NCBI GenBank assembly: GCA_945892755.1
Contig: CAMDDO010000001.1
Coordinates: 54,860-118,859, forward strand
DNA from: Rhizobium sp. Q54
GTDB taxonomy: Bacteria; Pseudomonadota; Alphaproteobacteria; UBA828
DNA length: 64,000 bases
Reading direction: 5' to 3'
Shown: one piece after another, positions 1-64,000 of the stretch
Position numbering within the stretch: the stretch's first letter is position 1
How the letters are laid out: each line of letters starts with the position of its first letter
Made by a program: the position numbers and the translations under genes
Notes under the pieces: generated by a model
What the model was told of the DNA's origin: nothing
Database searches by the model: none
The model's input: only the letters and a program-made list of their open reading frames with translations

Positions 1-28
1 CCGGACACCGGCGCGACCCTGCTGGCCG

Positions 29-502
29 ATGAGCCGGCTTCACCACGCCAGTTGCGTCGAATTCGAGCACGTCGGCCTCTTGCTGCGCGGTGCGGCCGGC
101 GCCGGGAAATCCGATCTTGCCCTGCGCTTGATTGACGCCGGCGCCACGCTCATCGCGGACGATCAGGTCGTCATTTCGGCGCGCGACGGGCGTCTGGTCG
201 CGCAACCGCCGGCGGCACTCGCCGGACTGCTTGAGATTCGCGGCCTTGGCGTCGTCGCACTGCCTCATGGCACCGAAACATTGCTTGCCCTCGCGGTCGA
301 TCTCATGGACGACGGCGAAATCGCTCGCCTGCCGGCGGCCGAGGCAACCACCATCGAAGGCGTAGTCCTGCCATTGATCCGACTCCAGCCCTTCGGAGCA
401 TCGGCGATCGCAAGACTTCGGATCGCGGCCCGTCTGGTCGACGGCCGGCTTGAGGGCGTCGAGGCCGCGCTGGGGCTCCGCCCCGCGCGACGATCGGCCT
501 GA
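29..502 (+). CDS. hprK: HPr kinase/phosphorylase (short alphaproteobacterial type)
   Basis: HASCV, Walker A GAAGAGKS, LIADD and GLLEIRGLG motifs; upstream of rapZ and PTS genes. Confidence 0.9.
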   Translation: MSRLHHASCVEFEHVGLLLRGAAGAGKSDLALRLIDAGATLIADDQVVISARDGRLVAQPPAALAGLLEIRGLGVVALPHGTETLLALAVDLMDDGEIARLPAAEATTIEGVVLPLIRLQPFGASAIARLRIAARLVDGRLEGVEAALGLRPARRSA

Positions 503-506
503 CGCC

Positions 507-1421
507 GTGGTAGACGAGACGGCGGCCGGTTCCGACGGCGCACGACGTCGGCTTGTTGTCCTCACCGGCATGTCGGGCGCCGGCAAATCGACCTCGCTTC
601 GGGTGCTCGAGGATCTCGGCTACGAGGTTGTCGACAACCTCCCGGTCACCTTGATCGGCGGCTTGGTACGTGGCGTCGATGGCGAAATCTCGCCGCGGCG
701 CCCGCTCGCGATATGCGTCGATGTGCGCACGCGCGAGTTCGATGTCGACCATTTCGAGCGCTATCTCGCGCCGCTGCTCGATCGCGACAGTCTCGATACC
801 ACGCTCATTTTCCTCGATTGCGACGATGAGGTCTTACGTCGGCGCTTCACCGAGACAAGGCGGCGCCACCCGCTGGCCGACGATCGACCGGTCAGCGACG
901 GCATTCGGCTCGAGCGCCAGCGCCTCGCCTGGGTTCGCAATCGAGCCGATCTGGTTGCCGACACCTCGGGCTTGGCGCTGCCCGACCTGCGGCGGCTGCT
1001 CACCGGGCATTTCGCGATCTCGAGCAAGGCCGGGCTTGGCGTGCACGTCGTCTCGTTCGGCTATCGCCACGGCCTACCGCCCGAGGCCGACCTCGTGTTC
1101 GACGTTCGTTTCCTCGCCAACCCGCACTATGAGCCGAGTCTGCGCGCCGGAACCGGCCTTGACGCCGAGGTCGCCACGTTCGTCGAGCAGGACTCCGCCT
1201 TTGCGCCATTCTTTGCTACGCTGACCGATATGCTGACCTCTCTGCTCCCTGCCTATGAACGCGAGGGCAAGGCCTATCTGACGATCGCCATCGGTTGCAC
1301 GGGCGGACGGCACCGGTCGGTCCACGTAGCGAGTCGGCTTGCCGAGGTGCTGCGCGCCGCCGGTTGGCCGGCTAGTTTGCGGCATCGTGACGTCGAACGC
1401 GCGGCGCCGGCTCGCGACTGA
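507..1421 (+). CDS. rapZ: RNase adapter RapZ / P-loop ATPase
   Basis: TGMSGAGKS, VDNLP, ETRRRHPL, DVRFLANP, GCTGGRHRSV; GTG start at 507 chosen just after the hprK stop. Confidence 0.93.
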   Translation: MVDETAAGSDGARRRLVVLTGMSGAGKSTSLRVLEDLGYEVVDNLPVTLIGGLVRGVDGEISPRRPLAICVDVRTREFDVDHFERYLAPLLDRDSLDTTLIFLDCDDEVLRRRFTETRRRHPLADDRPVSDGIRLERQRLAWVRNRADLVADTSGLALPDLRRLLTGHFAISSKAGLGVHVVSFGYRHGLPPEADLVFDVRFLANPHYEPSLRAGTGLDAEVATFVEQDSAFAPFFATLTDMLTSLLPAYEREGKAYLTIAIGCTGGRHRSVHVASRLAEVLRAAGWPASLRHRDVERAAPARD

Positions 1422-1461
1422 TGCGCCGGCTGACGCTTTCCTCCCGCAATCGGGTTTCCAC

Positions 1462-1869
1462 ATGATTGGTCTTGTTCTGGTTACGCATGGCCGCCTGGCC
1501 GAAGAATTCATCGCCGCTACCGAGCACGTGGTCGGGCCGCAGGAGCGCATGCGTGCCGTGTGCATTGGGCCCGACGACGACATGGAGCGTCGCCGCAAGG
1601 ACATTCTCGAGGCGGTCAGCGCGGTCAATGATGGCGACGGCGTCATTCTGCTGACCGACATGTTTGGCGGCACGCCGTCCAACCTCGCGATCTCGGTGAT
1701 GGATCGTGCCAAGGTCGAAGTCATCGCCGGCATGAACTTGCCGATGCTGATCAAGCTCGCCTCGGTGCGGAAGGAAGAGAGCCTCGAGCGGGCCGTTCTC
1801 AGCGCCCAGGAATCGGGACGCAAATACATCAACGTGGCAAGCAGCCTCTTGAACGGAGACGCGGTGTGA
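1462..1869 (+). CDS. PTS EIIA, mannose/fructose family
   Basis: MIGLVLVTHG (phospho-His), TDMFGGTPSN, GMNLPML. Confidence 0.92.
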   Translation: MIGLVLVTHGRLAEEFIAATEHVVGPQERMRAVCIGPDDDMERRRKDILEAVSAVNDGDGVILLTDMFGGTPSNLAISVMDRAKVEVIAGMNLPMLIKLASVRKEESLERAVLSAQESGRKYINVASSLLNGDAV

Positions 1870-2174
1870 ACGCGCCGGCCGACCAAAGCGTCAACGACGC
1901 GCCCGCGGGACGGCGCCGAACCGTGATGATTTCGAACCGGCTCGGCCTGCACGCGCGCGCCGCCGCCCGCTTCGTTCAGGCGGCGGCTGATTTCGAGGCT
2001 GAAATCTTGGTGTCGCGCAACGACACATCGGTTTCGGGATCGTCGATCCTGGGCCTGATGATGCTGGCGGCGGGGCCGGGACAGGAGATCGTGATCGAGG
2101 CCCGTGGCCGCGACGCCGATGCCGCCCTGCTGGCGCTCATCGCGCTGGTCGAGCGCCGCTTTGACGAAGACTAG
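1866..2174 (+). CDS. ptsH: HPr/NPr phosphocarrier protein
   Basis: NRLGLHARAAA (His15 motif) and SILGLMML (Ser46 motif); 4-nt overlap with EIIA. Confidence 0.9.
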   Translation: MNAPADQSVNDAPAGRRRTVMISNRLGLHARAAARFVQAAADFEAEILVSRNDTSVSGSSILGLMMLAAGPGQEIVIEARGRDADAALLALIALVERRFDED

Positions 2175-2181
2175 GCAAACG

Positions 2182-3969
2182 ATGGTCGAGCTGCGCGAGG
2201 AAGAGACGGAAGCAGGCGAGGCGTTCGAGCACCGCTTCGAGGGGCTTGGCGTTTCGTCGGGCATCGCGATCGGACCGGCCCATGTCATCGAGCGCGGTTT
2301 GATCGACCTGCCCGAATATGGCCTTGCCGAGCACGAAGTGGCGGGGGAGGTCGAGCGCTTCGAAGAGGCGGTCGCGGTTTCGACCAAGCAGCTTCGCAAG
2401 CTGCGCAGCAAGGCCAGCGACCTGCCCGGCGCCGCCGCCGAGGAACTCAGCTATTTGCTCGACGCGCACCTCCAGATGCTCAAGGGTTCGCGCCTGGTGC
2501 GTGGCGTGGCCGAGCGTATCCGGCGCCAACACATCAATGCCGAAGCGGCCGTGCAGGGCGCGCTGGTCGAGATCGGGCAGGCCTTCGCCGAGGTCAGCGA
2601 TCGCTATCTGGCGAGCCGGATCGACGACGTGCGGGAAGTCGGTACGCGCATCGTGCGCAATCTCTCGAAAGTGCCCTATCAGGCGTTCTCCTCCTTGCCG
2701 CAAGGCGCGATCATCATCGCCGAGGAGATCACGCCGGCCGACACCGCCTTGATGGACCCAACCAAGGTCGGCGGCTTCGCCTCGGCGCTCGGCGGCGCGG
2801 AGGGCCACACGGCGATCATGGCACGATCGCTTGGCCTGCCCGCCGTGCTGGGCGTCCCCAGCCTGGTCACCACGGCGAAGCCAGGCGATCTGATCATCGT
2901 CGACGGAACGCGCGGCCACGTCGTGGTCCATCCCTCGCGCGAAACCGTTGGGCGCTATCAGCGGCGGCGCGAGGCGCTGTTGCGCCGGCAGCGCCAGCTC
3001 GATCGGCTGCGTGGAATCGCGGCGATCACGCGCGATGGCGAGCGGATCGGGCTCCAGTGCAACCTCGAATTGCCGTCCGAACTGGTGCTTGCCCATGCCG
3101 CCGGCGCCGAAGGCATTGGCCTCCTGCGCAGCGAGTTCATGTACATGAACCGCGACCAGCCGCCGGGTGAAGAAGAACAATATCGTGTCTTGCGCACGAT
3201 CGTGGAAGGCATGGGCGGACACCCGGTCACGGTCCGCACGCTCGACGTCGGCTCCGACAAGCTCGCCTATTCGCTGGGCGAACATTTGAGCCCGAGCGTG
3301 AACCCGGCGCTTGGGCTGCGCGCGATCAGGCTTTCGCTCAAGGTACGGCCGCTGCTCGAAGCGCAGATCGGCGCCATGTTGCGCGCCAGCGCGCATGGTC
3401 CGGTGCGCATCCTGCTGCCGATGATCACGACCGTCGGCGAGGTCAAGGCGGTGCGCGAGCTGATCCTGCGCGTGGCGCGGCGGCTTTCGCGCAGCCGTGT
3501 GGCGATCAGCGATCCGCTGCCACCGGTCGGGGTGATGATCGAGACGCCGGGCGCCGCGCTGGCGGCCGATGCGCTTGCTCAAACCGCCGACTTCTTCTCG
3601 CTCGGCACCAACGACCTGACCATGTATACGCTCGCGATTGACCGCGGCGACGAGCAAGTCGCGCATCTATACGACCCGTTACATCCTGCCGTTCTGAGGC
3701 TTGTCCAATTTGCAATCGCGGCGGCGCGGCGCGCTCACATTCCGGTCAATTTGTGCGGCGAAATGGCCGGTAATCCGCGCTTTACCGCCCTCCTCCTCGG
3801 GCTTGGCCTGCGCGACCTCTCGATGGCCTCGCCCAGCCTGCCCAGAGTCAAACAGCGGATTCTCGATCTCGACCTCGGCGAGGCAAGCAGGCGCGCCGAA
3901 CAGATCATGCTGCAATCGGATTCAGGGGTGATCGCGGCGCTGATCGATGATTTCAACGCGCTCGACTGA
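2182..3969 (+). CDS. ptsI: PEP-protein phosphotransferase, enzyme I (no GAF domain)
   Basis: [49 protein letters not shown]. Confidence 0.92.
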
Positions 3970-4045
3970 GCGTGCCGCCTGCAGTTGTAACCATGCGAGG
4001 CGGCTGATAAAACGGCCGCCCTGCCCAAGAACTCGGAGGCTCTCA

Positions 4046-5449
4046 ATGGCCGATGCTACCGACTACAAGGTCGCCGATATTGCCTTGGCCAAATGGGGCC
4101 GCAGCGAAATCGACATGGCCGAGACCGAGATGCCGGGCCTGATGGCGCTGCGCGACGAATTCAAGGGCAAGGCACCGCTCAAGGGCGCGCGCGTCGCCGG
4201 CTCCTTGCACATGACCATCCAGACCGCCGTGCTGATCGAGACCCTGCAGGCGCTCGGCGCCGACATTCGCTGGGCCTCGTGCAACATCTATTCGACACAA
4301 GACCACGCCGCGGCGGCGATCGCCGCGGTCGGCACGCCGGTCTTCGCCTATAAGGGCGAAACGCTGACCGAGTATTGGGACTATATCCACCGGATCTTCG
4401 AGTGGGCCGACGGCGGCACGCCGAATATGATTCTCGACGATGGCGGCGATGCGACCTTGTTGGTCCATCTTGGCTCCGAGGCCGAAAAGAATCCGTCCGT
4501 TCTGCCAAAGCCGCAAAATGAAGAAGAAGAGGCGCTCTTCGCCGCGATCAAGGCGCGGCTCAAAGCGAAACCCGGCTGGTACACCGCGCTTGCCAAGGCC
4601 ATACGCGGCGTGAGCGAAGAAACGACGACCGGCGTGCACCGGCTCTACCAAATGCAGAAGGAAGGCCGGCTGCTGTTCCCCGCGATCAACGTCAACGATT
4701 CAGTGACCAAGTCGAAGTTCGACAACATCTATGGCTGCCGCGAAAGCTTGGTCGATGGCATCAAGCGCGGCACCGACGTGATGATGTCTGGCAAGGTCGC
4801 GGTGGTGTGCGGCTTCGGCGATGTCGGCAAGGGCTCGGCCGCCTCGCTCCGCAATGCCGGCTGCCGCGTCGTGGTGACAGAGATCGATCCGATTTGCGCG
4901 CTTCAGGCCGCGATGGAGGGTTATCAGGTCGCCGCGATCGAAGACGCCCTATCGTTCGGCGATATTTTCGTCACCGCGACCGGCAATGTCGACGTCATCA
5001 CGCTAGAGCATATGCGCCAGATGAAGCACCGCGCCATTGTGTGCAACATCGGCCATTTCGATTCCGAGATCCAGGTCGCCGCGCTCAAGAACTACAAATG
5101 GCACAATGTGAAGCCACAGGTCGACGAGATCGAATTTCCTGACGGCAAGAAACTGATCCTCTTGTCGGAGGGGCGGCTGGTCAATCTCGGTAACGCGACC
5201 GGCCATCCGAGCTTCGTCATGAGCGCCTCGTTCAGCAACCAGACGCTGGCGCAGATCGAACTCTGGGCCAACGCGTCCAAATATGAGAAGGGCAAGGTCT
5301 ACATCCTGCCGAAGCATCTGGATGAGAAGGTCGCGGCTCTGCACCTGGCCAAGCTCGGGGTCAGGCTGACCAAACTGACCGACGCCCAGGCCAAGTATAT
5401 CGGCGTCAAGCAGACCGGCCCCTACAAGCCGGACCACTACCGTTATTGA
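4046..5449 (+). CDS. ahcY: S-adenosylhomocysteine hydrolase
   Basis: [50 protein letters not shown]-terminal YRY; GGAGG RBS before ATG 4046. Confidence 0.97.
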
Positions 5450-5532
5450 AGGGACGTGCCTCTATAGCCGGCGCTTGCCGGAATCGGTTGTGGTGTTACC
5501 ATCGCGCGCGCTCCAACCGAGTCCCCACCCGG

Positions 5533-7998
5533 ATGACGAGACTAGGCAAGGCGGCAGTAGCAGCGTTTGCGGTGTGTCTGGTTTTCGGCCAACGCAGCGC
5601 CGAGGCGGCCTGGCAGACTGAACAGTGGCTCACCGCCGGATTCGGCGCGGCTGCTTTGGTTGGCGCCGGCGCGATCGTTTTGCTGCTTCTGGTCCTTGCG
5701 CGGGCTTCACGAGAGCGCGCGACAAATCGTGCTGAGATCGACCGGCTTGACCTCGAAACCGCCGCCGTGCGCGAAGCGCTGGCCCGTGCGCCTTCGCTTC
5801 TTCTGTTTTGGCGCCGTGGCCAGCCGGAAGTTCGGCTGGTCAACAACCCGACGAACCCGTTCGCGCCCTTCAGCGGCACCACCGTGCGCCGCCTCGACGA
5901 TATCGCCAGCCGTTTGAATAGCTCGGATTTCGACGCGTTGCGCAATGATCTCGCGCGCCTTGAGCCGGGCGAACAAATGCGCCGGATGTGCCGCGGCGCG
6001 AGCGACAACAAAACTTTCGAGGCGGCGGCGGTGGCGGATGAGGAAAGTATTTTCCTGAGTTTCAGAGACGCCACCGCGCAGGCCGAGACGTTTTCGCGGC
6101 TCGAGACAGAAGTGGCTGCGCGGCGCGATGAGGCCGCCGGGCTGAGAGCCGTGGCTGACGCGATGTCCTTGCCAATGTGGCGGCGTGACGCGACTCTGGC
6201 GCTGGTGTGGTGCAATCCCGCCTACGCGGCGGCGGTCGAAGCCACGCCGGCCGACATCACAAAGCCGCCCGGCATCGAATTGGCACCCGTTCCGCCGGGC
6301 GGCGATACGCAGGCTTTGGCCCGCCGCGCGATCACCGAGGGGAGCGCCGCGACCGGTCTCACCCACGCCGTGCTTCACGGCGAACGCCGCCTGCTCGAGA
6401 TCAACGAGGCGCCCGCGGCAGGCGGCGGCACGGTTGGTTGGGCACGCGACGTGACTGACCTCGAGGTCGCGCGAACCACCGTCAAACAGCACATTTCGGC
6501 TCATGCCGAGGTGCTCGAATCACTTTCGACGGCGATCGCCATTTACAACGCGAGCCAGAACCTCACCTTTTTCAATTCGGAGTTCACCAAGCTGTTTCAG
6601 CTCGACGAGCTGTTCTTGCGCACCGAGCCGTCGCTCAGCGAGGTGATCGATGCCATGCGCGAGACGCGCCGAATCCCCGAGCAAGCCGATTGGCGCGCCT
6701 ATAAGACGCGCGTGCAGCGATTGTTCACGACCGTCACCGAACCGATGGAAGAGCTTCTGCACCTGCCCGACGGCGCGGTGCTGCGCCAGATCGCGACGCC
6801 GCACCCCTTTGGCGGCTTGATGTTCATCACCCTGGATGTCACCGACCGCTACGCACTCGAGCGCTCGCACTCGACGCTGGCGGCCGTGCAGCGGGCGACG
6901 CTCGACAATCTCTATGAAGCCGTCGCTGTGTTCGGCGCGGACGGCCGGCTCAAGCTGTCGAACCCGGGCTATGCCGCGATCTGGGGCCTCGATTCGGCGC
7001 ACCTTCTGAGCGAGCCGCATGTCAACGACCTGCTTGATCTCGTCCAGGGTCACTTCGAGGCAGCCGAGTTCGAGCAGCACAAGCGCGAGTTCGTTGCCCG
7101 CCTCTCGGAGCGCGCGCGGTCGAATCAGCGCCTATTCCGGCGCGACGGCAAGGTGCTCGATTGCGCTTTCGTGCCTCTGCCTGACGGCGCCACGCTGCTC
7201 ACCTATCTCGACATCAGTGACCGTTTCCAGGTCGAACGCGCGTTGCGCGATCGAACCGAGGCGCTTGAGACCGCCGATCGACTCAAATCGGAATTCGTCG
7301 CCAACGTGTCCTACGAGCTGCGCACACCGCTCAACACGGTGATCGGTTTCACCGAAATCCTGGTCAACCAGTATTTCGGGCCTCTCAACGAGCGCCAGCT
7401 GGAATATGCCCGAGGCGTGCTCGAATCGTCGCAGCAGCTTCTCTCGTTGATCAACGACATTCTCGATCTCGCCACCATCGAAGCCGGCTTGATTCAGCTC
7501 GAAATCGAATCGGTCGACGCGCACAGCGTCCTAGTCAGCATGCTCAATCTGGTGCAGGAGAGAGCGCGCAAGCAGCAGCTCGAGCTCACGCTCGATTGCT
7601 CACGCTCGATCGGCAGACTCGACGCCGACGAACGCCGGCTCAAGCAGGTGCTCTTCAACCTGTTGAGCAACGCGCTGAAGTTCACGCCGGCCGGCGGCCA
7701 AGTCACATTGGGCGCGCGGCGTGACGAGCAGTCGATGATGTTCTGGGTCTCCGATACCGGCATCGGTATCGAGCGCGACCAGCAGAAGAACGTGTTCGAC
7801 AATTTTCATCGCGGCACGTCGCCGGTCGCGCGCCAATCGGGCGCCGGCCTTGGCCTCTCGCTCGTGCGCTACTTCGTGGAGTTGCATGGCGGCGAACTCA
7901 GCCTCGATTCGCAGCCCGACGTCGGCACGACGGTGGCTTGCACGTTTCCGCTCGAGCCGCCGGCCGATGTCAAAGCGATGTCGCCGCTCAGCCAATGA
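5533..7998 (+). CDS. divL: Multi-PAS sensor kinase-like protein, DivL type (Tyr in H-box)
   Basis: N-terminal hydrophobic segment, PAS-like repeats, H-box ANVSYELRTPL, N box NLLSNALKFT, DTGIGI, GAGLGL; upstream of tsaE. Confidence 0.75.
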   Translation: MTRLGKAAVAAFAVCLVFGQRSAEAAWQTEQWLTAGFGAAALVGAGAIVLLLLVLARASRERATNRAEIDRLDLETAAVREALARAPSLLLFWRRGQPEVRLVNNPTNPFAPFSGTTVRRLDDIASRLNSSDFDALRNDLARLEPGEQMRRMCRGASDNKTFEAAAVADEESIFLSFRDATAQAETFSRLETEVAARRDEAAGLRAVADAMSLPMWRRDATLALVWCNPAYAAAVEATPADITKPPGIELAPVPPGGDTQALARRAITEGSAATGLTHAVLHGERRLLEINEAPAAGGGTVGWARDVTDLEVARTTVKQHISAHAEVLESLSTAIAIYNASQNLTFFNSEFTKLFQLDELFLRTEPSLSEVIDAMRETRRIPEQADWRAYKTRVQRLFTTVTEPMEELLHLPDGAVLRQIATPHPFGGLMFITLDVTDRYALERSHSTLAAVQRATLDNLYEAVAVFGADGRLKLSNPGYAAIWGLDSAHLLSEPHVNDLLDLVQGHFEAAEFEQHKREFVARLSERARSNQRLFRRDGKVLDCAFVPLPDGATLLTYLDISDRFQVERALRDRTEALETADRLKSEFVANVSYELRTPLNTVIGFTEILVNQYFGPLNERQLEYARGVLESSQQLLSLINDILDLATIEAGLIQLEIESVDAHSVLVSMLNLVQERARKQQLELTLDCSRSIGRLDADERRLKQVLFNLLSNALKFTPAGGQVTLGARRDEQSMMFWVSDTGIGIERDQQKNVFDNFHRGTSPVARQSGAGLGLSLVRYFVELHGGELSLDSQPDVGTTVACTFPLEPPADVKAMSPLSQ

Positions 7999-8504
7999 CA
8001 CCGCTCTCATCCGTTGTGCCATCGGGACCAAGCTCGACTTTCGAAGTCGAGCTCGCCGACCTTGCCGACACCGAACGGTTCGCGGCCCACCTCGCGCGTC
8101 AGACGCGGTCAGGCGACGTCATCGGTCTCGAAGGGCCGCTTGGCGCCGGCAAGACGACGTTCGCGCGCGGCTTTATCGTGGCGCTCTTGGGCCCCGTTGA
8201 AGTGCCAAGCCCGACCTTCACGTTGTTGCAGACCTACGAGCGGAACGACCTTTCGCTCTGGCATTTCGATCTCTATCGCCTCTCGAAACCCGAGGACGTT
8301 GTGGAACTCGGCCTCGAGGAAGCGCTCGGCCGCGCCATTGTCCTGATCGAGTGGCCCGAGCGACTTGGCGCCTTTGCGCCGGTCGATCGGTTGGTGATCC
8401 GCTTCGAGCCCGGTCCGGCGCACAATTTCCGGCATGCGCGGTTGACGGCCCATGGGCCGCGCGGTCATGCGCTGCTTGCCGCGCTGAGGGCGAAGACACC
8501 ATGA
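7995..8504 (+). CDS. tsaE: tRNA t6A biosynthesis ATPase TsaE
   Basis: GPLGAGKTT, VPSPTFTL, HFDLYRL, IEWP. Confidence 0.95.
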   Translation: MTPLSSVVPSGPSSTFEVELADLADTERFAAHLARQTRSGDVIGLEGPLGAGKTTFARGFIVALLGPVEVPSPTFTLLQTYERNDLSLWHFDLYRLSKPEDVVELGLEEALGRAIVLIEWPERLGAFAPVDRLVIRFEPGPAHNFRHARLTAHGPRGHALLAALRAKTP

Positions 8505-9517
8505 GCGAGCGCGACGACCAGATCGTGCGTTTCCTTGCCTCGGCCGGATGGGCTGGCGCCGTGCGTCGGCCGCTGGCTGGCGACGCCTCCTTCCGGCACT
8601 ATGAGCGCTTGAGCCGAAGCGGCGGCAGCGCCGTCCTGATGGACGCCCCGCCGCCCAAAGAAGACGTGCGCCCGTTCCTCGCCATCGCGCGCCATCTGAG
8701 CCGTCTTGGCTACAGCGCGCCCGTGATCAAGGCCGCCGACGAGGTGGCCGGATTCGTGCTGCTCGAAGATCTAGGTGACGATCTCTATACGCGTGTGCTG
8801 GCTGGCCCGGACGGCGCCCGGCTTGAGCCCGAGCTCTACGCCGCGGCGATCGATTTGCTGGCCGATCTTCACACGCGCCAGGCGCCGGAGGGGCTCGCGC
8901 GCTATGACGAGCCGCGCCTGCTGACCGAGACGGAATTGTTTCTCGACTGGTACGTGCCACGCCGCTTCGGCCGCATGGTCGAGCCGGCCGAACGCGAAGC
9001 CTATCGCGCGGCCTGGCGCGAGGTGCTGCCGTTTGCCTGGCGGGCACCCGCCGCGCTCGCCTTGCGTGACTACCACGCCGATAATCTGATTTGGTTGCCG
9101 ACGCGCGGCGGAACAACACCCGACCCGCAAGGCATTTGCCGTGTCGGGCTGCTCGACTTTCAGGACGCCATCGTCGCGCCCATGCCCTATGACTTGGTCT
9201 CACTGCTCGAAGACGCCAGGCGCGACGTGCCGGCGCCGCTTGTCGAAACCATGATTGCCCGGTATCTGGCCGCGCGCCCCGAGCTTGACGAAACGATTTT
9301 TCGCACCGCGTATGCCGTGCTCGGCGCGCAACGCAATGTGCGCATCCTCGGAATCTTCTCGCGTCTCTGCGTACGCGACGGCAAGGCGCGCTATCTCGGC
9401 TTCCTGCCGCGCGTTTGGGCTTTGGTCGAGCACGATCTGTCGCACCCGGCGCTCGCCCCGGTTGCCCGATGGTTCGCACGGGCCGTGCCACCCGCCGAAC
9501 GCGAGCGAGCCGCGTGA
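8501..9517 (+). CDS. amgK: Aminoglycoside-phosphotransferase-family MurNAc/GlcNAc kinase
   Basis: LAGDASFRHY, LMDAPP, RDYHADNL, LDFQDA, YDLVSLLED; between tsaE and a nucleotidyltransferase. Confidence 0.8.
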   Translation: MSERDDQIVRFLASAGWAGAVRRPLAGDASFRHYERLSRSGGSAVLMDAPPPKEDVRPFLAIARHLSRLGYSAPVIKAADEVAGFVLLEDLGDDLYTRVLAGPDGARLEPELYAAAIDLLADLHTRQAPEGLARYDEPRLLTETELFLDWYVPRRFGRMVEPAEREAYRAAWREVLPFAWRAPAALALRDYHADNLIWLPTRGGTTPDPQGICRVGLLDFQDAIVAPMPYDLVSLLEDARRDVPAPLVETMIARYLAARPELDETIFRTAYAVLGAQRNVRILGIFSRLCVRDGKARYLGFLPRVWALVEHDLSHPALAPVARWFARAVPPAERERAA

Positions 9518-10242
9518 TCGAGCCGCCGCGCCACGCCATGGTGCTGGCCGCGGGCAAGGGTGTGCGGCTGCGGCCGATCACCGAACGGGTGCCGAAGCCG
9601 CTCGTCAAGGTCGGCGGCCGCGCGTTGATCGACTACGCGCTCGGCGCCTTGATCGCGACCGGTGTGCGCGAGGCGGTGGTCAATGCGCACTATTTGCCCG
9701 AGGCGATCGAAGCCTTCGTCGCCGACTTTCGGCGCAGCCATCCTGCGCTTCGACTGCACCTCTCGCGCGAAGAGGCGTTGCTCGAGACCGGCGGCGGCGT
9801 GGTTTTCGCGCGCGGCCTGCTCGGCGGCGCGCCGTTCTACGTGCTCAATTCAGATGTCATCGTGCGCGATGGCGCGACGCCCGCGCTGCTTCGGCTCGCC
9901 CAGATGTTCGACCCGGCGCGCATGGACGCCCTGCTTCTGCTGCAACCGGTGTCGCGTGCCGTCGGCTATGACGGCAAGGGCGACTACCTGCTTGCACCCG
10001 ACGGTCGATTGATCAGTCGCAGCAACGAGCCGAGCGCGCCGTTCGTCTTTACCGGCGCACAGATACTGGCACCGCGCCTGCTCGACGGCGCACCGGAAGG
10101 CGCGTTCTCTCTCAAGGTTCTCTACGACCGCGCCGAGGCCGAGCGCCGCCTGTTCGGCCTGGTTCATGACGGCGCCTGGCTGCATATCGGCACGCCCGAT
10201 GCGCTGGACCTCGCCGAGCGGGCGATCGCGGCCGCGTCATGA
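9514..10242 (+). CDS. murU: MurNAc-1-phosphate uridylyltransferase-like nucleotidyltransferase
   Basis: AMVLAAGKGVRLRPIT, PKPL, LETGGG, NSD, WLHIGTP. Confidence 0.8.
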   Translation: MIEPPRHAMVLAAGKGVRLRPITERVPKPLVKVGGRALIDYALGALIATGVREAVVNAHYLPEAIEAFVADFRRSHPALRLHLSREEALLETGGGVVFARGLLGGAPFYVLNSDVIVRDGATPALLRLAQMFDPARMDALLLLQPVSRAVGYDGKGDYLLAPDGRLISRSNEPSAPFVFTGAQILAPRLLDGAPEGAFSLKVLYDRAEAERRLFGLVHDGAWLHIGTPDALDLAERAIAAAS

Positions 10243-13200
10243 GCCGGGCGGAGGCGCCCTCGCGCGCGCCCGCCGTCTATTCCATTCCCGCGGGCCTGCC
10301 ATTCGCCAAAACCTTGGCGGACGCGCTGTTCGGCCCTGGCGCCTTGGCCCTGGCGACGGACGACCCCCTTGCCATCGCGCGTGCCACGATCTTCGTGCCG
10401 ACGCGCCGCGCCGCTCGCGCGCTGAGTGAGGCGTTGGTGCGGCGGAGCGGCGCCCGGGCCACCTTGCTGCCGCGAATCCGCCCATTCGGCGATCTCGACG
10501 ACGACGAGGCGTTGCTGGGTGACGCACCACACGACGAATCCGACGATTTGCCGCCGGCGGCCGCCCCGATGGCGCGTTGTTTCCTCCTGATGCGTCTGGT
10601 CATGGCATGGCGCGAAAGAAAGACCGGCGTGCCTATGGTGCGCGCCGACGAGGCCGCCAGGCTGGCGCAAACGCTTGCCCGTTTCATCGATGAAATGCAG
10701 AGCGAGCGTCTTGACCCGGCGGCGCTCAAGGATCTCGCGCCCGAGCGCTTCGCCGCGCATTGGCAAGAGATCGTCGAGTTCCTCGCCATCGTCACGCGCG
10801 AGTGGCCGGCCGTCATGACGCGGCTCGGGCTGATCGACCCGATCGCGCGGCGCAATCTTGCGCTCCAGCGCCTCGCGGCGCGCTGGCGGGCGAAGCCGCC
10901 GCCTCATCCGGTGATCGCGGCGGGCTCGACCGGCAGCCTGCCGGCGACCGCCGAGCTGATCGCCACCATCGCTCGCCTTCCGAAGGGCGCGGTCGTGTTG
11001 CCAGGACTCGACCGCACCCTTGATGACGAGGCCTGGGCCGCGCTCGAGCCTTCCCACCCGCAATATGGCCTGAAAATGCTCACCGAGGGGCTTGGCATGC
11101 CGCGCGTGGCGGTGCGCGATCTGGTCGCGGCTCAACCAAGGCGCGGCGCGCGGCTCGCGTTGATCGCCGAGGCCTTGCGCCCCGCCGTGACGACCCATGT
11201 TTGGCGCGCTCTGACGCCGCTCGACCGTACGGCCCTTGATGGCTTCGCGTGGGTCGAATGCGCCAATGAGGAGGCGGAGGCCGGCGTGATCGCGCTCAAA
11301 CTGCGTGAGACGTTGGAGACGCCTGAAAAGACCGCCGCGCTCGTGACCGCCGATCGAGGCCTCGCGCGGCGCGTCGCCGCTCAGCTTGAACGTTACGGAA
11401 TCGTCGTCGACGATTCGGCGGGGCGGCCGCTTGCGCTTACGCCGCCCGGCGCGTTCTTGCGACTATCCGGCTCGCTTGAGATCGAGCAAGTCGCGCCGGT
11501 GTCGCTGCTTGCGTTATTGAAGCACCCCCTTGCCGCCGGCCGCCTTGCGCCTGAAGCGTTCCGTCGTCGGGTGCGAGCGTTAGAGCTCGCCTGTTTGCGC
11601 GGCCCGCGCCCGAGCCCGGGCTTCGAGGGCTTGCGCGCGGCGCTTCAAGACGCCGCGAACGAGCCAGAGACGAAGACCCGACGTGACGAGATCGCCGCGC
11701 TTCTACCCTGGCTCGATGGCATCGTCGCGGCCCATGCCCCATTGGCCCAATTGATCGCATCGCCGCGCGCGACGATCGCCGCGCTGCTTGCCGCTCATAT
11801 CAGCTTCGCCGAATGGCTGGCGGCGAGCGATGCCGAACATGGACCGGGGCGGCTCTGGGCCGGCGAAACGGGGGAGCGTGCCGCGGCCTTCATTGCCGAG
11901 CTCGCCGAGGCTGCCGACGACGCGCCTGAGATCGCCCCGTCGAGTTATCCCGCACTTCTCGATGCGCTGATGGCGGGCATCATGGTTCGCCCCGCGCGGC
12001 CGCGGCATTCCCGCCTGTTCATCTGGGGGCCGCTCGAAGCGCGCCTGCAAAGCGCCGATGTGATGATCCTGGGCGGATTGAACGAGGGCAGTTGGCCGCC
12101 TGAGCCGGAGCCGGACCCTTGGCTCAGCCGCCCCATGCGTGTGGCGCTCGGCTTGTCGCCACCCGAGCGGCACATCGGCCTCGCCGCCCACGACTTCACG
12201 CAGTGCTGCGGCGCGCCCGAAGTCTTGCTGACCCGCTCGCGGCGCGCTGGCACGTCGCCCACCATCGCCTCGCGTTGGCTGACCCGGCTCGACGCCTTGG
12301 TCGGCCTGATCGCGCCGGACGGGCGGTCACGGATCGATGCGCACCATCTCCGCACGTGGCAGAGCGCGCTCGAAGCGCCGGCGCGCGTCGTGCCGTGCGC
12401 CCCGCCCGCGCCTCGCCCACCGTTGCACGCGCGGCCTAGGCGGTTTTCGGTCACGGCGGTCGAGACCTGGCTGGCCGACCCCTATTCGATCTTTGCACGT
12501 CGAATTCTGCGCCTCACGCCGCTCGACGAGCTCGACGCCGACCCAAGCGCGGCCGAGCGCGGCAGTTTAATCCACGACGTCCTCGATCGCTTCGTGCGCG
12601 ATCATCCGACGGATTTGCCCGACGATGCGTTGGACCGCTTGATCGCGGCGGGCGCGACACGCTTCGCCGCGCTCGCCCATCGCCCAGCCGTGATGGCCTT
12701 CTGGTGGCCGCGCTTCGAGCGCATCGCCGCCTGGTTTATCGATGTAGAGCGCGAGCGCCGGGCGCAAGGCACACATCCCTGTGCGACCGAGATCGCCGGT
12801 ACGCTCTGCTTCGACGCGCCTGGTGGCACATTCACGCTCAGCGCCAAGGCCGACCGCATTGACCGCGGCGCCGATGGCGGGCTCGTCATCATCGACTACA
12901 AGACCGGCACGATCCCCTCGAAGCGCGAGGTGGAAAAAGGAAAGCGCTCTCAGTTACCGCTTGAGGCCGCGATTGCGCTGGCGGGCGGCTTCGGCACGGC
13001 CGTGCCGGAAGCGCAGATCGCCGCGCTCGAATATTGGCGGCTAAGTGGCGGCGAGGAGCCGGGTGAAATCCGATCCGTGAGCGATGATCCGGGTGCGCTC
13101 GCGCGTAGCCTTCTTGCCCGCTTGCAGAATTATGTCGCGGGCTTCGATGACCCGAACACGCCCTATCGTGTGACGCCCCGACCCTCGTTCTTCCTGTCTT

Positions 13201-13259
13201 ATCCAGATTACGACCATCTGGCGCGGGTCGGCGAATGGACTGTGGAGCCGGCGGAATGA
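10239..13259 (+). CDS. addB: Double-strand break repair protein AddB
   Basis: PTRRAAR, AGSTGS, WGPLEARL, KADRID, IIDYKTG nuclease motif, YDHLARVGEW. Confidence 0.93.
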   Translation: MSRAEAPSRAPAVYSIPAGLPFAKTLADALFGPGALALATDDPLAIARATIFVPTRRAARALSEALVRRSGARATLLPRIRPFGDLDDDEALLGDAPHDESDDLPPAAAPMARCFLLMRLVMAWRERKTGVPMVRADEAARLAQTLARFIDEMQSERLDPAALKDLAPERFAAHWQEIVEFLAIVTREWPAVMTRLGLIDPIARRNLALQRLAARWRAKPPPHPVIAAGSTGSLPATAELIATIARLPKGAVVLPGLDRTLDDEAWAALEPSHPQYGLKMLTEGLGMPRVAVRDLVAAQPRRGARLALIAEALRPAVTTHVWRALTPLDRTALDGFAWVECANEEAEAGVIALKLRETLETPEKTAALVTADRGLARRVAAQLERYGIVVDDSAGRPLALTPPGAFLRLSGSLEIEQVAPVSLLALLKHPLAAGRLAPEAFRRRVRALELACLRGPRPSPGFEGLRAALQDAANEPETKTRRDEIAALLPWLDGIVAAHAPLAQLIASPRATIAALLAAHISFAEWLAASDAEHGPGRLWAGETGERAAAFIAELAEAADDAPEIAPSSYPALLDALMAGIMVRPARPRHSRLFIWGPLEARLQSADVMILGGLNEGSWPPEPEPDPWLSRPMRVALGLSPPERHIGLAAHDFTQCCGAPEVLLTRSRRAGTSPTIASRWLTRLDALVGLIAPDGRSRIDAHHLRTWQSALEAPARVVPCAPPAPRPPLHARPRRFSVTAVETWLADPYSIFARRILRLTPLDELDADPSAAERGSLIHDVLDRFVRDHPTDLPDDALDRLIAAGATRFAALAHRPAVMAFWWPRFERIAAWFIDVERERRAQGTHPCATEIAGTLCFDAPGGTFTLSAKADRIDRGADGGLVIIDYKTGTIPSKREVEKGKRSQLPLEAAIALAGGFGTAVPEAQIAALEYWRLSGGEEPGEIRSVSDDPGALARSLLARLQNYVAGFDDPNTPYRVTPRPSFFLSYPDYDHLARVGEWTVEPAE

Positions 13260-16200
13260 GCCGAGAATCGCCCGCCGATCCACGCGCCCGCGCGCTGGAG
13301 CCTGACGCCACTGTCTGGGTCACCGCCTCGGCCGGCAGCGGCAAGACGCGGCTTTTGACCGAACGCGTGATTCGCCTGCTGGTCGGGGGCACGCCACCGG
13401 AACGCATTCTCTGCGTCACCTTCACGCGCGCCGCAGCGGCGGAAATGGCGCAGCGCATCAACGAAACGCTCGCCGCCTATGCGACGGCCGAGGACGCCGA
13501 GCTTGATAAAGCACTCGCGGCGCTGCTGGACCGCACCGCGCGATCCGCCGAGCGCCTGCGGGCGCGGCAATTGTTCGCCCAGGTGCTCGACGCGCCGGGC
13601 GGTATCCGTATTCTGACCATTCACGCCTTTTGCCAATCGCTTCTACGACGCTTTCCGCTCGAAGCGGGGCTCGCCCCGCATTTCGACGTCCTCGACCAAC
13701 CGGGCCAACGCGCACTTCTCGCCGATGCCGAGGCACGGCTCTTTGCCGAGGCCGGCGCGGCGCCCGACAACCCAGCCTCGCTGGCACTCAGCCGCCTCAG
13801 CCCAGCGTTCGATGAGGCGCGCTTCGCGGAATTGATCGAGGCGCTGCGCCTTGAACGCGCCCGCCTCGCTGCCGCACGAACCGCTTTTGGCGGCATCGAC
13901 GCCTTGATCGGCGCCGTGCATCGGCGGCTCGACACGCCGGTCGGCGCCGATCAATCCCATGTCGTGGCGGACGCGGCCGCCGACGGCGCGTTCGAGCGCG
14001 ACGCGCTGGCCCGTGCGGTCACGGCGCTGGACCGCCATGGCGGGAAAACCGACAAGGAGCGTGGCGCGAGAATCAAGACCTGGCTGGCGCTCGATCATGG
14101 CGAGAGAGCCGCGAGATTCGATTTCTACATCATGGCGTTTTTGACCAAGGACGATCTCGCACCCCGAGCCAGGCTCGCGACCAACGCCGTCAACACCGCC
14201 GCCCCTGAGACCAATGAAGCCCTCGCGCAAGAGCAGACGCGCTTGCTCGATTTCGTCGGGCGACGGCGTAGCGTGACGCTGGCCGCCAACACGGCGGCGT
14301 TGCTGCGCATCGAGGCGCGCTTCGAGACAATTTATGCCGATGAGAAGGCCAACCACGCGGCGCTCGACTTTGACGATCAGATCGAGGAAGCACGGGCGCT
14401 TCTGGAGGAAAAAGGCGCCGGCGCCTGGGTGCTCTACAAGCTCGATGGCGGGCTCGATCATATTCTGCTCGACGAGGCGCAGGATACCGCGCCCGCGCAA
14501 TGGCGTGTCATCGCGGCCCTCGCGGCCGAGTTTTTCGTCGGTCTCGGCGCGCGCGAGCAGAAACGCACCGTGTTCGCGGTCGGTGACGAGAAACAATCGA
14601 TCTTTAGCTTCCAAGGCGCCGATGTGAAGGCGCTCGAGGCCGAGCGCGAGCGCCTGATGGCGCGCGTACAGGCGGCCAAATTGCCGTTCCACGACGTGCC
14701 GCTCGTGCGCTCATTCCGCTCGACCGCGCCGATACTCGCGCTGGTCGACGCGACCTTCGCCGATGAAGCGGTGCGCCGGGGCGTCGCGCGCGACAGCGGG
14801 GTGATCGGTCATACGCTCGTGCGCGAGGGGCAGGCCGGCCTGATCGAGCTTTGGCCCATGATCGAGCCGGGCGAGAATCATATCGCCGATCCCTTCGACC
14901 TGCCGCTCACCCAAGAGGCCGTGGATGACTCCGAGGCACGTCTCGCGCGCTATGTCGCGACGCGCATCTTGCGCTGGTTGAGGCCGCGCGATGCCGCCGA
15001 GCGCGCCGACGCCATGTTACCCGCGCGCGCGCGTGCGATAAAGCCGGGCGACATCATGGTGCTGGTGCGTCGTCGCTCGGCGTTCGTGCCTCGATTGGTC
15101 GCTCTCCTGAAAAAGGAGAACGTACCAGTCGCCGGCGTCGATCGCATGGTGGTGACCGAACAGCTCGCCGTGAAGGATTTGCTCGCGCTCGGCCAAGCGC
15201 TGTTGTTGCCGCAGGACGATCTCAATTTCGCCTGCCTCCTCAAGAGCCCGCTGATCGGCTTCGACGACGATCAATTGTTTGCGCTCGCTCATGATCGTGG
15301 CGCCGCCTCGCTTTGGCAGACGCTGAGCGCACGGCAGAACGAAAATCAGGATTTCGCCGTTGCGCATGGCTGGTTCGCCGCCCTGCTGGCGCGCGCCGAT
15401 TTTCAACCGCCCTTCGAGTTGTTGGCTGGCGTGCTTGCGCGCGGCGGCCGTGCCAAATTGCTGAAGCGTCTCGGCCCGGAATCCAACGACGCGATCGATG
15501 AGCTGCTGATTCTCGCGCTCAGTTATGAGCGCGATCACGCGCCGTCCATGCAGGGGTTCTTGCACTGGCTGCGCACAAGCCAGAGCGCTATCAAGCGCGA
15601 CCTCGACCATGGCCGCGACGAAGTGCGCGTCATGACCGTACATGGCGCGAAAGGCCTGCAGGCGCCGGTCGTGATCCTGCCCGATACGGTCAGCGCGCCG
15701 GCGACCAAGCTTGGCGTCCTGTGGACCGAGGCCGACGCGCGGTCGCCTGCCCTGCCGTTGTTTCCGGCGCGCGCCGCTCATCTCGATGCCATTGGCCAGG
15801 CGGCCCTTGCCGCGAAAAAAGTGGCGGAGGCCGAAGAGCAGCGCCGACTGCTCTATGTCGCGCTGACCCGCGCCGAGGATCGGCTCTATGTCGGCGGCTG
15901 GCGGGGGCCGAGGCAGGCGCCGGCGGATTGCTGGTATCACTTGATCGAGGCGGGTTTCGCGCGGCTCGAAGGCGTTCGATCCGTGCCTTTGCTCGGGTCG
16001 AGCGTGGCTGCCAAGCAACTTTCCGCGCCGCAAACAGCGAAGCCCGACCCCGCCCAAACGGAGGAAATCGCGCCTGCGCCTGCGCCGCCGCTGCCTGAAT
16101 GGGCGCAACGACCACCGCCACCCGAGCCCACCGTGGCGCGTGTCATCACGCCGTCACGCCGATACGCGGTCGAACTGGCCGCCGGCTCGCCCTTGACGCC

Positions 16201-16705
16201 AGCGGGCGATTCGGCGCGTCGACGCGGCCGCCTGATTCACCGCCTGCTCGAGCTTCTGCCCGAGATCGCGCCGGACGCTCGCCAAGCGACGATCGCGCGT
16301 TATCTTGGCCGTGAGTCGCTCGGACTCGAGCCCGAGGAGCGCGCCAACATCGCGGCGGCGGTCGGCCGCGTGCTCGACGATCCCAAGCTGAGCCCGCTCT
16401 TTGGCCCGGACAGCCTCGCCGAAGTGCCGCTTTCGGCCGAGATCGGCGGCGCGGTGATTTCCGGCCAGGTCGACCGGCTGGTGGTCACACCGGAACGCGT
16501 CACGGTGCTCGACTACAAGACCGGCGCCGTGGTGCCTGATTCGCCGTCCGACCTGGCGCCGGCCTACGCCGCGCAAATGGCGGCCTACCGCTCGGTGCTC
16601 CGACGTGCCTTTCCGGGCCGGATCATCGCCAGCGGGCTCCTGTTCACCGATCGGCCGGTCCTATACTGGCTAGAAGATTCGCTGCTTGACGCCTTCGCAC
16701 CTTGA
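13256..16705 (+). CDS. addA: Double-strand break repair helicase/nuclease AddA
   Basis: ASAGSGKT, TIHAFC, DEAQDT, VGDEKQSI, MTVHGAKGL, YVALTRA, GQVDRL, DYKTG. Confidence 0.95.
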   Translation: MSRESPADPRARALEPDATVWVTASAGSGKTRLLTERVIRLLVGGTPPERILCVTFTRAAAAEMAQRINETLAAYATAEDAELDKALAALLDRTARSAERLRARQLFAQVLDAPGGIRILTIHAFCQSLLRRFPLEAGLAPHFDVLDQPGQRALLADAEARLFAEAGAAPDNPASLALSRLSPAFDEARFAELIEALRLERARLAAARTAFGGIDALIGAVHRRLDTPVGADQSHVVADAAADGAFERDALARAVTALDRHGGKTDKERGARIKTWLALDHGERAARFDFYIMAFLTKDDLAPRARLATNAVNTAAPETNEALAQEQTRLLDFVGRRRSVTLAANTAALLRIEARFETIYADEKANHAALDFDDQIEEARALLEEKGAGAWVLYKLDGGLDHILLDEAQDTAPAQWRVIAALAAEFFVGLGAREQKRTVFAVGDEKQSIFSFQGADVKALEAERERLMARVQAAKLPFHDVPLVRSFRSTAPILALVDATFADEAVRRGVARDSGVIGHTLVREGQAGLIELWPMIEPGENHIADPFDLPLTQEAVDDSEARLARYVATRILRWLRPRDAAERADAMLPARARAIKPGDIMVLVRRRSAFVPRLVALLKKENVPVAGVDRMVVTEQLAVKDLLALGQALLLPQDDLNFACLLKSPLIGFDDDQLFALAHDRGAASLWQTLSARQNENQDFAVAHGWFAALLARADFQPPFELLAGVLARGGRAKLLKRLGPESNDAIDELLILALSYERDHAPSMQGFLHWLRTSQSAIKRDLDHGRDEVRVMTVHGAKGLQAPVVILPDTVSAPATKLGVLWTEADARSPALPLFPARAAHLDAIGQAALAAKKVAEAEEQRRLLYVALTRAEDRLYVGGWRGPRQAPADCWYHLIEAGFARLEGVRSVPLLGSSVAAKQLSAPQTAKPDPAQTEEIAPAPAPPLPEWAQRPPPPEPTVARVITPSRRYAVELAAGSPLTPAGDSARRRGRLIHRLLELLPEIAPDARQATIARYLGRESLGLEPEERANIAAAVGRVLDDPKLSPLFGPDSLAEVPLSAEIGGAVISGQVDRLVVTPERVTVLDYKTGAVVPDSPSDLAPAYAAQMAAYRSVLRRAFPGRIIASGLLFTDRPVLYWLEDSLLDAFAP

Positions 16706-16744
16706 CCCAGCGGGGCTCGCGCCCCAACATTCCTCGAGCCTCTA

Positions 16745-17080
16745 ATGGAGTCCCCCCGAATGGACGTATTGCACGTTAAAGACAGTGAATTCGATCAGAA
16801 GGTTCTGAAGGCGACCGGCCCCGTATTGGTCGATTTTTGGGCCGAATGGTGCGGCCCATGCAAGGCCATAGCGCCGGCGCTTGAGGAACTGGCGAAGGAC
16901 ATGGGTGAGGCCGTCACGGTGGCCAAGGTCAATGTCGACGAAAACCATGCGACGCCCGCCAAATATGGCGTGCGCGGCATTCCGACGCTGATTCTGTTCA
17001 AGAACGGCCAAGTCGCGTCGATGAAGGTCGGCGCCATGCCGAAACAAAAACTCTATGATTGGGTCAAGGGCACGCTCTAG
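16745..17080 (+). CDS. trxA: Thioredoxin
   Basis: FWAEWCGPC, RGIPTL; alternative start at 16760. Confidence 0.95.
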   Translation: MESPRMDVLHVKDSEFDQKVLKATGPVLVDFWAEWCGPCKAIAPALEELAKDMGEAVTVAKVNVDENHATPAKYGVRGIPTLILFKNGQVASMKVGAMPKQKLYDWVKGTL

Positions 17081-17109
17081 ACGCTCGGCCACCCGCTTCC
17101 GCCAATGCA

Positions 17110-17147
17110 AAAGGCCCCGCGCGGTTGAGGCGCGGGGCCTTTCGTTT
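17110..17147. terminator. Probable bidirectional intrinsic terminator
   Basis: 13-bp perfect stem AAAGGCCCCGCGC / GCGCGGGGCCTTT with 7-nt loop, between convergent genes. Confidence 0.85.
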
Positions 17148-17161
17148 GACCAAGGTCGCAC

Positions 17162-18475
17162 TTACTCCGCGGCTTGGCGCGCGCGGACCTTGCGGATTGG
17201 CTGCAGTGCTTTGTGGAAGTCGCCGTCCTTCATGATCATGAGAATGTTCGCCTGATCCAGGAAGAGATCGAGATCCTCGAGCGGGTTGCCATCGAGCATC
17301 ACCAAATCCGCCAAATAGCCGGCCTTGACCTGGCCAAGCTCGTTCGGCTTGCCGAACGCCTCGGCGCCATAGGCGGTCGCAGCGCGCAAAATCTCATAGG
17401 GCTTGAAGCCGAGCATTTTTTGGAAGTGCCGAAAATCGCGCGTGTCGGTGCCGTGCGGCGTCCAGGGGAACCCATAATCGCCGAACGGTAGAATGCGAAT
17501 ACCGCGCTTGTGCATCTTCTTCATCGTCTCGGCGCCCTTGGCGAGCTCGTCGACGAAACCCCATTTCTCGGCGGTCGCCGGCGAAATGCCAAAGTCGCCC
17601 GCCTCATAGGCGGTCGCATAGGTGAAGCCGAGCGCCGGCACGATCCAGTGCTTGTCCTTGTTCGCCTCCAAAAGATCGAGCGATTCCTCATCGGCGAGCG
17701 TTGCGTGATAGATGCGCTGGATGCCGTATTTGATCGCGCGCTTGATCGATTCCGGATTGCGCGCGTGGCAATTGAGGGTGCGCCCGCGCTGATGCGCGAT
17801 GTGCGTGCCCACCGCGACTTCGTCTTCGTCCATCGCGGTCTGGTCGGCATCGCAAAAATTCGGGATCAAATGATCGCCCGAGATCATCAGCTTCACGACA
17901 TCGACGCCCTCACGGCAATATTCGCGCACGATGCGCCTTAGTTCATGCGGCCCATCGAAATAGTGCGCGAGCTCGTTGTGATGCATGTGCAGCTGGCGCG
18001 AATCGCCGAGCCCGCCGGTCACGGTGATCTCGGGCGTCGCGGCCAAATAGCGCGGGCCCGGGATATAGCCGGCGTTGATTTCGTTCCTGACCGCGATATC
18101 GAGCCGCGGTTTGGCCGAGCCGGCACCGACTGCGGCCGTCATGCCATGATCGAGGATGATCTTGGCCTGCCGCGCGGTGATCAGCGTATGCTCCTCGGGC
18201 GGGATGTGCCCCATATTCTGCGGGCCGGTATAGCTCATATGGCAATGCGCGTTGATCAGGCCCGGCATCAACGTGGCGCCACCGCCATCAACGACTTCAG
18301 CGCTGGCGCGCGGTAGTTTTTCGCCGCCGGTCGCGACCTTCTTGATGCGATTGCCCTGGATCAGCACCTCGCCCGCGCTCAGCGCCTTGGCGGTGCCATC
18401 AAAGATCCTGACATTGGTGAACAGAATTGGTCCGCGCTTCTCGGCAGAAAGCGCTGGTTGATCGGCGTGCATCAT
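17162..18475 (-). CDS. Metal-dependent amidohydrolase (Xaa-Pro dipeptidase/ochratoxinase-like subgroup)
   Basis: PGLINAHCH, GVDVVK, CHAR, IYHAT, GDYG, ADLV; ends RQAAE. Confidence 0.88.
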   Translation of the reverse strand: MMHADQPALSAEKRGPILFTNVRIFDGTAKALSAGEVLIQGNRIKKVATGGEKLPRASAEVVDGGGATLMPGLINAHCHMSYTGPQNMGHIPPEEHTLITARQAKIILDHGMTAAVGAGSAKPRLDIAVRNEINAGYIPGPRYLAATPEITVTGGLGDSRQLHMHHNELAHYFDGPHELRRIVREYCREGVDVVKLMISGDHLIPNFCDADQTAMDEDEVAVGTHIAHQRGRTLNCHARNPESIKRAIKYGIQRIYHATLADEESLDLLEANKDKHWIVPALGFTYATAYEAGDFGISPATAEKWGFVDELAKGAETMKKMHKRGIRILPFGDYGFPWTPHGTDTRDFRHFQKMLGFKPYEILRAATAYGAEAFGKPNELGQVKAGYLADLVMLDGNPLEDLDLFLDQANILMIMKDGDFHKALQPIRKVRARQAAE

Positions 18476-18508
18476 GGCATGGCCCTCGTGGTTGATCGTT
18501 GAGGTGGC

Positions 18509-19702
18509 TCAGAGCATCGGCGCATCGACCGGCAGACCCAAAAGGAACTTGGCATAGGGTGCGCCGTTCACGTCGAGATTCTGCGTGATGTGCGACGTGC
18601 CGGCATGGGCGTCGCGAAAATGGCGTGCGAACACGTTGGTCTCATAGAGCCCGCCCGCACCACCGGCGCGATGCAATATATCGACCGCGCGCAGGCAGAG
18701 TTCGCCGGCAAAGGCGCCATCGGCGCGGTATTTCAGCTTTTGCTCGAGGCTCGGCACGCCGCCGGCCTTGGCGATGGCTTGCGCGTCGCGGACATTGCCA
18801 TAGACCAGCGCCTTGGCCGAGTTGATGGCGCCCGCCGCCTCGCCGACCTTGGCCTGTACGGTCGAAAAATCGGCCATCTTGCCGCCGCTGATGCGCGCCA
18901 CGCGTTTCCGGGTTTCCGCGCTGAAATCTTGTAGTGCGCCTTGCGCGACACCGAGCACGGACGCGCCAACCCAGGAGGAAAACAACGCGAACATCGGCAT
19001 GCGATAGAGCCACCCGGTATTGACCCGCGCGCCCGGCGAATCACCCCCCTTGGTTTGCTCGACCAACAAGGACCGATGCTCGGGCACGAATTTGTCGGCC
19101 ATTTCGACATCGTTCGAGCCCGTGCCCTTGAGGCCGGAGGAAAACCAAGTGTCGTGAATCACATAATCGGCTTTCGGCACGACGAACATGCGGAATTTCT
19201 CAGGCCCTTCCGCGCCCTCGACCAGCGCGGCCAGCACCAGCCATTCGGCATGATCGCAGCCCGAGACCAAAGGCCAGCGGCCAGTCAAACGATACCCGCC
19301 CTTGGCCGGCACCGCCTTGGCGGCGTTGAAGATGAGCGAGCCCGCGAGTAGCGTGTTGGCACTCTTGGTCCACAATTCCTGCTGCACCTCATCCGGCCAA
19401 TAGCACGGCATGAAATTGCAGCTGATCAGATTGGTCAGCACCCAGGAGGTCGACGCGCACGACCCGGCAACCGCCGAGATCACGTCATAGAGCGCGACAT
19501 AATCAAGCTCGCTGCCGCCCCAGCGCTTGGGCAGCATGAGATTGACGATGCCGGCCTCGACCAGTTCATCGATCGTCTCGCGCGGCACTTTGCGCAGGCC
19601 CTCGCATTCGGTCGCGCGCGCGCGGAGTTTGGGCAACAAGGCAGTGGTGCGCGCCATCATCTCGGCGTGCGTGCCGGTCGGTGCGGCTATACGTGCGACC
19701 AT
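18509..19702 (-). CDS. Flavin-dependent monooxygenase oxygenase subunit, acyl-CoA dehydrogenase fold (HsaA/C2-like)
   Basis: PKRWGGSE, CASTSW, GRWPLVSGCDHA, DTWFSSGLKGTGSND, FRDAHAGTSH. Confidence 0.85.
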   Translation of the reverse strand: MVARIAAPTGTHAEMMARTTALLPKLRARATECEGLRKVPRETIDELVEAGIVNLMLPKRWGGSELDYVALYDVISAVAGSCASTSWVLTNLISCNFMPCYWPDEVQQELWTKSANTLLAGSLIFNAAKAVPAKGGYRLTGRWPLVSGCDHAEWLVLAALVEGAEGPEKFRMFVVPKADYVIHDTWFSSGLKGTGSNDVEMADKFVPEHRSLLVEQTKGGDSPGARVNTGWLYRMPMFALFSSWVGASVLGVAQGALQDFSAETRKRVARISGGKMADFSTVQAKVGEAAGAINSAKALVYGNVRDAQAIAKAGGVPSLEQKLKYRADGAFAGELCLRAVDILHRAGGAGGLYETNVFARHFRDAHAGTSHITQNLDVNGAPYAKFLLGLPVDAPML

Positions 19703-19763
19703 CGCTTGAGCCCCCTAGCCCCTTCACGCTAGCGCATCTGGGGCGCTGGCATGAAGCGCCGAA

Positions 19764-21044
19764 TCAACCGTGCTCGGCCAAGACCGTGCCGATCAAATAG
19801 AGCGAGCCGCAGATCAGCACGCGCCTTGGCCCCTTTTGTTCCAGCCGGCCGAGCGCCGCTTTTATATCTGGCGCGCACTCAGCCGCGATCCCGAGGGAAA
19901 GGGCCGTGCTGGCGACGGCCTCGGCGGGCAGGCTATTGGCCTCGCCCGGTATGGCGACCGCGACCAGGCGCCTGATATGAGGCGCGAGTGGCTTGAGGAA
20001 ACCGTCGACCGTCTTGGTGTTGAGCATGCCGACAATGAGGTCGAGTGGTCGATCGGCGAACATCGTGTTTGCCGTGCGCGCCAAGGCCTCGCCCGCCGAG
20101 GCATTGTGCCCGCCATCGATCCAGAGCTCGATCTCCTTTGGCTGGGCATCGATCAAAGGCCCGCGCGTGAGACGCTGTAGGCGGCCGGGCCAGCGCGCCT
20201 GGGTCAAACCGTCGGCGATCGCCCTGTCCGACACCGCGAAGCGGGTCAGCGCCTTGGCGCAGGCGATCGCGGTTCCGGCATTGTCGATCTGGTGCGGACC
20301 TAAAAGCACGGGCAAAGGAAACTCGCGGTGGGCGCCGAGCGCATCGAACATCAATAGGTCGTTGTCTTGTTGCGCGTTCCATTCAATGCCGTGGCGCAAG
20401 AGCGGCACGCCAAGGGCCGCCGCGCGTGCCTCGATCACCCGTGCCGCTTCCGGATCTTGGGGTCCGATTACGGCGGTGACGCCCGGCTTTAGGATCCCCG
20501 CCTTCTCGCCCGCGATCGCCGCGATGCTATCGCCCAGATAGTGCATGTGATCCATCGAGACCGGCGTGATCGCGGTGAGCACAGGCTTTGCGATCACGTT
20601 GGTCGCATCGAGCCGGCCGCCGAGCCCAACTTCGAGGATCAGCGCCTCGGCCGGGCGGCGCGCGAAGGCAACAAAGGCCGCGGCCGTGGTGATTTCAAAA
20701 AAGGTGACCGGTGCGTTTTGGTTTGCCCGCTCGCATTCTTCGAGCACGGCAACCAGTTCACTCTCCTCAATTGGCACGCCATCGAAGCGGATGCGCTCGG
20801 CAAAACGCACCAAGTGCGGCGAGATATAGGACTGCACGCGCAGGCCCTCGGCGCGGAGCATCGCGTCGAGATAGGCGACCAGACTGCCCTTGCCGTTGGT
20901 GCCAGCGATATGGATGACCGGCGCGACACGACGTTCCGGATTGCCGAGCGCTCCCAGCAATCGCTCGATACGGCCGAGCGAGAGGTCGATCGCCTTTGGG
21001 TGCAGCGCCTTCAGGCGTTCGAGGATCGGATCGCTGGCGGCCAC
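19764..21044 (-). CDS. folC: Folylpolyglutamate/dihydrofolate synthase
   Basis: AGTNGKGS, SPHL, FFEITT, EVGLGGRLDATN, WPGRLQ, DGGHN, GSLYL. Confidence 0.96.
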   Translation of the reverse strand: MAASDPILERLKALHPKAIDLSLGRIERLLGALGNPERRVAPVIHIAGTNGKGSLVAYLDAMLRAEGLRVQSYISPHLVRFAERIRFDGVPIEESELVAVLEECERANQNAPVTFFEITTAAAFVAFARRPAEALILEVGLGGRLDATNVIAKPVLTAITPVSMDHMHYLGDSIAAIAGEKAGILKPGVTAVIGPQDPEAARVIEARAAALGVPLLRHGIEWNAQQDNDLLMFDALGAHREFPLPVLLGPHQIDNAGTAIACAKALTRFAVSDRAIADGLTQARWPGRLQRLTRGPLIDAQPKEIELWIDGGHNASAGEALARTANTMFADRPLDLIVGMLNTKTVDGFLKPLAPHIRRLVAVAIPGEANSLPAEAVASTALSLGIAAECAPDIKAALGRLEQKGPRRVLICGSLYLIGTVLAEHG

Positions 21045-21050
21045 TTAGAG

Positions 21051-21965
21051 TCAGGCGCGGGGCTGGGCTGGGATGTCGAGCCCGGTGCGCGGATAAGCCA
21101 CCACATCGGCACTGCGTGGCGCCGTCATCAAGAGATCGATCACGCGCGTCAAGGTTTCGCGCAGCTTGTGCCGGTGCACCACCATGTCGAGCATGCCGTG
21201 GTCGAGCAAATATTCGGCTTTTTGGAACCCGGCCGGCAATTGCTGGCGAATGGTCTCCTCGATCACGCGCGCGCCGGCGAAGCCGATCATCGCGCCGGGT
21301 TCCGCGATCGCGATATCGCCGATCATGGCGAATGAGGCGGTGACGCCGCCCGTGGTCGGGTCGGTCAGCACAACGATGTAAGGCAGGCCGGCCTCGCGCA
21401 GTTCTTCGATCGCAACCGTGGTGCGCGCCATCTGCACCAGCGAGAGCACGCCCTCTTGCATGCGCGCGCCGCCCGACGCGGGGATGACGATGAGCGGCGC
21501 TTCCTGCAGCGTGGCGAGGCGCGCTGCCGCGACCAGCGCTTCGCCCACCGCCATGCCCATCGAACCGCCCATGAAGCTGAACTCAGACGCGGCGATCACC
21601 GTTTGATGGCCGCCCAATTTGCCGTGCGCGACGATGATCGCGTCCGCAAGCGTGCTCGCGCCCTGCGCCTCGCGCAGACGATCGGGATAGCGCTTGCGGT
21701 CGCGGAAGCGGAGCGGATCGACCGGCACCGCCGGCAGCTCGATGGTTTGAAAGGCGCCGTCGTCGAACAACTGCGACAGCCGCGTCCGCGCATCGATCCG
21801 CATGTGGTGGCCGCAATGCGGGCAGACGCGCATCTGCGCTTCAAGTTCACGATGGAAGATCATTTGTTCGCAAGCCGGGCACTTTTCCCAGAGCTTTTCC
21901 GGAATGTCGTCTTTGCGAAACAGCGCGCGGACCTTGGGCCGCGCGAACCGTTCGAGCCAGCTCAT
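21051..21965 (-). CDS. accD: Acetyl-CoA carboxylase carboxyltransferase beta subunit
   Basis: Zn finger [35 protein letters not shown]. Confidence 0.96.
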
Positions 21966-22816
21966 CCGACCTCCTTCTTGCGCGCGGCCTTGACGCCGTC
22001 GCTCAAGCGCCGCACCAGATCGAGCACTGCCTTGGCCGTGCCTGCGCTGGTCCGGCCCTCGCCATCGAGGCTCGAGGCCAATGCCGAGACCAGCGCTGAG
22101 CCGACCACCGCGGCATCGGCCACGCGCGCCACCTCGGCCGCGTCGTCAGGCGTCTTGATGCCGAAGCCGACAGCGAGCGGCAGGTTCGTATGCCTTCTCA
22201 GCCGCGCGATCGCATCGCGCGTCGAGACCGCGCCGGCGCCCGCCGCGCCGGTGATGCCCGTGATCGAAACGTAATAGACGAAGCCCGTGGTGTGCGCCAG
22301 AACCGCCGGCAGGCGCTTGTCATCGGTCGTCGGCGTCGCCAGCCGAATGAAGCGGAGCCCCGCCTCGATCGCCGGCAGGCAAAGCTCATCGTCTTCCTCC
22401 GGCGGCAGGTCGACGACGATCACGCCATCAAGCCCGGCGCCGAGCGCGTCCTTGAGGAAGCGTTGCACGCCATAGATGTAGATCGGGTTGTAATAGCCCA
22501 TCAGCACGAGCGGCGTTTCCGAATCGGTCGCACGAAACCGGCGCACCAGATCGAGCGTTTTCTTCAGCGTGATGCCGGCCTTGAGCGCGCGCTGACCGGC
22601 CGCTTGGATCACCGGACCATCGGCCATCGGATCGGTGAACGGCGAGCCAATCTCGATCAGGTCGGCGCCCGCGGCGGGCAAGCCCTTCAGGATTTCGAAC
22701 GAGGTCTCGATCTCGGGGTCGCCCATCATCGTGAAGGTGATCAACCCTGCCCGACCCTCGCGCTTCAATTTGGCAAAGCGCCGCTCGATCCGGCCTTCCG
22801 TCCGATTTGCGCTCAC
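21962..22816 (-). CDS. trpA: Tryptophan synthase alpha chain
   Basis: [35 protein letters not shown]; GTG start overlaps the trpB stop. Confidence 0.96.
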
Positions 22817-24027
22817 AGACCGACCCCGAGCGCGTCGGCGACGGTGAAAATATCCTTGTCGCCGCGCCCGCACATGTTCATCACCATGAGGTGGCTCTTC
22901 GGCAGCGTCGGCGCGAGCTTGATCACATGGCCGAGCGCGTGCGCCGGCTCGAGCGCCGGGAGTATCCCTTCGAGCCGCGCGCACAGCTTGAAGGCCTCAA
23001 GCGCCTCGGTGTCGCTGATCGGCACATAGGTGACGCGCCCGCTATCCTTGAGCCAGGCGTGCTCGGGGCCAATGCCCGGATAATCGAGCCCTGCCGAGAT
23101 CGAGTGCGCCTCCGTCACCTGGCCATCATCATCCTGAAGTAAATAGGTGCGGTTGCCATGCAGCACACCGGGCGAGCCGGCGGTCAACGAGGCGGCGTGC
23201 TGCCCGGTCTCGATGCCGTGTCCGGCCGCCTCGACGCCATACATCTTGATTCCCGGATCGTCGAGAAAAGGATGGAACAAGCCAATCGCGTTAGAACCGC
23301 CGCCGACGCAGGCGACCAATGAGTCTGGCAGCCGGCGCTCCGCCTTCATGATCTGCTCGCGCGTCTCGCGCCCGATCACGGATTGAAAGTCACGCACCAT
23401 GGCGGGATAAGGGTGCGGACCGGCGACCGTGCCAATCAAATAATAGGTTGAGTCAACATTTGTCACCCAATCGCGCAGCGCCTCATTCATCGCATCTTTG
23501 AGTGTGCGTGAGCCCGATTTGACCGGCACGACTTCCGCGCCGAGCAATTTCATGCGGAACACGTTCGGCTTTTGGCGCTCGATATCGACCGCGCCCATAT
23601 AGACGACGCAGGGCAGCCCCATCAGCGCGCACACCGTCGCGGTCGCGACGCCGTGCTGGCCGGCGCCCGTCTCGGCGATGATGCGCGTCTTGCCCATCCG
23701 CTTGGCCATCAGGATCTGGCCCATGCAGTTGTTGATCTTGTGCGCACCGGTATGGTTGAGCTCGTCGCGCTTGAAATAGATTTTGGCGCCGCCGAGGTGC
23801 CGCGTCAGCCGCTCGGCGAAATAGAGCGGGCTCGGCCGGCCGACATAGAATTCGAGCCAATAGTCGAGCTCGGCCTGAAACGCGAGATCCGTCCTTGCCT
23901 TGGCATAGGCCGTTTCGAGATCGAGGATCAGCGGCATCAAAGTCTCGGCGACAAAGCGCCCGCCATAGATGCCGAAATGGCCGCGCTCGTCCGGCCCCGC
24001 GCGATAGCTATTGATGGCCGTATTCAT
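22813..24027 (-). CDS. trpB: Tryptophan synthase beta chain
   Basis: HTGAHKINN (PLP Lys), [28 protein letters not shown]. Confidence 0.97.
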
Positions 24028-24041
24028 TTCGGTCTCTCGCT

Positions 24042-24695
24042 TCAGGCCGCGCCCGCGGCCTTGAGAAAGGCACGGATCGCGCCCGGATCCTTGTGGCCGG
24101 GTGCGTTCTCGACGCCCGATGATACGTCGACCGCGCCCGCTCCGGTAATTCGAATCGCCTCGCCGACGTTCTCGGCACTCAGCCCGCCCGAGAGAATCCA
24201 GCCCTCGCGCCCTTTCGCGGCGTGGCCCGAAAGCAACGTCCAGTCGAACGCGATGGCATTGCCGCCCGGCAGACCGAGGCCCTGACCGCTCGGAACCTTG
24301 GCATCGTATAGCAACCAATCGGCGGTCGCGGCGAAGCTCGCGGCGGCGGCGACATCTTCCGCGCGCGCGACCTTGATCGCCTTGATCACCCGCTTGCCGG
24401 TCAGCGCACGCACTGCCTCGATCCGGCCGACGTCTTCATTGCCGTGCAACTGAATCAGATCGAGCGGCACGCGCGCCAATGTGGCGAGCAGGTCGTCGTC
24501 GCGCGGATCGACAAACACGCCGACCCGCTCGACCCTGGCCGGCACCGCGCGAGCCAGTGTGCCGGCGGCATCATGCGAGAGGGAACGCGGCGAAGGCGGA
24601 TAGAAGACCATGCCGACGAAGCGCGCGCCGCCTCCCAGCGCCGCATCAAGCGCGGGCCGATCGGTAATGCCGCAAATCTTGACCGAGACGCCCAC
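24042..24695 (-). CDS. trpF: Phosphoribosylanthranilate isomerase
   Basis: [31 protein letters not shown]. Confidence 0.96.
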
Positions 24696-24706
24696 GAACG
24701 ATTGTC

Positions 24707-25450
24707 CTAGGTATGGCTCGACACGGGGGCGGCGGCGCGGGCCGTGGCGGCGACCATCTCATCCACGATGCGCCGCGCCGCGGCCGCCGGGTCGAACGCC
24801 TGCGTAATCGGTCGCCCGACGACCAGATAGTCGGCACCGCCGCGCACTGCATCGCCCGGCGTCACGATGCGCTTTTGATCGTCGCTCGCCGACCAGACCG
24901 GGCGGATCGCCGGCACGACCAACAGAAAATCGTCGCCGAGCTCGGCACGCAGACGCGGTAGTTCATCGGCCGTGGTCCATACGCCATCGAGGCCGCAGGT
25001 TCGCGCGAGTGCGGCGAGCCTGAGCGTTTGCTCGCGCAATGAACTGGCGACACCGACGGCACCAAGTTCTGCCTCGTCCATCGTCGTGAGCACGGTCACC
25101 GCGAACAATTTCGGTCGCATGAAACCGCCCACCTGAGCAGCGGCGTGCGCCGCCGCGGCCGCCGCGCGCATCATCGGGGCGCCACCGCTGGCATGAACCG
25201 TGATCGCGAACGGCCGCGCCACCGCTGCGCGCCGTACCGTATCCGAGACGACGCGCGGCAAGCCGTTCAACTTCATATCGGCGATGATCGGCAGGCCAAG
25301 CGCCTGGAACGGCTCGAGCCCGCGAAGGCCATTGAGGAAGAGATACTCGGTGCCGAGCTTGATGCCGCCGACCGCGCCCTTGAGCCGGCCAGCGAGCTCG
25401 ACGGCATGCTCGGGGTCAACCCAGTCGAGCGAGCAGAACAGACGGTTCAT
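24707..25450 (-). CDS. pyrF: Orotidine-5'-phosphate decarboxylase homolog with altered active-site motif
   Basis: SLD, IKLG, TVHASGG, VTVLT, IRP, DDQKR, VVGRPI and canonical position before trpF; motif reads DMKLNGLPRV instead of DxKxHDIPNT. Confidence 0.8.
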   Translation of the reverse strand: MNRLFCSLDWVDPEHAVELAGRLKGAVGGIKLGTEYLFLNGLRGLEPFQALGLPIIADMKLNGLPRVVSDTVRRAAVARPFAITVHASGGAPMMRAAAAAAHAAAQVGGFMRPKLFAVTVLTTMDEAELGAVGVASSLREQTLRLAALARTCGLDGVWTTADELPRLRAELGDDFLLVVPAIRPVWSASDDQKRIVTPGDAVRGGADYLVVGRPITQAFDPAAAARRIVDEMVAATARAAAPVSSHT

Positions 25451-25451
25451 C

Positions 25452-25811
25452 TTATGCCGCGTCCTTGGTCGGCCCGCCCGGCAGCGAGCGACCGCCGCGC
25501 GCGGCTGACGCGCCGGCCCCGCGCAACCGGTCGCGCTCTCCACGAAGCTCGGCGATCTCGCGTTCAAGAGCCCGAACGCGATGCTGGCGCTCCCGCGCGA
25601 TGCGGCGATGAGGCGTGCCGGCCAGCATCTTGGCAAGCGCGCCGGCGAGCAGGCCGACCGCGAGCGCGGCAAGCCCCAGCGCGAACAAGGGCACATCGAG
25701 CGTGAAAGGCAGCGGCGCGAACGAGATCGTAACGCCACCGCGGTTCGCGACCGAAAAGGCGACGAGCATGAGCGCGGCCACCGCCGCGACGATCCATCCG
25801 ACAATGCGCAC
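25452..25811 (-). CDS. lapA: LapA-family membrane protein
   Basis: Two TM segments with FSVANR, coiled-coil C-terminus; between ihfB and pyrF. Confidence 0.7.
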   Translation of the reverse strand: MRIVGWIVAAVAALMLVAFSVANRGGVTISFAPLPFTLDVPLFALGLAALAVGLLAGALAKMLAGTPHRRIARERQHRVRALEREIAELRGERDRLRGAGASAARGGRSLPGGPTKDAA

Positions 25812-25853
25812 TACGACCTTGCTCCGCTAACTGGCGCCACCATGACCGGGCGC

Positions 25854-26141
25854 TCAGCCGCCATTGACGCGGTCGCGCAGCTCCTTCCCGGTCTTGAAGA
25901 ACGGCAGACGCTTTTGGCCGACCTGCACGGCCGCGCCGGTGCGTGGATTGCGCCCGACGCGGGCATCCCGCTCGCGGACCGAAAACGCGCCGAAGCCGCG
26001 CAGTTCGACCCGATCGCCGCGGGCGAGCGCCACCGTGATTTCCTCGAAAATCTTGTTCACGACCCGCTCATAGTCGCGGTGGTAGAGTCGTGGGTCCGGA
26101 TACATTTCGGCAAGGCGTTGGATGAGTTCTGATTTGGTCAT
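25854..26141 (-). CDS. ihfB: Integration host factor beta subunit
   Basis: [33 protein letters not shown]. Confidence 0.95.
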
Positions 26142-26206
26142 CGGTCTGGCTGCCCCGCGGGCCCGCGCCCAGCGCGCCAATGCCCTGTTCTGGTTGAATT
26201 ATTCGA

Positions 26207-27130
26207 TCACTTCCCAGGCTGAGCCTGCCAAAGCGAAACGAGACCGTCAAGCCTGAGCCGTGCCGGCACGATCGCCTCGCCGAGCCGCGAGCCAAGAGAA
26301 TCCAACCAATCCTCCTCGATTCCCTCGCGCCTGAGCTCACGCAAAGGCAGCTCGGCGGACACCGCCGCGCCGGTTTCGAGCCATTTGCGGGCTTCGGGCT
26401 CACCCCCGATCGCATCGATCAGGCCGGCTGCCTCGGCCTGGCGGCCGGTGAAGATGCGGCCGTCCGCGAGCGTGAGCACGGCCTCGCGCGGCAGCCTGCG
26501 CCGCTCGGCCACCAAATCGACGAACATGCCATAGGTGTCGTCGATCACCGCCTTGGTTGCCACGCGCGCCTCGTCGGTCAGCGGCTCGAACGGCGAGGGC
26601 TGCGCCTTCAGGGGCGTGCTCTTGATCGCCTCGGCATTGATACCGAGATCGGCGAGCAGCTCGGTCAGCTCGGCGGTCTGCAAGATCACCCCGATCGAAC
26701 CGGTAATGCTCGAGATGCGCGCAAGCAGGTGGTCGGCGGCGAGCGCCACCATATAGGCGGCCGAGGTAGCGGTGGTGCCCATGACCGCGACCACCGGCTT
26801 CTTTTCGGCGACGCGGCGCAATGCGAGATAGGTCGATTCTCCACCGGTCGCGGTGCCACCCGGACTATCGATCCTGACGATTACCGCCTTCACGGACGAA
26901 TCATCGGCGATTTCGTCGAGCGCGGTCTCAAGCTTGGGGTCGTCGAGCACGATGCCATCGAGCCAGAGCCGAACCACGTGGTCGCGCGGCACGCCGTCGA
27001 AACCGAAGCGGCCCACCGCGACAATCGCGAGCGCGACGAGGGCCACGATTCCAAGCGTGCGCCAAATGATGACGCCGCGCTTGAGGCGGCGCCGCTCAAT
27101 CAGACGATCGGGATCGAAGGCCATGATCAC
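26207..27130 (-). CDS. sppA: Signal peptide peptidase SppA (short form)
   Basis: N-terminal TM, IDSPGG, ATSAAY, TGSIGV, DGRIFTG. Confidence 0.92.
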   Translation of the reverse strand: MIMAFDPDRLIERRRLKRGVIIWRTLGIVALVALAIVAVGRFGFDGVPRDHVVRLWLDGIVLDDPKLETALDEIADDSSVKAVIVRIDSPGGTATGGESTYLALRRVAEKKPVVAVMGTTATSAAYMVALAADHLLARISSITGSIGVILQTAELTELLADLGINAEAIKSTPLKAQPSPFEPLTDEARVATKAVIDDTYGMFVDLVAERRRLPREAVLTLADGRIFTGRQAEAAGLIDAIGGEPEARKWLETGAAVSAELPLRELRREGIEEDWLDSLGSRLGEAIVPARLRLDGLVSLWQAQPGK

Positions 27131-27216
27131 CGCCCCTGCGGCCGGACACGGGACCGACCGCCTAGATCGCGCGCGGCCCGCCCGGCTTTACGCGGCCGGG
27201 CAGGCGCCGGCCGTGT

Positions 27217-28932
27217 TCAGCTGCCGTCGCTTTTTTGCTCTTTCTTGCGGCTCAGCGCGGCGCCGAGAATATCGCCGAGGCTCGCGCCGCTGTCGGCGGA
27301 ACCGAAATCCGCCATCGCCTGCTTTTCCTCTTCGACCTCAAGCGCCTTGATCGAGAGCTGGGCGCGCCGCCCGCCGCGCTCGATCGTCATGATCTTGGCG
27401 TCGAGCTTGTTGCCGACCGCAAAGCGATCGGGACGCTGCTCGCCGCGCTCCCGCGCTAGGTCGGCGCGCCGGATGAAACCCATCATGCCGTCGAGGAAGC
27501 TGACCTCGATTCCGCCATCGGTCACCGCCGTCACCGTGCAGGTCACGGTCTCGCCCTTGCGCGAGTCGAGACCGCGCATCGGATCGTCGGAGAGTTGCTT
27601 GATGCCGAGCCCGATGCGCTCCTTCTCGGTGTCGATCGAGGTCACCTTGGCCTTGATCACGTCGCCTTTCTTGTAGCGCTGAATCGCTTCCTCGCCGGCG
27701 ACCTGCCAATCGATATCGGACATGTGGACCATGCCGAAGATCTCGCCCGGCAATTCGACGAACAGGCCGAATTCGGTGATGTTCTTGATCTCGCCCTGGA
27801 CCTCGCTGCCCTCGGGCTGTTTATCGGCGAAGCTCTGCCATGGATTGGGCATGCACTGCTTGAGACCGAGGCTGATGCGCCGCTTTTCGGGATCGACATC
27901 CAAGACCATGACCTCGACTTCCTGGCTGGTCGAGACGATCTTGCCAGGATGCACGTTCTTCTTGGTCCAGCTCATTTCCGAGACGTGCACCAGGCCCTCG
28001 ACGCCGGCCTCGAGCTCGACGAATGCGCCATAGTCGGTGATGTTGGTCACGCGACCCGTGAGCTTCATGTTGGCCGGGTATTTGGCGACCACGCCCTGCC
28101 ACGGATCGGCCTCGAGCTGCTTCATGCCAAGGCTGATGCGCTGGGTCTCGGGATTGAACCGGATGACTTGAACCTTGACCGGTTGGCTGATGTGGAGCGC
28201 TTCGGATGGATGGTTGATGCGCTTCCACGAAATGTCGGTGACGTGGAGCAGACCATCGACGCCGCCAAGATCGACGAACGCGCCGTAATCGGTGATGTTC
28301 TTGACGATGCCTTCGAGGATCTGGCCTTCGTGCAGATCGGCAATCAATTGGGTGCGCTGTTCGGCGCGCGTGTCCTCAAGCACCGCGCGACGCGAGACCA
28401 CGATGTTGCCGCGCCGGCGATCCATTTTGAGAATCTGGAATTGCTGCTCGGTGCCAAGCAAGGGCGTGACGTCGCGCATCGGCCGGATATCGACCTGGCT
28501 GCCCGGCAGGAACGCAACCGCACCACCGAGATCGACCGTGAAGCCGCCTTTGACGCGGCCGAACAAGACACCGGAGACGCGTTCGTTGTTCTTGTAACCC
28601 TGCTCGAGCTTCTCCCAAGCTTCCTCGCGCCGCGCGCGTTCGCGTGACAACGAGGCCTCGCCGCGCTTGGTCTCGATGCGATCGATGAAGACCTCGACGG
28701 TATCGCCCACTTTCAACTCGGCGGTCTGACCCGGCGCGCTGAATTCCCTGAGCGGTACGCGGCCTTCGACCTTGAGCCCGACGTCGATCACCGCGGCGTC
28801 ATTCTCGATCGCGATGATGCGGCCCTTGACGACGCCGCCTTCGAAGCGCGGCTTGTCGCTAACAAATTCATCGAGCAGGTCCGCGAACCGCTCCTTGCGC
28901 GGCGATGCCGCGGTCATGGTCTCAGTCGTCAT
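27217..28932 (-). CDS. rpsA: 30S ribosomal protein S1
   Basis: Tandem S1 domains (NITDYGAFV, GLLHVTD, RISLG), AFLPGSQVD, ASLGDIL; GGAG RBS. Confidence 0.97.
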   Translation of the reverse strand: MTTETMTAASPRKERFADLLDEFVSDKPRFEGGVVKGRIIAIENDAAVIDVGLKVEGRVPLREFSAPGQTAELKVGDTVEVFIDRIETKRGEASLSRERARREEAWEKLEQGYKNNERVSGVLFGRVKGGFTVDLGGAVAFLPGSQVDIRPMRDVTPLLGTEQQFQILKMDRRRGNIVVSRRAVLEDTRAEQRTQLIADLHEGQILEGIVKNITDYGAFVDLGGVDGLLHVTDISWKRINHPSEALHISQPVKVQVIRFNPETQRISLGMKQLEADPWQGVVAKYPANMKLTGRVTNITDYGAFVELEAGVEGLVHVSEMSWTKKNVHPGKIVSTSQEVEVMVLDVDPEKRRISLGLKQCMPNPWQSFADKQPEGSEVQGEIKNITEFGLFVELPGEIFGMVHMSDIDWQVAGEEAIQRYKKGDVIKAKVTSIDTEKERIGLGIKQLSDDPMRGLDSRKGETVTCTVTAVTDGGIEVSFLDGMMGFIRRADLARERGEQRPDRFAVGNKLDAKIMTIERGGRRAQLSIKALEVEEEKQAMADFGSADSGASLGDILGAALSRKKEQKSDGS

Positions 28933-29080
28933 CACTTCTCCTGGTCGACGCCCGGAGAGATCCGGACGTGCGGCGCGTCTCGATGCGCCGCGGTTTGTTG
29001 TGAAACACCGCGGGCGCCGGACAGCGGCGCCCAATAGAAAACTCTAGTCTGCACGCTCCAACCGGCGAGCGTGTGGACGG

Positions 29081-29716
29081 TCATCCGCCCTTCGAGTCGA
29101 TAAAGCCAACCGCCCGATGGAAGACCTCGTCCGGGCCGAGGTCGGTGGTATCGATCACCAGCGCGTCATCGGCCGGCTTCAGCGGAGCGACCTCGCGACT
29201 ACCGTCTCGCGCGTCACGTTCCGCCATTTCCTCAAGAACGCGGGATTCTATAGCCTTGTTGCCCTTTTCCCGCAACTGCTTCACGCGCCTGGTGGCGCGG
29301 ATTTCGAGGCTGGCGGTGACGAAAATCTTGGCCTCGGCGTCCGGAAACACGACCGTCCCGATATCGCGCCCATCGAGCACGGCACCCGGCGGGCTGCGCC
29401 CGTAGCGGCGTTGATAGTTAAGAAGTGCCGAACGAACCCCGGGATGGGCCGCGACGATCGACGCCGCCTGACTGACCCGCTCGCTACGCAAATCGGCCCG
29501 ATCCATGTCGTCGGGCTCGAGCGAAGCAGCGATTTCGGCCGCGACCACGGCATCGTTCGGGTCGAGCCCGGCGCCGAGCAGACGCGCCGCCACCGCCCGG
29601 TAAAGCTTGCCCGTGTCGAGGAAGCTGAGCCGGTAATGCGTGGCGAGGCGGCGCGCCAGCGTGCCCTTGCCTGACGCCGCCGGCCCGTCGACCGCGATCA
29701 CGCGTGCGCGCGCCAA
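29081..29716 (-). CDS. cmk: Cytidylate kinase
   Basis: AVDGPAASGKGT, LDTGKLYR, DGRDIGTVV. Confidence 0.96.
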   Translation of the reverse strand: MARARVIAVDGPAASGKGTLARRLATHYRLSFLDTGKLYRAVAARLLGAGLDPNDAVVAAEIAASLEPDDMDRADLRSERVSQAASIVAAHPGVRSALLNYQRRYGRSPPGAVLDGRDIGTVVFPDAEAKIFVTASLEIRATRRVKQLREKGNKAIESRVLEEMAERDARDGSREVAPLKPADDALVIDTTDLGPDEVFHRAVGFIDSKGG

Positions 29717-29723
29717 GGCTGGC

Positions 29724-31622
<1,899 letters not shown>

Positions 31623-31646
31623 CTAAACGGAGCGCGTGCCAGGCTC

Positions 31647-31675
31647 TTGCACCGCGTGGCACGCAACCCTATCGT
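31647..31675 (+). promoter_or_regulatory. Putative sigma70 promoter for tRNA-Ala
   Basis: TTGCAC-N17-TATCGT, 36 nt upstream of the tRNA. Confidence 0.45.
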
Positions 31676-31711
31676 CGAGTCTCGCGCGGTCCGCGCGTCC
31701 CAAATCTTTCC

Positions 31712-31787
<76 letters not shown>

Positions 31788-31792
31788 ATATA

Positions 31793-31828
31793 ATCAGGGG
31801 CTTAGCTGGAAACGGCTAAGCCCCTGAT
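31793..31828. terminator. Hairpin/terminator between tRNA and convergent dioxygenase gene
   Basis: 14-bp perfect stem ATCAGGGGCTTAGC / GCTAAGCCCCTGAT. Confidence 0.7.
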
Positions 31829-31848
31829 GGTTGATGGGCCAACCTCTC

Positions 31849-32505
31849 TCAGCTGGCCTCGACCACGATGTCGAAGTGGCCGGCACGCGCGCCCGGCTCA
31901 GTTCCGGGGGCCGGCTGGAAATCGACCAGGAGCCTGCGTTGCTCGTCGGGAGCGAGACGCGAGAACAGGCCGTCGCGCGCATTGCTAGGCGCGCCAACCA
32001 CATAAAGCTGCGTGACCAGGCGGTGAATTCCCACGGCGCTCACCATGACGTGGATGTGCGGCGTCCGCCCCGCATAGGGCACTGGCTGGATGGTTCGAAA
32101 GCGATAGCTGCCTTCGGCATCGGTGAGCGCTGCGCCGTAACCTTGGAATCCGGGATCGGGCAAGCCTTCTTGTTCGTCATCAATATGGTGATAGCGGCCA
32201 CCGAAATCGCATTGCCAAATTTCGATGAGCGCCCCGGCCCGCGGCGCACCATCGGTACCAAGCACCCGGCCCGAGACAAGCGCGATTTGCCCCAAGGCGT
32301 GAGGCTTTCCTGCAACCGACACGAGGTCAGCGTCAAGCTCGGGCGGCTTGGACGCCGGATAAAATGGCCCGGCCGGCTGCGCCGGTGTCGGCTCAAGCAC
32401 TTGGGCGGCGCTCGCGCGTCGGCCAAATCGCCCGAGCGCTAGGCTGGCGCCGCCGGCCAAAACGGCGCTGAAAAGATGACGCCGCGTCAAAGAGCGTGCG
32501 TGCAC
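31849..32505 (-). CDS. Intradiol ring-cleavage dioxygenase-like protein with Tat signal
   Basis: TRRHLF plus hydrophobic stretch and ASA; GPFYP, EIWQCD..GRY, FRTIQP.PY, RTPHIH. Confidence 0.85.
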   Translation of the reverse strand: MHARSLTRRHLFSAVLAGGASLALGRFGRRASAAQVLEPTPAQPAGPFYPASKPPELDADLVSVAGKPHALGQIALVSGRVLGTDGAPRAGALIEIWQCDFGGRYHHIDDEQEGLPDPGFQGYGAALTDAEGSYRFRTIQPVPYAGRTPHIHVMVSAVGIHRLVTQLYVVGAPSNARDGLFSRLAPDEQRRLLVDFQPAPGTEPGARAGHFDIVVEAS

Positions 32506-32605
32506 TCGCGGCCCCTTTTTATGCGGTGTCGCACTTCAGACTTAGCGCGACGGATTCGCCAATCCAATAGACACTCCCGCTGGATCGGCACAAGGTTTCT
32601 GGATA

Positions 32606-32615
32606 TTGTATACAA
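32606..32615. promoter_or_regulatory. Palindromic GntR-type operator candidate
   Basis: Perfect palindrome TTGTATACAA in an AT-rich patch of the divergent intergenic region. Confidence 0.6.
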
Positions 32616-32682
32616 AATGCAGTGCGGGTGGGGCGCGCGGCGTGGGCCGCTATGACGGGGGCTCGCAAAGGCAGGGGATAGA

Positions 32683-33498
32683 GTGACACTCAGCGAAATC
32701 GACGTCGAGGTTGCGGGCCATCGCGCGCACGCTTGGGAAGGCGGCGCGGGTTTTCCGATCCTCATGCTGCATGGCTCGGGGCCGGGTGCCGGCACGATCG
32801 GCAATTGGCGCCTCGTGCTCGAGCCCTTGGCATCGCGCTATCGGGTGCTGGCGAGCGATTTGATCGGCTTCGGCCAATCGGCGCGCAAAAAGACCGAGCC
32901 CTATTTCGATCCCGCGCTATGGCTGGCCCAAGCCGAGGGCCTGCTGCAACGGCTCCCCTCCGGCCCGGTCGGCATTATTGGGCATTCGGTCTCCGGCGCG
33001 CTTGCGTTGAAGCTCGCCGCGCGGAACCCGGAGCGTGTCGTCAAGGTTTTGACCACGGGCTCGATGGGCCATCGCTTCAAGGCCAATCGCTATACCGAGG
33101 AATGTTGGAACTTCCCCGAGACCAAAGACGCGCTGCGCTCGGCGGTCGGCAATCTGGTTTACGATGCCGCGGTGATCACCGAGGAATTCCTCGACAATCG
33201 CATGAAGATTCTGCACGGCGGCGATTACGCGCCCTATTTCAGATCGATGTTCGCCGGCGACAAACAGCGCTATATCGATGCGGCGGCGCTTGGCGATGAC
33301 GAGTTGAAACGCATTCGCGCCGATGTTTTGATGCTGCACGGGCGGGACGACAAGCCGTTCCCCTGTGCCGACAACACGCTGGTGCTCGCGCCCAAGATCG
33401 CGCGCGCGGATGCCATGGTGATCGCGCGCTGCGGCCATTCGCCGGCGCTCGAACATCCGCAGAAATTAGTCGCTGCCGCCCACATGCTGTTCGGCTGA
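32683..33498 (+). CDS. Alpha/beta hydrolase, meta-cleavage-product (C-C) hydrolase-like
   Basis: LHGSGPG, DLIGFGQS, nucleophile GHSVSG, HGRDD, CGH. Confidence 0.85.
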   Translation: MTLSEIDVEVAGHRAHAWEGGAGFPILMLHGSGPGAGTIGNWRLVLEPLASRYRVLASDLIGFGQSARKKTEPYFDPALWLAQAEGLLQRLPSGPVGIIGHSVSGALALKLAARNPERVVKVLTTGSMGHRFKANRYTEECWNFPETKDALRSAVGNLVYDAAVITEEFLDNRMKILHGGDYAPYFRSMFAGDKQRYIDAAALGDDELKRIRADVLMLHGRDDKPFPCADNTLVLAPKIARADAMVIARCGHSPALEHPQKLVAAAHMLFG

Positions 33499-33528
33499 TA
33501 CGATCAACAAAACTCAGGGAGACTGAAG

Positions 33529-33936
33529 GTGTCGCAATTGAAGATGCAACGGGTCTTGACCGATAAAGTGGCCGAGCCGCCGCCCGGCTTCTGGTCGAAT
33601 TGCAAGCGGATCGGCGACTGGTTCTGGGTTTCGGGCTTTGTCGCGCTCGACAAGGACGGCGACATCGTCGGCCCGAACGACCCCGGCGCTCAGGCGCGTT
33701 ATATTTTCTCAAACATCAAGCACTATGTCGAGGCCGCCGGCGGCAAGATGTCGGACGTGGTCAAGCTCAACATCTATTTGACCGACATGCGCCATCGCCC
33801 CGCGGTCTTGGAAGCGCGGCGGCAATTCTTCAGCGGCGACTTTCCGTGTTCGACTCTGGTTGGCGTCACCTCGCTGTTCGATGTTCGCGCGTTCGTCGAG
33901 ATCGATTGTTCCGGCCATATCGGCTCCAGCTCCTGA
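33529..33936 (+). CDS. Rid (YjgF/YER057c/UK114) family protein
   Basis: VSG, AAGGKMSDVVKLNIYLTDM, FPCSTLVGV, VEID. Confidence 0.85.
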   Translation: MSQLKMQRVLTDKVAEPPPGFWSNCKRIGDWFWVSGFVALDKDGDIVGPNDPGAQARYIFSNIKHYVEAAGGKMSDVVKLNIYLTDMRHRPAVLEARRQFFSGDFPCSTLVGVTSLFDVRAFVEIDCSGHIGSSS

Positions 33937-33970
33937 GCGGAGCGACCATTGATGCCCAAGGAGGCTCGTC

Positions 33971-35332
33971 ATGCGTAAGCACATCCGTTGCGGCAGGCTT
34001 TTCACCGGACTCTCGGACAAAGCCGAGAGGGATCAGACCATCGTCATCAATGACGAGCGGATCGACTATGTCGGCCCAACCGCAGGCGCGCCGAAAGCGG
34101 CGCCGGGCGAACAGGTGGTCGATCATTCCAAGCACTTCGTGTTGCCCGGGCTGATCGACGTTCACGTCCATCTCGCTTATGGCAATTGCAAAACGGAAGA
34201 GGACATCGACCTCTACGCGCCGGTCGAATTTCGCGCGCTGCGCGGGCTCGAAGCAGCGCAGCGCGTGTTGAAGGCGGGCTTCACCTCGATCTGCGACCCG
34301 GCGACCAGCGGCCTGGTCTCGCCCTCGATTCGCGATGCGATCGAGGCCAATTTGTTCGTCGGCCCGCGCGTCTCGGCCTCCGGCCCGCAAATCACCAACC
34401 GCCAGGGCCTGACCGACTGGTACCCGACCTGGATCGGCGTGCCCTCGACCGCGATCGGTGTGCTCTGCAAGGACGCCGCCGAAGGCGTCGCCGAAATCCG
34501 GAAAGAGGTGAAGGACGGCGTCGACTTCATCAAGATCGCCATGGACGGCGATTCGATGAACCCGACAAGCAGCACGCTGACCGCCGGCTACAACCAGGAA
34601 GAAATCACCGCCATGGTGCGCGAGGCGCATCGCCTCGGCAAGAAGGTGGTGGTCCATGCGCGCGGCGATGAGGCAACGCTTTATTCGGCCCGCGCCGGCG
34701 TCGACGTGATCCTGCACGCCTCGTACATGACCGAGAAGACGCTTGAAGAAGTGGCGAAGAGCGGCGCGATGCTCTGCCCGTCCTATCTGCTCCTGGTCAA
34801 CAATATCGATTTCACCCGGCCCGGCGATGGCGCCTATCCGGCCTTCCCCGACGCCCATAAGCGCGAGCTCGAGGCCGGCGCGAAAATCCACACGCTCGGC
34901 CGCAAGGCCGGCGTGAAATATCTGGTCGGCACGGATTCGGGCTTCGCCATCACGCCCTATGGCGAGTGGCATGCGCGCGAGCTTGAAACCTTCGTCAAAT
35001 ATTTCGGCTTCTCGGCCGCCGAGGCGATCAAATGCGCGACCGTCAACAATGGCATGTTCGTGCGCCATGCCGGCCATGTCGGCTCGCTCGAAAAAGGTCG
35101 CTTCGCCGATATCCTCGTGTTCGATGGCGACCCCTTGGCCGATATCGCGCAATTGCAGGATCGCTCGCGCGTTCGCGAGATCTTCCTCGGCGGCGACGCG
35201 GTGACGCACGAGGTCAATCCGAAGGCGCATCGTTTGCGCTCGGAGTTCTCCTACCAAATGTGGAACGACGTCTATAGCCAGGCGCGTATCGCGGAACTGA
35301 AGCGCGAGCACACGCGCCACGCGGCCGAATAA
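33971..35332 (+). CDS. Metal-dependent amidohydrolase
   Basis: PGLIDVHVH, GVDFIK, VHAR, LHAS, GTDSG, ADIL; ends RHAAE. Confidence 0.88.
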   Translation: MRKHIRCGRLFTGLSDKAERDQTIVINDERIDYVGPTAGAPKAAPGEQVVDHSKHFVLPGLIDVHVHLAYGNCKTEEDIDLYAPVEFRALRGLEAAQRVLKAGFTSICDPATSGLVSPSIRDAIEANLFVGPRVSASGPQITNRQGLTDWYPTWIGVPSTAIGVLCKDAAEGVAEIRKEVKDGVDFIKIAMDGDSMNPTSSTLTAGYNQEEITAMVREAHRLGKKVVVHARGDEATLYSARAGVDVILHASYMTEKTLEEVAKSGAMLCPSYLLLVNNIDFTRPGDGAYPAFPDAHKRELEAGAKIHTLGRKAGVKYLVGTDSGFAITPYGEWHARELETFVKYFGFSAAEAIKCATVNNGMFVRHAGHVGSLEKGRFADILVFDGDPLADIAQLQDRSRVREIFLGGDAVTHEVNPKAHRLRSEFSYQMWNDVYSQARIAELKREHTRHAAE

Positions 35333-35351
35333 GGGAAAGGACTGAACCATC

Positions 35352-36476
35352 ATGGGAGAGCGGTGGGTCTTATCGGCAGATAGCCACGTCATCGAACCGA
35401 GCGATTTGTGGCAGAAGACGATTGGCAAGAAATGGGGCGACAAGGTGCCCCATCTGGTCAATCAACATAAGGGCGTGAAGGCGAAGTTCTTCTTCACCGG
35501 GCACGAATATGTCCGAATCGATGAGATCGTCGAAGGCGATCCCGAGCTACAGGCAAAGCTTGTGGCGTCGGGCACGAAACCGAGCGTGCGCGTGCAGTGC
35601 ATGGACGAAGACGGCGTTTGGGGCGAGATCGTCAACGCGACCTGGACCCTCTATTCGCTGCGCATTCCGAACGACGATCTGGTGCGCGACGTCTGCCGCG
35701 CCTTCAACAACTGGCTGGCCGACTATTGCAAGGTTGCGCCGAAGCGGCTCTACGGCACCGCGATGGTGCACATGGAAGACGTCAACTGGGCCTGCAAGGA
35801 GCTCGAACGCGCCGCCAAACTCGGCCTCAAGAGCGTGCTGATCAATTGCGACACGCGGCCGAAGTGGAAGCCCTATCAGGACAAGTCCTACGACAAGTTC
35901 TGGGCCCGCGCGCAAGAGCTGAACATGCCGGTGACGCTGCACATCATCACCGGCAACGTCGTCGACCTGTTCACGCTCCATGGCGATCGGCGCATCAACA
36001 TACCGCGCTATACGCTCGAACTGTTCAATGAAGCAGGCTGGACGCTTGGCAATGAATTCATCTTCGGCGGCATTCTTGACCGCTTCCCAAAGCTGAAAGT
36101 TATTCTGTCCGAATACGAAGTCTCGTGGCTGCCGCATTGGCTGTTCCGCATGCGCCAGCTCCAGAAGAATTTCATGCCGGCGATGCGCATGCCCGAAATC
36201 AAGCGGCCGATCGACGACTACATGACCCAAGTGCATCACGGCCTGATCGACGATCCCTTGCTCGATGAGGCGCTCAAGCATGTTGACTCGAAGACGGTGA
36301 TGTGGGGCTCGGACTTCCCGCACGCGCGCTGCACCTATCCGAATACGCACAAGGTGATCGATAAGCTTTATGGCCACCTCGACCGGAAGACGCGCGACGA
36401 CATCACGATTTACAACTGCGCGCGCTTCTATGGCTTCGACTTGCCTGCGAGCCTGAGACGGCAGGCGGCGGAGTAG
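35352..36476 (+). CDS. Amidohydrolase_2 family protein
   Basis: SADSHVIEP, AFNNW, TLHI, LDRFPKLK, MWGSDFPH; ends RQAAE. Confidence 0.87.
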   Translation: MGERWVLSADSHVIEPSDLWQKTIGKKWGDKVPHLVNQHKGVKAKFFFTGHEYVRIDEIVEGDPELQAKLVASGTKPSVRVQCMDEDGVWGEIVNATWTLYSLRIPNDDLVRDVCRAFNNWLADYCKVAPKRLYGTAMVHMEDVNWACKELERAAKLGLKSVLINCDTRPKWKPYQDKSYDKFWARAQELNMPVTLHIITGNVVDLFTLHGDRRINIPRYTLELFNEAGWTLGNEFIFGGILDRFPKLKVILSEYEVSWLPHWLFRMRQLQKNFMPAMRMPEIKRPIDDYMTQVHHGLIDDPLLDEALKHVDSKTVMWGSDFPHARCTYPNTHKVIDKLYGHLDRKTRDDITIYNCARFYGFDLPASLRRQAAE

Positions 36477-36661
36477 AACTGATACGCCCCGCACGAGAAC
36501 CCTTCCTCCCCGGACAGGGAGGAAGGCGCAAACGCATGCGCTTGCGGGGTTGGTGGGGCGAATGCTGATCGGGCAAGGCCCGGTCGATCGCGTGCGGTTT
36601 GAAAGAGCGACCCCAACCTATTGCGCGTGACCGGACAACGACCCGCCTCTAAATTGCTCCG

Positions 36662-37600
36662 ATGATTCGTGACGCACCCCTCGCCGCGGTGCGCCCCTGG
36701 CGCGGGGCGATCTTCGCGCTGGCTTCGTCGGCTTGTTTTGGCGGCGCCGCGCCGGCCTCCAAATTATTGCTCGCCAAGATCGACCCGTTCTTGATGGCGG
36801 GGCTGCTTTATGCCGGCGCGGGCATCGGGCTGTCGGCGCTTTGGCTCGCGCGCGAGCTTGGCGCGCCGGGTTTGCCGCGCGGCCCGCGTTTGTCTGGCCG
36901 CGCCTGGTGGTGGTTTCTGGGCGCGACAATGTGCGGTGGCGGCCTGGGGCCCGTGCTCCTGATGCTGGGCCTGGCCCGTACCCCGGCCTCGACCGGCTCG
37001 CTTCTGCTCAATCTCGAGGCGGTGCTGACCGTGCTGATCGCGGGCGCTTTCTTCCGCGAGCGAATCCTCGGCCTGGTCGGGCTCGGCATTGCCGCCGTCA
37101 TCGCGGGCGGCGTGATCCTTGCGTGGCAGGGCGAATTCATGCTGGGCGGGCCGCTTGGGCCGCTTGCGGTCGCGGGAGCCTGCTTCGCCTGGGCCCTCGA
37201 CAACAACATGGTCCGACAGATCGCGCATCATGACCCGGTTCAGATCGCGGCGCTGCGCGGGCTGTGCGCCGGCGCGCTCGTGATCGCGCTCGCCTTTCTG
37301 ATTGGCGCGAGCGGGGTTGACCCGTGGCTGATGGTAAGCGCCGGCGCGCTTGGCCTGTTCGGCTATGGCTTGCCGCTGGTCTTCTTCGTGATGGCGCTCC
37401 GCGATCTCGGCACGGCACGCACCGGCGCCATGTTCGCGACCGCGCCCTTTGTCGGCGCCATCGTCAGCATCCTCGCGCTCGGCGATCCGGTCACGCTGCA
37501 ACTTGGTATCGCCGGAATCTGCATGGTGCTGGGCGTCTGGCTCATGCTTGCCGGTCAGCGCCGCTCCGAAGCGGCACCGGCCGGTGAGGGCACCGCCTAA
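36662..37600 (+). CDS. DMT/EamA-family membrane transporter
   Basis: About 10 TM segments, SLLLNLE, WALDNN, LGTART. Confidence 0.85.
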   Translation: MIRDAPLAAVRPWRGAIFALASSACFGGAAPASKLLLAKIDPFLMAGLLYAGAGIGLSALWLARELGAPGLPRGPRLSGRAWWWFLGATMCGGGLGPVLLMLGLARTPASTGSLLLNLEAVLTVLIAGAFFRERILGLVGLGIAAVIAGGVILAWQGEFMLGGPLGPLAVAGACFAWALDNNMVRQIAHHDPVQIAALRGLCAGALVIALAFLIGASGVDPWLMVSAGALGLFGYGLPLVFFVMALRDLGTARTGAMFATAPFVGAIVSILALGDPVTLQLGIAGICMVLGVWLMLAGQRRSEAAPAGEGTA

Positions 37601-37648
37601 TGGCGCGATGCCAACGGATGCTACCCATCCTTTGGCTGGATCGGATCA

Positions 37649-38680
37649 CTAATCGCGCAGCGTCAACAACACCTTCTGCCGGTAATTGTCGGCGATTACG
37701 GCCAAGACCAGCAGAATGCCGACCACGATCATCTGCTGATAGGAGCCGATGCGCATGAGGTTCATGCCGTTCTGCACCAGAATGATGAAGATCGCGCCGA
37801 GTACGACATTGGCGAGCCGACCTGTACCACCGAAGAGACTCACGCCGCCGATCGCGCAGGCCGCGATCGAGTTCAGCGGATAATCACTCCCGATATTCGA
37901 TTCGCCGCTTTCAAGGCGTGCGGTCAGCATCAGCGCCGAGACCGTCGTAATGGCGGCGCACACGACATAGGCCATGAACAAATAATAGCGCGTGCTGATG
38001 CCGGACAGCATCGAGGCCTTCAGATTGCCGCCAAGCGCATAAAAATATCGCCCCATGCGGGTCCAGGCCAACAGCACGTAGGTAATCACCACGAAGCCGA
38101 TGGTGATCCAGATCGGCACCGGCACGCCGAGCGCCGAGCCATAACCGAAGACGCCTGCGAATTCCTCGGGCATGCCATAGATCGGCGTGCCACCCGTGAT
38201 GGTGAGCGCGATGCCGAAGACGATCGTCGACATGGCGAGCGTCATGATGAAAGGCGGCACGCGGAAGACCGCGACACCGACGCCGTTGATCGCTCCAACG
38301 ATCAAGCCCGCGCCAAGCCCGGCCAGGCTGCCGAGGATGATCGAGCCCCACACCGCCTCCTTGCCCGAGGCGTTGAAATGATCGACCATCACCATCGAGC
38401 TGATCACCGAAACGATGGCAAAGATGACGCCGACCGAAAGATCGAGCCCGGCGGTCAGCAGCACAACCATTTGCGCCATCGCGACCATGACCAGATAGGT
38501 CGCCTGCCGGGCCACCAGCATGAAATTCTGCCCGGTCATGAAGGATTCGGTCGCGAAGGTGAAGATGATGATGGCGAAAACCAGAAACCACGGCAAAACA
38601 CCGCCGCGCACGAACACCTGCGCAGCCACGCGCTCGATCGAACCCATGAGTTCCACTTGCTTTCGCATGGCGCCGGCCAT
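37649..38680 (-). CDS. ABC transporter permease (RbsC-like)
   Basis: GLDLSVG, PPFIMTL, YALGGN, IAACAIGGVSLFGG; GGGGAG RBS before ATG 38680. Confidence 0.9.
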   Translation of the reverse strand: MAGAMRKQVELMGSIERVAAQVFVRGGVLPWFLVFAIIIFTFATESFMTGQNFMLVARQATYLVMVAMAQMVVLLTAGLDLSVGVIFAIVSVISSMVMVDHFNASGKEAVWGSIILGSLAGLGAGLIVGAINGVGVAVFRVPPFIMTLAMSTIVFGIALTITGGTPIYGMPEEFAGVFGYGSALGVPVPIWITIGFVVITYVLLAWTRMGRYFYALGGNLKASMLSGISTRYYLFMAYVVCAAITTVSALMLTARLESGESNIGSDYPLNSIAACAIGGVSLFGGTGRLANVVLGAIFIILVQNGMNLMRIGSYQQMIVVGILLVLAVIADNYRQKVLLTLRD

Positions 38681-38696
38681 CTCCCCGTCTCCCCAG

Positions 38697-40265
38697 CTAA
38701 ACCGTTTGTTTTTCGAAGAAGTGGCCGAGAACGGCCTGCTCGCTGATCTCTGCCTTGGGCAGCTCGGCACGCAATTCGCCCCGATACATGACGTAGGCGC
38801 GATTGGTCAGATGGAGGATCTCCGGCAAATCGGAAGAGATCAACAGAATGCCGGCGCCGGCCTCACAAAGCGTCTTGATGAAGTTATAGATATGAACACG
38901 GGCACCGACATCGACGCCGACCGTCGGCTCATCGAAAATGAACAGCTTTACGTCGCGCGCGAGTGATTTGCCGACCAGCACTTTTTGCTGATTGCCGCCT
39001 GAGAAATGCTCGAGCGCGCGCTCGACATTGGGCGGGTCGAGATCGAGCCGGCGCACCAAGTCCTTCACCACCGTACGCTCATTGGCGCGACGCAAGAAAA
39101 AGCCGTTCGAGAACGTGCGCAGCCAAAGCGACGAAAGCGCGATGTTCTCGCGCACGTTCTGCATCATCACCAGACCTTCTTGGCGACGATCCGACGGCAA
39201 ATAGTAAAGCCCGCGATCGAGCATGCGGCGCGGGCCCAGCTTGTTGGTCTTGCGCACCTCATAGACCACCTGGCCATTGAAAGAGATGCGCCCCGCGCTG
39301 ATTTTTTCCAAGCCAAAACAGGCGCGACCGATCTGTGATTTGCCTGAACCAACCAGGCCGGCGAGACCCACGATCTCGCCCGCGCGGACATTGATCGAGA
39401 CGTCGCGCACGCCGCCATCGGCGGTCGACAAATTCTCGATCTGAAGCAGATTGTCCTTCGGCGCGAAGTGCACCGCGGGGAAGACTTGATCGATGACCCG
39501 GCCGGTCATGAGCTCAACCAGCCTTTGATCGCTGGCTTCCTCGACCCCGATGGTCGCGACGAACTTGCCGTCGCGCAGCACCGTGATGCGATCGCCGATG
39601 CGCTTGATTTCGTTCATCCGATGCGTGATGTAGATGATCCCGATGCCTTCTTTCTTGATCTGCTCGATCAGCGCGAACAGGCGATCGGTTTCGCGCTCGG
39701 TCAAGGAGGCCGTGGGTTCATCGAAAATCATGACGGATGGTTTGGTGCGAAACGCCTTGGCGATTTCGACCATTTGTTGCTGCGCGCGCGACAGATACAT
39801 CACCAGGTCGCGCGGCTTGAGGTCGAAGCCGAGGCGATCGAGTACTTCGCGCGCCTGCCGGCGCAGGCCCACTTTGTCGAGCAGCGGGCCCTTGTGGACC
39901 TCGGAGCCGAGGAACAGATTGTCCTCGATGGAGAGTTGCGGCACCAGGGAGAACTCCTGGAATACCGCGCTAATGCCGAGCGCGCGCGCGTGGTGAACCG
40001 AGGAAATGCTGATCGGCTCGTCCTTGAAGAAGATTCGCCCGCCTGACGGCCGATGAACCCCAGCGATGATCTGAATCATCGTCGACTTGCCGGCCCCATT
40101 CTCGCCGAACAGGACGTGGACCTCGCCCGGTCGCACGTCGAAATTCACCTGATCGAGCGCGAGCGTGCCCGGGAACTGCTTGGAGATCGCCTCCAAGCGC
40201 AAAAGAACAGGAGCACCAGAACCTTTCGGTTCCGGGCTCCCAACATCATCGCTGACCATGGCCAT
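38697..40265 (-). CDS. ABC transporter ATP-binding protein (RbsA-like, fused double domain)
   Basis: GENGAGKST, DEPT, GLVGSGKS, SGGNQQK, DEPTVGVD. Confidence 0.93.
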   Translation of the reverse strand: MAMVSDDVGSPEPKGSGAPVLLRLEAISKQFPGTLALDQVNFDVRPGEVHVLFGENGAGKSTMIQIIAGVHRPSGGRIFFKDEPISISSVHHARALGISAVFQEFSLVPQLSIEDNLFLGSEVHKGPLLDKVGLRRQAREVLDRLGFDLKPRDLVMYLSRAQQQMVEIAKAFRTKPSVMIFDEPTASLTERETDRLFALIEQIKKEGIGIIYITHRMNEIKRIGDRITVLRDGKFVATIGVEEASDQRLVELMTGRVIDQVFPAVHFAPKDNLLQIENLSTADGGVRDVSINVRAGEIVGLAGLVGSGKSQIGRACFGLEKISAGRISFNGQVVYEVRKTNKLGPRRMLDRGLYYLPSDRRQEGLVMMQNVRENIALSSLWLRTFSNGFFLRRANERTVVKDLVRRLDLDPPNVERALEHFSGGNQQKVLVGKSLARDVKLFIFDEPTVGVDVGARVHIYNFIKTLCEAGAGILLISSDLPEILHLTNRAYVMYRGELRAELPKAEISEQAVLGHFFEKQTV

Positions 40266-40297
40266 GAATCGGACTCAAACGCCGATGGTCTTCGTGC

Positions 40298-41491
40298 TCA
40301 GTCGACCGTGAACACCGGCGTCCAACCTTCGGGCGCCAGGGTCGTCGCGGTATTGAAGTCCTTGATATTTTCCGGCGTGACATTGGTCGGCACCGGCTGC
40401 ACGTGCTCGGTGGTGAGGCCGGTCTTGTTGTATTCGGGTCGTCCGCCGGTAGCAAAGGGCTTCTTCTCCAGGATACGCACGGCCTGATCGATGCTAATCC
40501 GAGCTTGGATAATCATCTGGTCAGACGGGGCCATGGCCACGCGGCCCTGACCGACGAACATATGCATGCCTGGCGTGTAGTAATAAGCCACCAGCTTGAC
40601 CTGCTTCTCGATGCCACGCTCGCGCACCGCCGAAACTGCGGCTTCGATCGCCGGGGCCACGCCGACGATATAGTCGAGATCCGTCTTGCCGCCCGAGGAC
40701 TGCGCCTGGATGACGTCCTCGACTAGCGGCAGCTGAGTGTCCTTGTTTGTATTGCCCCATTTGGTGGAGATGAGTTCAGCGTCGCTGCCTTTCACGCCGG
40801 CGTTACAACCTTTGTCTCCTGCGACCGACCAACTGGCGCCGGGCGGGCCCGGGTACCAAGCGAGCTTCTTTTTGCCGCTACCGGCCGGATGTTGATCGGC
40901 AATCCACTTACAGGCGATGAAGCCCATGGTGTAGTAGCTCTCGAGCGATTTCGCATCGACCTTGGTGTCAATGCCGTTGATCAGGTCGATCGCAGGGAGG
41001 CCCTTACCGCGAATCTCCTCGATTTGCTTGGTGTTGCCATCGCCCGAAATCGCAGCAAAGATCAGCGCTTCTGCACCGTTGGCCACGCAATCTTCGATCT
41101 GGGCGATCTGCTTTTCGAGTTTGTCGTACCCGCCGGCCTCGACCAGCGTGATCTTCTGGCCGAGCCGCTTGCCTTCTTCGATGATGCCGTAGGCCGCCCC
41201 CACCCAATATGAATCCGCGAGGTGCGGGAACGACACGCAGATGTGGTGCTTCTTGGCGACATCGCCCGACATCAGCGGCACATAATCGACCACTTCTAGT
41301 TTGGCCGCGTCATTGGCCGGATCGGCCCAGCACTTGGGATCGCCGTCCGTGCAGGCCGGATTGTAGATTTGGACTTTGGCCGGCCACCATTGGGCCGCGT
41401 CTTCCGCCTTGGCTGCCGGTGCTTGCGTCAGTGCGCCGACGACCATCGCCGCGCCGAGCGCCAATCCGGCGCCGATTGATAAGATCTTCAT
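40298..41491 (-). CDS. Periplasmic binding protein, TorT-like
   Basis: Signal peptide ending AKA; ICVSFPHLADSYW and EAGGYDKLEKQIAQIEDC resemble TorT-family segments. Confidence 0.75.
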   Translation of the reverse strand: MKILSIGAGLALGAAMVVGALTQAPAAKAEDAAQWWPAKVQIYNPACTDGDPKCWADPANDAAKLEVVDYVPLMSGDVAKKHHICVSFPHLADSYWVGAAYGIIEEGKRLGQKITLVEAGGYDKLEKQIAQIEDCVANGAEALIFAAISGDGNTKQIEEIRGKGLPAIDLINGIDTKVDAKSLESYYTMGFIACKWIADQHPAGSGKKKLAWYPGPPGASWSVAGDKGCNAGVKGSDAELISTKWGNTNKDTQLPLVEDVIQAQSSGGKTDLDYIVGVAPAIEAAVSAVRERGIEKQVKLVAYYYTPGMHMFVGQGRVAMAPSDQMIIQARISIDQAVRILEKKPFATGGRPEYNKTGLTTEHVQPVPTNVTPENIKDFNTATTLAPEGWTPVFTVD

Positions 41492-41565
41492 GTTGCTATT
41501 GCCCTCCCATTCATTGGCATTTGAGCGTCCGCCTCGCTCAGTCAGATGCGAAAGTCAGCATCGTT

Positions 41566-41594
41566 AGCGTGGCCCGTCAGATACCCGTTGTCAA
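41566..41594 (-). promoter_or_regulatory. Putative sigma70 promoter for the ABC operon
   Basis: Minus-strand TTGACA-N17-CACGCT. Confidence 0.35.
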
Positions 41595-41890
41595 CGATGC
41601 TCAGGTCTTTGCAAGGAAAAGCAAAACTAGCCAATCATGCGTACATGCCGAACGCTCCGGGCGCTGCGTTTGCGTAGCACTTGCCCGGTCTGCGATTGGC
41701 CCTGAATCTGTCGGCTAGTCCCGCGTGAACCCGTGACGGCGTGCGCCAGAGGCGCCGTTTTCGCGATTGTGTCACTTCGGTTTGCATTGTCTTTTCGTTG
41801 AGGGCGTGCGCTCGGCAACGGCGACGCAACAACGCCTAAAATTGAGTCGCGCGCGGCGCTCGGAAAATAATCGCTCAAGATCTCATAGAA

Positions 41891-41903
41891 TTGGTCCGAC
41901 CAA
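41891..41903. promoter_or_regulatory. FadR-subfamily operator candidate
   Basis: Palindrome TTGGTC-C-GACCAA, matching the TGGTCNGACCA FadR-type core. Confidence 0.65.
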
Positions 41904-41939
41904 ATCGAATGCTCGCTCCAGGAATCCGGCTTGTTCTTA

Positions 41940-41968
41940 TTGAAAGCGAGCGCCCCCACGCCTACGCT
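41940..41968 (+). promoter_or_regulatory. Putative sigma70 promoter for the DMFase-like operon
   Basis: TTGAAA-N17-TACGCT, 72 nt before the ATG. Confidence 0.45.
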
Positions 41969-42040
41969 GAATCTGTCGTCGACAAAAGTTTGACGACGCC
42001 CTGAGGGGCAAGCGGTCGCGCAATAAATCGGGAGGGACGC

Positions 42041-42457
42041 ATGGCGACCAAGACAGGCGTGCAGCTCAATCTTGGCTATACGGCAACCGACGATTTCATC
42101 ACCCGCACCTGGATCCTGCCGCTTCTGGCCGACAAGGCGAAGCGCGCGAAATTGATCGAGGAGCATCGCAACAATCCGGTCGGCAAGCCGGGCAAGGCCG
42201 GCAAGGCGGCGGTACAGCACAGCGACGATCTCGCGCGCGTCATCGACAAATTTCGGCGCGCGCCGCAAGCCGGCAAATATGTTCGCATCGCGGTGGTGCC
42301 GCACAAGGAATACGCCATCGGCGTGCTTTCGGGCGTCCGCGGCAAGCCGGTCAAGGTGCTCGAGAACAAGACCTACAAGAGCGAAGACGAGTGCGAACAC
42401 GCGATCTTCGTGCGGCGCGTCGAAGACTTCTTGGCCGCCTATCGCGTGAAAAAATAA
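42041..42457 (+). CDS. dmfA1: N,N-dimethylformamidase small subunit-like protein
   Basis: LIEEHRNNPVG, HSDDLARV..FRRAP..GKY, EHAIFVRR; directly upstream of the large subunit; GGGAGG RBS. Confidence 0.72.
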   Translation: MATKTGVQLNLGYTATDDFITRTWILPLLADKAKRAKLIEEHRNNPVGKPGKAGKAAVQHSDDLARVIDKFRRAPQAGKYVRIAVVPHKEYAIGVLSGVRGKPVKVLENKTYKSEDECEHAIFVRRVEDFLAAYRVKK

Positions 42458-42539
42458 CTGGCACCCGACGCAACCGGCTTTGGCGCGGCGGCGCTGGCAC
42501 AGCGCGGCGCGCGCCTGACGACATCAGGGAGGGACAAGC

Positions 42540-44900
42540 ATGCTTCGGATCGTGGGCTATTCGGATTGTTATTCGCTCCACCCCGGCGACACCATCAAGT
42601 TCTATGTCAATTCGGAGAAGGGTGAGTCGTATCAAGCTGACATCGTGCGCCTGATTCACGGCGACACCAACCCGGAGGGACCGGGCTTCAAGGAAGAAGT
42701 CAAAAAGACCCCGGTCAGCGCCAAATACAAGGGCCGCAACCAGAAGATCCATGGCGGCTCCTATGTGATCGTGCCGAACGATCCGCGCTTCAATCTTCAG
42801 AGCTTCACGCTGCAGGCGATGATTTTCCCGACCACGCCCGAAAAAGGCATGCAGGGCATCCTGACCAAATGGGACCATGGCAAGAAGGCGGGCTATGGCC
42901 TGATCATTGACGACAAGGGCTGCCTCGCGGTCGGCATCGCGAACGACAAGGGCAAGATGACCATGCTCTCGAGCGGCAAGAAGCTCCTGCGCAAGGTCTG
43001 GTACCTCGCCGCCGCGAGCTATGACGCGGAATCGGGCAAGCTCAAGCTTTATCAAATTCCGATCCCGACCTCGGCCAATGGCGGGCTTGGCATGTCGCTC
43101 GTGCATCCCTTGAGCGAAACCTCGCGCATCGTTTCGCAGGACGCCAAGCTCGGCGCACCCGCCGCCAATGACGCGCCGTTTCTGATGGGCGCCTGGGCGG
43201 AAAAGCCGCGCTCCGGCCGACGCATTTTCGGGGCGCATTACAAGGAAGCAACCAGCCCGGTCGAGCTCCCGGTTCAAGGCGGCTGTTATAACGGCAAGAT
43301 CGACCGGCCGCGGCTCGCCCGCCGCGCCCTCAGTCACGCCGAGATCGATGCGCTCGCGCGCGGCTACAGATATTGCCCGAGCGAATTGCGCAATGAGGTG
43401 ATCGCGGCGTGGGATTTCCACGCCAATATCAGCAACAACATCGCCTCGACCTACATCATCGACACCTCGACCAGTTTGTTGAACGGCCACGCGGTCAATC
43501 TGCCGGCGCGCGGCATGACCGGCTATAACTGGACCGCGGATGAGATCGTCTATCATCACAAGCCCGAGGAATATGGCGCGATCCATTTCCACGATGACGA
43601 CATCGACGATGCGCGTTGGGAAGTCGATTTCGAATTCACCGTGCCGGCTGGTTGGAAAAGCGGCGTCTATGCGGCGCGGCTCCGCATCAATGGGGAGTCG
43701 ACGCCCGAGACCGAGGACTATGTGCCGTTCTTCCTCCGTCCGCCCAAGGGCACGACCACGGCCGACATCTGCTTCATCGTGCCGCTGCAAAGCTACCTCG
43801 CCTATTCGAACGACAATCTCGGCGCGAACTCGGTCGCGGCCCAGTTGCTCGGTGGCAAAGTGCCAATCTTGCAGGCGTCCGACCTGTTCCTCAACGAACA
43901 CCGCGAATATGGCCTTTCGACATATTCATGCCACTCGGATGGCTCGGGCGTGTGCTATTCCTCGCGCCTGCGGCCCATTCTCAACATGCGGCCCAAATAT
44001 CGCCACTGGCTGTCGCCTTCGCTCTGGCAGCTCAATGGCGATCTGCACTTGACCGACTGGCTCGAGGAGATGGGCTTCAATTTCGACGTCCACACCGATG
44101 AGGATTTGCAACGCGAGGGCGTCGACCTGCTGAAAAAATACCGCGGGGTGCTGACCGGCACGCACCCGGAATATGCCTCCGAGAAAATGCTCGACGCCTA
44201 TGAGGCCTATCAGCAGCATGGCGGGCGTTGGCTCTATCTCGGCGCCGACGGCTTCTATTGGGTGACCGAATTCCACCCCGACAATTACAACATCGTCGAA
44301 GTGCGCAAGGGTGAGGCCGGCACGCGGGCCTGGACCGCCAATCCGGGCGAATACAACAACGCCTTCGATGGCAAATATGGCGGCATGTGGCGCGCGCGCG
44401 GACGTATCCCGACCAAGGTGTGCGGCCTCACCTTCACCGGCTATGGCTTCGACGTGTCGACTTATTATCGCCGCATGCCGGATAGCGAACGGCCCGAATG
44501 CGCCTGGATGTTCAACGGCATCGGCAAGGACGAGATCATCGGCGATTTCGGCCTGGTTGGCGGCGGCGCGGCAGGGCTCGAGATCGATCGCTATGACCTC
44601 GAATTCGGCACGCCGCACAATGCCTATCTGCTCGGACGCTCGGAAGGTCATACCGATCTGATGATGCAGGTAAACGAAGAAATTCATTTCACCTGTCGTG
44701 GCTATTATGGCGGCGGCGATGAGAACCCGATGATCCGTGCCGACATGATCTACTACAAGACGCCGAATGACGGCGGCGTATTCGCGCCCGGCTCGCTTGC
44801 CTGGTGCGGCTCGCTCTCGCACAACAATTACAAGAACAACGTCTCCAAACTGATGGAGAACGTGATCAAGGGTTTCCTGAAGCCGGGCCCCTTGCCCTGA
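42540..44900 (+). CDS. dmfA2: N,N-dimethylformamidase large subunit-like protein
   Basis: LIHGDTNPEGPG, LamG-like insert, HFHDDD, SGVYAARL, YLAYSN, GLSTY..HSDG, GTHPEY, GGAAGLEIDR, WCGSLSHN. Confidence 0.85.
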   Translation: MLRIVGYSDCYSLHPGDTIKFYVNSEKGESYQADIVRLIHGDTNPEGPGFKEEVKKTPVSAKYKGRNQKIHGGSYVIVPNDPRFNLQSFTLQAMIFPTTPEKGMQGILTKWDHGKKAGYGLIIDDKGCLAVGIANDKGKMTMLSSGKKLLRKVWYLAAASYDAESGKLKLYQIPIPTSANGGLGMSLVHPLSETSRIVSQDAKLGAPAANDAPFLMGAWAEKPRSGRRIFGAHYKEATSPVELPVQGGCYNGKIDRPRLARRALSHAEIDALARGYRYCPSELRNEVIAAWDFHANISNNIASTYIIDTSTSLLNGHAVNLPARGMTGYNWTADEIVYHHKPEEYGAIHFHDDDIDDARWEVDFEFTVPAGWKSGVYAARLRINGESTPETEDYVPFFLRPPKGTTTADICFIVPLQSYLAYSNDNLGANSVAAQLLGGKVPILQASDLFLNEHREYGLSTYSCHSDGSGVCYSSRLRPILNMRPKYRHWLSPSLWQLNGDLHLTDWLEEMGFNFDVHTDEDLQREGVDLLKKYRGVLTGTHPEYASEKMLDAYEAYQQHGGRWLYLGADGFYWVTEFHPDNYNIVEVRKGEAGTRAWTANPGEYNNAFDGKYGGMWRARGRIPTKVCGLTFTGYGFDVSTYYRRMPDSERPECAWMFNGIGKDEIIGDFGLVGGGAAGLEIDRYDLEFGTPHNAYLLGRSEGHTDLMMQVNEEIHFTCRGYYGGGDENPMIRADMIYYKTPNDGGVFAPGSLAWCGSLSHNNYKNNVSKLMENVIKGFLKPGPLP

Positions 44901-44922
44901 GCCTTTGGGCTCGCGATGATAG

Positions 44923-44956
44923 CGGGGCGGCTCGCAAGGGCCGCCCCGTTTGATTT
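44923..44956 (+). terminator. Intrinsic terminator-like hairpin after dmfA2
   Basis: CGGGGCGGCTC-GCAA-GGGCCGCCCCG followed by TTTGATTT. Confidence 0.6.
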
Positions 44957-44978
44957 CGAGATGCGGGAGAGAGAGGCC

Positions 44979-45338
44979 ATGCCAACCGATCCTGATCGCT
45001 GGCTCAAGCCAGGCTACACGCCCTCCGCCAAAGTGCGGCCGACCGATCTCGACCGGCGGAGTCCGCGTTTGCCCGAGCTTCTCAAGGGGCTCGACCGAGA
45101 TAAGCTCGCCGAGTTCGCCCAGGTGCTGTTTCAGTTGAACGGTTTTCGGCGCGGACCCGTGAAGGGCTATTACGTCGTGGTCGAGACCAAGCCCGGCGTG
45201 GAATGGAAAGTCGGCCAGCTTTGCGCCGATCCTGACGCACCGCTCCATATCGTCGATGAGCGCAGCTTCGATAACAGCGATGAACCGCTGAAACTCGCCG
45301 AAGCGCTGCGCGCGGCCGACCCGCCGCGCTATGGCTGA
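44979..45338 (+). CDS. Hypothetical protein, partial paralog of the DMFase small subunit
   Basis: GGAGAGAGAGG RBS; FRRGPVKGYYVVVETKPGVEWKVG aligns without gaps to FRRAPQAGKYVRIAVVPHKEYAIG of 42041..42457. Confidence 0.7.
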   Translation: MPTDPDRWLKPGYTPSAKVRPTDLDRRSPRLPELLKGLDRDKLAEFAQVLFQLNGFRRGPVKGYYVVVETKPGVEWKVGQLCADPDAPLHIVDERSFDNSDEPLKLAEALRAADPPRYG

Positions 45339-46500
45339 ACGTCACGTCGAGATCGCCGGCGCAGGTTTCTCCGGCCTCACGATCGCGACCGCGCTCGCGC
45401 AACGTGGCTGGTCGGTGCGCGTGCATGAGCGCGCGCCCGAAGTGCGCGCCTTCGGCGCCGGCATTTGGTTGTGGGACAATGGCATCCGCGTGCTGAACGC
45501 GATCGGCGCGGCCGATGAGGCGCTCGACGGTTGCACCGAAGCCAAGGTCTGGGAAAGCTGGGACCGCACAGGCGACCTGATCGATCGCGTGCAATTCGGC
45601 ATCGGCGGCGGCTCACGGGTTTTTTGCGTCGTGCGCCAGCAATTACTGATGGCGATCCTGCACGCGGCGGAGCGCGCCGGTGTCGAGGTGTGCACCAATT
45701 CGGAAGCGGTTGGCGCGACGGCGGACGGCGCGCTCAAGCTCGCGAGCGGCGAAACGCTCAAGGCCGACCTCGTGATCGGCGCCGATGGTATCCGCTCGAA
45801 GGTGCGCGATTCGCTTGGCCTCTTGAAGCGCCGCCATGTTCATATCGACGGTGCGATTCGCGTGTTGATCCCGCGCACCGCCGAGGAATACGAAACCGAG
45901 GAAGGCCGCAAAATCCGCGAATGGTGGTATGGCTCGCGCCGCCTGCTCTATACACCCTGCAGCAAGGACGTGGTCTATCTCTGCTTCACCATGATGGCGC
46001 GTGACAAGGAGGCGGCCGAGATTCCCTTGCGCAAGGAAGTCTGGGCCCGGAGCTTTCCCCAACTGAAGCACATGATCGATCGGGTCGGCACCGACGGCCG
46101 TTATGATCGCTTCGAGACCTCGAGACTGCATCGCTGGTCGAAGGGCCGGGTCGCGATCATGGGTGATGCCGCGCATTCCATGTCGCCGGGCCTCGGCCAA
46201 GGCGGCGGCTCATCGCTCGTTAGCGCGCTTACCTTGCCGGCGCTGATTGACGAGATGGGCGCGATCGAGCCCGCGCTTGAGGCCTGGGAAACAGCGCTTC
46301 GCCCCTTGGCCGAACACACCCAGCGCTGGTCGAAGATCACCTGGCCCTTGATTCCCTGGCCGGCCTGGGTTGCGCGGCGCTATTACGCCTTCCCGCTGGC
46401 GAAAGGCTGGATCGCCAAGCAGCGCATGCGCCCATCGCTCCACGTCGCGAAGGGAACGGAGGGTCACAGGCTCTGGGTGCCAACAAGAGCGGGCGTGTAA
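45331..46500 (+). CDS. FAD-dependent monooxygenase, MHPCO (hydroxypyridine ring-cleaving oxygenase)-like
   Basis: EIAGAGFSG, RAFGAGIWLWDNG, NSEAV, GADGIRSKVRDS, LYTPC, GDAAHSM.PGLGQG. Confidence 0.85.
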   Translation: MAERHVEIAGAGFSGLTIATALAQRGWSVRVHERAPEVRAFGAGIWLWDNGIRVLNAIGAADEALDGCTEAKVWESWDRTGDLIDRVQFGIGGGSRVFCVVRQQLLMAILHAAERAGVEVCTNSEAVGATADGALKLASGETLKADLVIGADGIRSKVRDSLGLLKRRHVHIDGAIRVLIPRTAEEYETEEGRKIREWWYGSRRLLYTPCSKDVVYLCFTMMARDKEAAEIPLRKEVWARSFPQLKHMIDRVGTDGRYDRFETSRLHRWSKGRVAIMGDAAHSMSPGLGQGGGSSLVSALTLPALIDEMGAIEPALEAWETALRPLAEHTQRWSKITWPLIPWPAWVARRYYAFPLAKGWIAKQRMRPSLHVAKGTEGHRLWVPTRAGV

Positions 46501-46512
46501 GCTCGCTTACTT

Positions 46513-46592
46513 CGTCATGCCCGGGCGTAGACCCGGGCATTCAGTTCTCTTCAAGAAAACCCTGGATTGCCGGGTCAAGCCCGGCAATGACG
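46513..46592. repeat. Inverted pair of REP-like palindromes
   Basis: CGTCATGCCCGGGCGTAGACCCGGGCATTCAG ... CTGGATTGCCGGGTCAAGCCCGGCAATGACG, between convergent genes. Confidence 0.8.
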
Positions 46593-46620
46593 TGAAAAGA
46601 GAGTTCGGAGCATCAACCAT

Positions 46621-47070
46621 TCACGCCTTGCGGTGAGTCTTGGCGAGCGCGATCAGCGGGTGCGTCGGTGACATCTGGAATTTGATCAGCAGCTCGCGCG
46701 CCAGCATGTCGCGGTCTTGCTGGTTGTCGGGCAGCTTCAAGTTCGCCGGCACCTGAACCCAGCCATTGATGTTGCGGTCGAACACCGCCGGCCGCCCCTC
46801 CTCATAGCCCATGTGCACGTCTTCGAGCCAATTGAGGTCAGGCCAGCCCATGATCTCGATGTATTTTTTCAGGAACGGCGTGATGCGCGCATAGTCCGGC
46901 ACGAGGTTCACGTCATAGCGATAGCCGATGTGCTGGCCGATCTCCTTCTCGCGCGCGGTGTCGAGGCCCTTCGACTTCAGGAAATAGTCGACATCGGTCT
47001 TTTTCGCGCCTTTGGTTTTAGCCGCGGGCTTCTTCGCGGGCTTGGCCTTGAGCTTGATGACTTTCGCCAT
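46621..47070 (-). CDS. Hypothetical protein, last gene of the NMG operon
   Basis: GGAG RBS just after the mgsC stop; GC-rich third codon positions; Lys/Ala-rich N-terminus. Confidence 0.8.
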   Translation of the reverse strand: MAKVIKLKAKPAKKPAAKTKGAKKTDVDYFLKSKGLDTAREKEIGQHIGYRYDVNLVPDYARITPFLKKYIEIMGWPDLNWLEDVHMGYEEGRPAVFDRNINGWVQVPANLKLPDNQQDRDMLARELLIKFQMSPTHPLIALAKTHRKA

Positions 47071-47079
47071 GGTCGGCTC

Positions 47080-48474
47080 CTAATAGCGCGTCATGTCGGG
47101 GCGGCCGACCGTGTGCTGCGTGCCGGCGAGCGGCACCTGCGCCATGGCCGAGGCCTCCATGGTGAGGGCCGCCAGATCTTCCGGCTCGAGTGAATGGACG
47201 TTGGTCTTGCCGCAGGCGCGCGCCATCATCTGGCACTCGAGCGTGAGCGTATGCAGGAAGTTGAACACCCGCACCGCCGCTTCATCGGGGTCGAGGCGTT
47301 TTCTCAGAAGCGGATCTTGCGTGGTCACGCCAACCGGGCAGCGACCCGTGTGGCAGTGATAGCAATGGCCGGCCGGCACGCCGACCTCGGCCTCGTAATC
47401 GGCCTCGGGAATATCCTTGTTGCAATTGAGCGCGATCAGCGCGGCATGACCGATCGCGACAGCGTCGGCGCCGAGCGCCAGCGCCTTCGCGACGTCGCCG
47501 CCATTCCTGATGCCGCCGGCATAGACCAGCGAGATCGAGCCTGACGCGCCGAGGTCGTCGAGCGCCTTCCGCGCTTGGCGGATTGCCGCGATTCCGGGCA
47601 CGCCGGTTTCCTCGGTCGCGATGTGTGGCCCGGCCCCGGTGCCGCCCTCCATGCCGTCGATATAGATCGAATCAGGCCCGGTCTTGATCGCCATGCGCAC
47701 GTCGTCGTAAACCCGCGCGGCGCCGAGCTTCAATTGAATCGGAATTTGGTGATCAGTCGCCTCGCGAATTTCCTGGATCTTGAGCGCGAGATCATCAGGC
47801 CCGAGCCAATCGGGATGGCGCGCCGGCGAGCGCTGGTCGATACCGGCCGGCAGCGAGCGCATCTCGGCCACCTGATCGGTCACCTTCTGGCCCATCAAAT
47901 GGCCGCCGAGCCCGACCTTGCAGCCCTGGCCGATGAAGAACTCGCAGGCATCCGCCAGGCGCAAATGGTTTGGGTTGAAGCCATAGCGCGATTGAATGCA
48001 CTGATAGAACCATTTCGACGAATAGCGCCGCTCATCCGGGATCATGCCGCCTTCGCCCGAGCAGGTCGCGGTGCCGGCCATGGTGGCGCCACGCGCCAAC
48101 GCCATTTTTGCTTCATATGAGAGCGCGCCGAAACTCATGCCCGTGATGTAAACCGGAATGTCGAGCACGAGCGGGCGCTTGGCCTTTGGCCCGATCACCG
48201 TCGTGGTTTCGCACTTCTCGCGATAACCTTCGATCACGAAGCGGGTCAGCGTGCCGGGCAAGAAGGTCAGATCATCCCATGTCGGGGTCTTCTTGAAGAT
48301 CGAGAAGCCGCGCATGCGATAGCGGCCGAGCTCAGCCTTGATGTGGATGTCGTCCATCACCTCAGGCGTGAAGATGCGGCTATGCCCGAGCAGAGATTTA
48401 TTGCGCTCTGGCTTCGCGCTGCGTTTGACGGTTTTTTTCGTCCGCGCCTCGAGCGCGCGTCTTTTGGTTGCCAT
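47080..48474 (-). CDS. mgsC: N-methylglutamate synthase FMN subunit (GlxD-like)
   Basis: GMSFGALS, SGEGG, GLGGHL, SPARHPD, GGTGA, GGIRNG, CYHCHTGRCP. Confidence 0.82.
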   Translation of the reverse strand: MATKRRALEARTKKTVKRSAKPERNKSLLGHSRIFTPEVMDDIHIKAELGRYRMRGFSIFKKTPTWDDLTFLPGTLTRFVIEGYREKCETTTVIGPKAKRPLVLDIPVYITGMSFGALSYEAKMALARGATMAGTATCSGEGGMIPDERRYSSKWFYQCIQSRYGFNPNHLRLADACEFFIGQGCKVGLGGHLMGQKVTDQVAEMRSLPAGIDQRSPARHPDWLGPDDLALKIQEIREATDHQIPIQLKLGAARVYDDVRMAIKTGPDSIYIDGMEGGTGAGPHIATEETGVPGIAAIRQARKALDDLGASGSISLVYAGGIRNGGDVAKALALGADAVAIGHAALIALNCNKDIPEADYEAEVGVPAGHCYHCHTGRCPVGVTTQDPLLRKRLDPDEAAVRVFNFLHTLTLECQMMARACGKTNVHSLEPEDLAALTMEASAMAQVPLAGTQHTVGRPDMTRY

Positions 48475-48512
48475 GGCTAACTCCTTCGCGGGCGAACGCG
48501 CCCGAAAGCGGT

Positions 48513-49352
48513 CTACAACGCGATCTTCTTCTCGGTCGGCTCGAGCGTGTCGTAATTCCAGAGCTGCCGGCCGGCGACGATCTTTTTCAAATTCTCCGCG
48601 CCATTCGGGGCCTTTAGGCCATAGGTGCCGAGCTTGCGCTTGAGCCAGGCGATCTCGGTCTCGTTAAGTTCGCCCGGCACCGCATCGACGCCGAGCGAGC
48701 CGATCTTGCCGCCGACATAAATCGTGCCGTCATACATCGAATCGCCGAGATTCTTGCCGGTATCGCCGAGGATGATCATGCGGCCGCGCTGCATCATGAA
48801 GCCGCAGAACGAGCCCGCCCGGCCGCCGATGATGATGGTGCCGCCCTTCTGGTCGATGCCGACACGCGCGCCGACATCGCCCTTGCAGACGAGATCGCCG
48901 CCACGGATCGCGGCGCCAAAGGTCGAGCCGGCGTTCTTTTCTATCAACACCACGCCAGCCATCATGTTTTCGGCGCAAGACCAGCCGACCCGGCCCGTGA
49001 TGTGCACCATCGGCCCGTCGAGCAGGCCGCAACCGAAATAGCCGAGACTGCCCTCGAAATCGAGCTTGAGCCGGTTCAGCAGCCCAACGCCGATGCCGTG
49101 CTTGGCCATGGGGTTCTGCACGACGATATGGCCATAGCCCTCGGCCATCAGCGCGCGAATGCGCGCATTGATCGCTTGCGCGGTCATGGCCGCCGCATCG
49201 AACGCGGCGCGGCGCTTCAAATCGACGACCACCGCATCGGCATAGACGAAGTTCTCGCCCTGCGCGGCGGAAAAAAAAGTCTGTTGCGTGCGACCGCGCA
49301 GCGATTCTTGATGTTCGGCGCCGGCGAGCGCCTTTACCTCTAGCTTTGCCAT
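48513..49352 (-). CDS. mgsB: N-methylglutamate synthase GXGXG subunit (GlxC-like)
   Basis: Beta-helix Gly repeats GSLGYF, AENMMAG, GIDQKGG, LGDSMY. Confidence 0.82.
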   Translation of the reverse strand: MAKLEVKALAGAEHQESLRGRTQQTFFSAAQGENFVYADAVVVDLKRRAAFDAAAMTAQAINARIRALMAEGYGHIVVQNPMAKHGIGVGLLNRLKLDFEGSLGYFGCGLLDGPMVHITGRVGWSCAENMMAGVVLIEKNAGSTFGAAIRGGDLVCKGDVGARVGIDQKGGTIIIGGRAGSFCGFMMQRGRMIILGDTGKNLGDSMYDGTIYVGGKIGSLGVDAVPGELNETEIAWLKRKLGTYGLKAPNGAENLKKIVAGRQLWNYDTLEPTEKKIAL

Positions 49353-50296
49353 ACGCGGACCTCGCCGTCATAGGGATCCCAGGTGTCGATTTCCTTCGGG
49401 AAGATGCTGCGAATCGCCACTTCCTCGGAGGCGAGCGCGACCATGTCGTCGCTCTCGAACAAAACCATCGGCTTCGCCGCCATGGTGTCCTTCGCCATGC
49501 CGAGCTGGTCGGAGGTCGCCACCAAATAGGTGAACACGCCATCGAGCTCGGCGACGGAGGCCGTCATCGCGTCTTTCAACTTGGCGCCCTGGTGCATGCG
49601 ATCGGCCAAATAAACCGCGATCAATTCCGAATCGCAGTTCGAGACGAAGCGGTGGCCGCGATGCTCAAGCTCGCGACGGAATTTCCAATAATTGGTCAGC
49701 TGGCCGTTGTGCACGACCGAGACATCCATGAACGGATAGGCCCAATAGGGATGGGCCGAGCGGATATCGACATCCGATTCGGTCGCCATGCGGGTGTGGC
49801 CAATCGCGTGCGTGCCTTTGAACTGGCTGAGCTTGTATTCGCCCGAAACACGTTCGGCATCGCCCAAATCCTTGATCAACTCGAGCGCATGGCCGAGCGA
49901 GAGGATTTCAGCGCCTTCGATGTCCTCGATATAGTCGGCGAACTTCTTATAGGCATCGTGCGAATTCATCGTGCCCGGCTTGAAGCGAAGCTGATAGCGG
50001 AAGGCGTATTCGGTGGCGGGCTCATGCGCCACGATCTCGCCGCCAAATTGCGCGATGCGCTTGTCGACCTCGGCGCGCCGCTCGACGACCTGGCGGTGGA
50101 TCTCGAAGCCTTTGCTCATGTCTTCCTGTTCGGCGACCTTGAAGCGCATGACGAAATCGCCGTCGCTTGGCGTGCCATAAAGCGCGAAGCCGGTCGAATC
50201 CGGGCCTCGGTGTTTGAGCGCGCGTAGCATCGAGGTCATCTCGAAGCCAACATCGGCGCGCGCGCCGCGATGAATAACGCCTGCTATGCCACACAT
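49340..50296 (-). CDS. mgsA: N-methylglutamate synthase class II amidotransferase subunit (GlxB-like)
   Basis: MCGIAG (Cys2), HRGPDS, GHTRMATES, AHP, HNGQL, DSE. Confidence 0.82.
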   Translation of the reverse strand: MCGIAGVIHRGARADVGFEMTSMLRALKHRGPDSTGFALYGTPSDGDFVMRFKVAEQEDMSKGFEIHRQVVERRAEVDKRIAQFGGEIVAHEPATEYAFRYQLRFKPGTMNSHDAYKKFADYIEDIEGAEILSLGHALELIKDLGDAERVSGEYKLSQFKGTHAIGHTRMATESDVDIRSAHPYWAYPFMDVSVVHNGQLTNYWKFRRELEHRGHRFVSNCDSELIAVYLADRMHQGAKLKDAMTASVAELDGVFTYLVATSDQLGMAKDTMAAKPMVLFESDDMVALASEEVAIRSIFPKEIDTWDPYDGEVRVWQS

Positions 50297-50327
50297 GGTC
50301 TGTAACTCCGCGAAGCGCCCGCCACGA

Positions 50328-51794
50328 TCACGGCAGGCAATCGAGATAGGTGTTGAGATCCCATTCGGTGACGGTTGAGAGGAACTTCTCCCACTCGTCG
50401 CGTTTGTAATGCATATAGACCCGAAACATTTCATCCGGCATGGCGCGTTTGATCACCTCATCACGCTCCAGCGCAGCGAGCGAATCGCCAAGCGACATCG
50501 GCAACTTCTTGACCTGCTTGCCGGCCTCCATCGCTTGATAGATGTTGCGCTCCTCCGGCTCGCCCGGATCGATTGCGTTATCGATGCCATCGTCGAACGC
50601 CATGAGAATCGCGCTCGCCATCAAATAAGGATTCACCATCGAATCGACCGCGCGATACTCGAAGCGCCCGGGCGCCGATATGCGCAATCCGCAGGTGCGG
50701 TTCTGATAGCCCCAATCGGCGAAGATCGGCGCCCAGAAGCCGGCATCCCACAAGCGCCGATAGGAATTCGCGGTCGAGCAGCCGATCGCGGTCAAGGCCG
50801 GCAAATGCTTGATGATGCCGCCGATCGACATCAGGCCATATTTGCCCGGCTTATTGCTGCCCTTGGTGTCGGGCATGAAGGTATTGTCGCCGCCCTTGGC
50901 GTATTGAAAGACGCTCGGCAATCCAGGCAGCGTGCTATGGCCGAGATTGTTGAGTTTGTCCGCGCCGCCTTTCCAGAGCGAAATATTGTGGTGGCAGCCA
51001 TTGGCCGAAACGCCCATGAAGGGCTTGGTCATGAAGCACGCGATCAAATTGTTCTCGCGCGCGACCTGGGCGCAGATTTGCCGATAGGTGGTGAGCCGGT
51101 CGGCGGTCCTGAGCGCGTCGTCGAACATGAAATTGAGCTCGAGCTGGCCCGGCGCGTCTTCATGGTCGCCCTGAATCATGTCGAGACCCATGGCGCGCGA
51201 ATAATCGATGACCTTCAAGAAGATCGGCCGGAGCGCCTCGAACTGATCGATGTGATAGCAATTCGGCTTGGTCATGCCGCCAGCCATTTGACCATCGGGG
51301 CCGCGCTTCAGCCACATCATCTCGGGCTCGCAGCCATGACGCATTTGCAGCCCGTGCTTCTTTTGGAAGGCGTCGTGGTGCAGGCGCAAATTGCCGCGGC
51401 AATCCGAGGTCAGATGGCCGCCCGGATTGACCTTTTCCTCGCGATTGCGGAAGCAGGTGCAGAAAACGCGCGCGACCCGTTTGTCCCACGGCAATTGCAC
51501 GAAGGTGTCAGGGTCGGGCAAGCCGATCAGCTCGGACGCCTCGGGGCCGTAGCCGATATAATTCTTGTGGCGATCGACATAGAGGTTCGCGGTCGAGCCA
51601 TAGACCAGCTGAAAGCCGCGCTCGGCGATCGCTTCCCAATGGTCCGCCGGTATGCCCTTGCCGACGATGCGGCCGGTGACCGAGACGAACTGATAATAGA
51701 TGTAGGTGACGCCAAGCTCGTCGATCTTGGCTCGAACCTGTTTGATTTCCTCGGCGCGTCCTGGCCGCGCGACATGGGCCTCAAGATCAGTCAT
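50328..51794 (-). CDS. Glutamine-synthetase-like gamma-glutamylamide synthetase (probable GmaS role)
   Basis: GCEPE, HEDAPGQLE, KPF..SANGCH, NSYRRL, FWAP, NRT, FEYR; upstream of mgsABC. Confidence 0.78.
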   Translation of the reverse strand: MTDLEAHVARPGRAEEIKQVRAKIDELGVTYIYYQFVSVTGRIVGKGIPADHWEAIAERGFQLVYGSTANLYVDRHKNYIGYGPEASELIGLPDPDTFVQLPWDKRVARVFCTCFRNREEKVNPGGHLTSDCRGNLRLHHDAFQKKHGLQMRHGCEPEMMWLKRGPDGQMAGGMTKPNCYHIDQFEALRPIFLKVIDYSRAMGLDMIQGDHEDAPGQLELNFMFDDALRTADRLTTYRQICAQVARENNLIACFMTKPFMGVSANGCHHNISLWKGGADKLNNLGHSTLPGLPSVFQYAKGGDNTFMPDTKGSNKPGKYGLMSIGGIIKHLPALTAIGCSTANSYRRLWDAGFWAPIFADWGYQNRTCGLRISAPGRFEYRAVDSMVNPYLMASAILMAFDDGIDNAIDPGEPEERNIYQAMEAGKQVKKLPMSLGDSLAALERDEVIKRAMPDEMFRVYMHYKRDEWEKFLSTVTEWDLNTYLDCLP

Positions 51795-51875
51795 CCCGTC
51801 ATCCCCCACGATTGATTCTTAGACCGCCGCGTCATGGCGCGACGCTTTGCACGCCGTCGCGCTAGCGGCCTCTGC

Positions 51876-53219
51876 TCAACTCCATGGGAACGGGCTGTTC
51901 GAGACCGGGTGGAGCCGACCCGCCGCGAAACGCGACTGCCGAAACGGCTCCATGAGCCCGCTCTTTTCGCCCAGAATTTCCTCGGCGGCGAGCTTGCCGA
52001 CCGCCATCATCTTGTAGCCGTGGTTGGAGTCCGCGATGACGTAGCAATTCTCGCGGAACACGTCGAACACCGGGAAGCTGTCGGGCGTGAACGCGCCAAT
52101 GCCGCCCGAAGGCTCCATGCGATATTTGCCCGACTGGCCTTCATAGCGCTTCTGGCAGAAGGCGAGCGCGGAGCACCACATATCGGCGAATTTCTCGTCG
52201 ACCACGAATTCGGGCGAGTCGACGCCATAGGGATCGATTGCGACCTGATCGGCCGGCCGCTCGACCTTCCAAGGCGAGGCCCCGCCCTGAATGCCGTTGA
52301 AGTTGAAATCGGGCTTATAGTAGATGCCCCAAAGCTTATCCGTGATCAGCCGCCCATCCAGATCGGAATGGAGCGGCGCGTCGGTATCGACGTGCATCAC
52401 GGGCGGCATGGCGCCATCATTGGTCAGACCATATTGGGGCTCGACGCCAAGAGTGCCCTCTTCCAGGCACCAGAAGGTCCACATCGGTACGTCACGGTGA
52501 ACCTTTCCGTCGCGGCCCTTCACCTCGATCGCATCGGGCAGGTCGAGCATCTTCCAAATGCGGGGGATCCAAGGCCCGGCGCCGACCACGACATGATCGG
52601 TCCGGATCGTTCCGCCGCTGGTCTCGACCGCGGTGATCGCGCCGGAATTGCTGCCGCTCTTGAAGCCGGTCACCTCGACCCCGGTGAGGATGCGAACGCC
52701 CGCCGCTTCGGCCTTGTCGGCCAAGCGATAGATCGAGGCGCGGTTATTGGCGTAGCCGCCCTTCTTCTCGTGCAGGACCGAGGTGATGCCCTTGGCCTGC
52801 CAATCGCTGAAGATGCCCTTCATGTAGGACGTGCACGCCGCTTCGCCCTCGATGAAGCTCGAGGTATAGCCGATATCCCGCTGTTCCCGGGCGATCTGGG
52901 CCACGTTCTCGTGCATGCTCTCGGGGCTGATCTGCATGTAGCCGACCGGGTGATAGCTATAGCCCTTGGCGTCGCTTTCCCATTCCGCGACGCATTCGGC
53001 CATCAGCGCACGCATGGCGGGCTGAAAATAGTTGTTGCGGATCACGCCGCAGGCGATGCCGGACGCGCCTGAGGCGATGCCGCCCTTGTCGAGCACGACG
53101 ATGTCCTGACCGGCGGTCTTGCCCTTGGCCTTGAGCTTGAGTGCGAGGTGATAGGCGGTGCTCAAGCCGTGAATGCCGGCGCCGATCACGACATATTTCG
53201 CTTGCGTGGGAAACGCCAT
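51876..53219 (-). CDS. FAD-dependent amine oxidoreductase (DAO/sarcosine oxidase beta-like); candidate NMG dehydrogenase
   Basis: VVIGAGIHG, GASGIACGVIRNNY, FTPDSFP, NHGYK, PFPWS. Confidence 0.8.
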   Translation of the reverse strand: MAFPTQAKYVVIGAGIHGLSTAYHLALKLKAKGKTAGQDIVVLDKGGIASGASGIACGVIRNNYFQPAMRALMAECVAEWESDAKGYSYHPVGYMQISPESMHENVAQIAREQRDIGYTSSFIEGEAACTSYMKGIFSDWQAKGITSVLHEKKGGYANNRASIYRLADKAEAAGVRILTGVEVTGFKSGSNSGAITAVETSGGTIRTDHVVVGAGPWIPRIWKMLDLPDAIEVKGRDGKVHRDVPMWTFWCLEEGTLGVEPQYGLTNDGAMPPVMHVDTDAPLHSDLDGRLITDKLWGIYYKPDFNFNGIQGGASPWKVERPADQVAIDPYGVDSPEFVVDEKFADMWCSALAFCQKRYEGQSGKYRMEPSGGIGAFTPDSFPVFDVFRENCYVIADSNHGYKMMAVGKLAAEEILGEKSGLMEPFRQSRFAAGRLHPVSNSPFPWS

Positions 53220-53402
53220 CTTCCGACCCGCCATCTGGCTCGTGGCGCCAAGACCGGCGCCTGATGAACGCAATAATAGGGTGAACCGCCCGAAATATGT
53301 CAAGCCAATTTGCGCCAATTGGTTCCGTGCGGTGTAATTTTCTGGCATTCTGCGTCGCAATGAATCAGAATGGCTAGTCCAATGTCAGGAAGGCGTCGCC
53401 CC

Positions 53403-54122
53403 ATGTCCGTCGCCGCAGAATTCCAAGTCGTGCCGCGCCCGATTTCGGGGCCGCTCGCCATCGCCGCCACGTTGCGCAATCGAATCGTCACCGGCACCTA
53501 TAGTTATGGCGAAAAAATGCCGACCGAACGCGCGATGGCGATCGCGTTCGGCACGTCGCGCGCGACGCTGCGCGAAGCGCTGCGGCTCTTGGAGCAGGGC
53601 GGTCTCATTCAACGAAAAGTGGGGTCGGGCACCTATGTGATCTACCAACCGGCAGGCGAGGCCGGCCAATCGAGCGAGGACGTCGCCGAAATCACCAGCC
53701 CCTTGGAGTTGGTCGATGCACGCACCGCGATCGAACCGCACATGGTGCGCTTGGCCGTGCTGAGCGTGACCTCGAAGGACATTGCCGGCCTCGAGGAAGC
53801 GGTTGCCGGCATGGCGGCCGCAGGCACCGACGCCGAGCGCTTCACCCACTGGGATCGCATCTTCCATCAGCGCATCGCCGATAGCACCCGTAACCCCCTG
53901 ATTGCCGCCCTCTACCGCCAGATCAATCACGTGCGCGGCCATACCCAGTGGCGCACCATCAAAAGCGCGGTGCTCACGAGCGAGCGCATGGCCCACTACA
54001 ACACGCTGCATCGCCAGATTTGCGAGGCGATTCGAGCGCACGATGCCGAGGCCGCGTGCCGCATCGTCGAGACGCACATGGACGAGGCGCGGAACGATCT
54101 TCTGCGCGGCGGCTCGCGCTGA
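53403..54122 (+). CDS. GntR-family, FadR-subfamily transcriptional regulator
   Basis: MPTER, SRATLREAL, GSGTYV HTH; FCD domain DARTAIE, DRIFH, H..I..AI; alternative start at 53370. Confidence 0.92.
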   Translation: MSVAAEFQVVPRPISGPLAIAATLRNRIVTGTYSYGEKMPTERAMAIAFGTSRATLREALRLLEQGGLIQRKVGSGTYVIYQPAGEAGQSSEDVAEITSPLELVDARTAIEPHMVRLAVLSVTSKDIAGLEEAVAGMAAAGTDAERFTHWDRIFHQRIADSTRNPLIAALYRQINHVRGHTQWRTIKSAVLTSERMAHYNTLHRQICEAIRAHDAEAACRIVETHMDEARNDLLRGGSR

Positions 54123-54311
54123 GGCGAACAACGCCCGAATCCGGGCGGCCGGGCGCGGCCGCGGCTATCCGTTCACGGCCACGATTTTCGATTTGACGAC
54201 GGATTCGCGGCGAATAGCGAAGCTCGGTCTTGCCGAGTGCACCCCATTTGCGCTTCCATCCCGACAATCAGCGCGGGGAAACCCGCAATAGCCCAACAGG
54301 GAGGGGAGCGC

Positions 54312-55070
54312 GTGAAGCTCAAAGGTAGAGTCGCCATCGTGACCGGCGGATCGCGCGGCATCGGCGCCGCGATTTGCCGACGCTTCGGCAAAGAGGGCGC
54401 CAAGGTCGCCGTGGTCGGCAACACGAACATGGCCAAGGCCAAGGCGGTCGCCGACGAAATCGTCAAGGCCGGTGGCATGGCCAAGGCCTTCAAGGCCGAT
54501 GTCTCGAAGCCAGCGCAATGCGAAAAGCTTGCCAAGGACGTCGCGAAAGCCTTGGGCGCGGTCGACATTCTGGTCAACAACGCCGGCATCTTTCTGTGGG
54601 CCTCGGTCGAGGAAACCACCGAGAAACTATGGGATGACCAGCACGATCTCAATTTGAAGGGCGCCTTCTTCATGACCAAGGCCGTGGTGCCGGGCATGAA
54701 GAAGAAACGCCATGGCAAGATCGTCAACGTGACCTCGATCGCCGGCGTCGGCGGCTTCCCTAATTCAGCGGCCTATTGCGCGACCAAGGGCGGCCTCGAA
54801 ATCATGACCAAGGCGCTTTGCCTCGAGCTCGCCAAATTCGGCATCAATGTGAATTCGGTCGCGCCCGGCAATATCAGGACCGACATGAACGCGCCTTTGC
54901 GCAAGGGTGACAAAGGCTATGACAAGCGCCAAGCTTCGCTGACGCCGTCCGGCATCGGTCATCTTGAGCCCGAGGACCTGACCGGCGCCGTGGTCTATTT
55001 TGCCTCGGACGACGCGCGGCAGACCCACGGGGCGACGCTCTTGGTTGATGGTGGTTGGGCAGCCTGGTGA
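54312..55070 (+). CDS. Short-chain dehydrogenase/reductase
   Basis: TGGSRGIG, NNAG, TS, YCATK, VDGG. Confidence 0.93.
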   Translation: MKLKGRVAIVTGGSRGIGAAICRRFGKEGAKVAVVGNTNMAKAKAVADEIVKAGGMAKAFKADVSKPAQCEKLAKDVAKALGAVDILVNNAGIFLWASVEETTEKLWDDQHDLNLKGAFFMTKAVVPGMKKKRHGKIVNVTSIAGVGGFPNSAAYCATKGGLEIMTKALCLELAKFGINVNSVAPGNIRTDMNAPLRKGDKGYDKRQASLTPSGIGHLEPEDLTGAVVYFASDDARQTHGATLLVDGGWAAW

Positions 55071-55140
55071 ACCGATGCGCGGCGCATTGGCGGTACCGCT
55101 TGCTGATTAGCCTGTTCGACAATGAGGGAGAGAGAACAAT

Positions 55141-56001
55141 ATGAAACCCGCGCCCTTTCGCTATGTGCGCGCCCGCTCGGTGGATGATGCCGTGGCGGCG
55201 CTGGCACGCGACCCCGAGGCGAAGCTGCTAGCCGGTGGCCAGAGCCTGATCGCCATGATGAATGTTCGAGCGGTCAAGCCCGAGACATTGGTCGACATCA
55301 ACGCGCTTTCGGCGCTCGACTATATCAAAGTCAAGGATGGCGGCATCGCGATCGGTGCGATGACGCGCCATGAAACGGTGAAGAGTTCGCCTTTGGTCGC
55401 AGAGCATTGCCCGCTCTTGGCCGAGGCCTATCACTGGATCGCGCATCGTGCGGTCAGGAACCGCGGCACCTATGGCGGCAATTTGTGCCACGCCGACCCG
55501 GCCTCGGAGAACCCGGCGGTTGCCTTGGTCACCGGCGCGACCATGGTGCTGAAAAGCGCCAAGGGCGAGCGCACCGTGGCGGCCGATGATTTCTTCAAAG
55601 GCGTCTACCAAACCGCGGCGAGGCACGACGAACTCCTCATCGAAGTGCGCATCCCCTCACGGCCCAAGGGCCAGGGCTGGGGCTTCATGGAAGTCAGCCC
55701 GCGCAAGGGCGATTTCGCGATGACCGCGGTGGTCTGCACGCTCGAGCTGGCCGGCGCCACGGTGAAGACGGCGCGCGTCGCCTATGCCGGCATCGCCGAT
55801 CGGGCGATGCGGTTCGCGCCCGTCGAAGCGGCGCTTACCGGCAAGCCGGCCAATGAGGCAACCTTTGCGGCCGCCGGCGCGGCGGCGCGCAAGGCGATCA
55901 ATCCGTCGTCGGATTTCCATGCCGACGAAGCCATGCGGCGCGACCTCGCGGAGACATTGACGCGCCGCGTGCTGGCCGCTGCCAAAGCGCGCTGCACCTG
56001 A
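55141..56001 (+). CDS. Mo-hydroxylase FAD subunit (CoxM-like)
   Basis: MKPAPF, LAGGQSL, RNRGTYGG..HADP. Confidence 0.92.
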   Translation: MKPAPFRYVRARSVDDAVAALARDPEAKLLAGGQSLIAMMNVRAVKPETLVDINALSALDYIKVKDGGIAIGAMTRHETVKSSPLVAEHCPLLAEAYHWIAHRAVRNRGTYGGNLCHADPASENPAVALVTGATMVLKSAKGERTVAADDFFKGVYQTAARHDELLIEVRIPSRPKGQGWGFMEVSPRKGDFAMTAVVCTLELAGATVKTARVAYAGIADRAMRFAPVEAALTGKPANEATFAAAGAAARKAINPSSDFHADEAMRRDLAETLTRRVLAAAKARCT

Positions 56002-56012
56002 GGGAGAAAAAA

Positions 56013-56492
56013 ATGAGCAACGAGAAAATCACGATCACGGTGAACGGCAAGCGCTATGACAAAGAGGTCGAGCCACGCCGCCTGCTGAGCGACTTCATTC
56101 GCGACGATCTGCGCCTGACCGGCACCCATGTCGGCTGCGAGCATGGCGTGTGCGGCTCGTGCACGGTTCTGATGAACGGCAAATCGGTGCGCTCCTGCCT
56201 GACCTTCGCGGTGATGGCCGATGGCGCCGAGATCATGACCATCGAAGGCCTTGGCACCGCCGAGAACATGCACCCGCTGCAAAAAGGCTTTTGGGAGAAG
56301 CACGGGCTCCAATGCGGTTTCTGCACGCCCGGCATGCTGATGACCGCGGTCGAGCTGCTGAAAGAGAAACCGCGACCGAGCGTCGATGAGATTCGCGAAG
56401 CCTTGTCGGGCAATCTCTGCCGCTGCACCGGTTATCAAACCATCGTCGAATCGATTCAGCGTGGCGCCGAGATCATGCAGGGAGGCAAATAA
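56013..56492 (+). CDS. Mo-hydroxylase 2x[2Fe-2S] subunit (CoxS-like)
   Basis: GCEHGVCGSCT, QCGFCTPG, NLCRCTGY. Confidence 0.95.
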   Translation: MSNEKITITVNGKRYDKEVEPRRLLSDFIRDDLRLTGTHVGCEHGVCGSCTVLMNGKSVRSCLTFAVMADGAEIMTIEGLGTAENMHPLQKGFWEKHGLQCGFCTPGMLMTAVELLKEKPRPSVDEIREALSGNLCRCTGYQTIVESIQRGAEIMQGGK

Positions 56493-58969
56493 TGGCTCAG
56501 AACCGCGGTCATATTCCGAAGAGCCGGCAGCGCGAGAAACCGCGCGAGGGGCTGAAATATATCGGCAAGAGCATGAAGCGGGTGGAAGACCCGCGCATCC
56601 TGACCGGGCGCGGCATCTATGCCGACGATATCAATCTGCCCGACATGGCGCATGTCGCGATCGTGCGGAGCTCCCACGCACACGCCCGCATCAAGCGCAT
56701 CGATACCTCGAAGGCTGAAAAGCTTCCGGGCGTGCTCGCCGTGCTAACCGGCGCGCAAGCCGCAGAGCTGACCGGGCCGCTGCCGACCTGGTCGAGCCCG
56801 CCGGTCTTTCAGCGGGTCATCGCGCACGAGAAGGTGCGTCATGTCGGAGAGGCGGTCGCGGCAGTCTGCGCCGAGAGCCGCTATATCGCGGAGGATGCTT
56901 GCGATTTGATCGAGGTCGAGTACGAGCCTCTGCCCATCGTGGTCGATCCCGAGGAGGCCCTGAAGTCGCGTGGCGATGCCGTGCTTCACCCCGACCATGG
57001 CGACACCAACCTCATCCTCGAAAGCAAATTCGATTTCGGCCCGGTCGCCGAGGATTTCGCGCGTGCCGATCATGTCGTCAAGCGGCGCCTCCGCTGGCCG
57101 CGCTCGGGCGGCACGCCGATGGAGACCAATGGCGCGACCGCCGTGTGGGATCCTGGCTCGCAGCGCTTCACCATCCACGCCAATACCTCAATGTATAATT
57201 TCGTCGGCTGGATGATCGCGGACACGCTGAAAGTTCCGCATCACAAGCTGAATATCGTGCCGACACTCGCCGGCGGCTCGTTCGGCGCCAAGCTGTTCCT
57301 CTATAAGCAGCCAGTGATGGCGGCGATGTTCGCGAAGCTCGTTGGACGGCCGGTGAAATATCTCGAGGACCGGCTCGATGCCTCTCTCAACAACGACGCC
57401 CACGCTTCCGACCGCGTCTATTATGTCGAGCTCGCCTGCAAGAAAGACGGCACGCTGCTCTCCTTCAAGCAGCGCATCATCGATGACTATGGCGCCTATT
57501 TCCAATACGGCGTCGGCCAGCACGGCAACGCACTCGCCCAAGTGGTCGGGGCCTATGCGATCAATTCGGTCGGCGTCCATGTGCAAGCCGTGCTGACCAA
57601 CAAGAATCAACAGGGCGCCTATCGCGGCTTCGGCTCCGAGGTGGCGAATTTCGTGATCGAGCGCTTGGTCGACGCGGCGGCGGACGAACTCAAGCTCGAC
57701 CGCATCGAAATTCGGCGAAAGAATTTCATCAAGAAGGATCAGTTCCCGTTCCTGATCCCGACCGGCAACATGTACGATTCGGGTGATTACGAGAAGGTAC
57801 TCGATGAGACGCTGAAACTGCTCGACTACAAGGGCTGGAAGAAGAAGGTCGAAGAAATGCGCAAGGCCGGCCGCTATGTCGGCATCGGCATCGCCTCGAC
57901 CCAGGAACGCAGCGTGTTTTCCTCGACCGAGTTCTGGATGTGGAATCTCGACGGCAAGATCGGCTGGACCTCATCGCCCGATTCGATGTCGCTCAAGATC
58001 GATCCGCGCGGGCGCATTTATGGCACGCTTCATTCGCCGTTTTGGGGCAACAGCCCCGAGACGGTGGCGACCCAAGTGATCGCCGAGCAGTTCCAGGTTG
58101 ATCCCTCGAACATCGAGATCACCTATTCGGATTCCGACAAGGGCCTGCATTCGACCGGGCCAGGCGGCAGCCGCTTCACGGTGATGGTGACTGGCGCGAT
58201 CGTCGGCGCGGCGGCAATCCTGAAGAAGAAGATTTTCAAGATCGCCGCGCACATGATGGAGGCCAATGCGGACGATCTCGAGCTGAGAGACGGCAATGTC
58301 GTGGTCAAGGGTGCTCCGGGCAAGAAGGTCTCGCTGCAAGACCTCGCCTTCCACGCCTATTATATGCGCCTCTCAATGCCCGACCCCGAAGATCCGGAGC
58401 TAACCAGCGGGCTCGATGCCACGTATGTCTACGATCACCCGGTGACCACATTGCCCGATCCGAAGCGCGAGCACATGGGCATTTTCTATCCGATCATGGG
58501 CCATATGTGTCATTCGATGGTGGTCGAGGTCGACCCCGAGACCGGGCAATTCAAGTTCCTCGATTATGCCTGCGTCCATGATTCGGGCGTCATGATCAAT
58601 CCGATGACGCTCGAAGGCCATATGCGTGGCGGCGTCGTGAACGGCATCGGCAGTGCCGCCAGCGAGCAGTATTTCTACGATAAGAACGGCCAGCCGACCA
58701 ACAACCTGTTCACCGATTACATTATCCCCTCGATCAGCGAATCGCCGGCCGACATGAAATGTGGCCATGTCGAAACACCCTCGCCCTTCACCGAATATGG
58801 CATCAAGGGCGGCGGCGAAGGCGGCCGCATGGGCACGCCGCCCGCGCTTGCGCAAGCAATCGAGGACGCGCTCAGTCCGTTCGGTATCAAGATCACCGAG
58901 CTGCCATTGACGCAAAACGTAATCCGCCGTCTGGTGCGCGAGGCCCAAGCCAAGAAGGCAGCGGATTGA
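56492..58969 (+). CDS. Xanthine-dehydrogenase-family molybdopterin subunit (CoxL-like, not form I CODH)
   Basis: RVEDPR, GGSFGAK, AYRGFG, YDSGDY, GGSR, INP, KGGGEGG. Confidence 0.9.
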   Translation: MAQNRGHIPKSRQREKPREGLKYIGKSMKRVEDPRILTGRGIYADDINLPDMAHVAIVRSSHAHARIKRIDTSKAEKLPGVLAVLTGAQAAELTGPLPTWSSPPVFQRVIAHEKVRHVGEAVAAVCAESRYIAEDACDLIEVEYEPLPIVVDPEEALKSRGDAVLHPDHGDTNLILESKFDFGPVAEDFARADHVVKRRLRWPRSGGTPMETNGATAVWDPGSQRFTIHANTSMYNFVGWMIADTLKVPHHKLNIVPTLAGGSFGAKLFLYKQPVMAAMFAKLVGRPVKYLEDRLDASLNNDAHASDRVYYVELACKKDGTLLSFKQRIIDDYGAYFQYGVGQHGNALAQVVGAYAINSVGVHVQAVLTNKNQQGAYRGFGSEVANFVIERLVDAAADELKLDRIEIRRKNFIKKDQFPFLIPTGNMYDSGDYEKVLDETLKLLDYKGWKKKVEEMRKAGRYVGIGIASTQERSVFSSTEFWMWNLDGKIGWTSSPDSMSLKIDPRGRIYGTLHSPFWGNSPETVATQVIAEQFQVDPSNIEITYSDSDKGLHSTGPGGSRFTVMVTGAIVGAAAILKKKIFKIAAHMMEANADDLELRDGNVVVKGAPGKKVSLQDLAFHAYYMRLSMPDPEDPELTSGLDATYVYDHPVTTLPDPKREHMGIFYPIMGHMCHSMVVEVDPETGQFKFLDYACVHDSGVMINPMTLEGHMRGGVVNGIGSAASEQYFYDKNGQPTNNLFTDYIIPSISESPADMKCGHVETPSPFTEYGIKGGGEGGRMGTPPALAQAIEDALSPFGIKITELPLTQNVIRRLVREAQAKKAAD

Positions 58970-59006
58970 TGCAGAAGCGGGCCGGCACGAGGCAGAGCGC
59001 ACGCGC

Positions 59007-59903
59007 GTGACCGGCCCGCTCTCTTCCATCGCGGCGGTTGAGGCCGGGCTCGCGGCGCATGGCTACGTCGCCGACCGGAGGCTCGCGACCGCGGTCTTTC
59101 TGGCGCTTGAAATAGGCAAGCCGCTGTTCCTCGAAGGTGAACCCGGCGTCGGCAAGACCGAGATCGCCAAGGCACTCTCCGCTCTTCTCAAGCGCCCCCT
59201 GATTCGCCTGCAATGCTATGAGGGCCTCGACGTTTCGACCGCGGTCTATGAGTGGGATTATGCGCGACAAATGCTCGCGATCCGGCTCATCGAGGCGATG
59301 GGCGAGGCCGACGAGGCGCGCGCGGAAGAGCGCATCTTCGCGCGCAAATATTTGCTGAAGCGCCCGCTGTTGGAAGCGGTCGAGCCGAGCGGCGGTCAGC
59401 CGGTCGTGCTCTTGATCGACGAGCTTGATCGGGCGGACGAGGAGTTCGAGGCCTTTTTGCTGGAATTCCTCTCGGAATACCAGATCAGCGTGCCCGAGAT
59501 CGGCACCATCAAGGCCGCGCGGCCACCCGTGGTGATCATCACGTCGAACCGCACGCGCGAGATTCACGACGCGCTGAAGCGCCGTTGCTATTACCAGTGG
59601 ATCGATTATCCAAGCTTCGAGAAGGAATGCGCGATCGTCAAAGCGCGCGCACCCAAGGCCTCCGCTGCGCTCACCGCCGAGGTCGTTCGCTTCGTCCAGG
59701 CGCTGCGCGCCGAAGACGTTTATAAGCGCCCTGGCGTCGCCGAAACGCTCGATTGGATGGCGGCGCTTGGCGCGCTCGACCGCGAGACATTGTCGGAAAG
59801 CGTGGTCGATGACACGCTCGGCGTGCTGCTGAAATATCGCGACGATGTCGCGCAGATCGAGGGCGCCGCGGTCAAGCGCTTGCTGCGCCGCCCGCATGGC
59901 TGA
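59007..59903 (+). CDS. MoxR AAA+ ATPase, CoxD-like
   Basis: GEPGVGKT, RLQCYEG, IDELDRAD, TSNRTRE, ALKRRC. Confidence 0.92.
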   Translation: MTGPLSSIAAVEAGLAAHGYVADRRLATAVFLALEIGKPLFLEGEPGVGKTEIAKALSALLKRPLIRLQCYEGLDVSTAVYEWDYARQMLAIRLIEAMGEADEARAEERIFARKYLLKRPLLEAVEPSGGQPVVLLIDELDRADEEFEAFLLEFLSEYQISVPEIGTIKAARPPVVIITSNRTREIHDALKRRCYYQWIDYPSFEKECAIVKARAPKASAALTAEVVRFVQALRAEDVYKRPGVAETLDWMAALGALDRETLSESVVDDTLGVLLKYRDDVAQIEGAAVKRLLRRPHG

Positions 59904-61155
59904 GGCGCCGGGCCATCTGCTCGACAATTTGATCCGCTTCGCCGAGATATTACGCGGTCTTGGCATCAGGGTGACGGCGCGGCAGATCGCCGAGCTCGGC
60001 CACGCCTTGACGCTGATCGACATTGTCGAGCGCGAGGACGTACGCGCGGCGGCCGGGACCATCTTTGTTCGGCGCAAAACTGATATCGCGTTGTTCGAGA
60101 TGGCGTTCGATCAATTCTTCCGTGATCCCGCGACGCGCTTCAAGAATCAGAGCCTGCCGCAGCGCTTCAGCGTCAATCGCCCGCCGGCCGCCAACGCAAC
60201 CGAAAGCGCGCTGACGCGGAGCGAGGCGGAATCGCAACAAGCCCAGACGACGAACGACGAGCGGAACGGGCCATCGCAGGGCCTTGGCGTCGCCGAGGCC
60301 GAAGGCGCTCAAGGCGGCGATGAGGCGGAGGAAATGACGCTCGCGAGCTATAGCCCCTCGGCGTCGCTCCGCCACAAGGACTTTGCCGAGATGAGCCAGT
60401 CCGAGCTCGACGCGGTGAAGCGGTTTTTGCGTGATCGCCATTTCGATTTCGCCGGCCGTATTACGCGCCGCCTCCGGCGCGCTGGGCGCGGGCCGAGGCT
60501 CGACATGCGGCGTATGCTGAAAAGCGAAGCGAACACAGCGCTTCAACCGCCGACGCTTCGCTTCCGTGCCAAAAAGCTGAAGCCACGTCCGATCGTCGTG
60601 TTGTGCGATGTCTCGGGCTCGATGGAGCCCTATGCGCGCATCTTGCTGGCGTTCGTCTATGCGCTGACGCACGAGGCGCGGCGCGTGGAAGCCTTTGCCT
60701 TTTCAACCGAGCTCAGCCGCATCACGCGCGCCTTGAAGGAGCGCGAGATCGACGGTGCGCTGCGCCATGCTGCCGCGACGATCCATGATTTTGCCGGCGG
60801 CACGCGCATCGGCGCGGCGCTAAAGAATTTCAATTTCGATTGGGCGCGGCGCGTGCTGGGCGGCGGCTCGATCGTATTGATCATTTCCGATGGCTGGGAT
60901 CGCGGCGATACCGAGCTTCTGGCGCGCGAAATGGAACGGCTGAATCTGTCGTGCCACGCTTTGGTTTGGCTCAACCCCTTGGCCGGCATGGCGGGCTTCG
61001 AGCCGCTCACCAAGGGGCTTTTGGCCGCGCTACCTTTCGTCGATCACTTTCTGCCGATCCACAATCTCGACAGTCTGGAGAAGCTCGCCCGGCTCCTCAC
61101 CGTGCTCGACTCGCCCCTTCCCCTCCGCCGCGCCGTGCGGCTGAGAGCGGCGTGA
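59896..61155 (+). CDS. VWA-domain protein, CoxE-like
   Basis: CDVSGSM MIDAS, FST, GGTRIG, ISDGWD, WLNP. Confidence 0.92.
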   Translation: MAEAPGHLLDNLIRFAEILRGLGIRVTARQIAELGHALTLIDIVEREDVRAAAGTIFVRRKTDIALFEMAFDQFFRDPATRFKNQSLPQRFSVNRPPAANATESALTRSEAESQQAQTTNDERNGPSQGLGVAEAEGAQGGDEAEEMTLASYSPSASLRHKDFAEMSQSELDAVKRFLRDRHFDFAGRITRRLRRAGRGPRLDMRRMLKSEANTALQPPTLRFRAKKLKPRPIVVLCDVSGSMEPYARILLAFVYALTHEARRVEAFAFSTELSRITRALKEREIDGALRHAAATIHDFAGGTRIGAALKNFNFDWARRVLGGGSIVLIISDGWDRGDTELLAREMERLNLSCHALVWLNPLAGMAGFEPLTKGLLAALPFVDHFLPIHNLDSLEKLARLLTVLDSPLPLRRAVRLRAA

Positions 61156-61171
61156 CGGCATGCCGTCCCTT

Positions 61172-61332
61172 GGTCGTGGCCGGGCTTGACCCGGCCATCC
61201 ATCGCGATGCGGGCACGAGCGTCGAAAGACAAGCACCACAAAGGCACAAAGCCACAAAGGAGACGCCTCTTTGTGTCTCTGTGCCTTTGTGGTGAATAAG
61301 CCTGGATGCCCCGGTCAAGCCGGGGCATGACG
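61172..61332. repeat. Inverted pair of REP-like palindromes enclosing a long CACAAAG-repeat hairpin
   Basis: GGTCGTGGCCGGGCTTGACCCGGCCATCCA ... CTGGATGCCCCGGTCAAGCCGGGGCATGACG; inner hairpin at 61234-61294. Confidence 0.8.
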
Positions 61333-61350
61333 AATATGAGAAAGGCACGC

Positions 61351-61743
61351 TTAGGCCGCCTTCACCACCTGTTTCCAATAGGTGTCCTTCTTGGTGATCT
61401 TGCCGCCTTTCAGCTCCCAAATGTCGACGCCGAGCCAATTGATGCGCGGGCCGGATTTCGGCGTGCCGGTTACCGTCCACTCTGAGCAAACGAGGTTGCC
61501 GCTCGCGAAGTGACGGATGACGGCCCAGTTCATATCGGGAATGTCGCGAAAGCGCTGTGTGAGCAACGCGCGAATCTCCGCCTTGCCGTTGAGCTTGCGC
61601 CCGTCCGGGTTGGGTCCGAGCGCCAGCAGCCAGACCGAGGCATCGGCGAAATCCGACAAAATGCCCTCGATATCGTGGCGGTTGAACGCGTCGCAGCAGC
61701 GCTCGATCACCGCCAGAGCGTTTGCTTCGTCAGTCTTTCCCAT
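61351..61743 (-). CDS. SnoaL/NTF2-like protein
   Basis: DAFNRHD, GKAEIR, IPD, SEWTVTG, GVD, KDTYWK. Confidence 0.85.
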   Translation of the reverse strand: MGKTDEANALAVIERCCDAFNRHDIEGILSDFADASVWLLALGPNPDGRKLNGKAEIRALLTQRFRDIPDMNWAVIRHFASGNLVCSEWTVTGTPKSGPRINWLGVDIWELKGGKITKKDTYWKQVVKAA

Positions 61744-61834
61744 CGCCATCACCCCAAGCCTCTTTGATTTGCCATCGGCGCCAATGCCAAACTAGGATGA
61801 CCGGCAAGCGGTCGTCAACGCGCGGGGGGCTCCC

Positions 61835-63241
61835 ATGGCTGGCACTCTGATCACGGGCGGCACGATCATCGATTGCACCGGCGGGAAGCCGAAGAAGAAC
61901 ACCGCGCTGTTCGTCGAGAACGGGCGTATCGCGAAGCTCGGCACGGCCGAGGCGGTCAAGGCCTTCGCCGCCAAGCGCGGCCCGCATAAGACGATCGACG
62001 CGAGCGGCATGACCGTGATGCCCGGCTTGGTCGATGCGCATTGTCATATTTCGTACGGCGACATTCTCTCGGTCGAGGAGCTTGATCTTTATGCCGGCGT
62101 CGAGTTTCGCGCCATTCGTGCCGCGCATAACGCCAAGAAGGTCTTGCGCGCCGGCGTCACCGCGATTTGCGATCCGGGCTCGACCTGGAATATTTCAGTC
62201 GCGGTCAGGGATGCGATCAATTGCGGCATGATCGAGGGCCCGCGCATGGCGTCCGCGGGCCGCTATATCACTACCTTCAACGCGATCGGCTCGTTCTGGC
62301 CGACCTGGATGGAGCACCCGCAATCATCCTTCGCGGTCCTGTGCAATTCGCGGGATGAGATGATCACCGAGGTCAGGCGCGAGGTGAAGGAGGGCGTCGA
62401 TATCGTCAAGGTGGCGGGCGATGGCGATGCGGTGCAAAGCCACGCGCGCGAATCGGAAGGCAGTCTTTCGCCAGACGATCTCCGCGCGATCGCCGATACG
62501 ACCCACCGCCTGGGCCGGCGCTGCACCATCCACGCGCGCACCGGCGTGGTCGCCGCGGCGGCGGCCGAGGCCGGCTTCGATTGGTTGATCCATGCCTCCT
62601 ATCTGAACGATCAGCAGCTCGGCGTGATTTTGCGTAAGCGCACGCCGATCAACCCGACGCTCTCCCTCCTCGCCAACGCGGTCGATTGGGCGCCCGAGCT
62701 TGGCGCGCCGGCCGGTTTGATCGAGGCCTATAAGCGCGAGCTCGAGGCGGCCAGTCGCGGCCTCTCCAAGGCTTACAAAGAAGGCGTCATGATCATGGCC
62801 GGCACCGATAGCGGCCAAGGTGCCGTGCCTTATGGCGAGTGGCATGCGCGCGAGCTCGAGCATTTGATGAATTATCTGGGCCTAAGCGCGATGGACGCGC
62901 TCAAGGCCGGCACCATCCATGCCGCGGTCGCGACCGGGATGCAGAACGAGATCGGCACGCTCGAGGAAGGCAAATATGCCGATATTCTCGTGGTCGACGG
63001 CGATCCTCTCGCCGACATCCAAGTGTTGCAGGACAAGGCACGGCTCAAGGTGATCATGAAGGGCGGCGTGGTGATCGATACCGAAACGCCGCTGCCCGAG
63101 CGCTCGATCTATGCCTGGGAAAAGCCCATGCTCTATTGGAACGACCCGCGCCTCCCCGGCCAGGACTATGTGCGCCAGCACGCCGCCAACAAGCCGGATT
63201 GGATGAAGAAGAAGGCGTCCTCCCGCCGCGCGGCGGAGTAG
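61835..63241 (+). CDS. Metal-dependent amidohydrolase (paralog of 33971..35332)
   Basis: PGLVDAHCH, GVDIVK, IHAR, IHAS, GTDSG, PYGEWHARELE; ends RRAAE. Confidence 0.88.
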   Translation: MAGTLITGGTIIDCTGGKPKKNTALFVENGRIAKLGTAEAVKAFAAKRGPHKTIDASGMTVMPGLVDAHCHISYGDILSVEELDLYAGVEFRAIRAAHNAKKVLRAGVTAICDPGSTWNISVAVRDAINCGMIEGPRMASAGRYITTFNAIGSFWPTWMEHPQSSFAVLCNSRDEMITEVRREVKEGVDIVKVAGDGDAVQSHARESEGSLSPDDLRAIADTTHRLGRRCTIHARTGVVAAAAAEAGFDWLIHASYLNDQQLGVILRKRTPINPTLSLLANAVDWAPELGAPAGLIEAYKRELEAASRGLSKAYKEGVMIMAGTDSGQGAVPYGEWHARELEHLMNYLGLSAMDALKAGTIHAAVATGMQNEIGTLEEGKYADILVVDGDPLADIQVLQDKARLKVIMKGGVVIDTETPLPERSIYAWEKPMLYWNDPRLPGQDYVRQHAANKPDWMKKKASSRRAAE

Positions 63242-63245
63242 AGGC

Positions 63246-64000
63246 TCAGGCCGGCCCGGCAGCCAACGGCCGCGGCAGCGCCAGCGTGGCGAGCAGGCCG
63301 ACCACGCCGACGATCGCGGCAATCAGAATCGCCAGCTCATAATTCCCGTTCAAATCATGCAGCGCGCCGGCGATATAGGGCGCGGCGAGGCCGGCCACGC
63401 CATAGGCCGTGCAGACCCGGCCCAGAATGGCCGGCACCCGCGCCAGGCCGTAATGGCTTGCGATGGTGACCGGATAGCACGACGTACCGGCGCCGAAGCC
63501 GACGCCCAGAACCGCCAGCACAAGAAGACTGACGCTCGCGCTCGGTACGGCGTAAAGCAGAAACAAGGGTGCCGCGGTCAGCACCGCCATGCCGATCATC
63601 ACGCGCCGGCCGCCGAACATTTCGCTCAAATAACCGGCCGAAAGCGCGCCCACGATATAGCCGAGATTGACCAGCATGGCGCCGAGATAGGTTTGGTCCT
63701 CGGGCACGCCGTAATCAACCGCGATACCGGCGGCGTGGCTGATCGCGATCAGCCCGCCCATGCCGAGAAACACGAAGTTCAGCCACATCACAATCACGAC
63801 GCGGGGCCGCTCGGTAAGGAAATTCTCGAATGGTCCCTCGCCTCTCTCCACGTCATGCGGCATCGCCGCGCCGGAGAGCGTGAGCAGCGTGGCGCTGATC
63901 AGACCCGTGGCAAGGAGCACGGCGGCGATCACGGTCAGTGCGCCATGTGGCCCGAGCTCAGCCAGAAGCGGCGTCACGATGCCGGGCCAGACCAGACCGC
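63246..64000 (-). CDS. MFS transporter, 5' part outside the window
   Basis: Multiple TM helices, GYLSEMFGGRR motif-A-like, AGALHDLNGNY; frame stays open to the window edge. Confidence 0.8.
   Translation of the reverse strand, partial: GLVWPGIVTPLLAELGPHGALTVIAAVLLATGLISATLLTLSGAAMPHDVERGEGPFENFLTERPRVVIVMWLNFVFLGMGGLIAISHAAGIAVDYGVPEDQTYLGAMLVNLGYIVGALSAGYLSEMFGGRRVMIGMAVLTAAPLFLLYAVPSASVSLLVLAVLGVGFGAGTSCYPVTIASHYGLARVPAILGRVCTAYGVAGLAAPYIAGALHDLNGNYELAILIAAIVGVVGLLATLALPRPLAAGPA

Follow-up and report, generated by a model that had tools for sequence, protein, structure and literature searches.

A GS-like/MgsABC-like operon that alternates with dimethylamine monooxygenase adjoins a DMFase-family amidase in Rhizobium sp. 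Q54

Which substrate does the catabolic gene cluster in the second half of the 64,000-nucleotide stretch analysed here (the window; Rhizobium sp. Q54, contig CAMDDO010000001.1, positions 54,860 to 118,859) serve, and do its genes belong to one pathway at all? The initial annotation had proposed that the ring of an N-methyl heterocycle is hydroxylated and opened by a Mo-hydroxylase and an MHPCO-like oxygenase to yield N-methylformamide (NMF) or a related amide, from which a DMFase homologue releases methylamine for the N-methylglutamate (NMG) pathway. The genes that it named are all present as intact open reading frames in profile searches of the window (Table 1). The DMFase small subunit (alpha), its paralogue alpha', the gene of a 149-residue protein (orf149), and the amidohydrolase genes amh1 and amh2 (33971-36476) were missing from it. 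Our best reading, to which we assign a probability of about one half, is that the DMFase-family amidase would release dimethylamine, and that the neighbouring operon would capture it on glutamate in place of a dimethylamine monooxygenase.

Table 1. Features of the cluster, in window coordinates.
Feature	Position	Strand	Basis or remark
Amidohydrolase amh1	33971..35332	+	PF01979; member of the TorT-importer module; outside the span of the initial annotation
Amidohydro_2 protein amh2	35406..36476	+	PF04909; accompanies the TorT importer
Sugar-type ABC importer: permease, ATPase, TorT-like binding protein (40298..41491)	37649..41491	-	Profile matches
DMFase small subunit (alpha, DmfA1-like)	42041..42457	+	Similarity to DmfA1 and PDB 6LVB_B
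DMFase-family large subunit (beta)	42540..44900	+	PF20254
GC-rich hairpin between beta and alpha'	44921..44951 (ends approximate)	+	RNA folding; putative attenuator/stabiliser
Second small-subunit paralogue alpha'	44979..45338	+	hhalign, Atlas PF26354
MHPCO-like flavin monooxygenase	45331..46500	+	Similarity to MHPCO
149-aa protein (orf149), last gene of the glutamate module	46621..47070	-	Conserved in ligase loci
MgsC-, MgsB-, MgsA-like subunits	47080..50296	-	FMN/Fe-S domain, GXGXG, N-terminal-Cys GATase II
GS-like predicted gamma-glutamyl-amine ligase, not GmaS	50328..51809 (likely start 51794)	-	TIGR03105 below cut-off
DAO-family FAD oxidoreductase, SAR11_1304 type by gene order	51876..53234	-	Module accessory
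GntR/FCD regulator, divergent from the glutamate module	53403..54122	+	Kept in ligase loci
SDR, CoxM/S/L-type Mo-hydroxylase, CoxD, CoxE	54312..61155	+	Pfam/NCBIfam/PDB similarity
SnoaL protein (minus) and amidohydrolase amh3 (plus)	61351..63241	both	Pfam

The GS-like ligase reaches about 292-302 bits against TIGR03105, whose cut-off is 469.6, is only ~30% identical to GmaS, and forms a separate, supported clade in the tree. The canonical gmaS (658.7 bits) is encoded together with mgdABCD on another contig of this genome (C69). For these reasons the gene is not gmaS. When the amine-site residues of GmaS were mapped via an alignment with the Ponticoccus enzyme, Lys30', Tyr147, Gln175, Asp177, Glu179, Glu186, Asn188, Trp300, and Arg312 were all found in the ligase, and the first seven together with the tryptophan are invariant in 120 homologues. 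Because all mapped residues are kept, the sequence itself gives no sign of a switch to a secondary amine. RhGmaS handles dimethylamine poorly, with a Km of 16 mM compared to 27 uM for methylamine (from the kinetic data in part of PMC7948447). The MgsC-, MgsB-, and MgsA-like proteins are 53%, 37%, and 33% identical to the mgs-type proteins of Ponticoccus, and the GATase-II, GXGXG, and FMN glutamate-synthase subunits stand in tandem as in MgsABC. Given the 53% identity and a clade of its own in an eight-row tree (support 99/99; canonical pair 100/99), orthology of the MgsC-like protein to the gmaS-linked MgsC clade was rejected. A canonical mgsABC set was not found in this genome, and the window's set may thus also serve methylamine.

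In metagenomes the operon is conserved as a unit: among the best 80 of 585 ligase loci, many of which are short, mgsA is present in 78, mgsB in 67, mgsC in 57, the GntR gene in 49, orf149 in 43 (median 74%), and the FAD gene in 37. The orf149 product has no match in Pfam, NCBIfam, Atlas, or a fold search. Canonical gmaS accompanies the ligase in 20 of the 28 ligase-positive genomes as well as in this genome, so that the ligase is not simply a stand-in for gmaS. The FAD gene was found in 23 of these 28 genomes and was missing from three of five further genomes tested (G388, G353, and G412). Its product is neither MgdABCD nor a heterotetrameric sarcosine oxidase, because it is encoded by a single gene and reaches 65 bits against TIGR01373; the four-gene sets of this type are found on contigs C69 and C86. 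Judged by these sequence relationships, the set that had been labelled "GS + mgsABC" and taken for the monomethylamine pathway is a conserved sister operon in which the FAD oxidoreductase is optional. Its distribution likewise speaks against the former label.

The operon tracks the TMAO demethylase Tdm, whose product is dimethylamine, and alternates with dimethylamine monooxygenase (Dmm). Among the best 80 of 585 ligase loci, 24 contain a Tdm above the NCBIfam cut-off and none contains DmmA or DmmC. A class-wide sample of 301 genomes includes 20 with full-length Tdm, of which 16 encode only the ligase, three only DmmC, none both, and one neither. In one family of 101 genomes (f82), 30 have Tdm, with 14, 15, none, and one in the same categories, and the ligase is absent from all 71 Tdm-negative members. 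In all eight loci fetched from this family, GS-mgsABC-orf149 lies at most 20 kb from tdm, and the operon is located inside tmm-tmoXWV-tdm islands. The Tdm tree contains four changes between the ligase and DmmC labels, at least three of which are forced; because only three to four swaps are independent, the Fisher p-values (2e-7 in f82) overstate the association. Neither Tdm nor DMFase was matched in eight of the 29 ligase-positive genomes of the class sample. A Pelagibacteraceae genome has the order tmoX-tdm-FAD-GS-mgsABC-orf149-amt-gmaS, its proteins being 58-78% identical to those of the window, and this order matches that of SAR11_1302-1310 as it appears in sections of PMC3160333, PMC3870248, and PMC11485210. 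SAR11 is described in a section of PMC5520151 as lacking dmm, and strain HTCC1062 has been proposed to need an isoenzyme (PMC8918994).

Rhizobium sp. Q54 itself, whose genome is reported as 100% complete, has no match to dmm, tdm, or tmm. For DmmA/DmmC this holds for tblastn at E 1e-3, with a query that was positive in 4/301 and 16/101 other genomes. The initial annotation had noted that the window contains no dimethylamine monooxygenase, which is correct and extends to the whole genome. A histamine-dehydrogenase-like flavoenzyme encoded on contig C31 is a point against the dimethylamine reading. The absence of dmm is better explained by the operon replacing it than by an amidase that avoids dimethylamine. 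From its occurrence the operon probably handles dimethylamine, and without tdm, tmm, and dmm another source of the amine is needed in this genome.

The amidase, an iron enzyme of alpha-beta(-alpha') composition, would provide this source by hydrolysing DMF or a related small N,N-dimethyl amide. The ligase would join the released dimethylamine to glutamate at the expense of ATP, resulting in gamma-glutamyl-dimethylamide, from which the GATase-II subunit would free the amine to the FMN subunit for the formation of N,N-dimethylglutamate with 2-oxoglutarate. The FAD protein would strip one methyl group to give N-methylglutamate, a step that another sarcosine-oxidase-type enzyme would take over where the FAD gene is missing, and MgdABCD would finally regenerate glutamate. 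The dimethylglutamate chemistry is a tentative proposal, somewhat more apt to be wrong than right.

The amidase forms an alpha-beta-alpha' unit and belongs to a clade that is common in SAR11. Beta scores 626 bits against PDB 6LVB in a structure-database sequence search, is 41% identical to DmfA2 of pAMI2, and keeps the iron ligands Y422, Y462, and E544 (Tyr399/Tyr440/Glu521) as well as H542 (His519) and E681 (Glu657), which are conserved in 79-80 of 80 clade members. Alpha is 32% identical to DmfA1 of pAMI2 (E 5e-12; 6LVB_B, E 1.6e-5), and its family was found in 73/81 loci. Alpha' is the fixed third gene (75/80 loci); hhalign connects it to the alpha family at 98.1% (E 7.6e-14), and its top Foldseek match, 6LVV_B, has an E of only 0.33. 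The 83-nt segment between beta and alpha' folds at -44.1 kcal/mol (z -3.8), with one of 200 shuffles equally good, and its hairpin is absent from the terminator-scan listing.

Co-occurrence also connects amidase and operon: the ligase is carried by 39 of the 50 amidase-clade genomes compared to 29/301 in the class sample, although the 39/50 is inflated by shared habitat and kinship. The two adjoin each other in this genome, where they face each other and are therefore not one transcript, and in G005 they are co-oriented in one run. In addition, four gammaproteobacterial loci combine the amidase clade with adjacent PhyH-GS-GS-GATase sets. The link drawn in the initial annotation thus extends beyond this genome with respect to co-occurrence and the G005 run, but not as a regular neighbourhood, which was found in only 2/80 amidase loci (and DMFase in 2/80 ligase loci, the best 80 of 585). 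The odds that this amidase feeds dimethylamine to the operon are in our view just short of even. The strongest competing explanation, nevertheless an unlikely one, is that the operon is a dimethylamine route while the amidase has a different amide as its substrate (NMF, an N-acyl amino acid, or a lactam-derived amide), the two being neighbours because catabolic genes gather in an island. This would fit the rare adjacency, the location of the SAR11 amidase in a flotillin-rhodopsin cluster with oxoprolinase/urea-carboxylase-like genes, the five amidase paralogues in this genome, and the inclusion of an N-acetyl-beta-phenylalanine acylase in the DMFase family (PDB sequence search). It would also fit the oxyanion position Asn547, which is Asp570 in beta and across 80 clade loci is Asp in 63 and Asn in 17. 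The Paracoccus enzyme depends on Asn547, its N547A variant being inactive (mutant data in part of PMC7686228), and a pAMI5 paralogue that likewise carries Asp has, according to the section of PMC4543880 that concerns it, no link to DMF use. However, the juxtaposition with such ligases has arisen repeatedly and independently (this genome and G306, G005, and the PhyH loci; L121 and L128 carry a paralogue of 46-47% identity), and this genome has no tdm or tmm match to supply dimethylamine.

Alternatively, the FAD protein could produce methylamine by oxidising dimethylamine or a different methylated amine, the GS-like and Mgs-like genes being a divergent second methylamine pathway. SAR11_1304 has been proposed as a general amine oxidase (in sections of PMC3870248 and PMC5520151), the ligase fully keeps the GmaS amine site, and this genome and the SAR11 loci L206 and L207 show gmaS without a canonical mgs set beside it. 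We consider this quite improbable because six genomes that are positive for tdm and the ligase and negative for DmmC yielded no FAD gene (G060, G078, and G088 in addition to the three named above), because this gene is present in the dmm-positive G297, and because the ligase so often accompanies gmaS.

The layout of the region speaks against the heterocycle pathway of the initial annotation: the region is very probably a patchwork of at least three separately travelling gene modules and not one pathway. The TorT-like binding protein (NF008185, 287 bits, cut-off 200; TIGR02955, 213.7 bits, below 310) heads an ABC importer operon with a sugar-type ATPase and permease. It occurs at >= 60% in 11 of the 50 amidase-clade genomes and in 3/80 amidase loci. 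Orthologues of amh1 (67-70%) are near the amidase in 5/80 loci, and amh2 is next to torT-ABC in G304, G306, and G342 and present in 4/80 amidase loci. The SDR/CoxMSL region, whose Mo enzyme scores 381-451 bits against solved Mo enzymes, has 65-72% orthologues beside torT-ABC in G304, G307, G308, and G333 and is found in one of the best 80 of 585 ligase loci. TorT importer, amh1/amh2, and Mo enzyme are a separate module, which in some lineages may be what provides the amide. Local additions are the MHPCO-like gene, the SDR, SnoaL, and amh3; SnoaL (82%) and amh3 (88%) have orthologues only in the closest relative, G306, among the loci examined, and SnoaL is in 0/80 amidase loci.

Ring opening of an N-methyl heterocycle by the Mo enzyme and the MHPCO-like oxygenase, feeding the amidase and an NMG pathway, is therefore very unlikely. 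The MHPCO-like protein is similar to MHPCO (278 bits, E 8e-82 over residues 4-332), its gene overlaps alpha' by 8 bases, G306 likewise has a homologue in its cluster, and in 3/80 loci the amidase has TorT-ABC and CoxMSL orthologues as neighbours. The preference for NMF that this idea implies agrees with the Paracoccus DMFase, whose efficiency is ~24x higher with NMF than with DMF (kinetic data in part of PMC7686228). However, the MHPCO-like gene was found in 0/80 amidase loci and in none of the best 80 of 585 ligase loci, the G306 homologue lies elsewhere in the cluster and is only 61% identical compared to 84-91% for its neighbours, and the ligase, which is distinct from GmaS, tracks Tdm. The published homarine route yields N-methylglutamate straight from the ring (pathway section of PMC13236597), and a Tgn/Hom set (two-component flavin ring-opening pair, hydrolase, and aldehyde dehydrogenase) could not be recognised by Pfam between 31.8 and 64 kb; the suggested trigonelline or homarine entry finds no support in this profile search.

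The slimmest chance is given to another secondary amine (cyclic or N-methyl-alkyl) merely co-occurring with TMAO use, which would suit the ligase-positive genomes without tdm and the sister ligases accompanied by another GS-like gene, a P450 or PhyH, and a class-I GATase, a layout that we take to resemble piperidine glutamylation, but not the location of the operon inside tmm-tmoXWV-tdm islands or its strict alternation with DmmC.

The dimethylamine reading matters because the operon alternating with dmm names candidate genes for dimethylamine disposal by SAR11 and other dmm-negative marine bacteria. The missing step has been called a metabolic bottleneck explaining dimethylamine aerosols (in a section of PMC5520151); if the operon is a dimethylamine route, this bottleneck would be removed and some "gmaS/mgs" annotations would belong to another pathway. 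The operon's connection with a DMFase clade that is common in SAR11 also gives a clue to what substrate this family, which is known from a man-made solvent, uses in nature. Taken to its full extent, the operon would be an undescribed ATP-dependent dimethylamine pathway via gamma-glutamyl-dimethylamide and N,N-dimethylglutamate, the 149-aa protein being a new subunit of it, and would take the place of Dmm in SAR11 and in roughly half of the TMAO-using roseobacter-type genera, with the three-gene amidase clade as natural feeder and DMF or a related dimethylamide as natural nutrient in lakes and oceans. That all of this holds together is doubtful.

Compared to known systems, the amidase shares with DmfA1A2 (Paracoccus, PDB 6LVB; pAMI2) the small-then-large subunit order and the 2-Tyr-1-Glu iron site, and differs in its 41% identity, separate clade, Asp for Asn547, a second small-subunit paralogue after beta, and a host without dmm. 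The amidase of the SAR11 flotillin-associated rhodopsin (FAR) cluster, named as an amidase in part of PMC10308929, belongs to the same clade (73-74% identity) and has the alpha-beta-alpha' unit in common, but its neighbours are flotillin, rhodopsin, sodium symporter, and carboxylase/oxoprolinase-like genes. The MHPCO-like protein resembles MHPCO of vitamin B6 degradation, and CoxMSL by its bit scores quinoline 2-oxidoreductase and 6-hydroxypseudooxynicotine dehydrogenase; both stay below the NCBIfam equivalog cut-offs, and neither is conserved with the amine module. With the NMG pathway (GmaS TIGR03105/PDB 7CQL, MgsABC, MgdABCD) the operon shares the amine-site residues of the ligase and a three-piece glutamate-synthase-like enzyme. 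It differs in the distant ligase (~30%, below cut-off, own clade) and Mgs subunits (33-53%), adds the 149-aa gene and a single FAD protein, has the order GS-mgsABC, and coexists with a true gmaS. The gene order is the same as in SAR11_1304-1309 of Ca. Pelagibacter ubique HTCC1062, matched via the Pelagibacteraceae locus to the published tags, where the genes follow tdm instead of adjoining an amidase. Judged by distribution, the operon has the same pathway position after Tdm as DmmDABC, to which it has no sequence relation; the heme oxygenase chemistry of Dmm would be replaced by a predicted ATP-dependent glutamylation.

The product of the TMAO demethylase Tdm is dimethylamine. If the glutamate operon of the window (a GS-like ligase, MgsABC-like subunits, the 149-aa gene orf149, and an optional DAO-family FAD gene) stood in place of the dimethylamine monooxygenase Dmm (DIMETHYLAMINE), tdm-positive genomes would be expected to carry one or the other. 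Among 301 genomes sampled from the class, the ligase was found in 29, full-length Tdm in 20, and the heme subunit DmmC in four. Sixteen of the 20 Tdm genomes have only the ligase and three only DmmC, none has both, and in the single genome with neither the contig terminates within tdm. This Tdm count is 22 matches minus two (G253 and G226, 48-49%, lacking the first ~170 residues), and the search scored three candidates per genome only and may miss some. One genome, G050, is DmmC-positive yet without a Tdm match. In family f82 (101 genomes, one per genus) Tdm is present in 30, of which 14 have only the ligase, 15 only DmmC, none both, and one neither, while the operon ligase was found in none of the 71 Tdm-negative genomes. 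A 55% ligase match in G401, which sits in a GS-GS-P450 set, was excluded; including it would give one genome with both. Ligase-positive counts rest on the ligase gene, the whole operon having been checked in part of the genomes. Eight of the 14 f82 operon loci were fetched, and in all eight the GS-mgsABC-orf149 core lies at most 20 kb from tdm, with tmm present too in five. The Tdm tree (32 rows) needs four state changes, at least three of them forced, and because kin are not independent the evidence consists of three to four swaps and not of the Fisher p of 2e-7. A DmmC protein query was used in place of PF11927. As a dmm marker, this domain matched 34 of the 301 genomes, none of the four top matches fetched matched real DmmC, and in the PF11927 search of the own genome (G000) the control was silent.

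The initial annotation had assigned the operon to the NMG pathway, an assignment that the ligase does not support: its TIGR03105 score is about 292-302 bits, below the cut-off of 469.6, and a true gmaS (658.7 bits) adjoins mgdABCD-like genes on contig C69 of the same genome. In the tree the window ligase stands apart from GmaS and groups with ligases adjoining P450 or PhyH genes. The GmaS amine-site residues listed in PMC7948447 are conserved in it, and identity of the Mgs-like subunits with a canonical set is 33-53%. The terminal gene, orf149, matches no known family; its model (pLDDT 75, best Z 3.0, blank in the Atlas) says nothing on novelty. Among the best 80 of 585 metagenome loci picked by the ligase, mgsA is found in 78, mgsB in 67, mgsC in 57, GntR in 49, orf149 in 43, the FAD gene in 37, DMFase in two, and MHPCO in none. 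Tdm is the commonest neighbour outside the operon (24 of the 80), and neither DmmA nor DmmC was found in any of these loci. Canonical gmaS accompanies the ligase in 20 of 28 ligase-positive genomes and the FAD gene in 23 of the 28. The search found no FAD gene in three f82 genomes, picked since their loci were without it. It is accessory, which makes it a weaker candidate for the sole dimethylamine oxidase. In G081 the ligase adjoins mgd genes, with no mgs there.

Three more MgsABC-like sets are encoded on contigs C75, C88, and C27 of the own genome (L109, L110, L111). The first includes a GS-like gene of its own and is 3.6 kb away from a further DMFase paralogue. In the second, subunits B and C are fused, and an Fe-S flavoprotein and an amidase come next, while the third lies 3' of two Rieske oxygenases. 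Elsewhere, GS-GS pairs occur with P450 or PhyH and GATase (L117, L118, L260, L209). Several amine-site residues are missing from the second GS of these pairs, which suggests a ligase of two subunits acting on secondary amines of other kinds.

The amidase is a DMFase-family unit of three genes (table). Against the Paracoccus DMFase its large subunit reaches 626 bits, and its identity with DmfA2 of pAMI2 is 41%. The equivalents of the iron ligands, His519, and Glu657 are conserved in 79-80 of 80 relatives, and where the Paracoccus enzyme has Asn547, the window protein and 63 of the 80 have Asp. According to PMC7686228, the N547A variant of the Paracoccus enzyme has no activity, and the enzyme works more efficiently on NMF than on DMF. 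The pAMI5 paralogue (40%), which is not linked to DMF use (PMC4543880), likewise has Asp there. The window protein falls in a supported clade (96/98) with members 69-92% identical, which is common, judging from the best 80 of 331 relatives, in Pelagibacteraceae and marine or lake proteobacteria. Its SAR11 member is the amidase that PMC10308929 names as part of the flotillin-rhodopsin cluster. On plasmid p1 of Aminobacter niigataensis DMFA1 (L001) a flotillin gene is directly 5' of the amidase unit, an arrangement like that of the SAR11 rhodopsin cluster. The conserved unit is alpha-beta-alpha', with the alpha family in 73 of 81 loci and alpha' in 75 of 80; a Foldseek structure search with alpha' gave nothing significant. 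The hairpin between beta and alpha' possibly tunes the subunit ratio. The large subunit of the closest relative (L011, 92% identity) has an internal stop in the frame of its C-terminal part, so that either the gene is broken or the assembly is wrong there. A tandem alpha-beta-alpha' pair adjoins PhyH, two GS-like genes, and a class-I GATase in L022, L024, and L028, and the second amidase copy there groups in the tree with the plasmid enzyme of strain DMFA1.

Coordinates of the features discussed (bare positions refer to the window)
Feature	Position	Remarks
Intradiol-dioxygenase-like gene, alpha/beta hydrolase, RidA, upstream of amh1/amh2	31849-36476	synteny kept in G306
Amidohydrolases amh1/amh2	33971-36476	go with the TorT importer
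DMFase small subunit (alpha)	42041-42457	32% to DmfA1; matches PDB 6LVB_B
DMFase large subunit (beta)	42540-44900	
Strong GC hairpin	44921-44951	separates beta from alpha'
Second small-subunit paralogue (alpha')	44979-45338	119 aa; 3' of large subunit; hhalign 98.1%; Atlas PF26354
Glutamate operon	46621-53234	
Histamine/trimethylamine-dehydrogenase-family flavoenzyme	G000:C31:30837-32921 (L217)	
Flotillin gene and amidase unit, plasmid p1	L001:9232-14345	
Large subunit of closest relative	L011:949-3309	
Phage major capsid E family gene	G000:C25 (L113:1144-1971)	

The ligase was found in 39 of 50 amidase-clade genomes (31 at at least 71%, eight at 64-68%; these are 50 of the 80, many incomplete) versus 29 of the 301 in the class sample, where it occurs in 11 of 26 DMFase-positive genomes. 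Amidase and operon are adjacent and convergent in G000 and G306 and form one co-oriented run in G005, and in four gammaproteobacterial loci the amidase adjoins PhyH, two GS-like genes, and a class-I GATase. G194, a genus-mate of G000, has DMFases yet neither the window amidase clade nor the ligase. Amidase and operon are genuinely but loosely linked, with figures inflated by habitat. The initial annotation had seen no dimethylamine monooxygenase in the window, and this extends to the genome, where searches with DmmA, DmmC, Tmm, and Tdm gave no match. The flavoenzyme on C31, whose gene has two SDRs and that of an ABC binding protein next to it, is a less likely candidate for a DMA/TMA dehydrogenase, since it scores higher to histamine dehydrogenase (718 versus 589 bits).

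The window (G000:C1:54860-118859) belongs to a genome of 3.27 Mb with a reported completeness of 100%. The genes that the initial annotation had combined into a single pathway from N-methyl-heterocycles or N-methylamides are each an intact ORF (37649-63241), and alpha, alpha', and orf149 had been absent from it. The single pathway itself is unsupported: in 80 amidase loci, covering at most 10 kb per side and many shorter, MHPCO and SnoaL are found in none, TorT and CoxL orthologues (71%) in three each, mgsABC in two, and the window-type ligase in six. In the window the MHPCO-like gene shares 8 bases with alpha'; in G306 orf149 is directly 3' of alpha' with no MHPCO-like gene between, and the MHPCO homologue (61%) adjoins amh3, among neighbours 84-91% identical. 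TorT-ABC, amh2 (often amh1), and a CoxMSL enzyme (65-72% identity) occur as a group in further genomes, in G307, G308, and G333 with the amidase and in G304 without it, and G342 carries torT-ABC-amh2. A TorT-like binding protein at at least 60% is present in 11 of the 50 amidase-clade genomes. CoxL scores under every equivalog cut-off. Plasmid searches yielded no homologue of amh2 or of the FAD gene and uninformative contexts for CoxL. GC content of the region is only a few points lower than in the flanks, a promoter and terminator scan of it was at chance level, and the RNA data, one run (share 0.08, short contigs only), were uninformative on expression. The catabolic island begins beside aroA and extends beyond the window with a further CoxLSM set (L249). 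With five DMFase paralogues, four of them besides the window one, and CoxL-like matches at 14 places in 3.3 Mb, the enzyme set for nitrogen heterocycles and amides is unusually rich. On C25, 5' of an ABC importer and a DMFase paralogue, there is a gene of the phage major capsid E family.

With the operon in place of Dmm, family chemistry would allow the following route. The amidase would release dimethylamine from an amide, the ligase would convert it to gamma-glutamyl-dimethylamide, and the Mgs-like enzyme would form N,N-dimethylglutamate, which the FAD protein or a substitute would demethylate to N-methylglutamate and Mgd would convert to glutamate. Because the genome is without canonical mgsABC, the Mgs-like enzyme may serve the GmaS product too. 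The route parallels the sequence from dimethylglycine via sarcosine to glycine and the glutamylation of piperidine in Pseudomonas. In the literature covered, an incomplete set on glutamyldimethylamide and dimethylglutamate, SAR11 with dimethylamine, the natural substrate of DMFase, Aminobacter DMFA1, and piperidine glutamylation, the pathway is not described, and neither the operon nor the amidase clade is assigned.

SAR11 is without dmm according to PMC5520151, and HTCC1062 "may recruit an isoenzyme" according to PMC8918994. A Pelagibacteraceae genome has the gene order tmoX, tdm, FAD gene, ligase, mgsABC, orf149, amt, and gmaS. In published work, SAR11_1302 is TMAO-binding (PMC11485210) and is followed by SAR11_1303, 1304 ("monomeric sarcosine oxidase"), 1305 (glnT), 1308 (gltB2), and 1310 (amt) (PMC3160333, PMC3870248). 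Matched on gene order only, the Pelagibacteraceae locus corresponds to this published order of SAR11_1302-1310.
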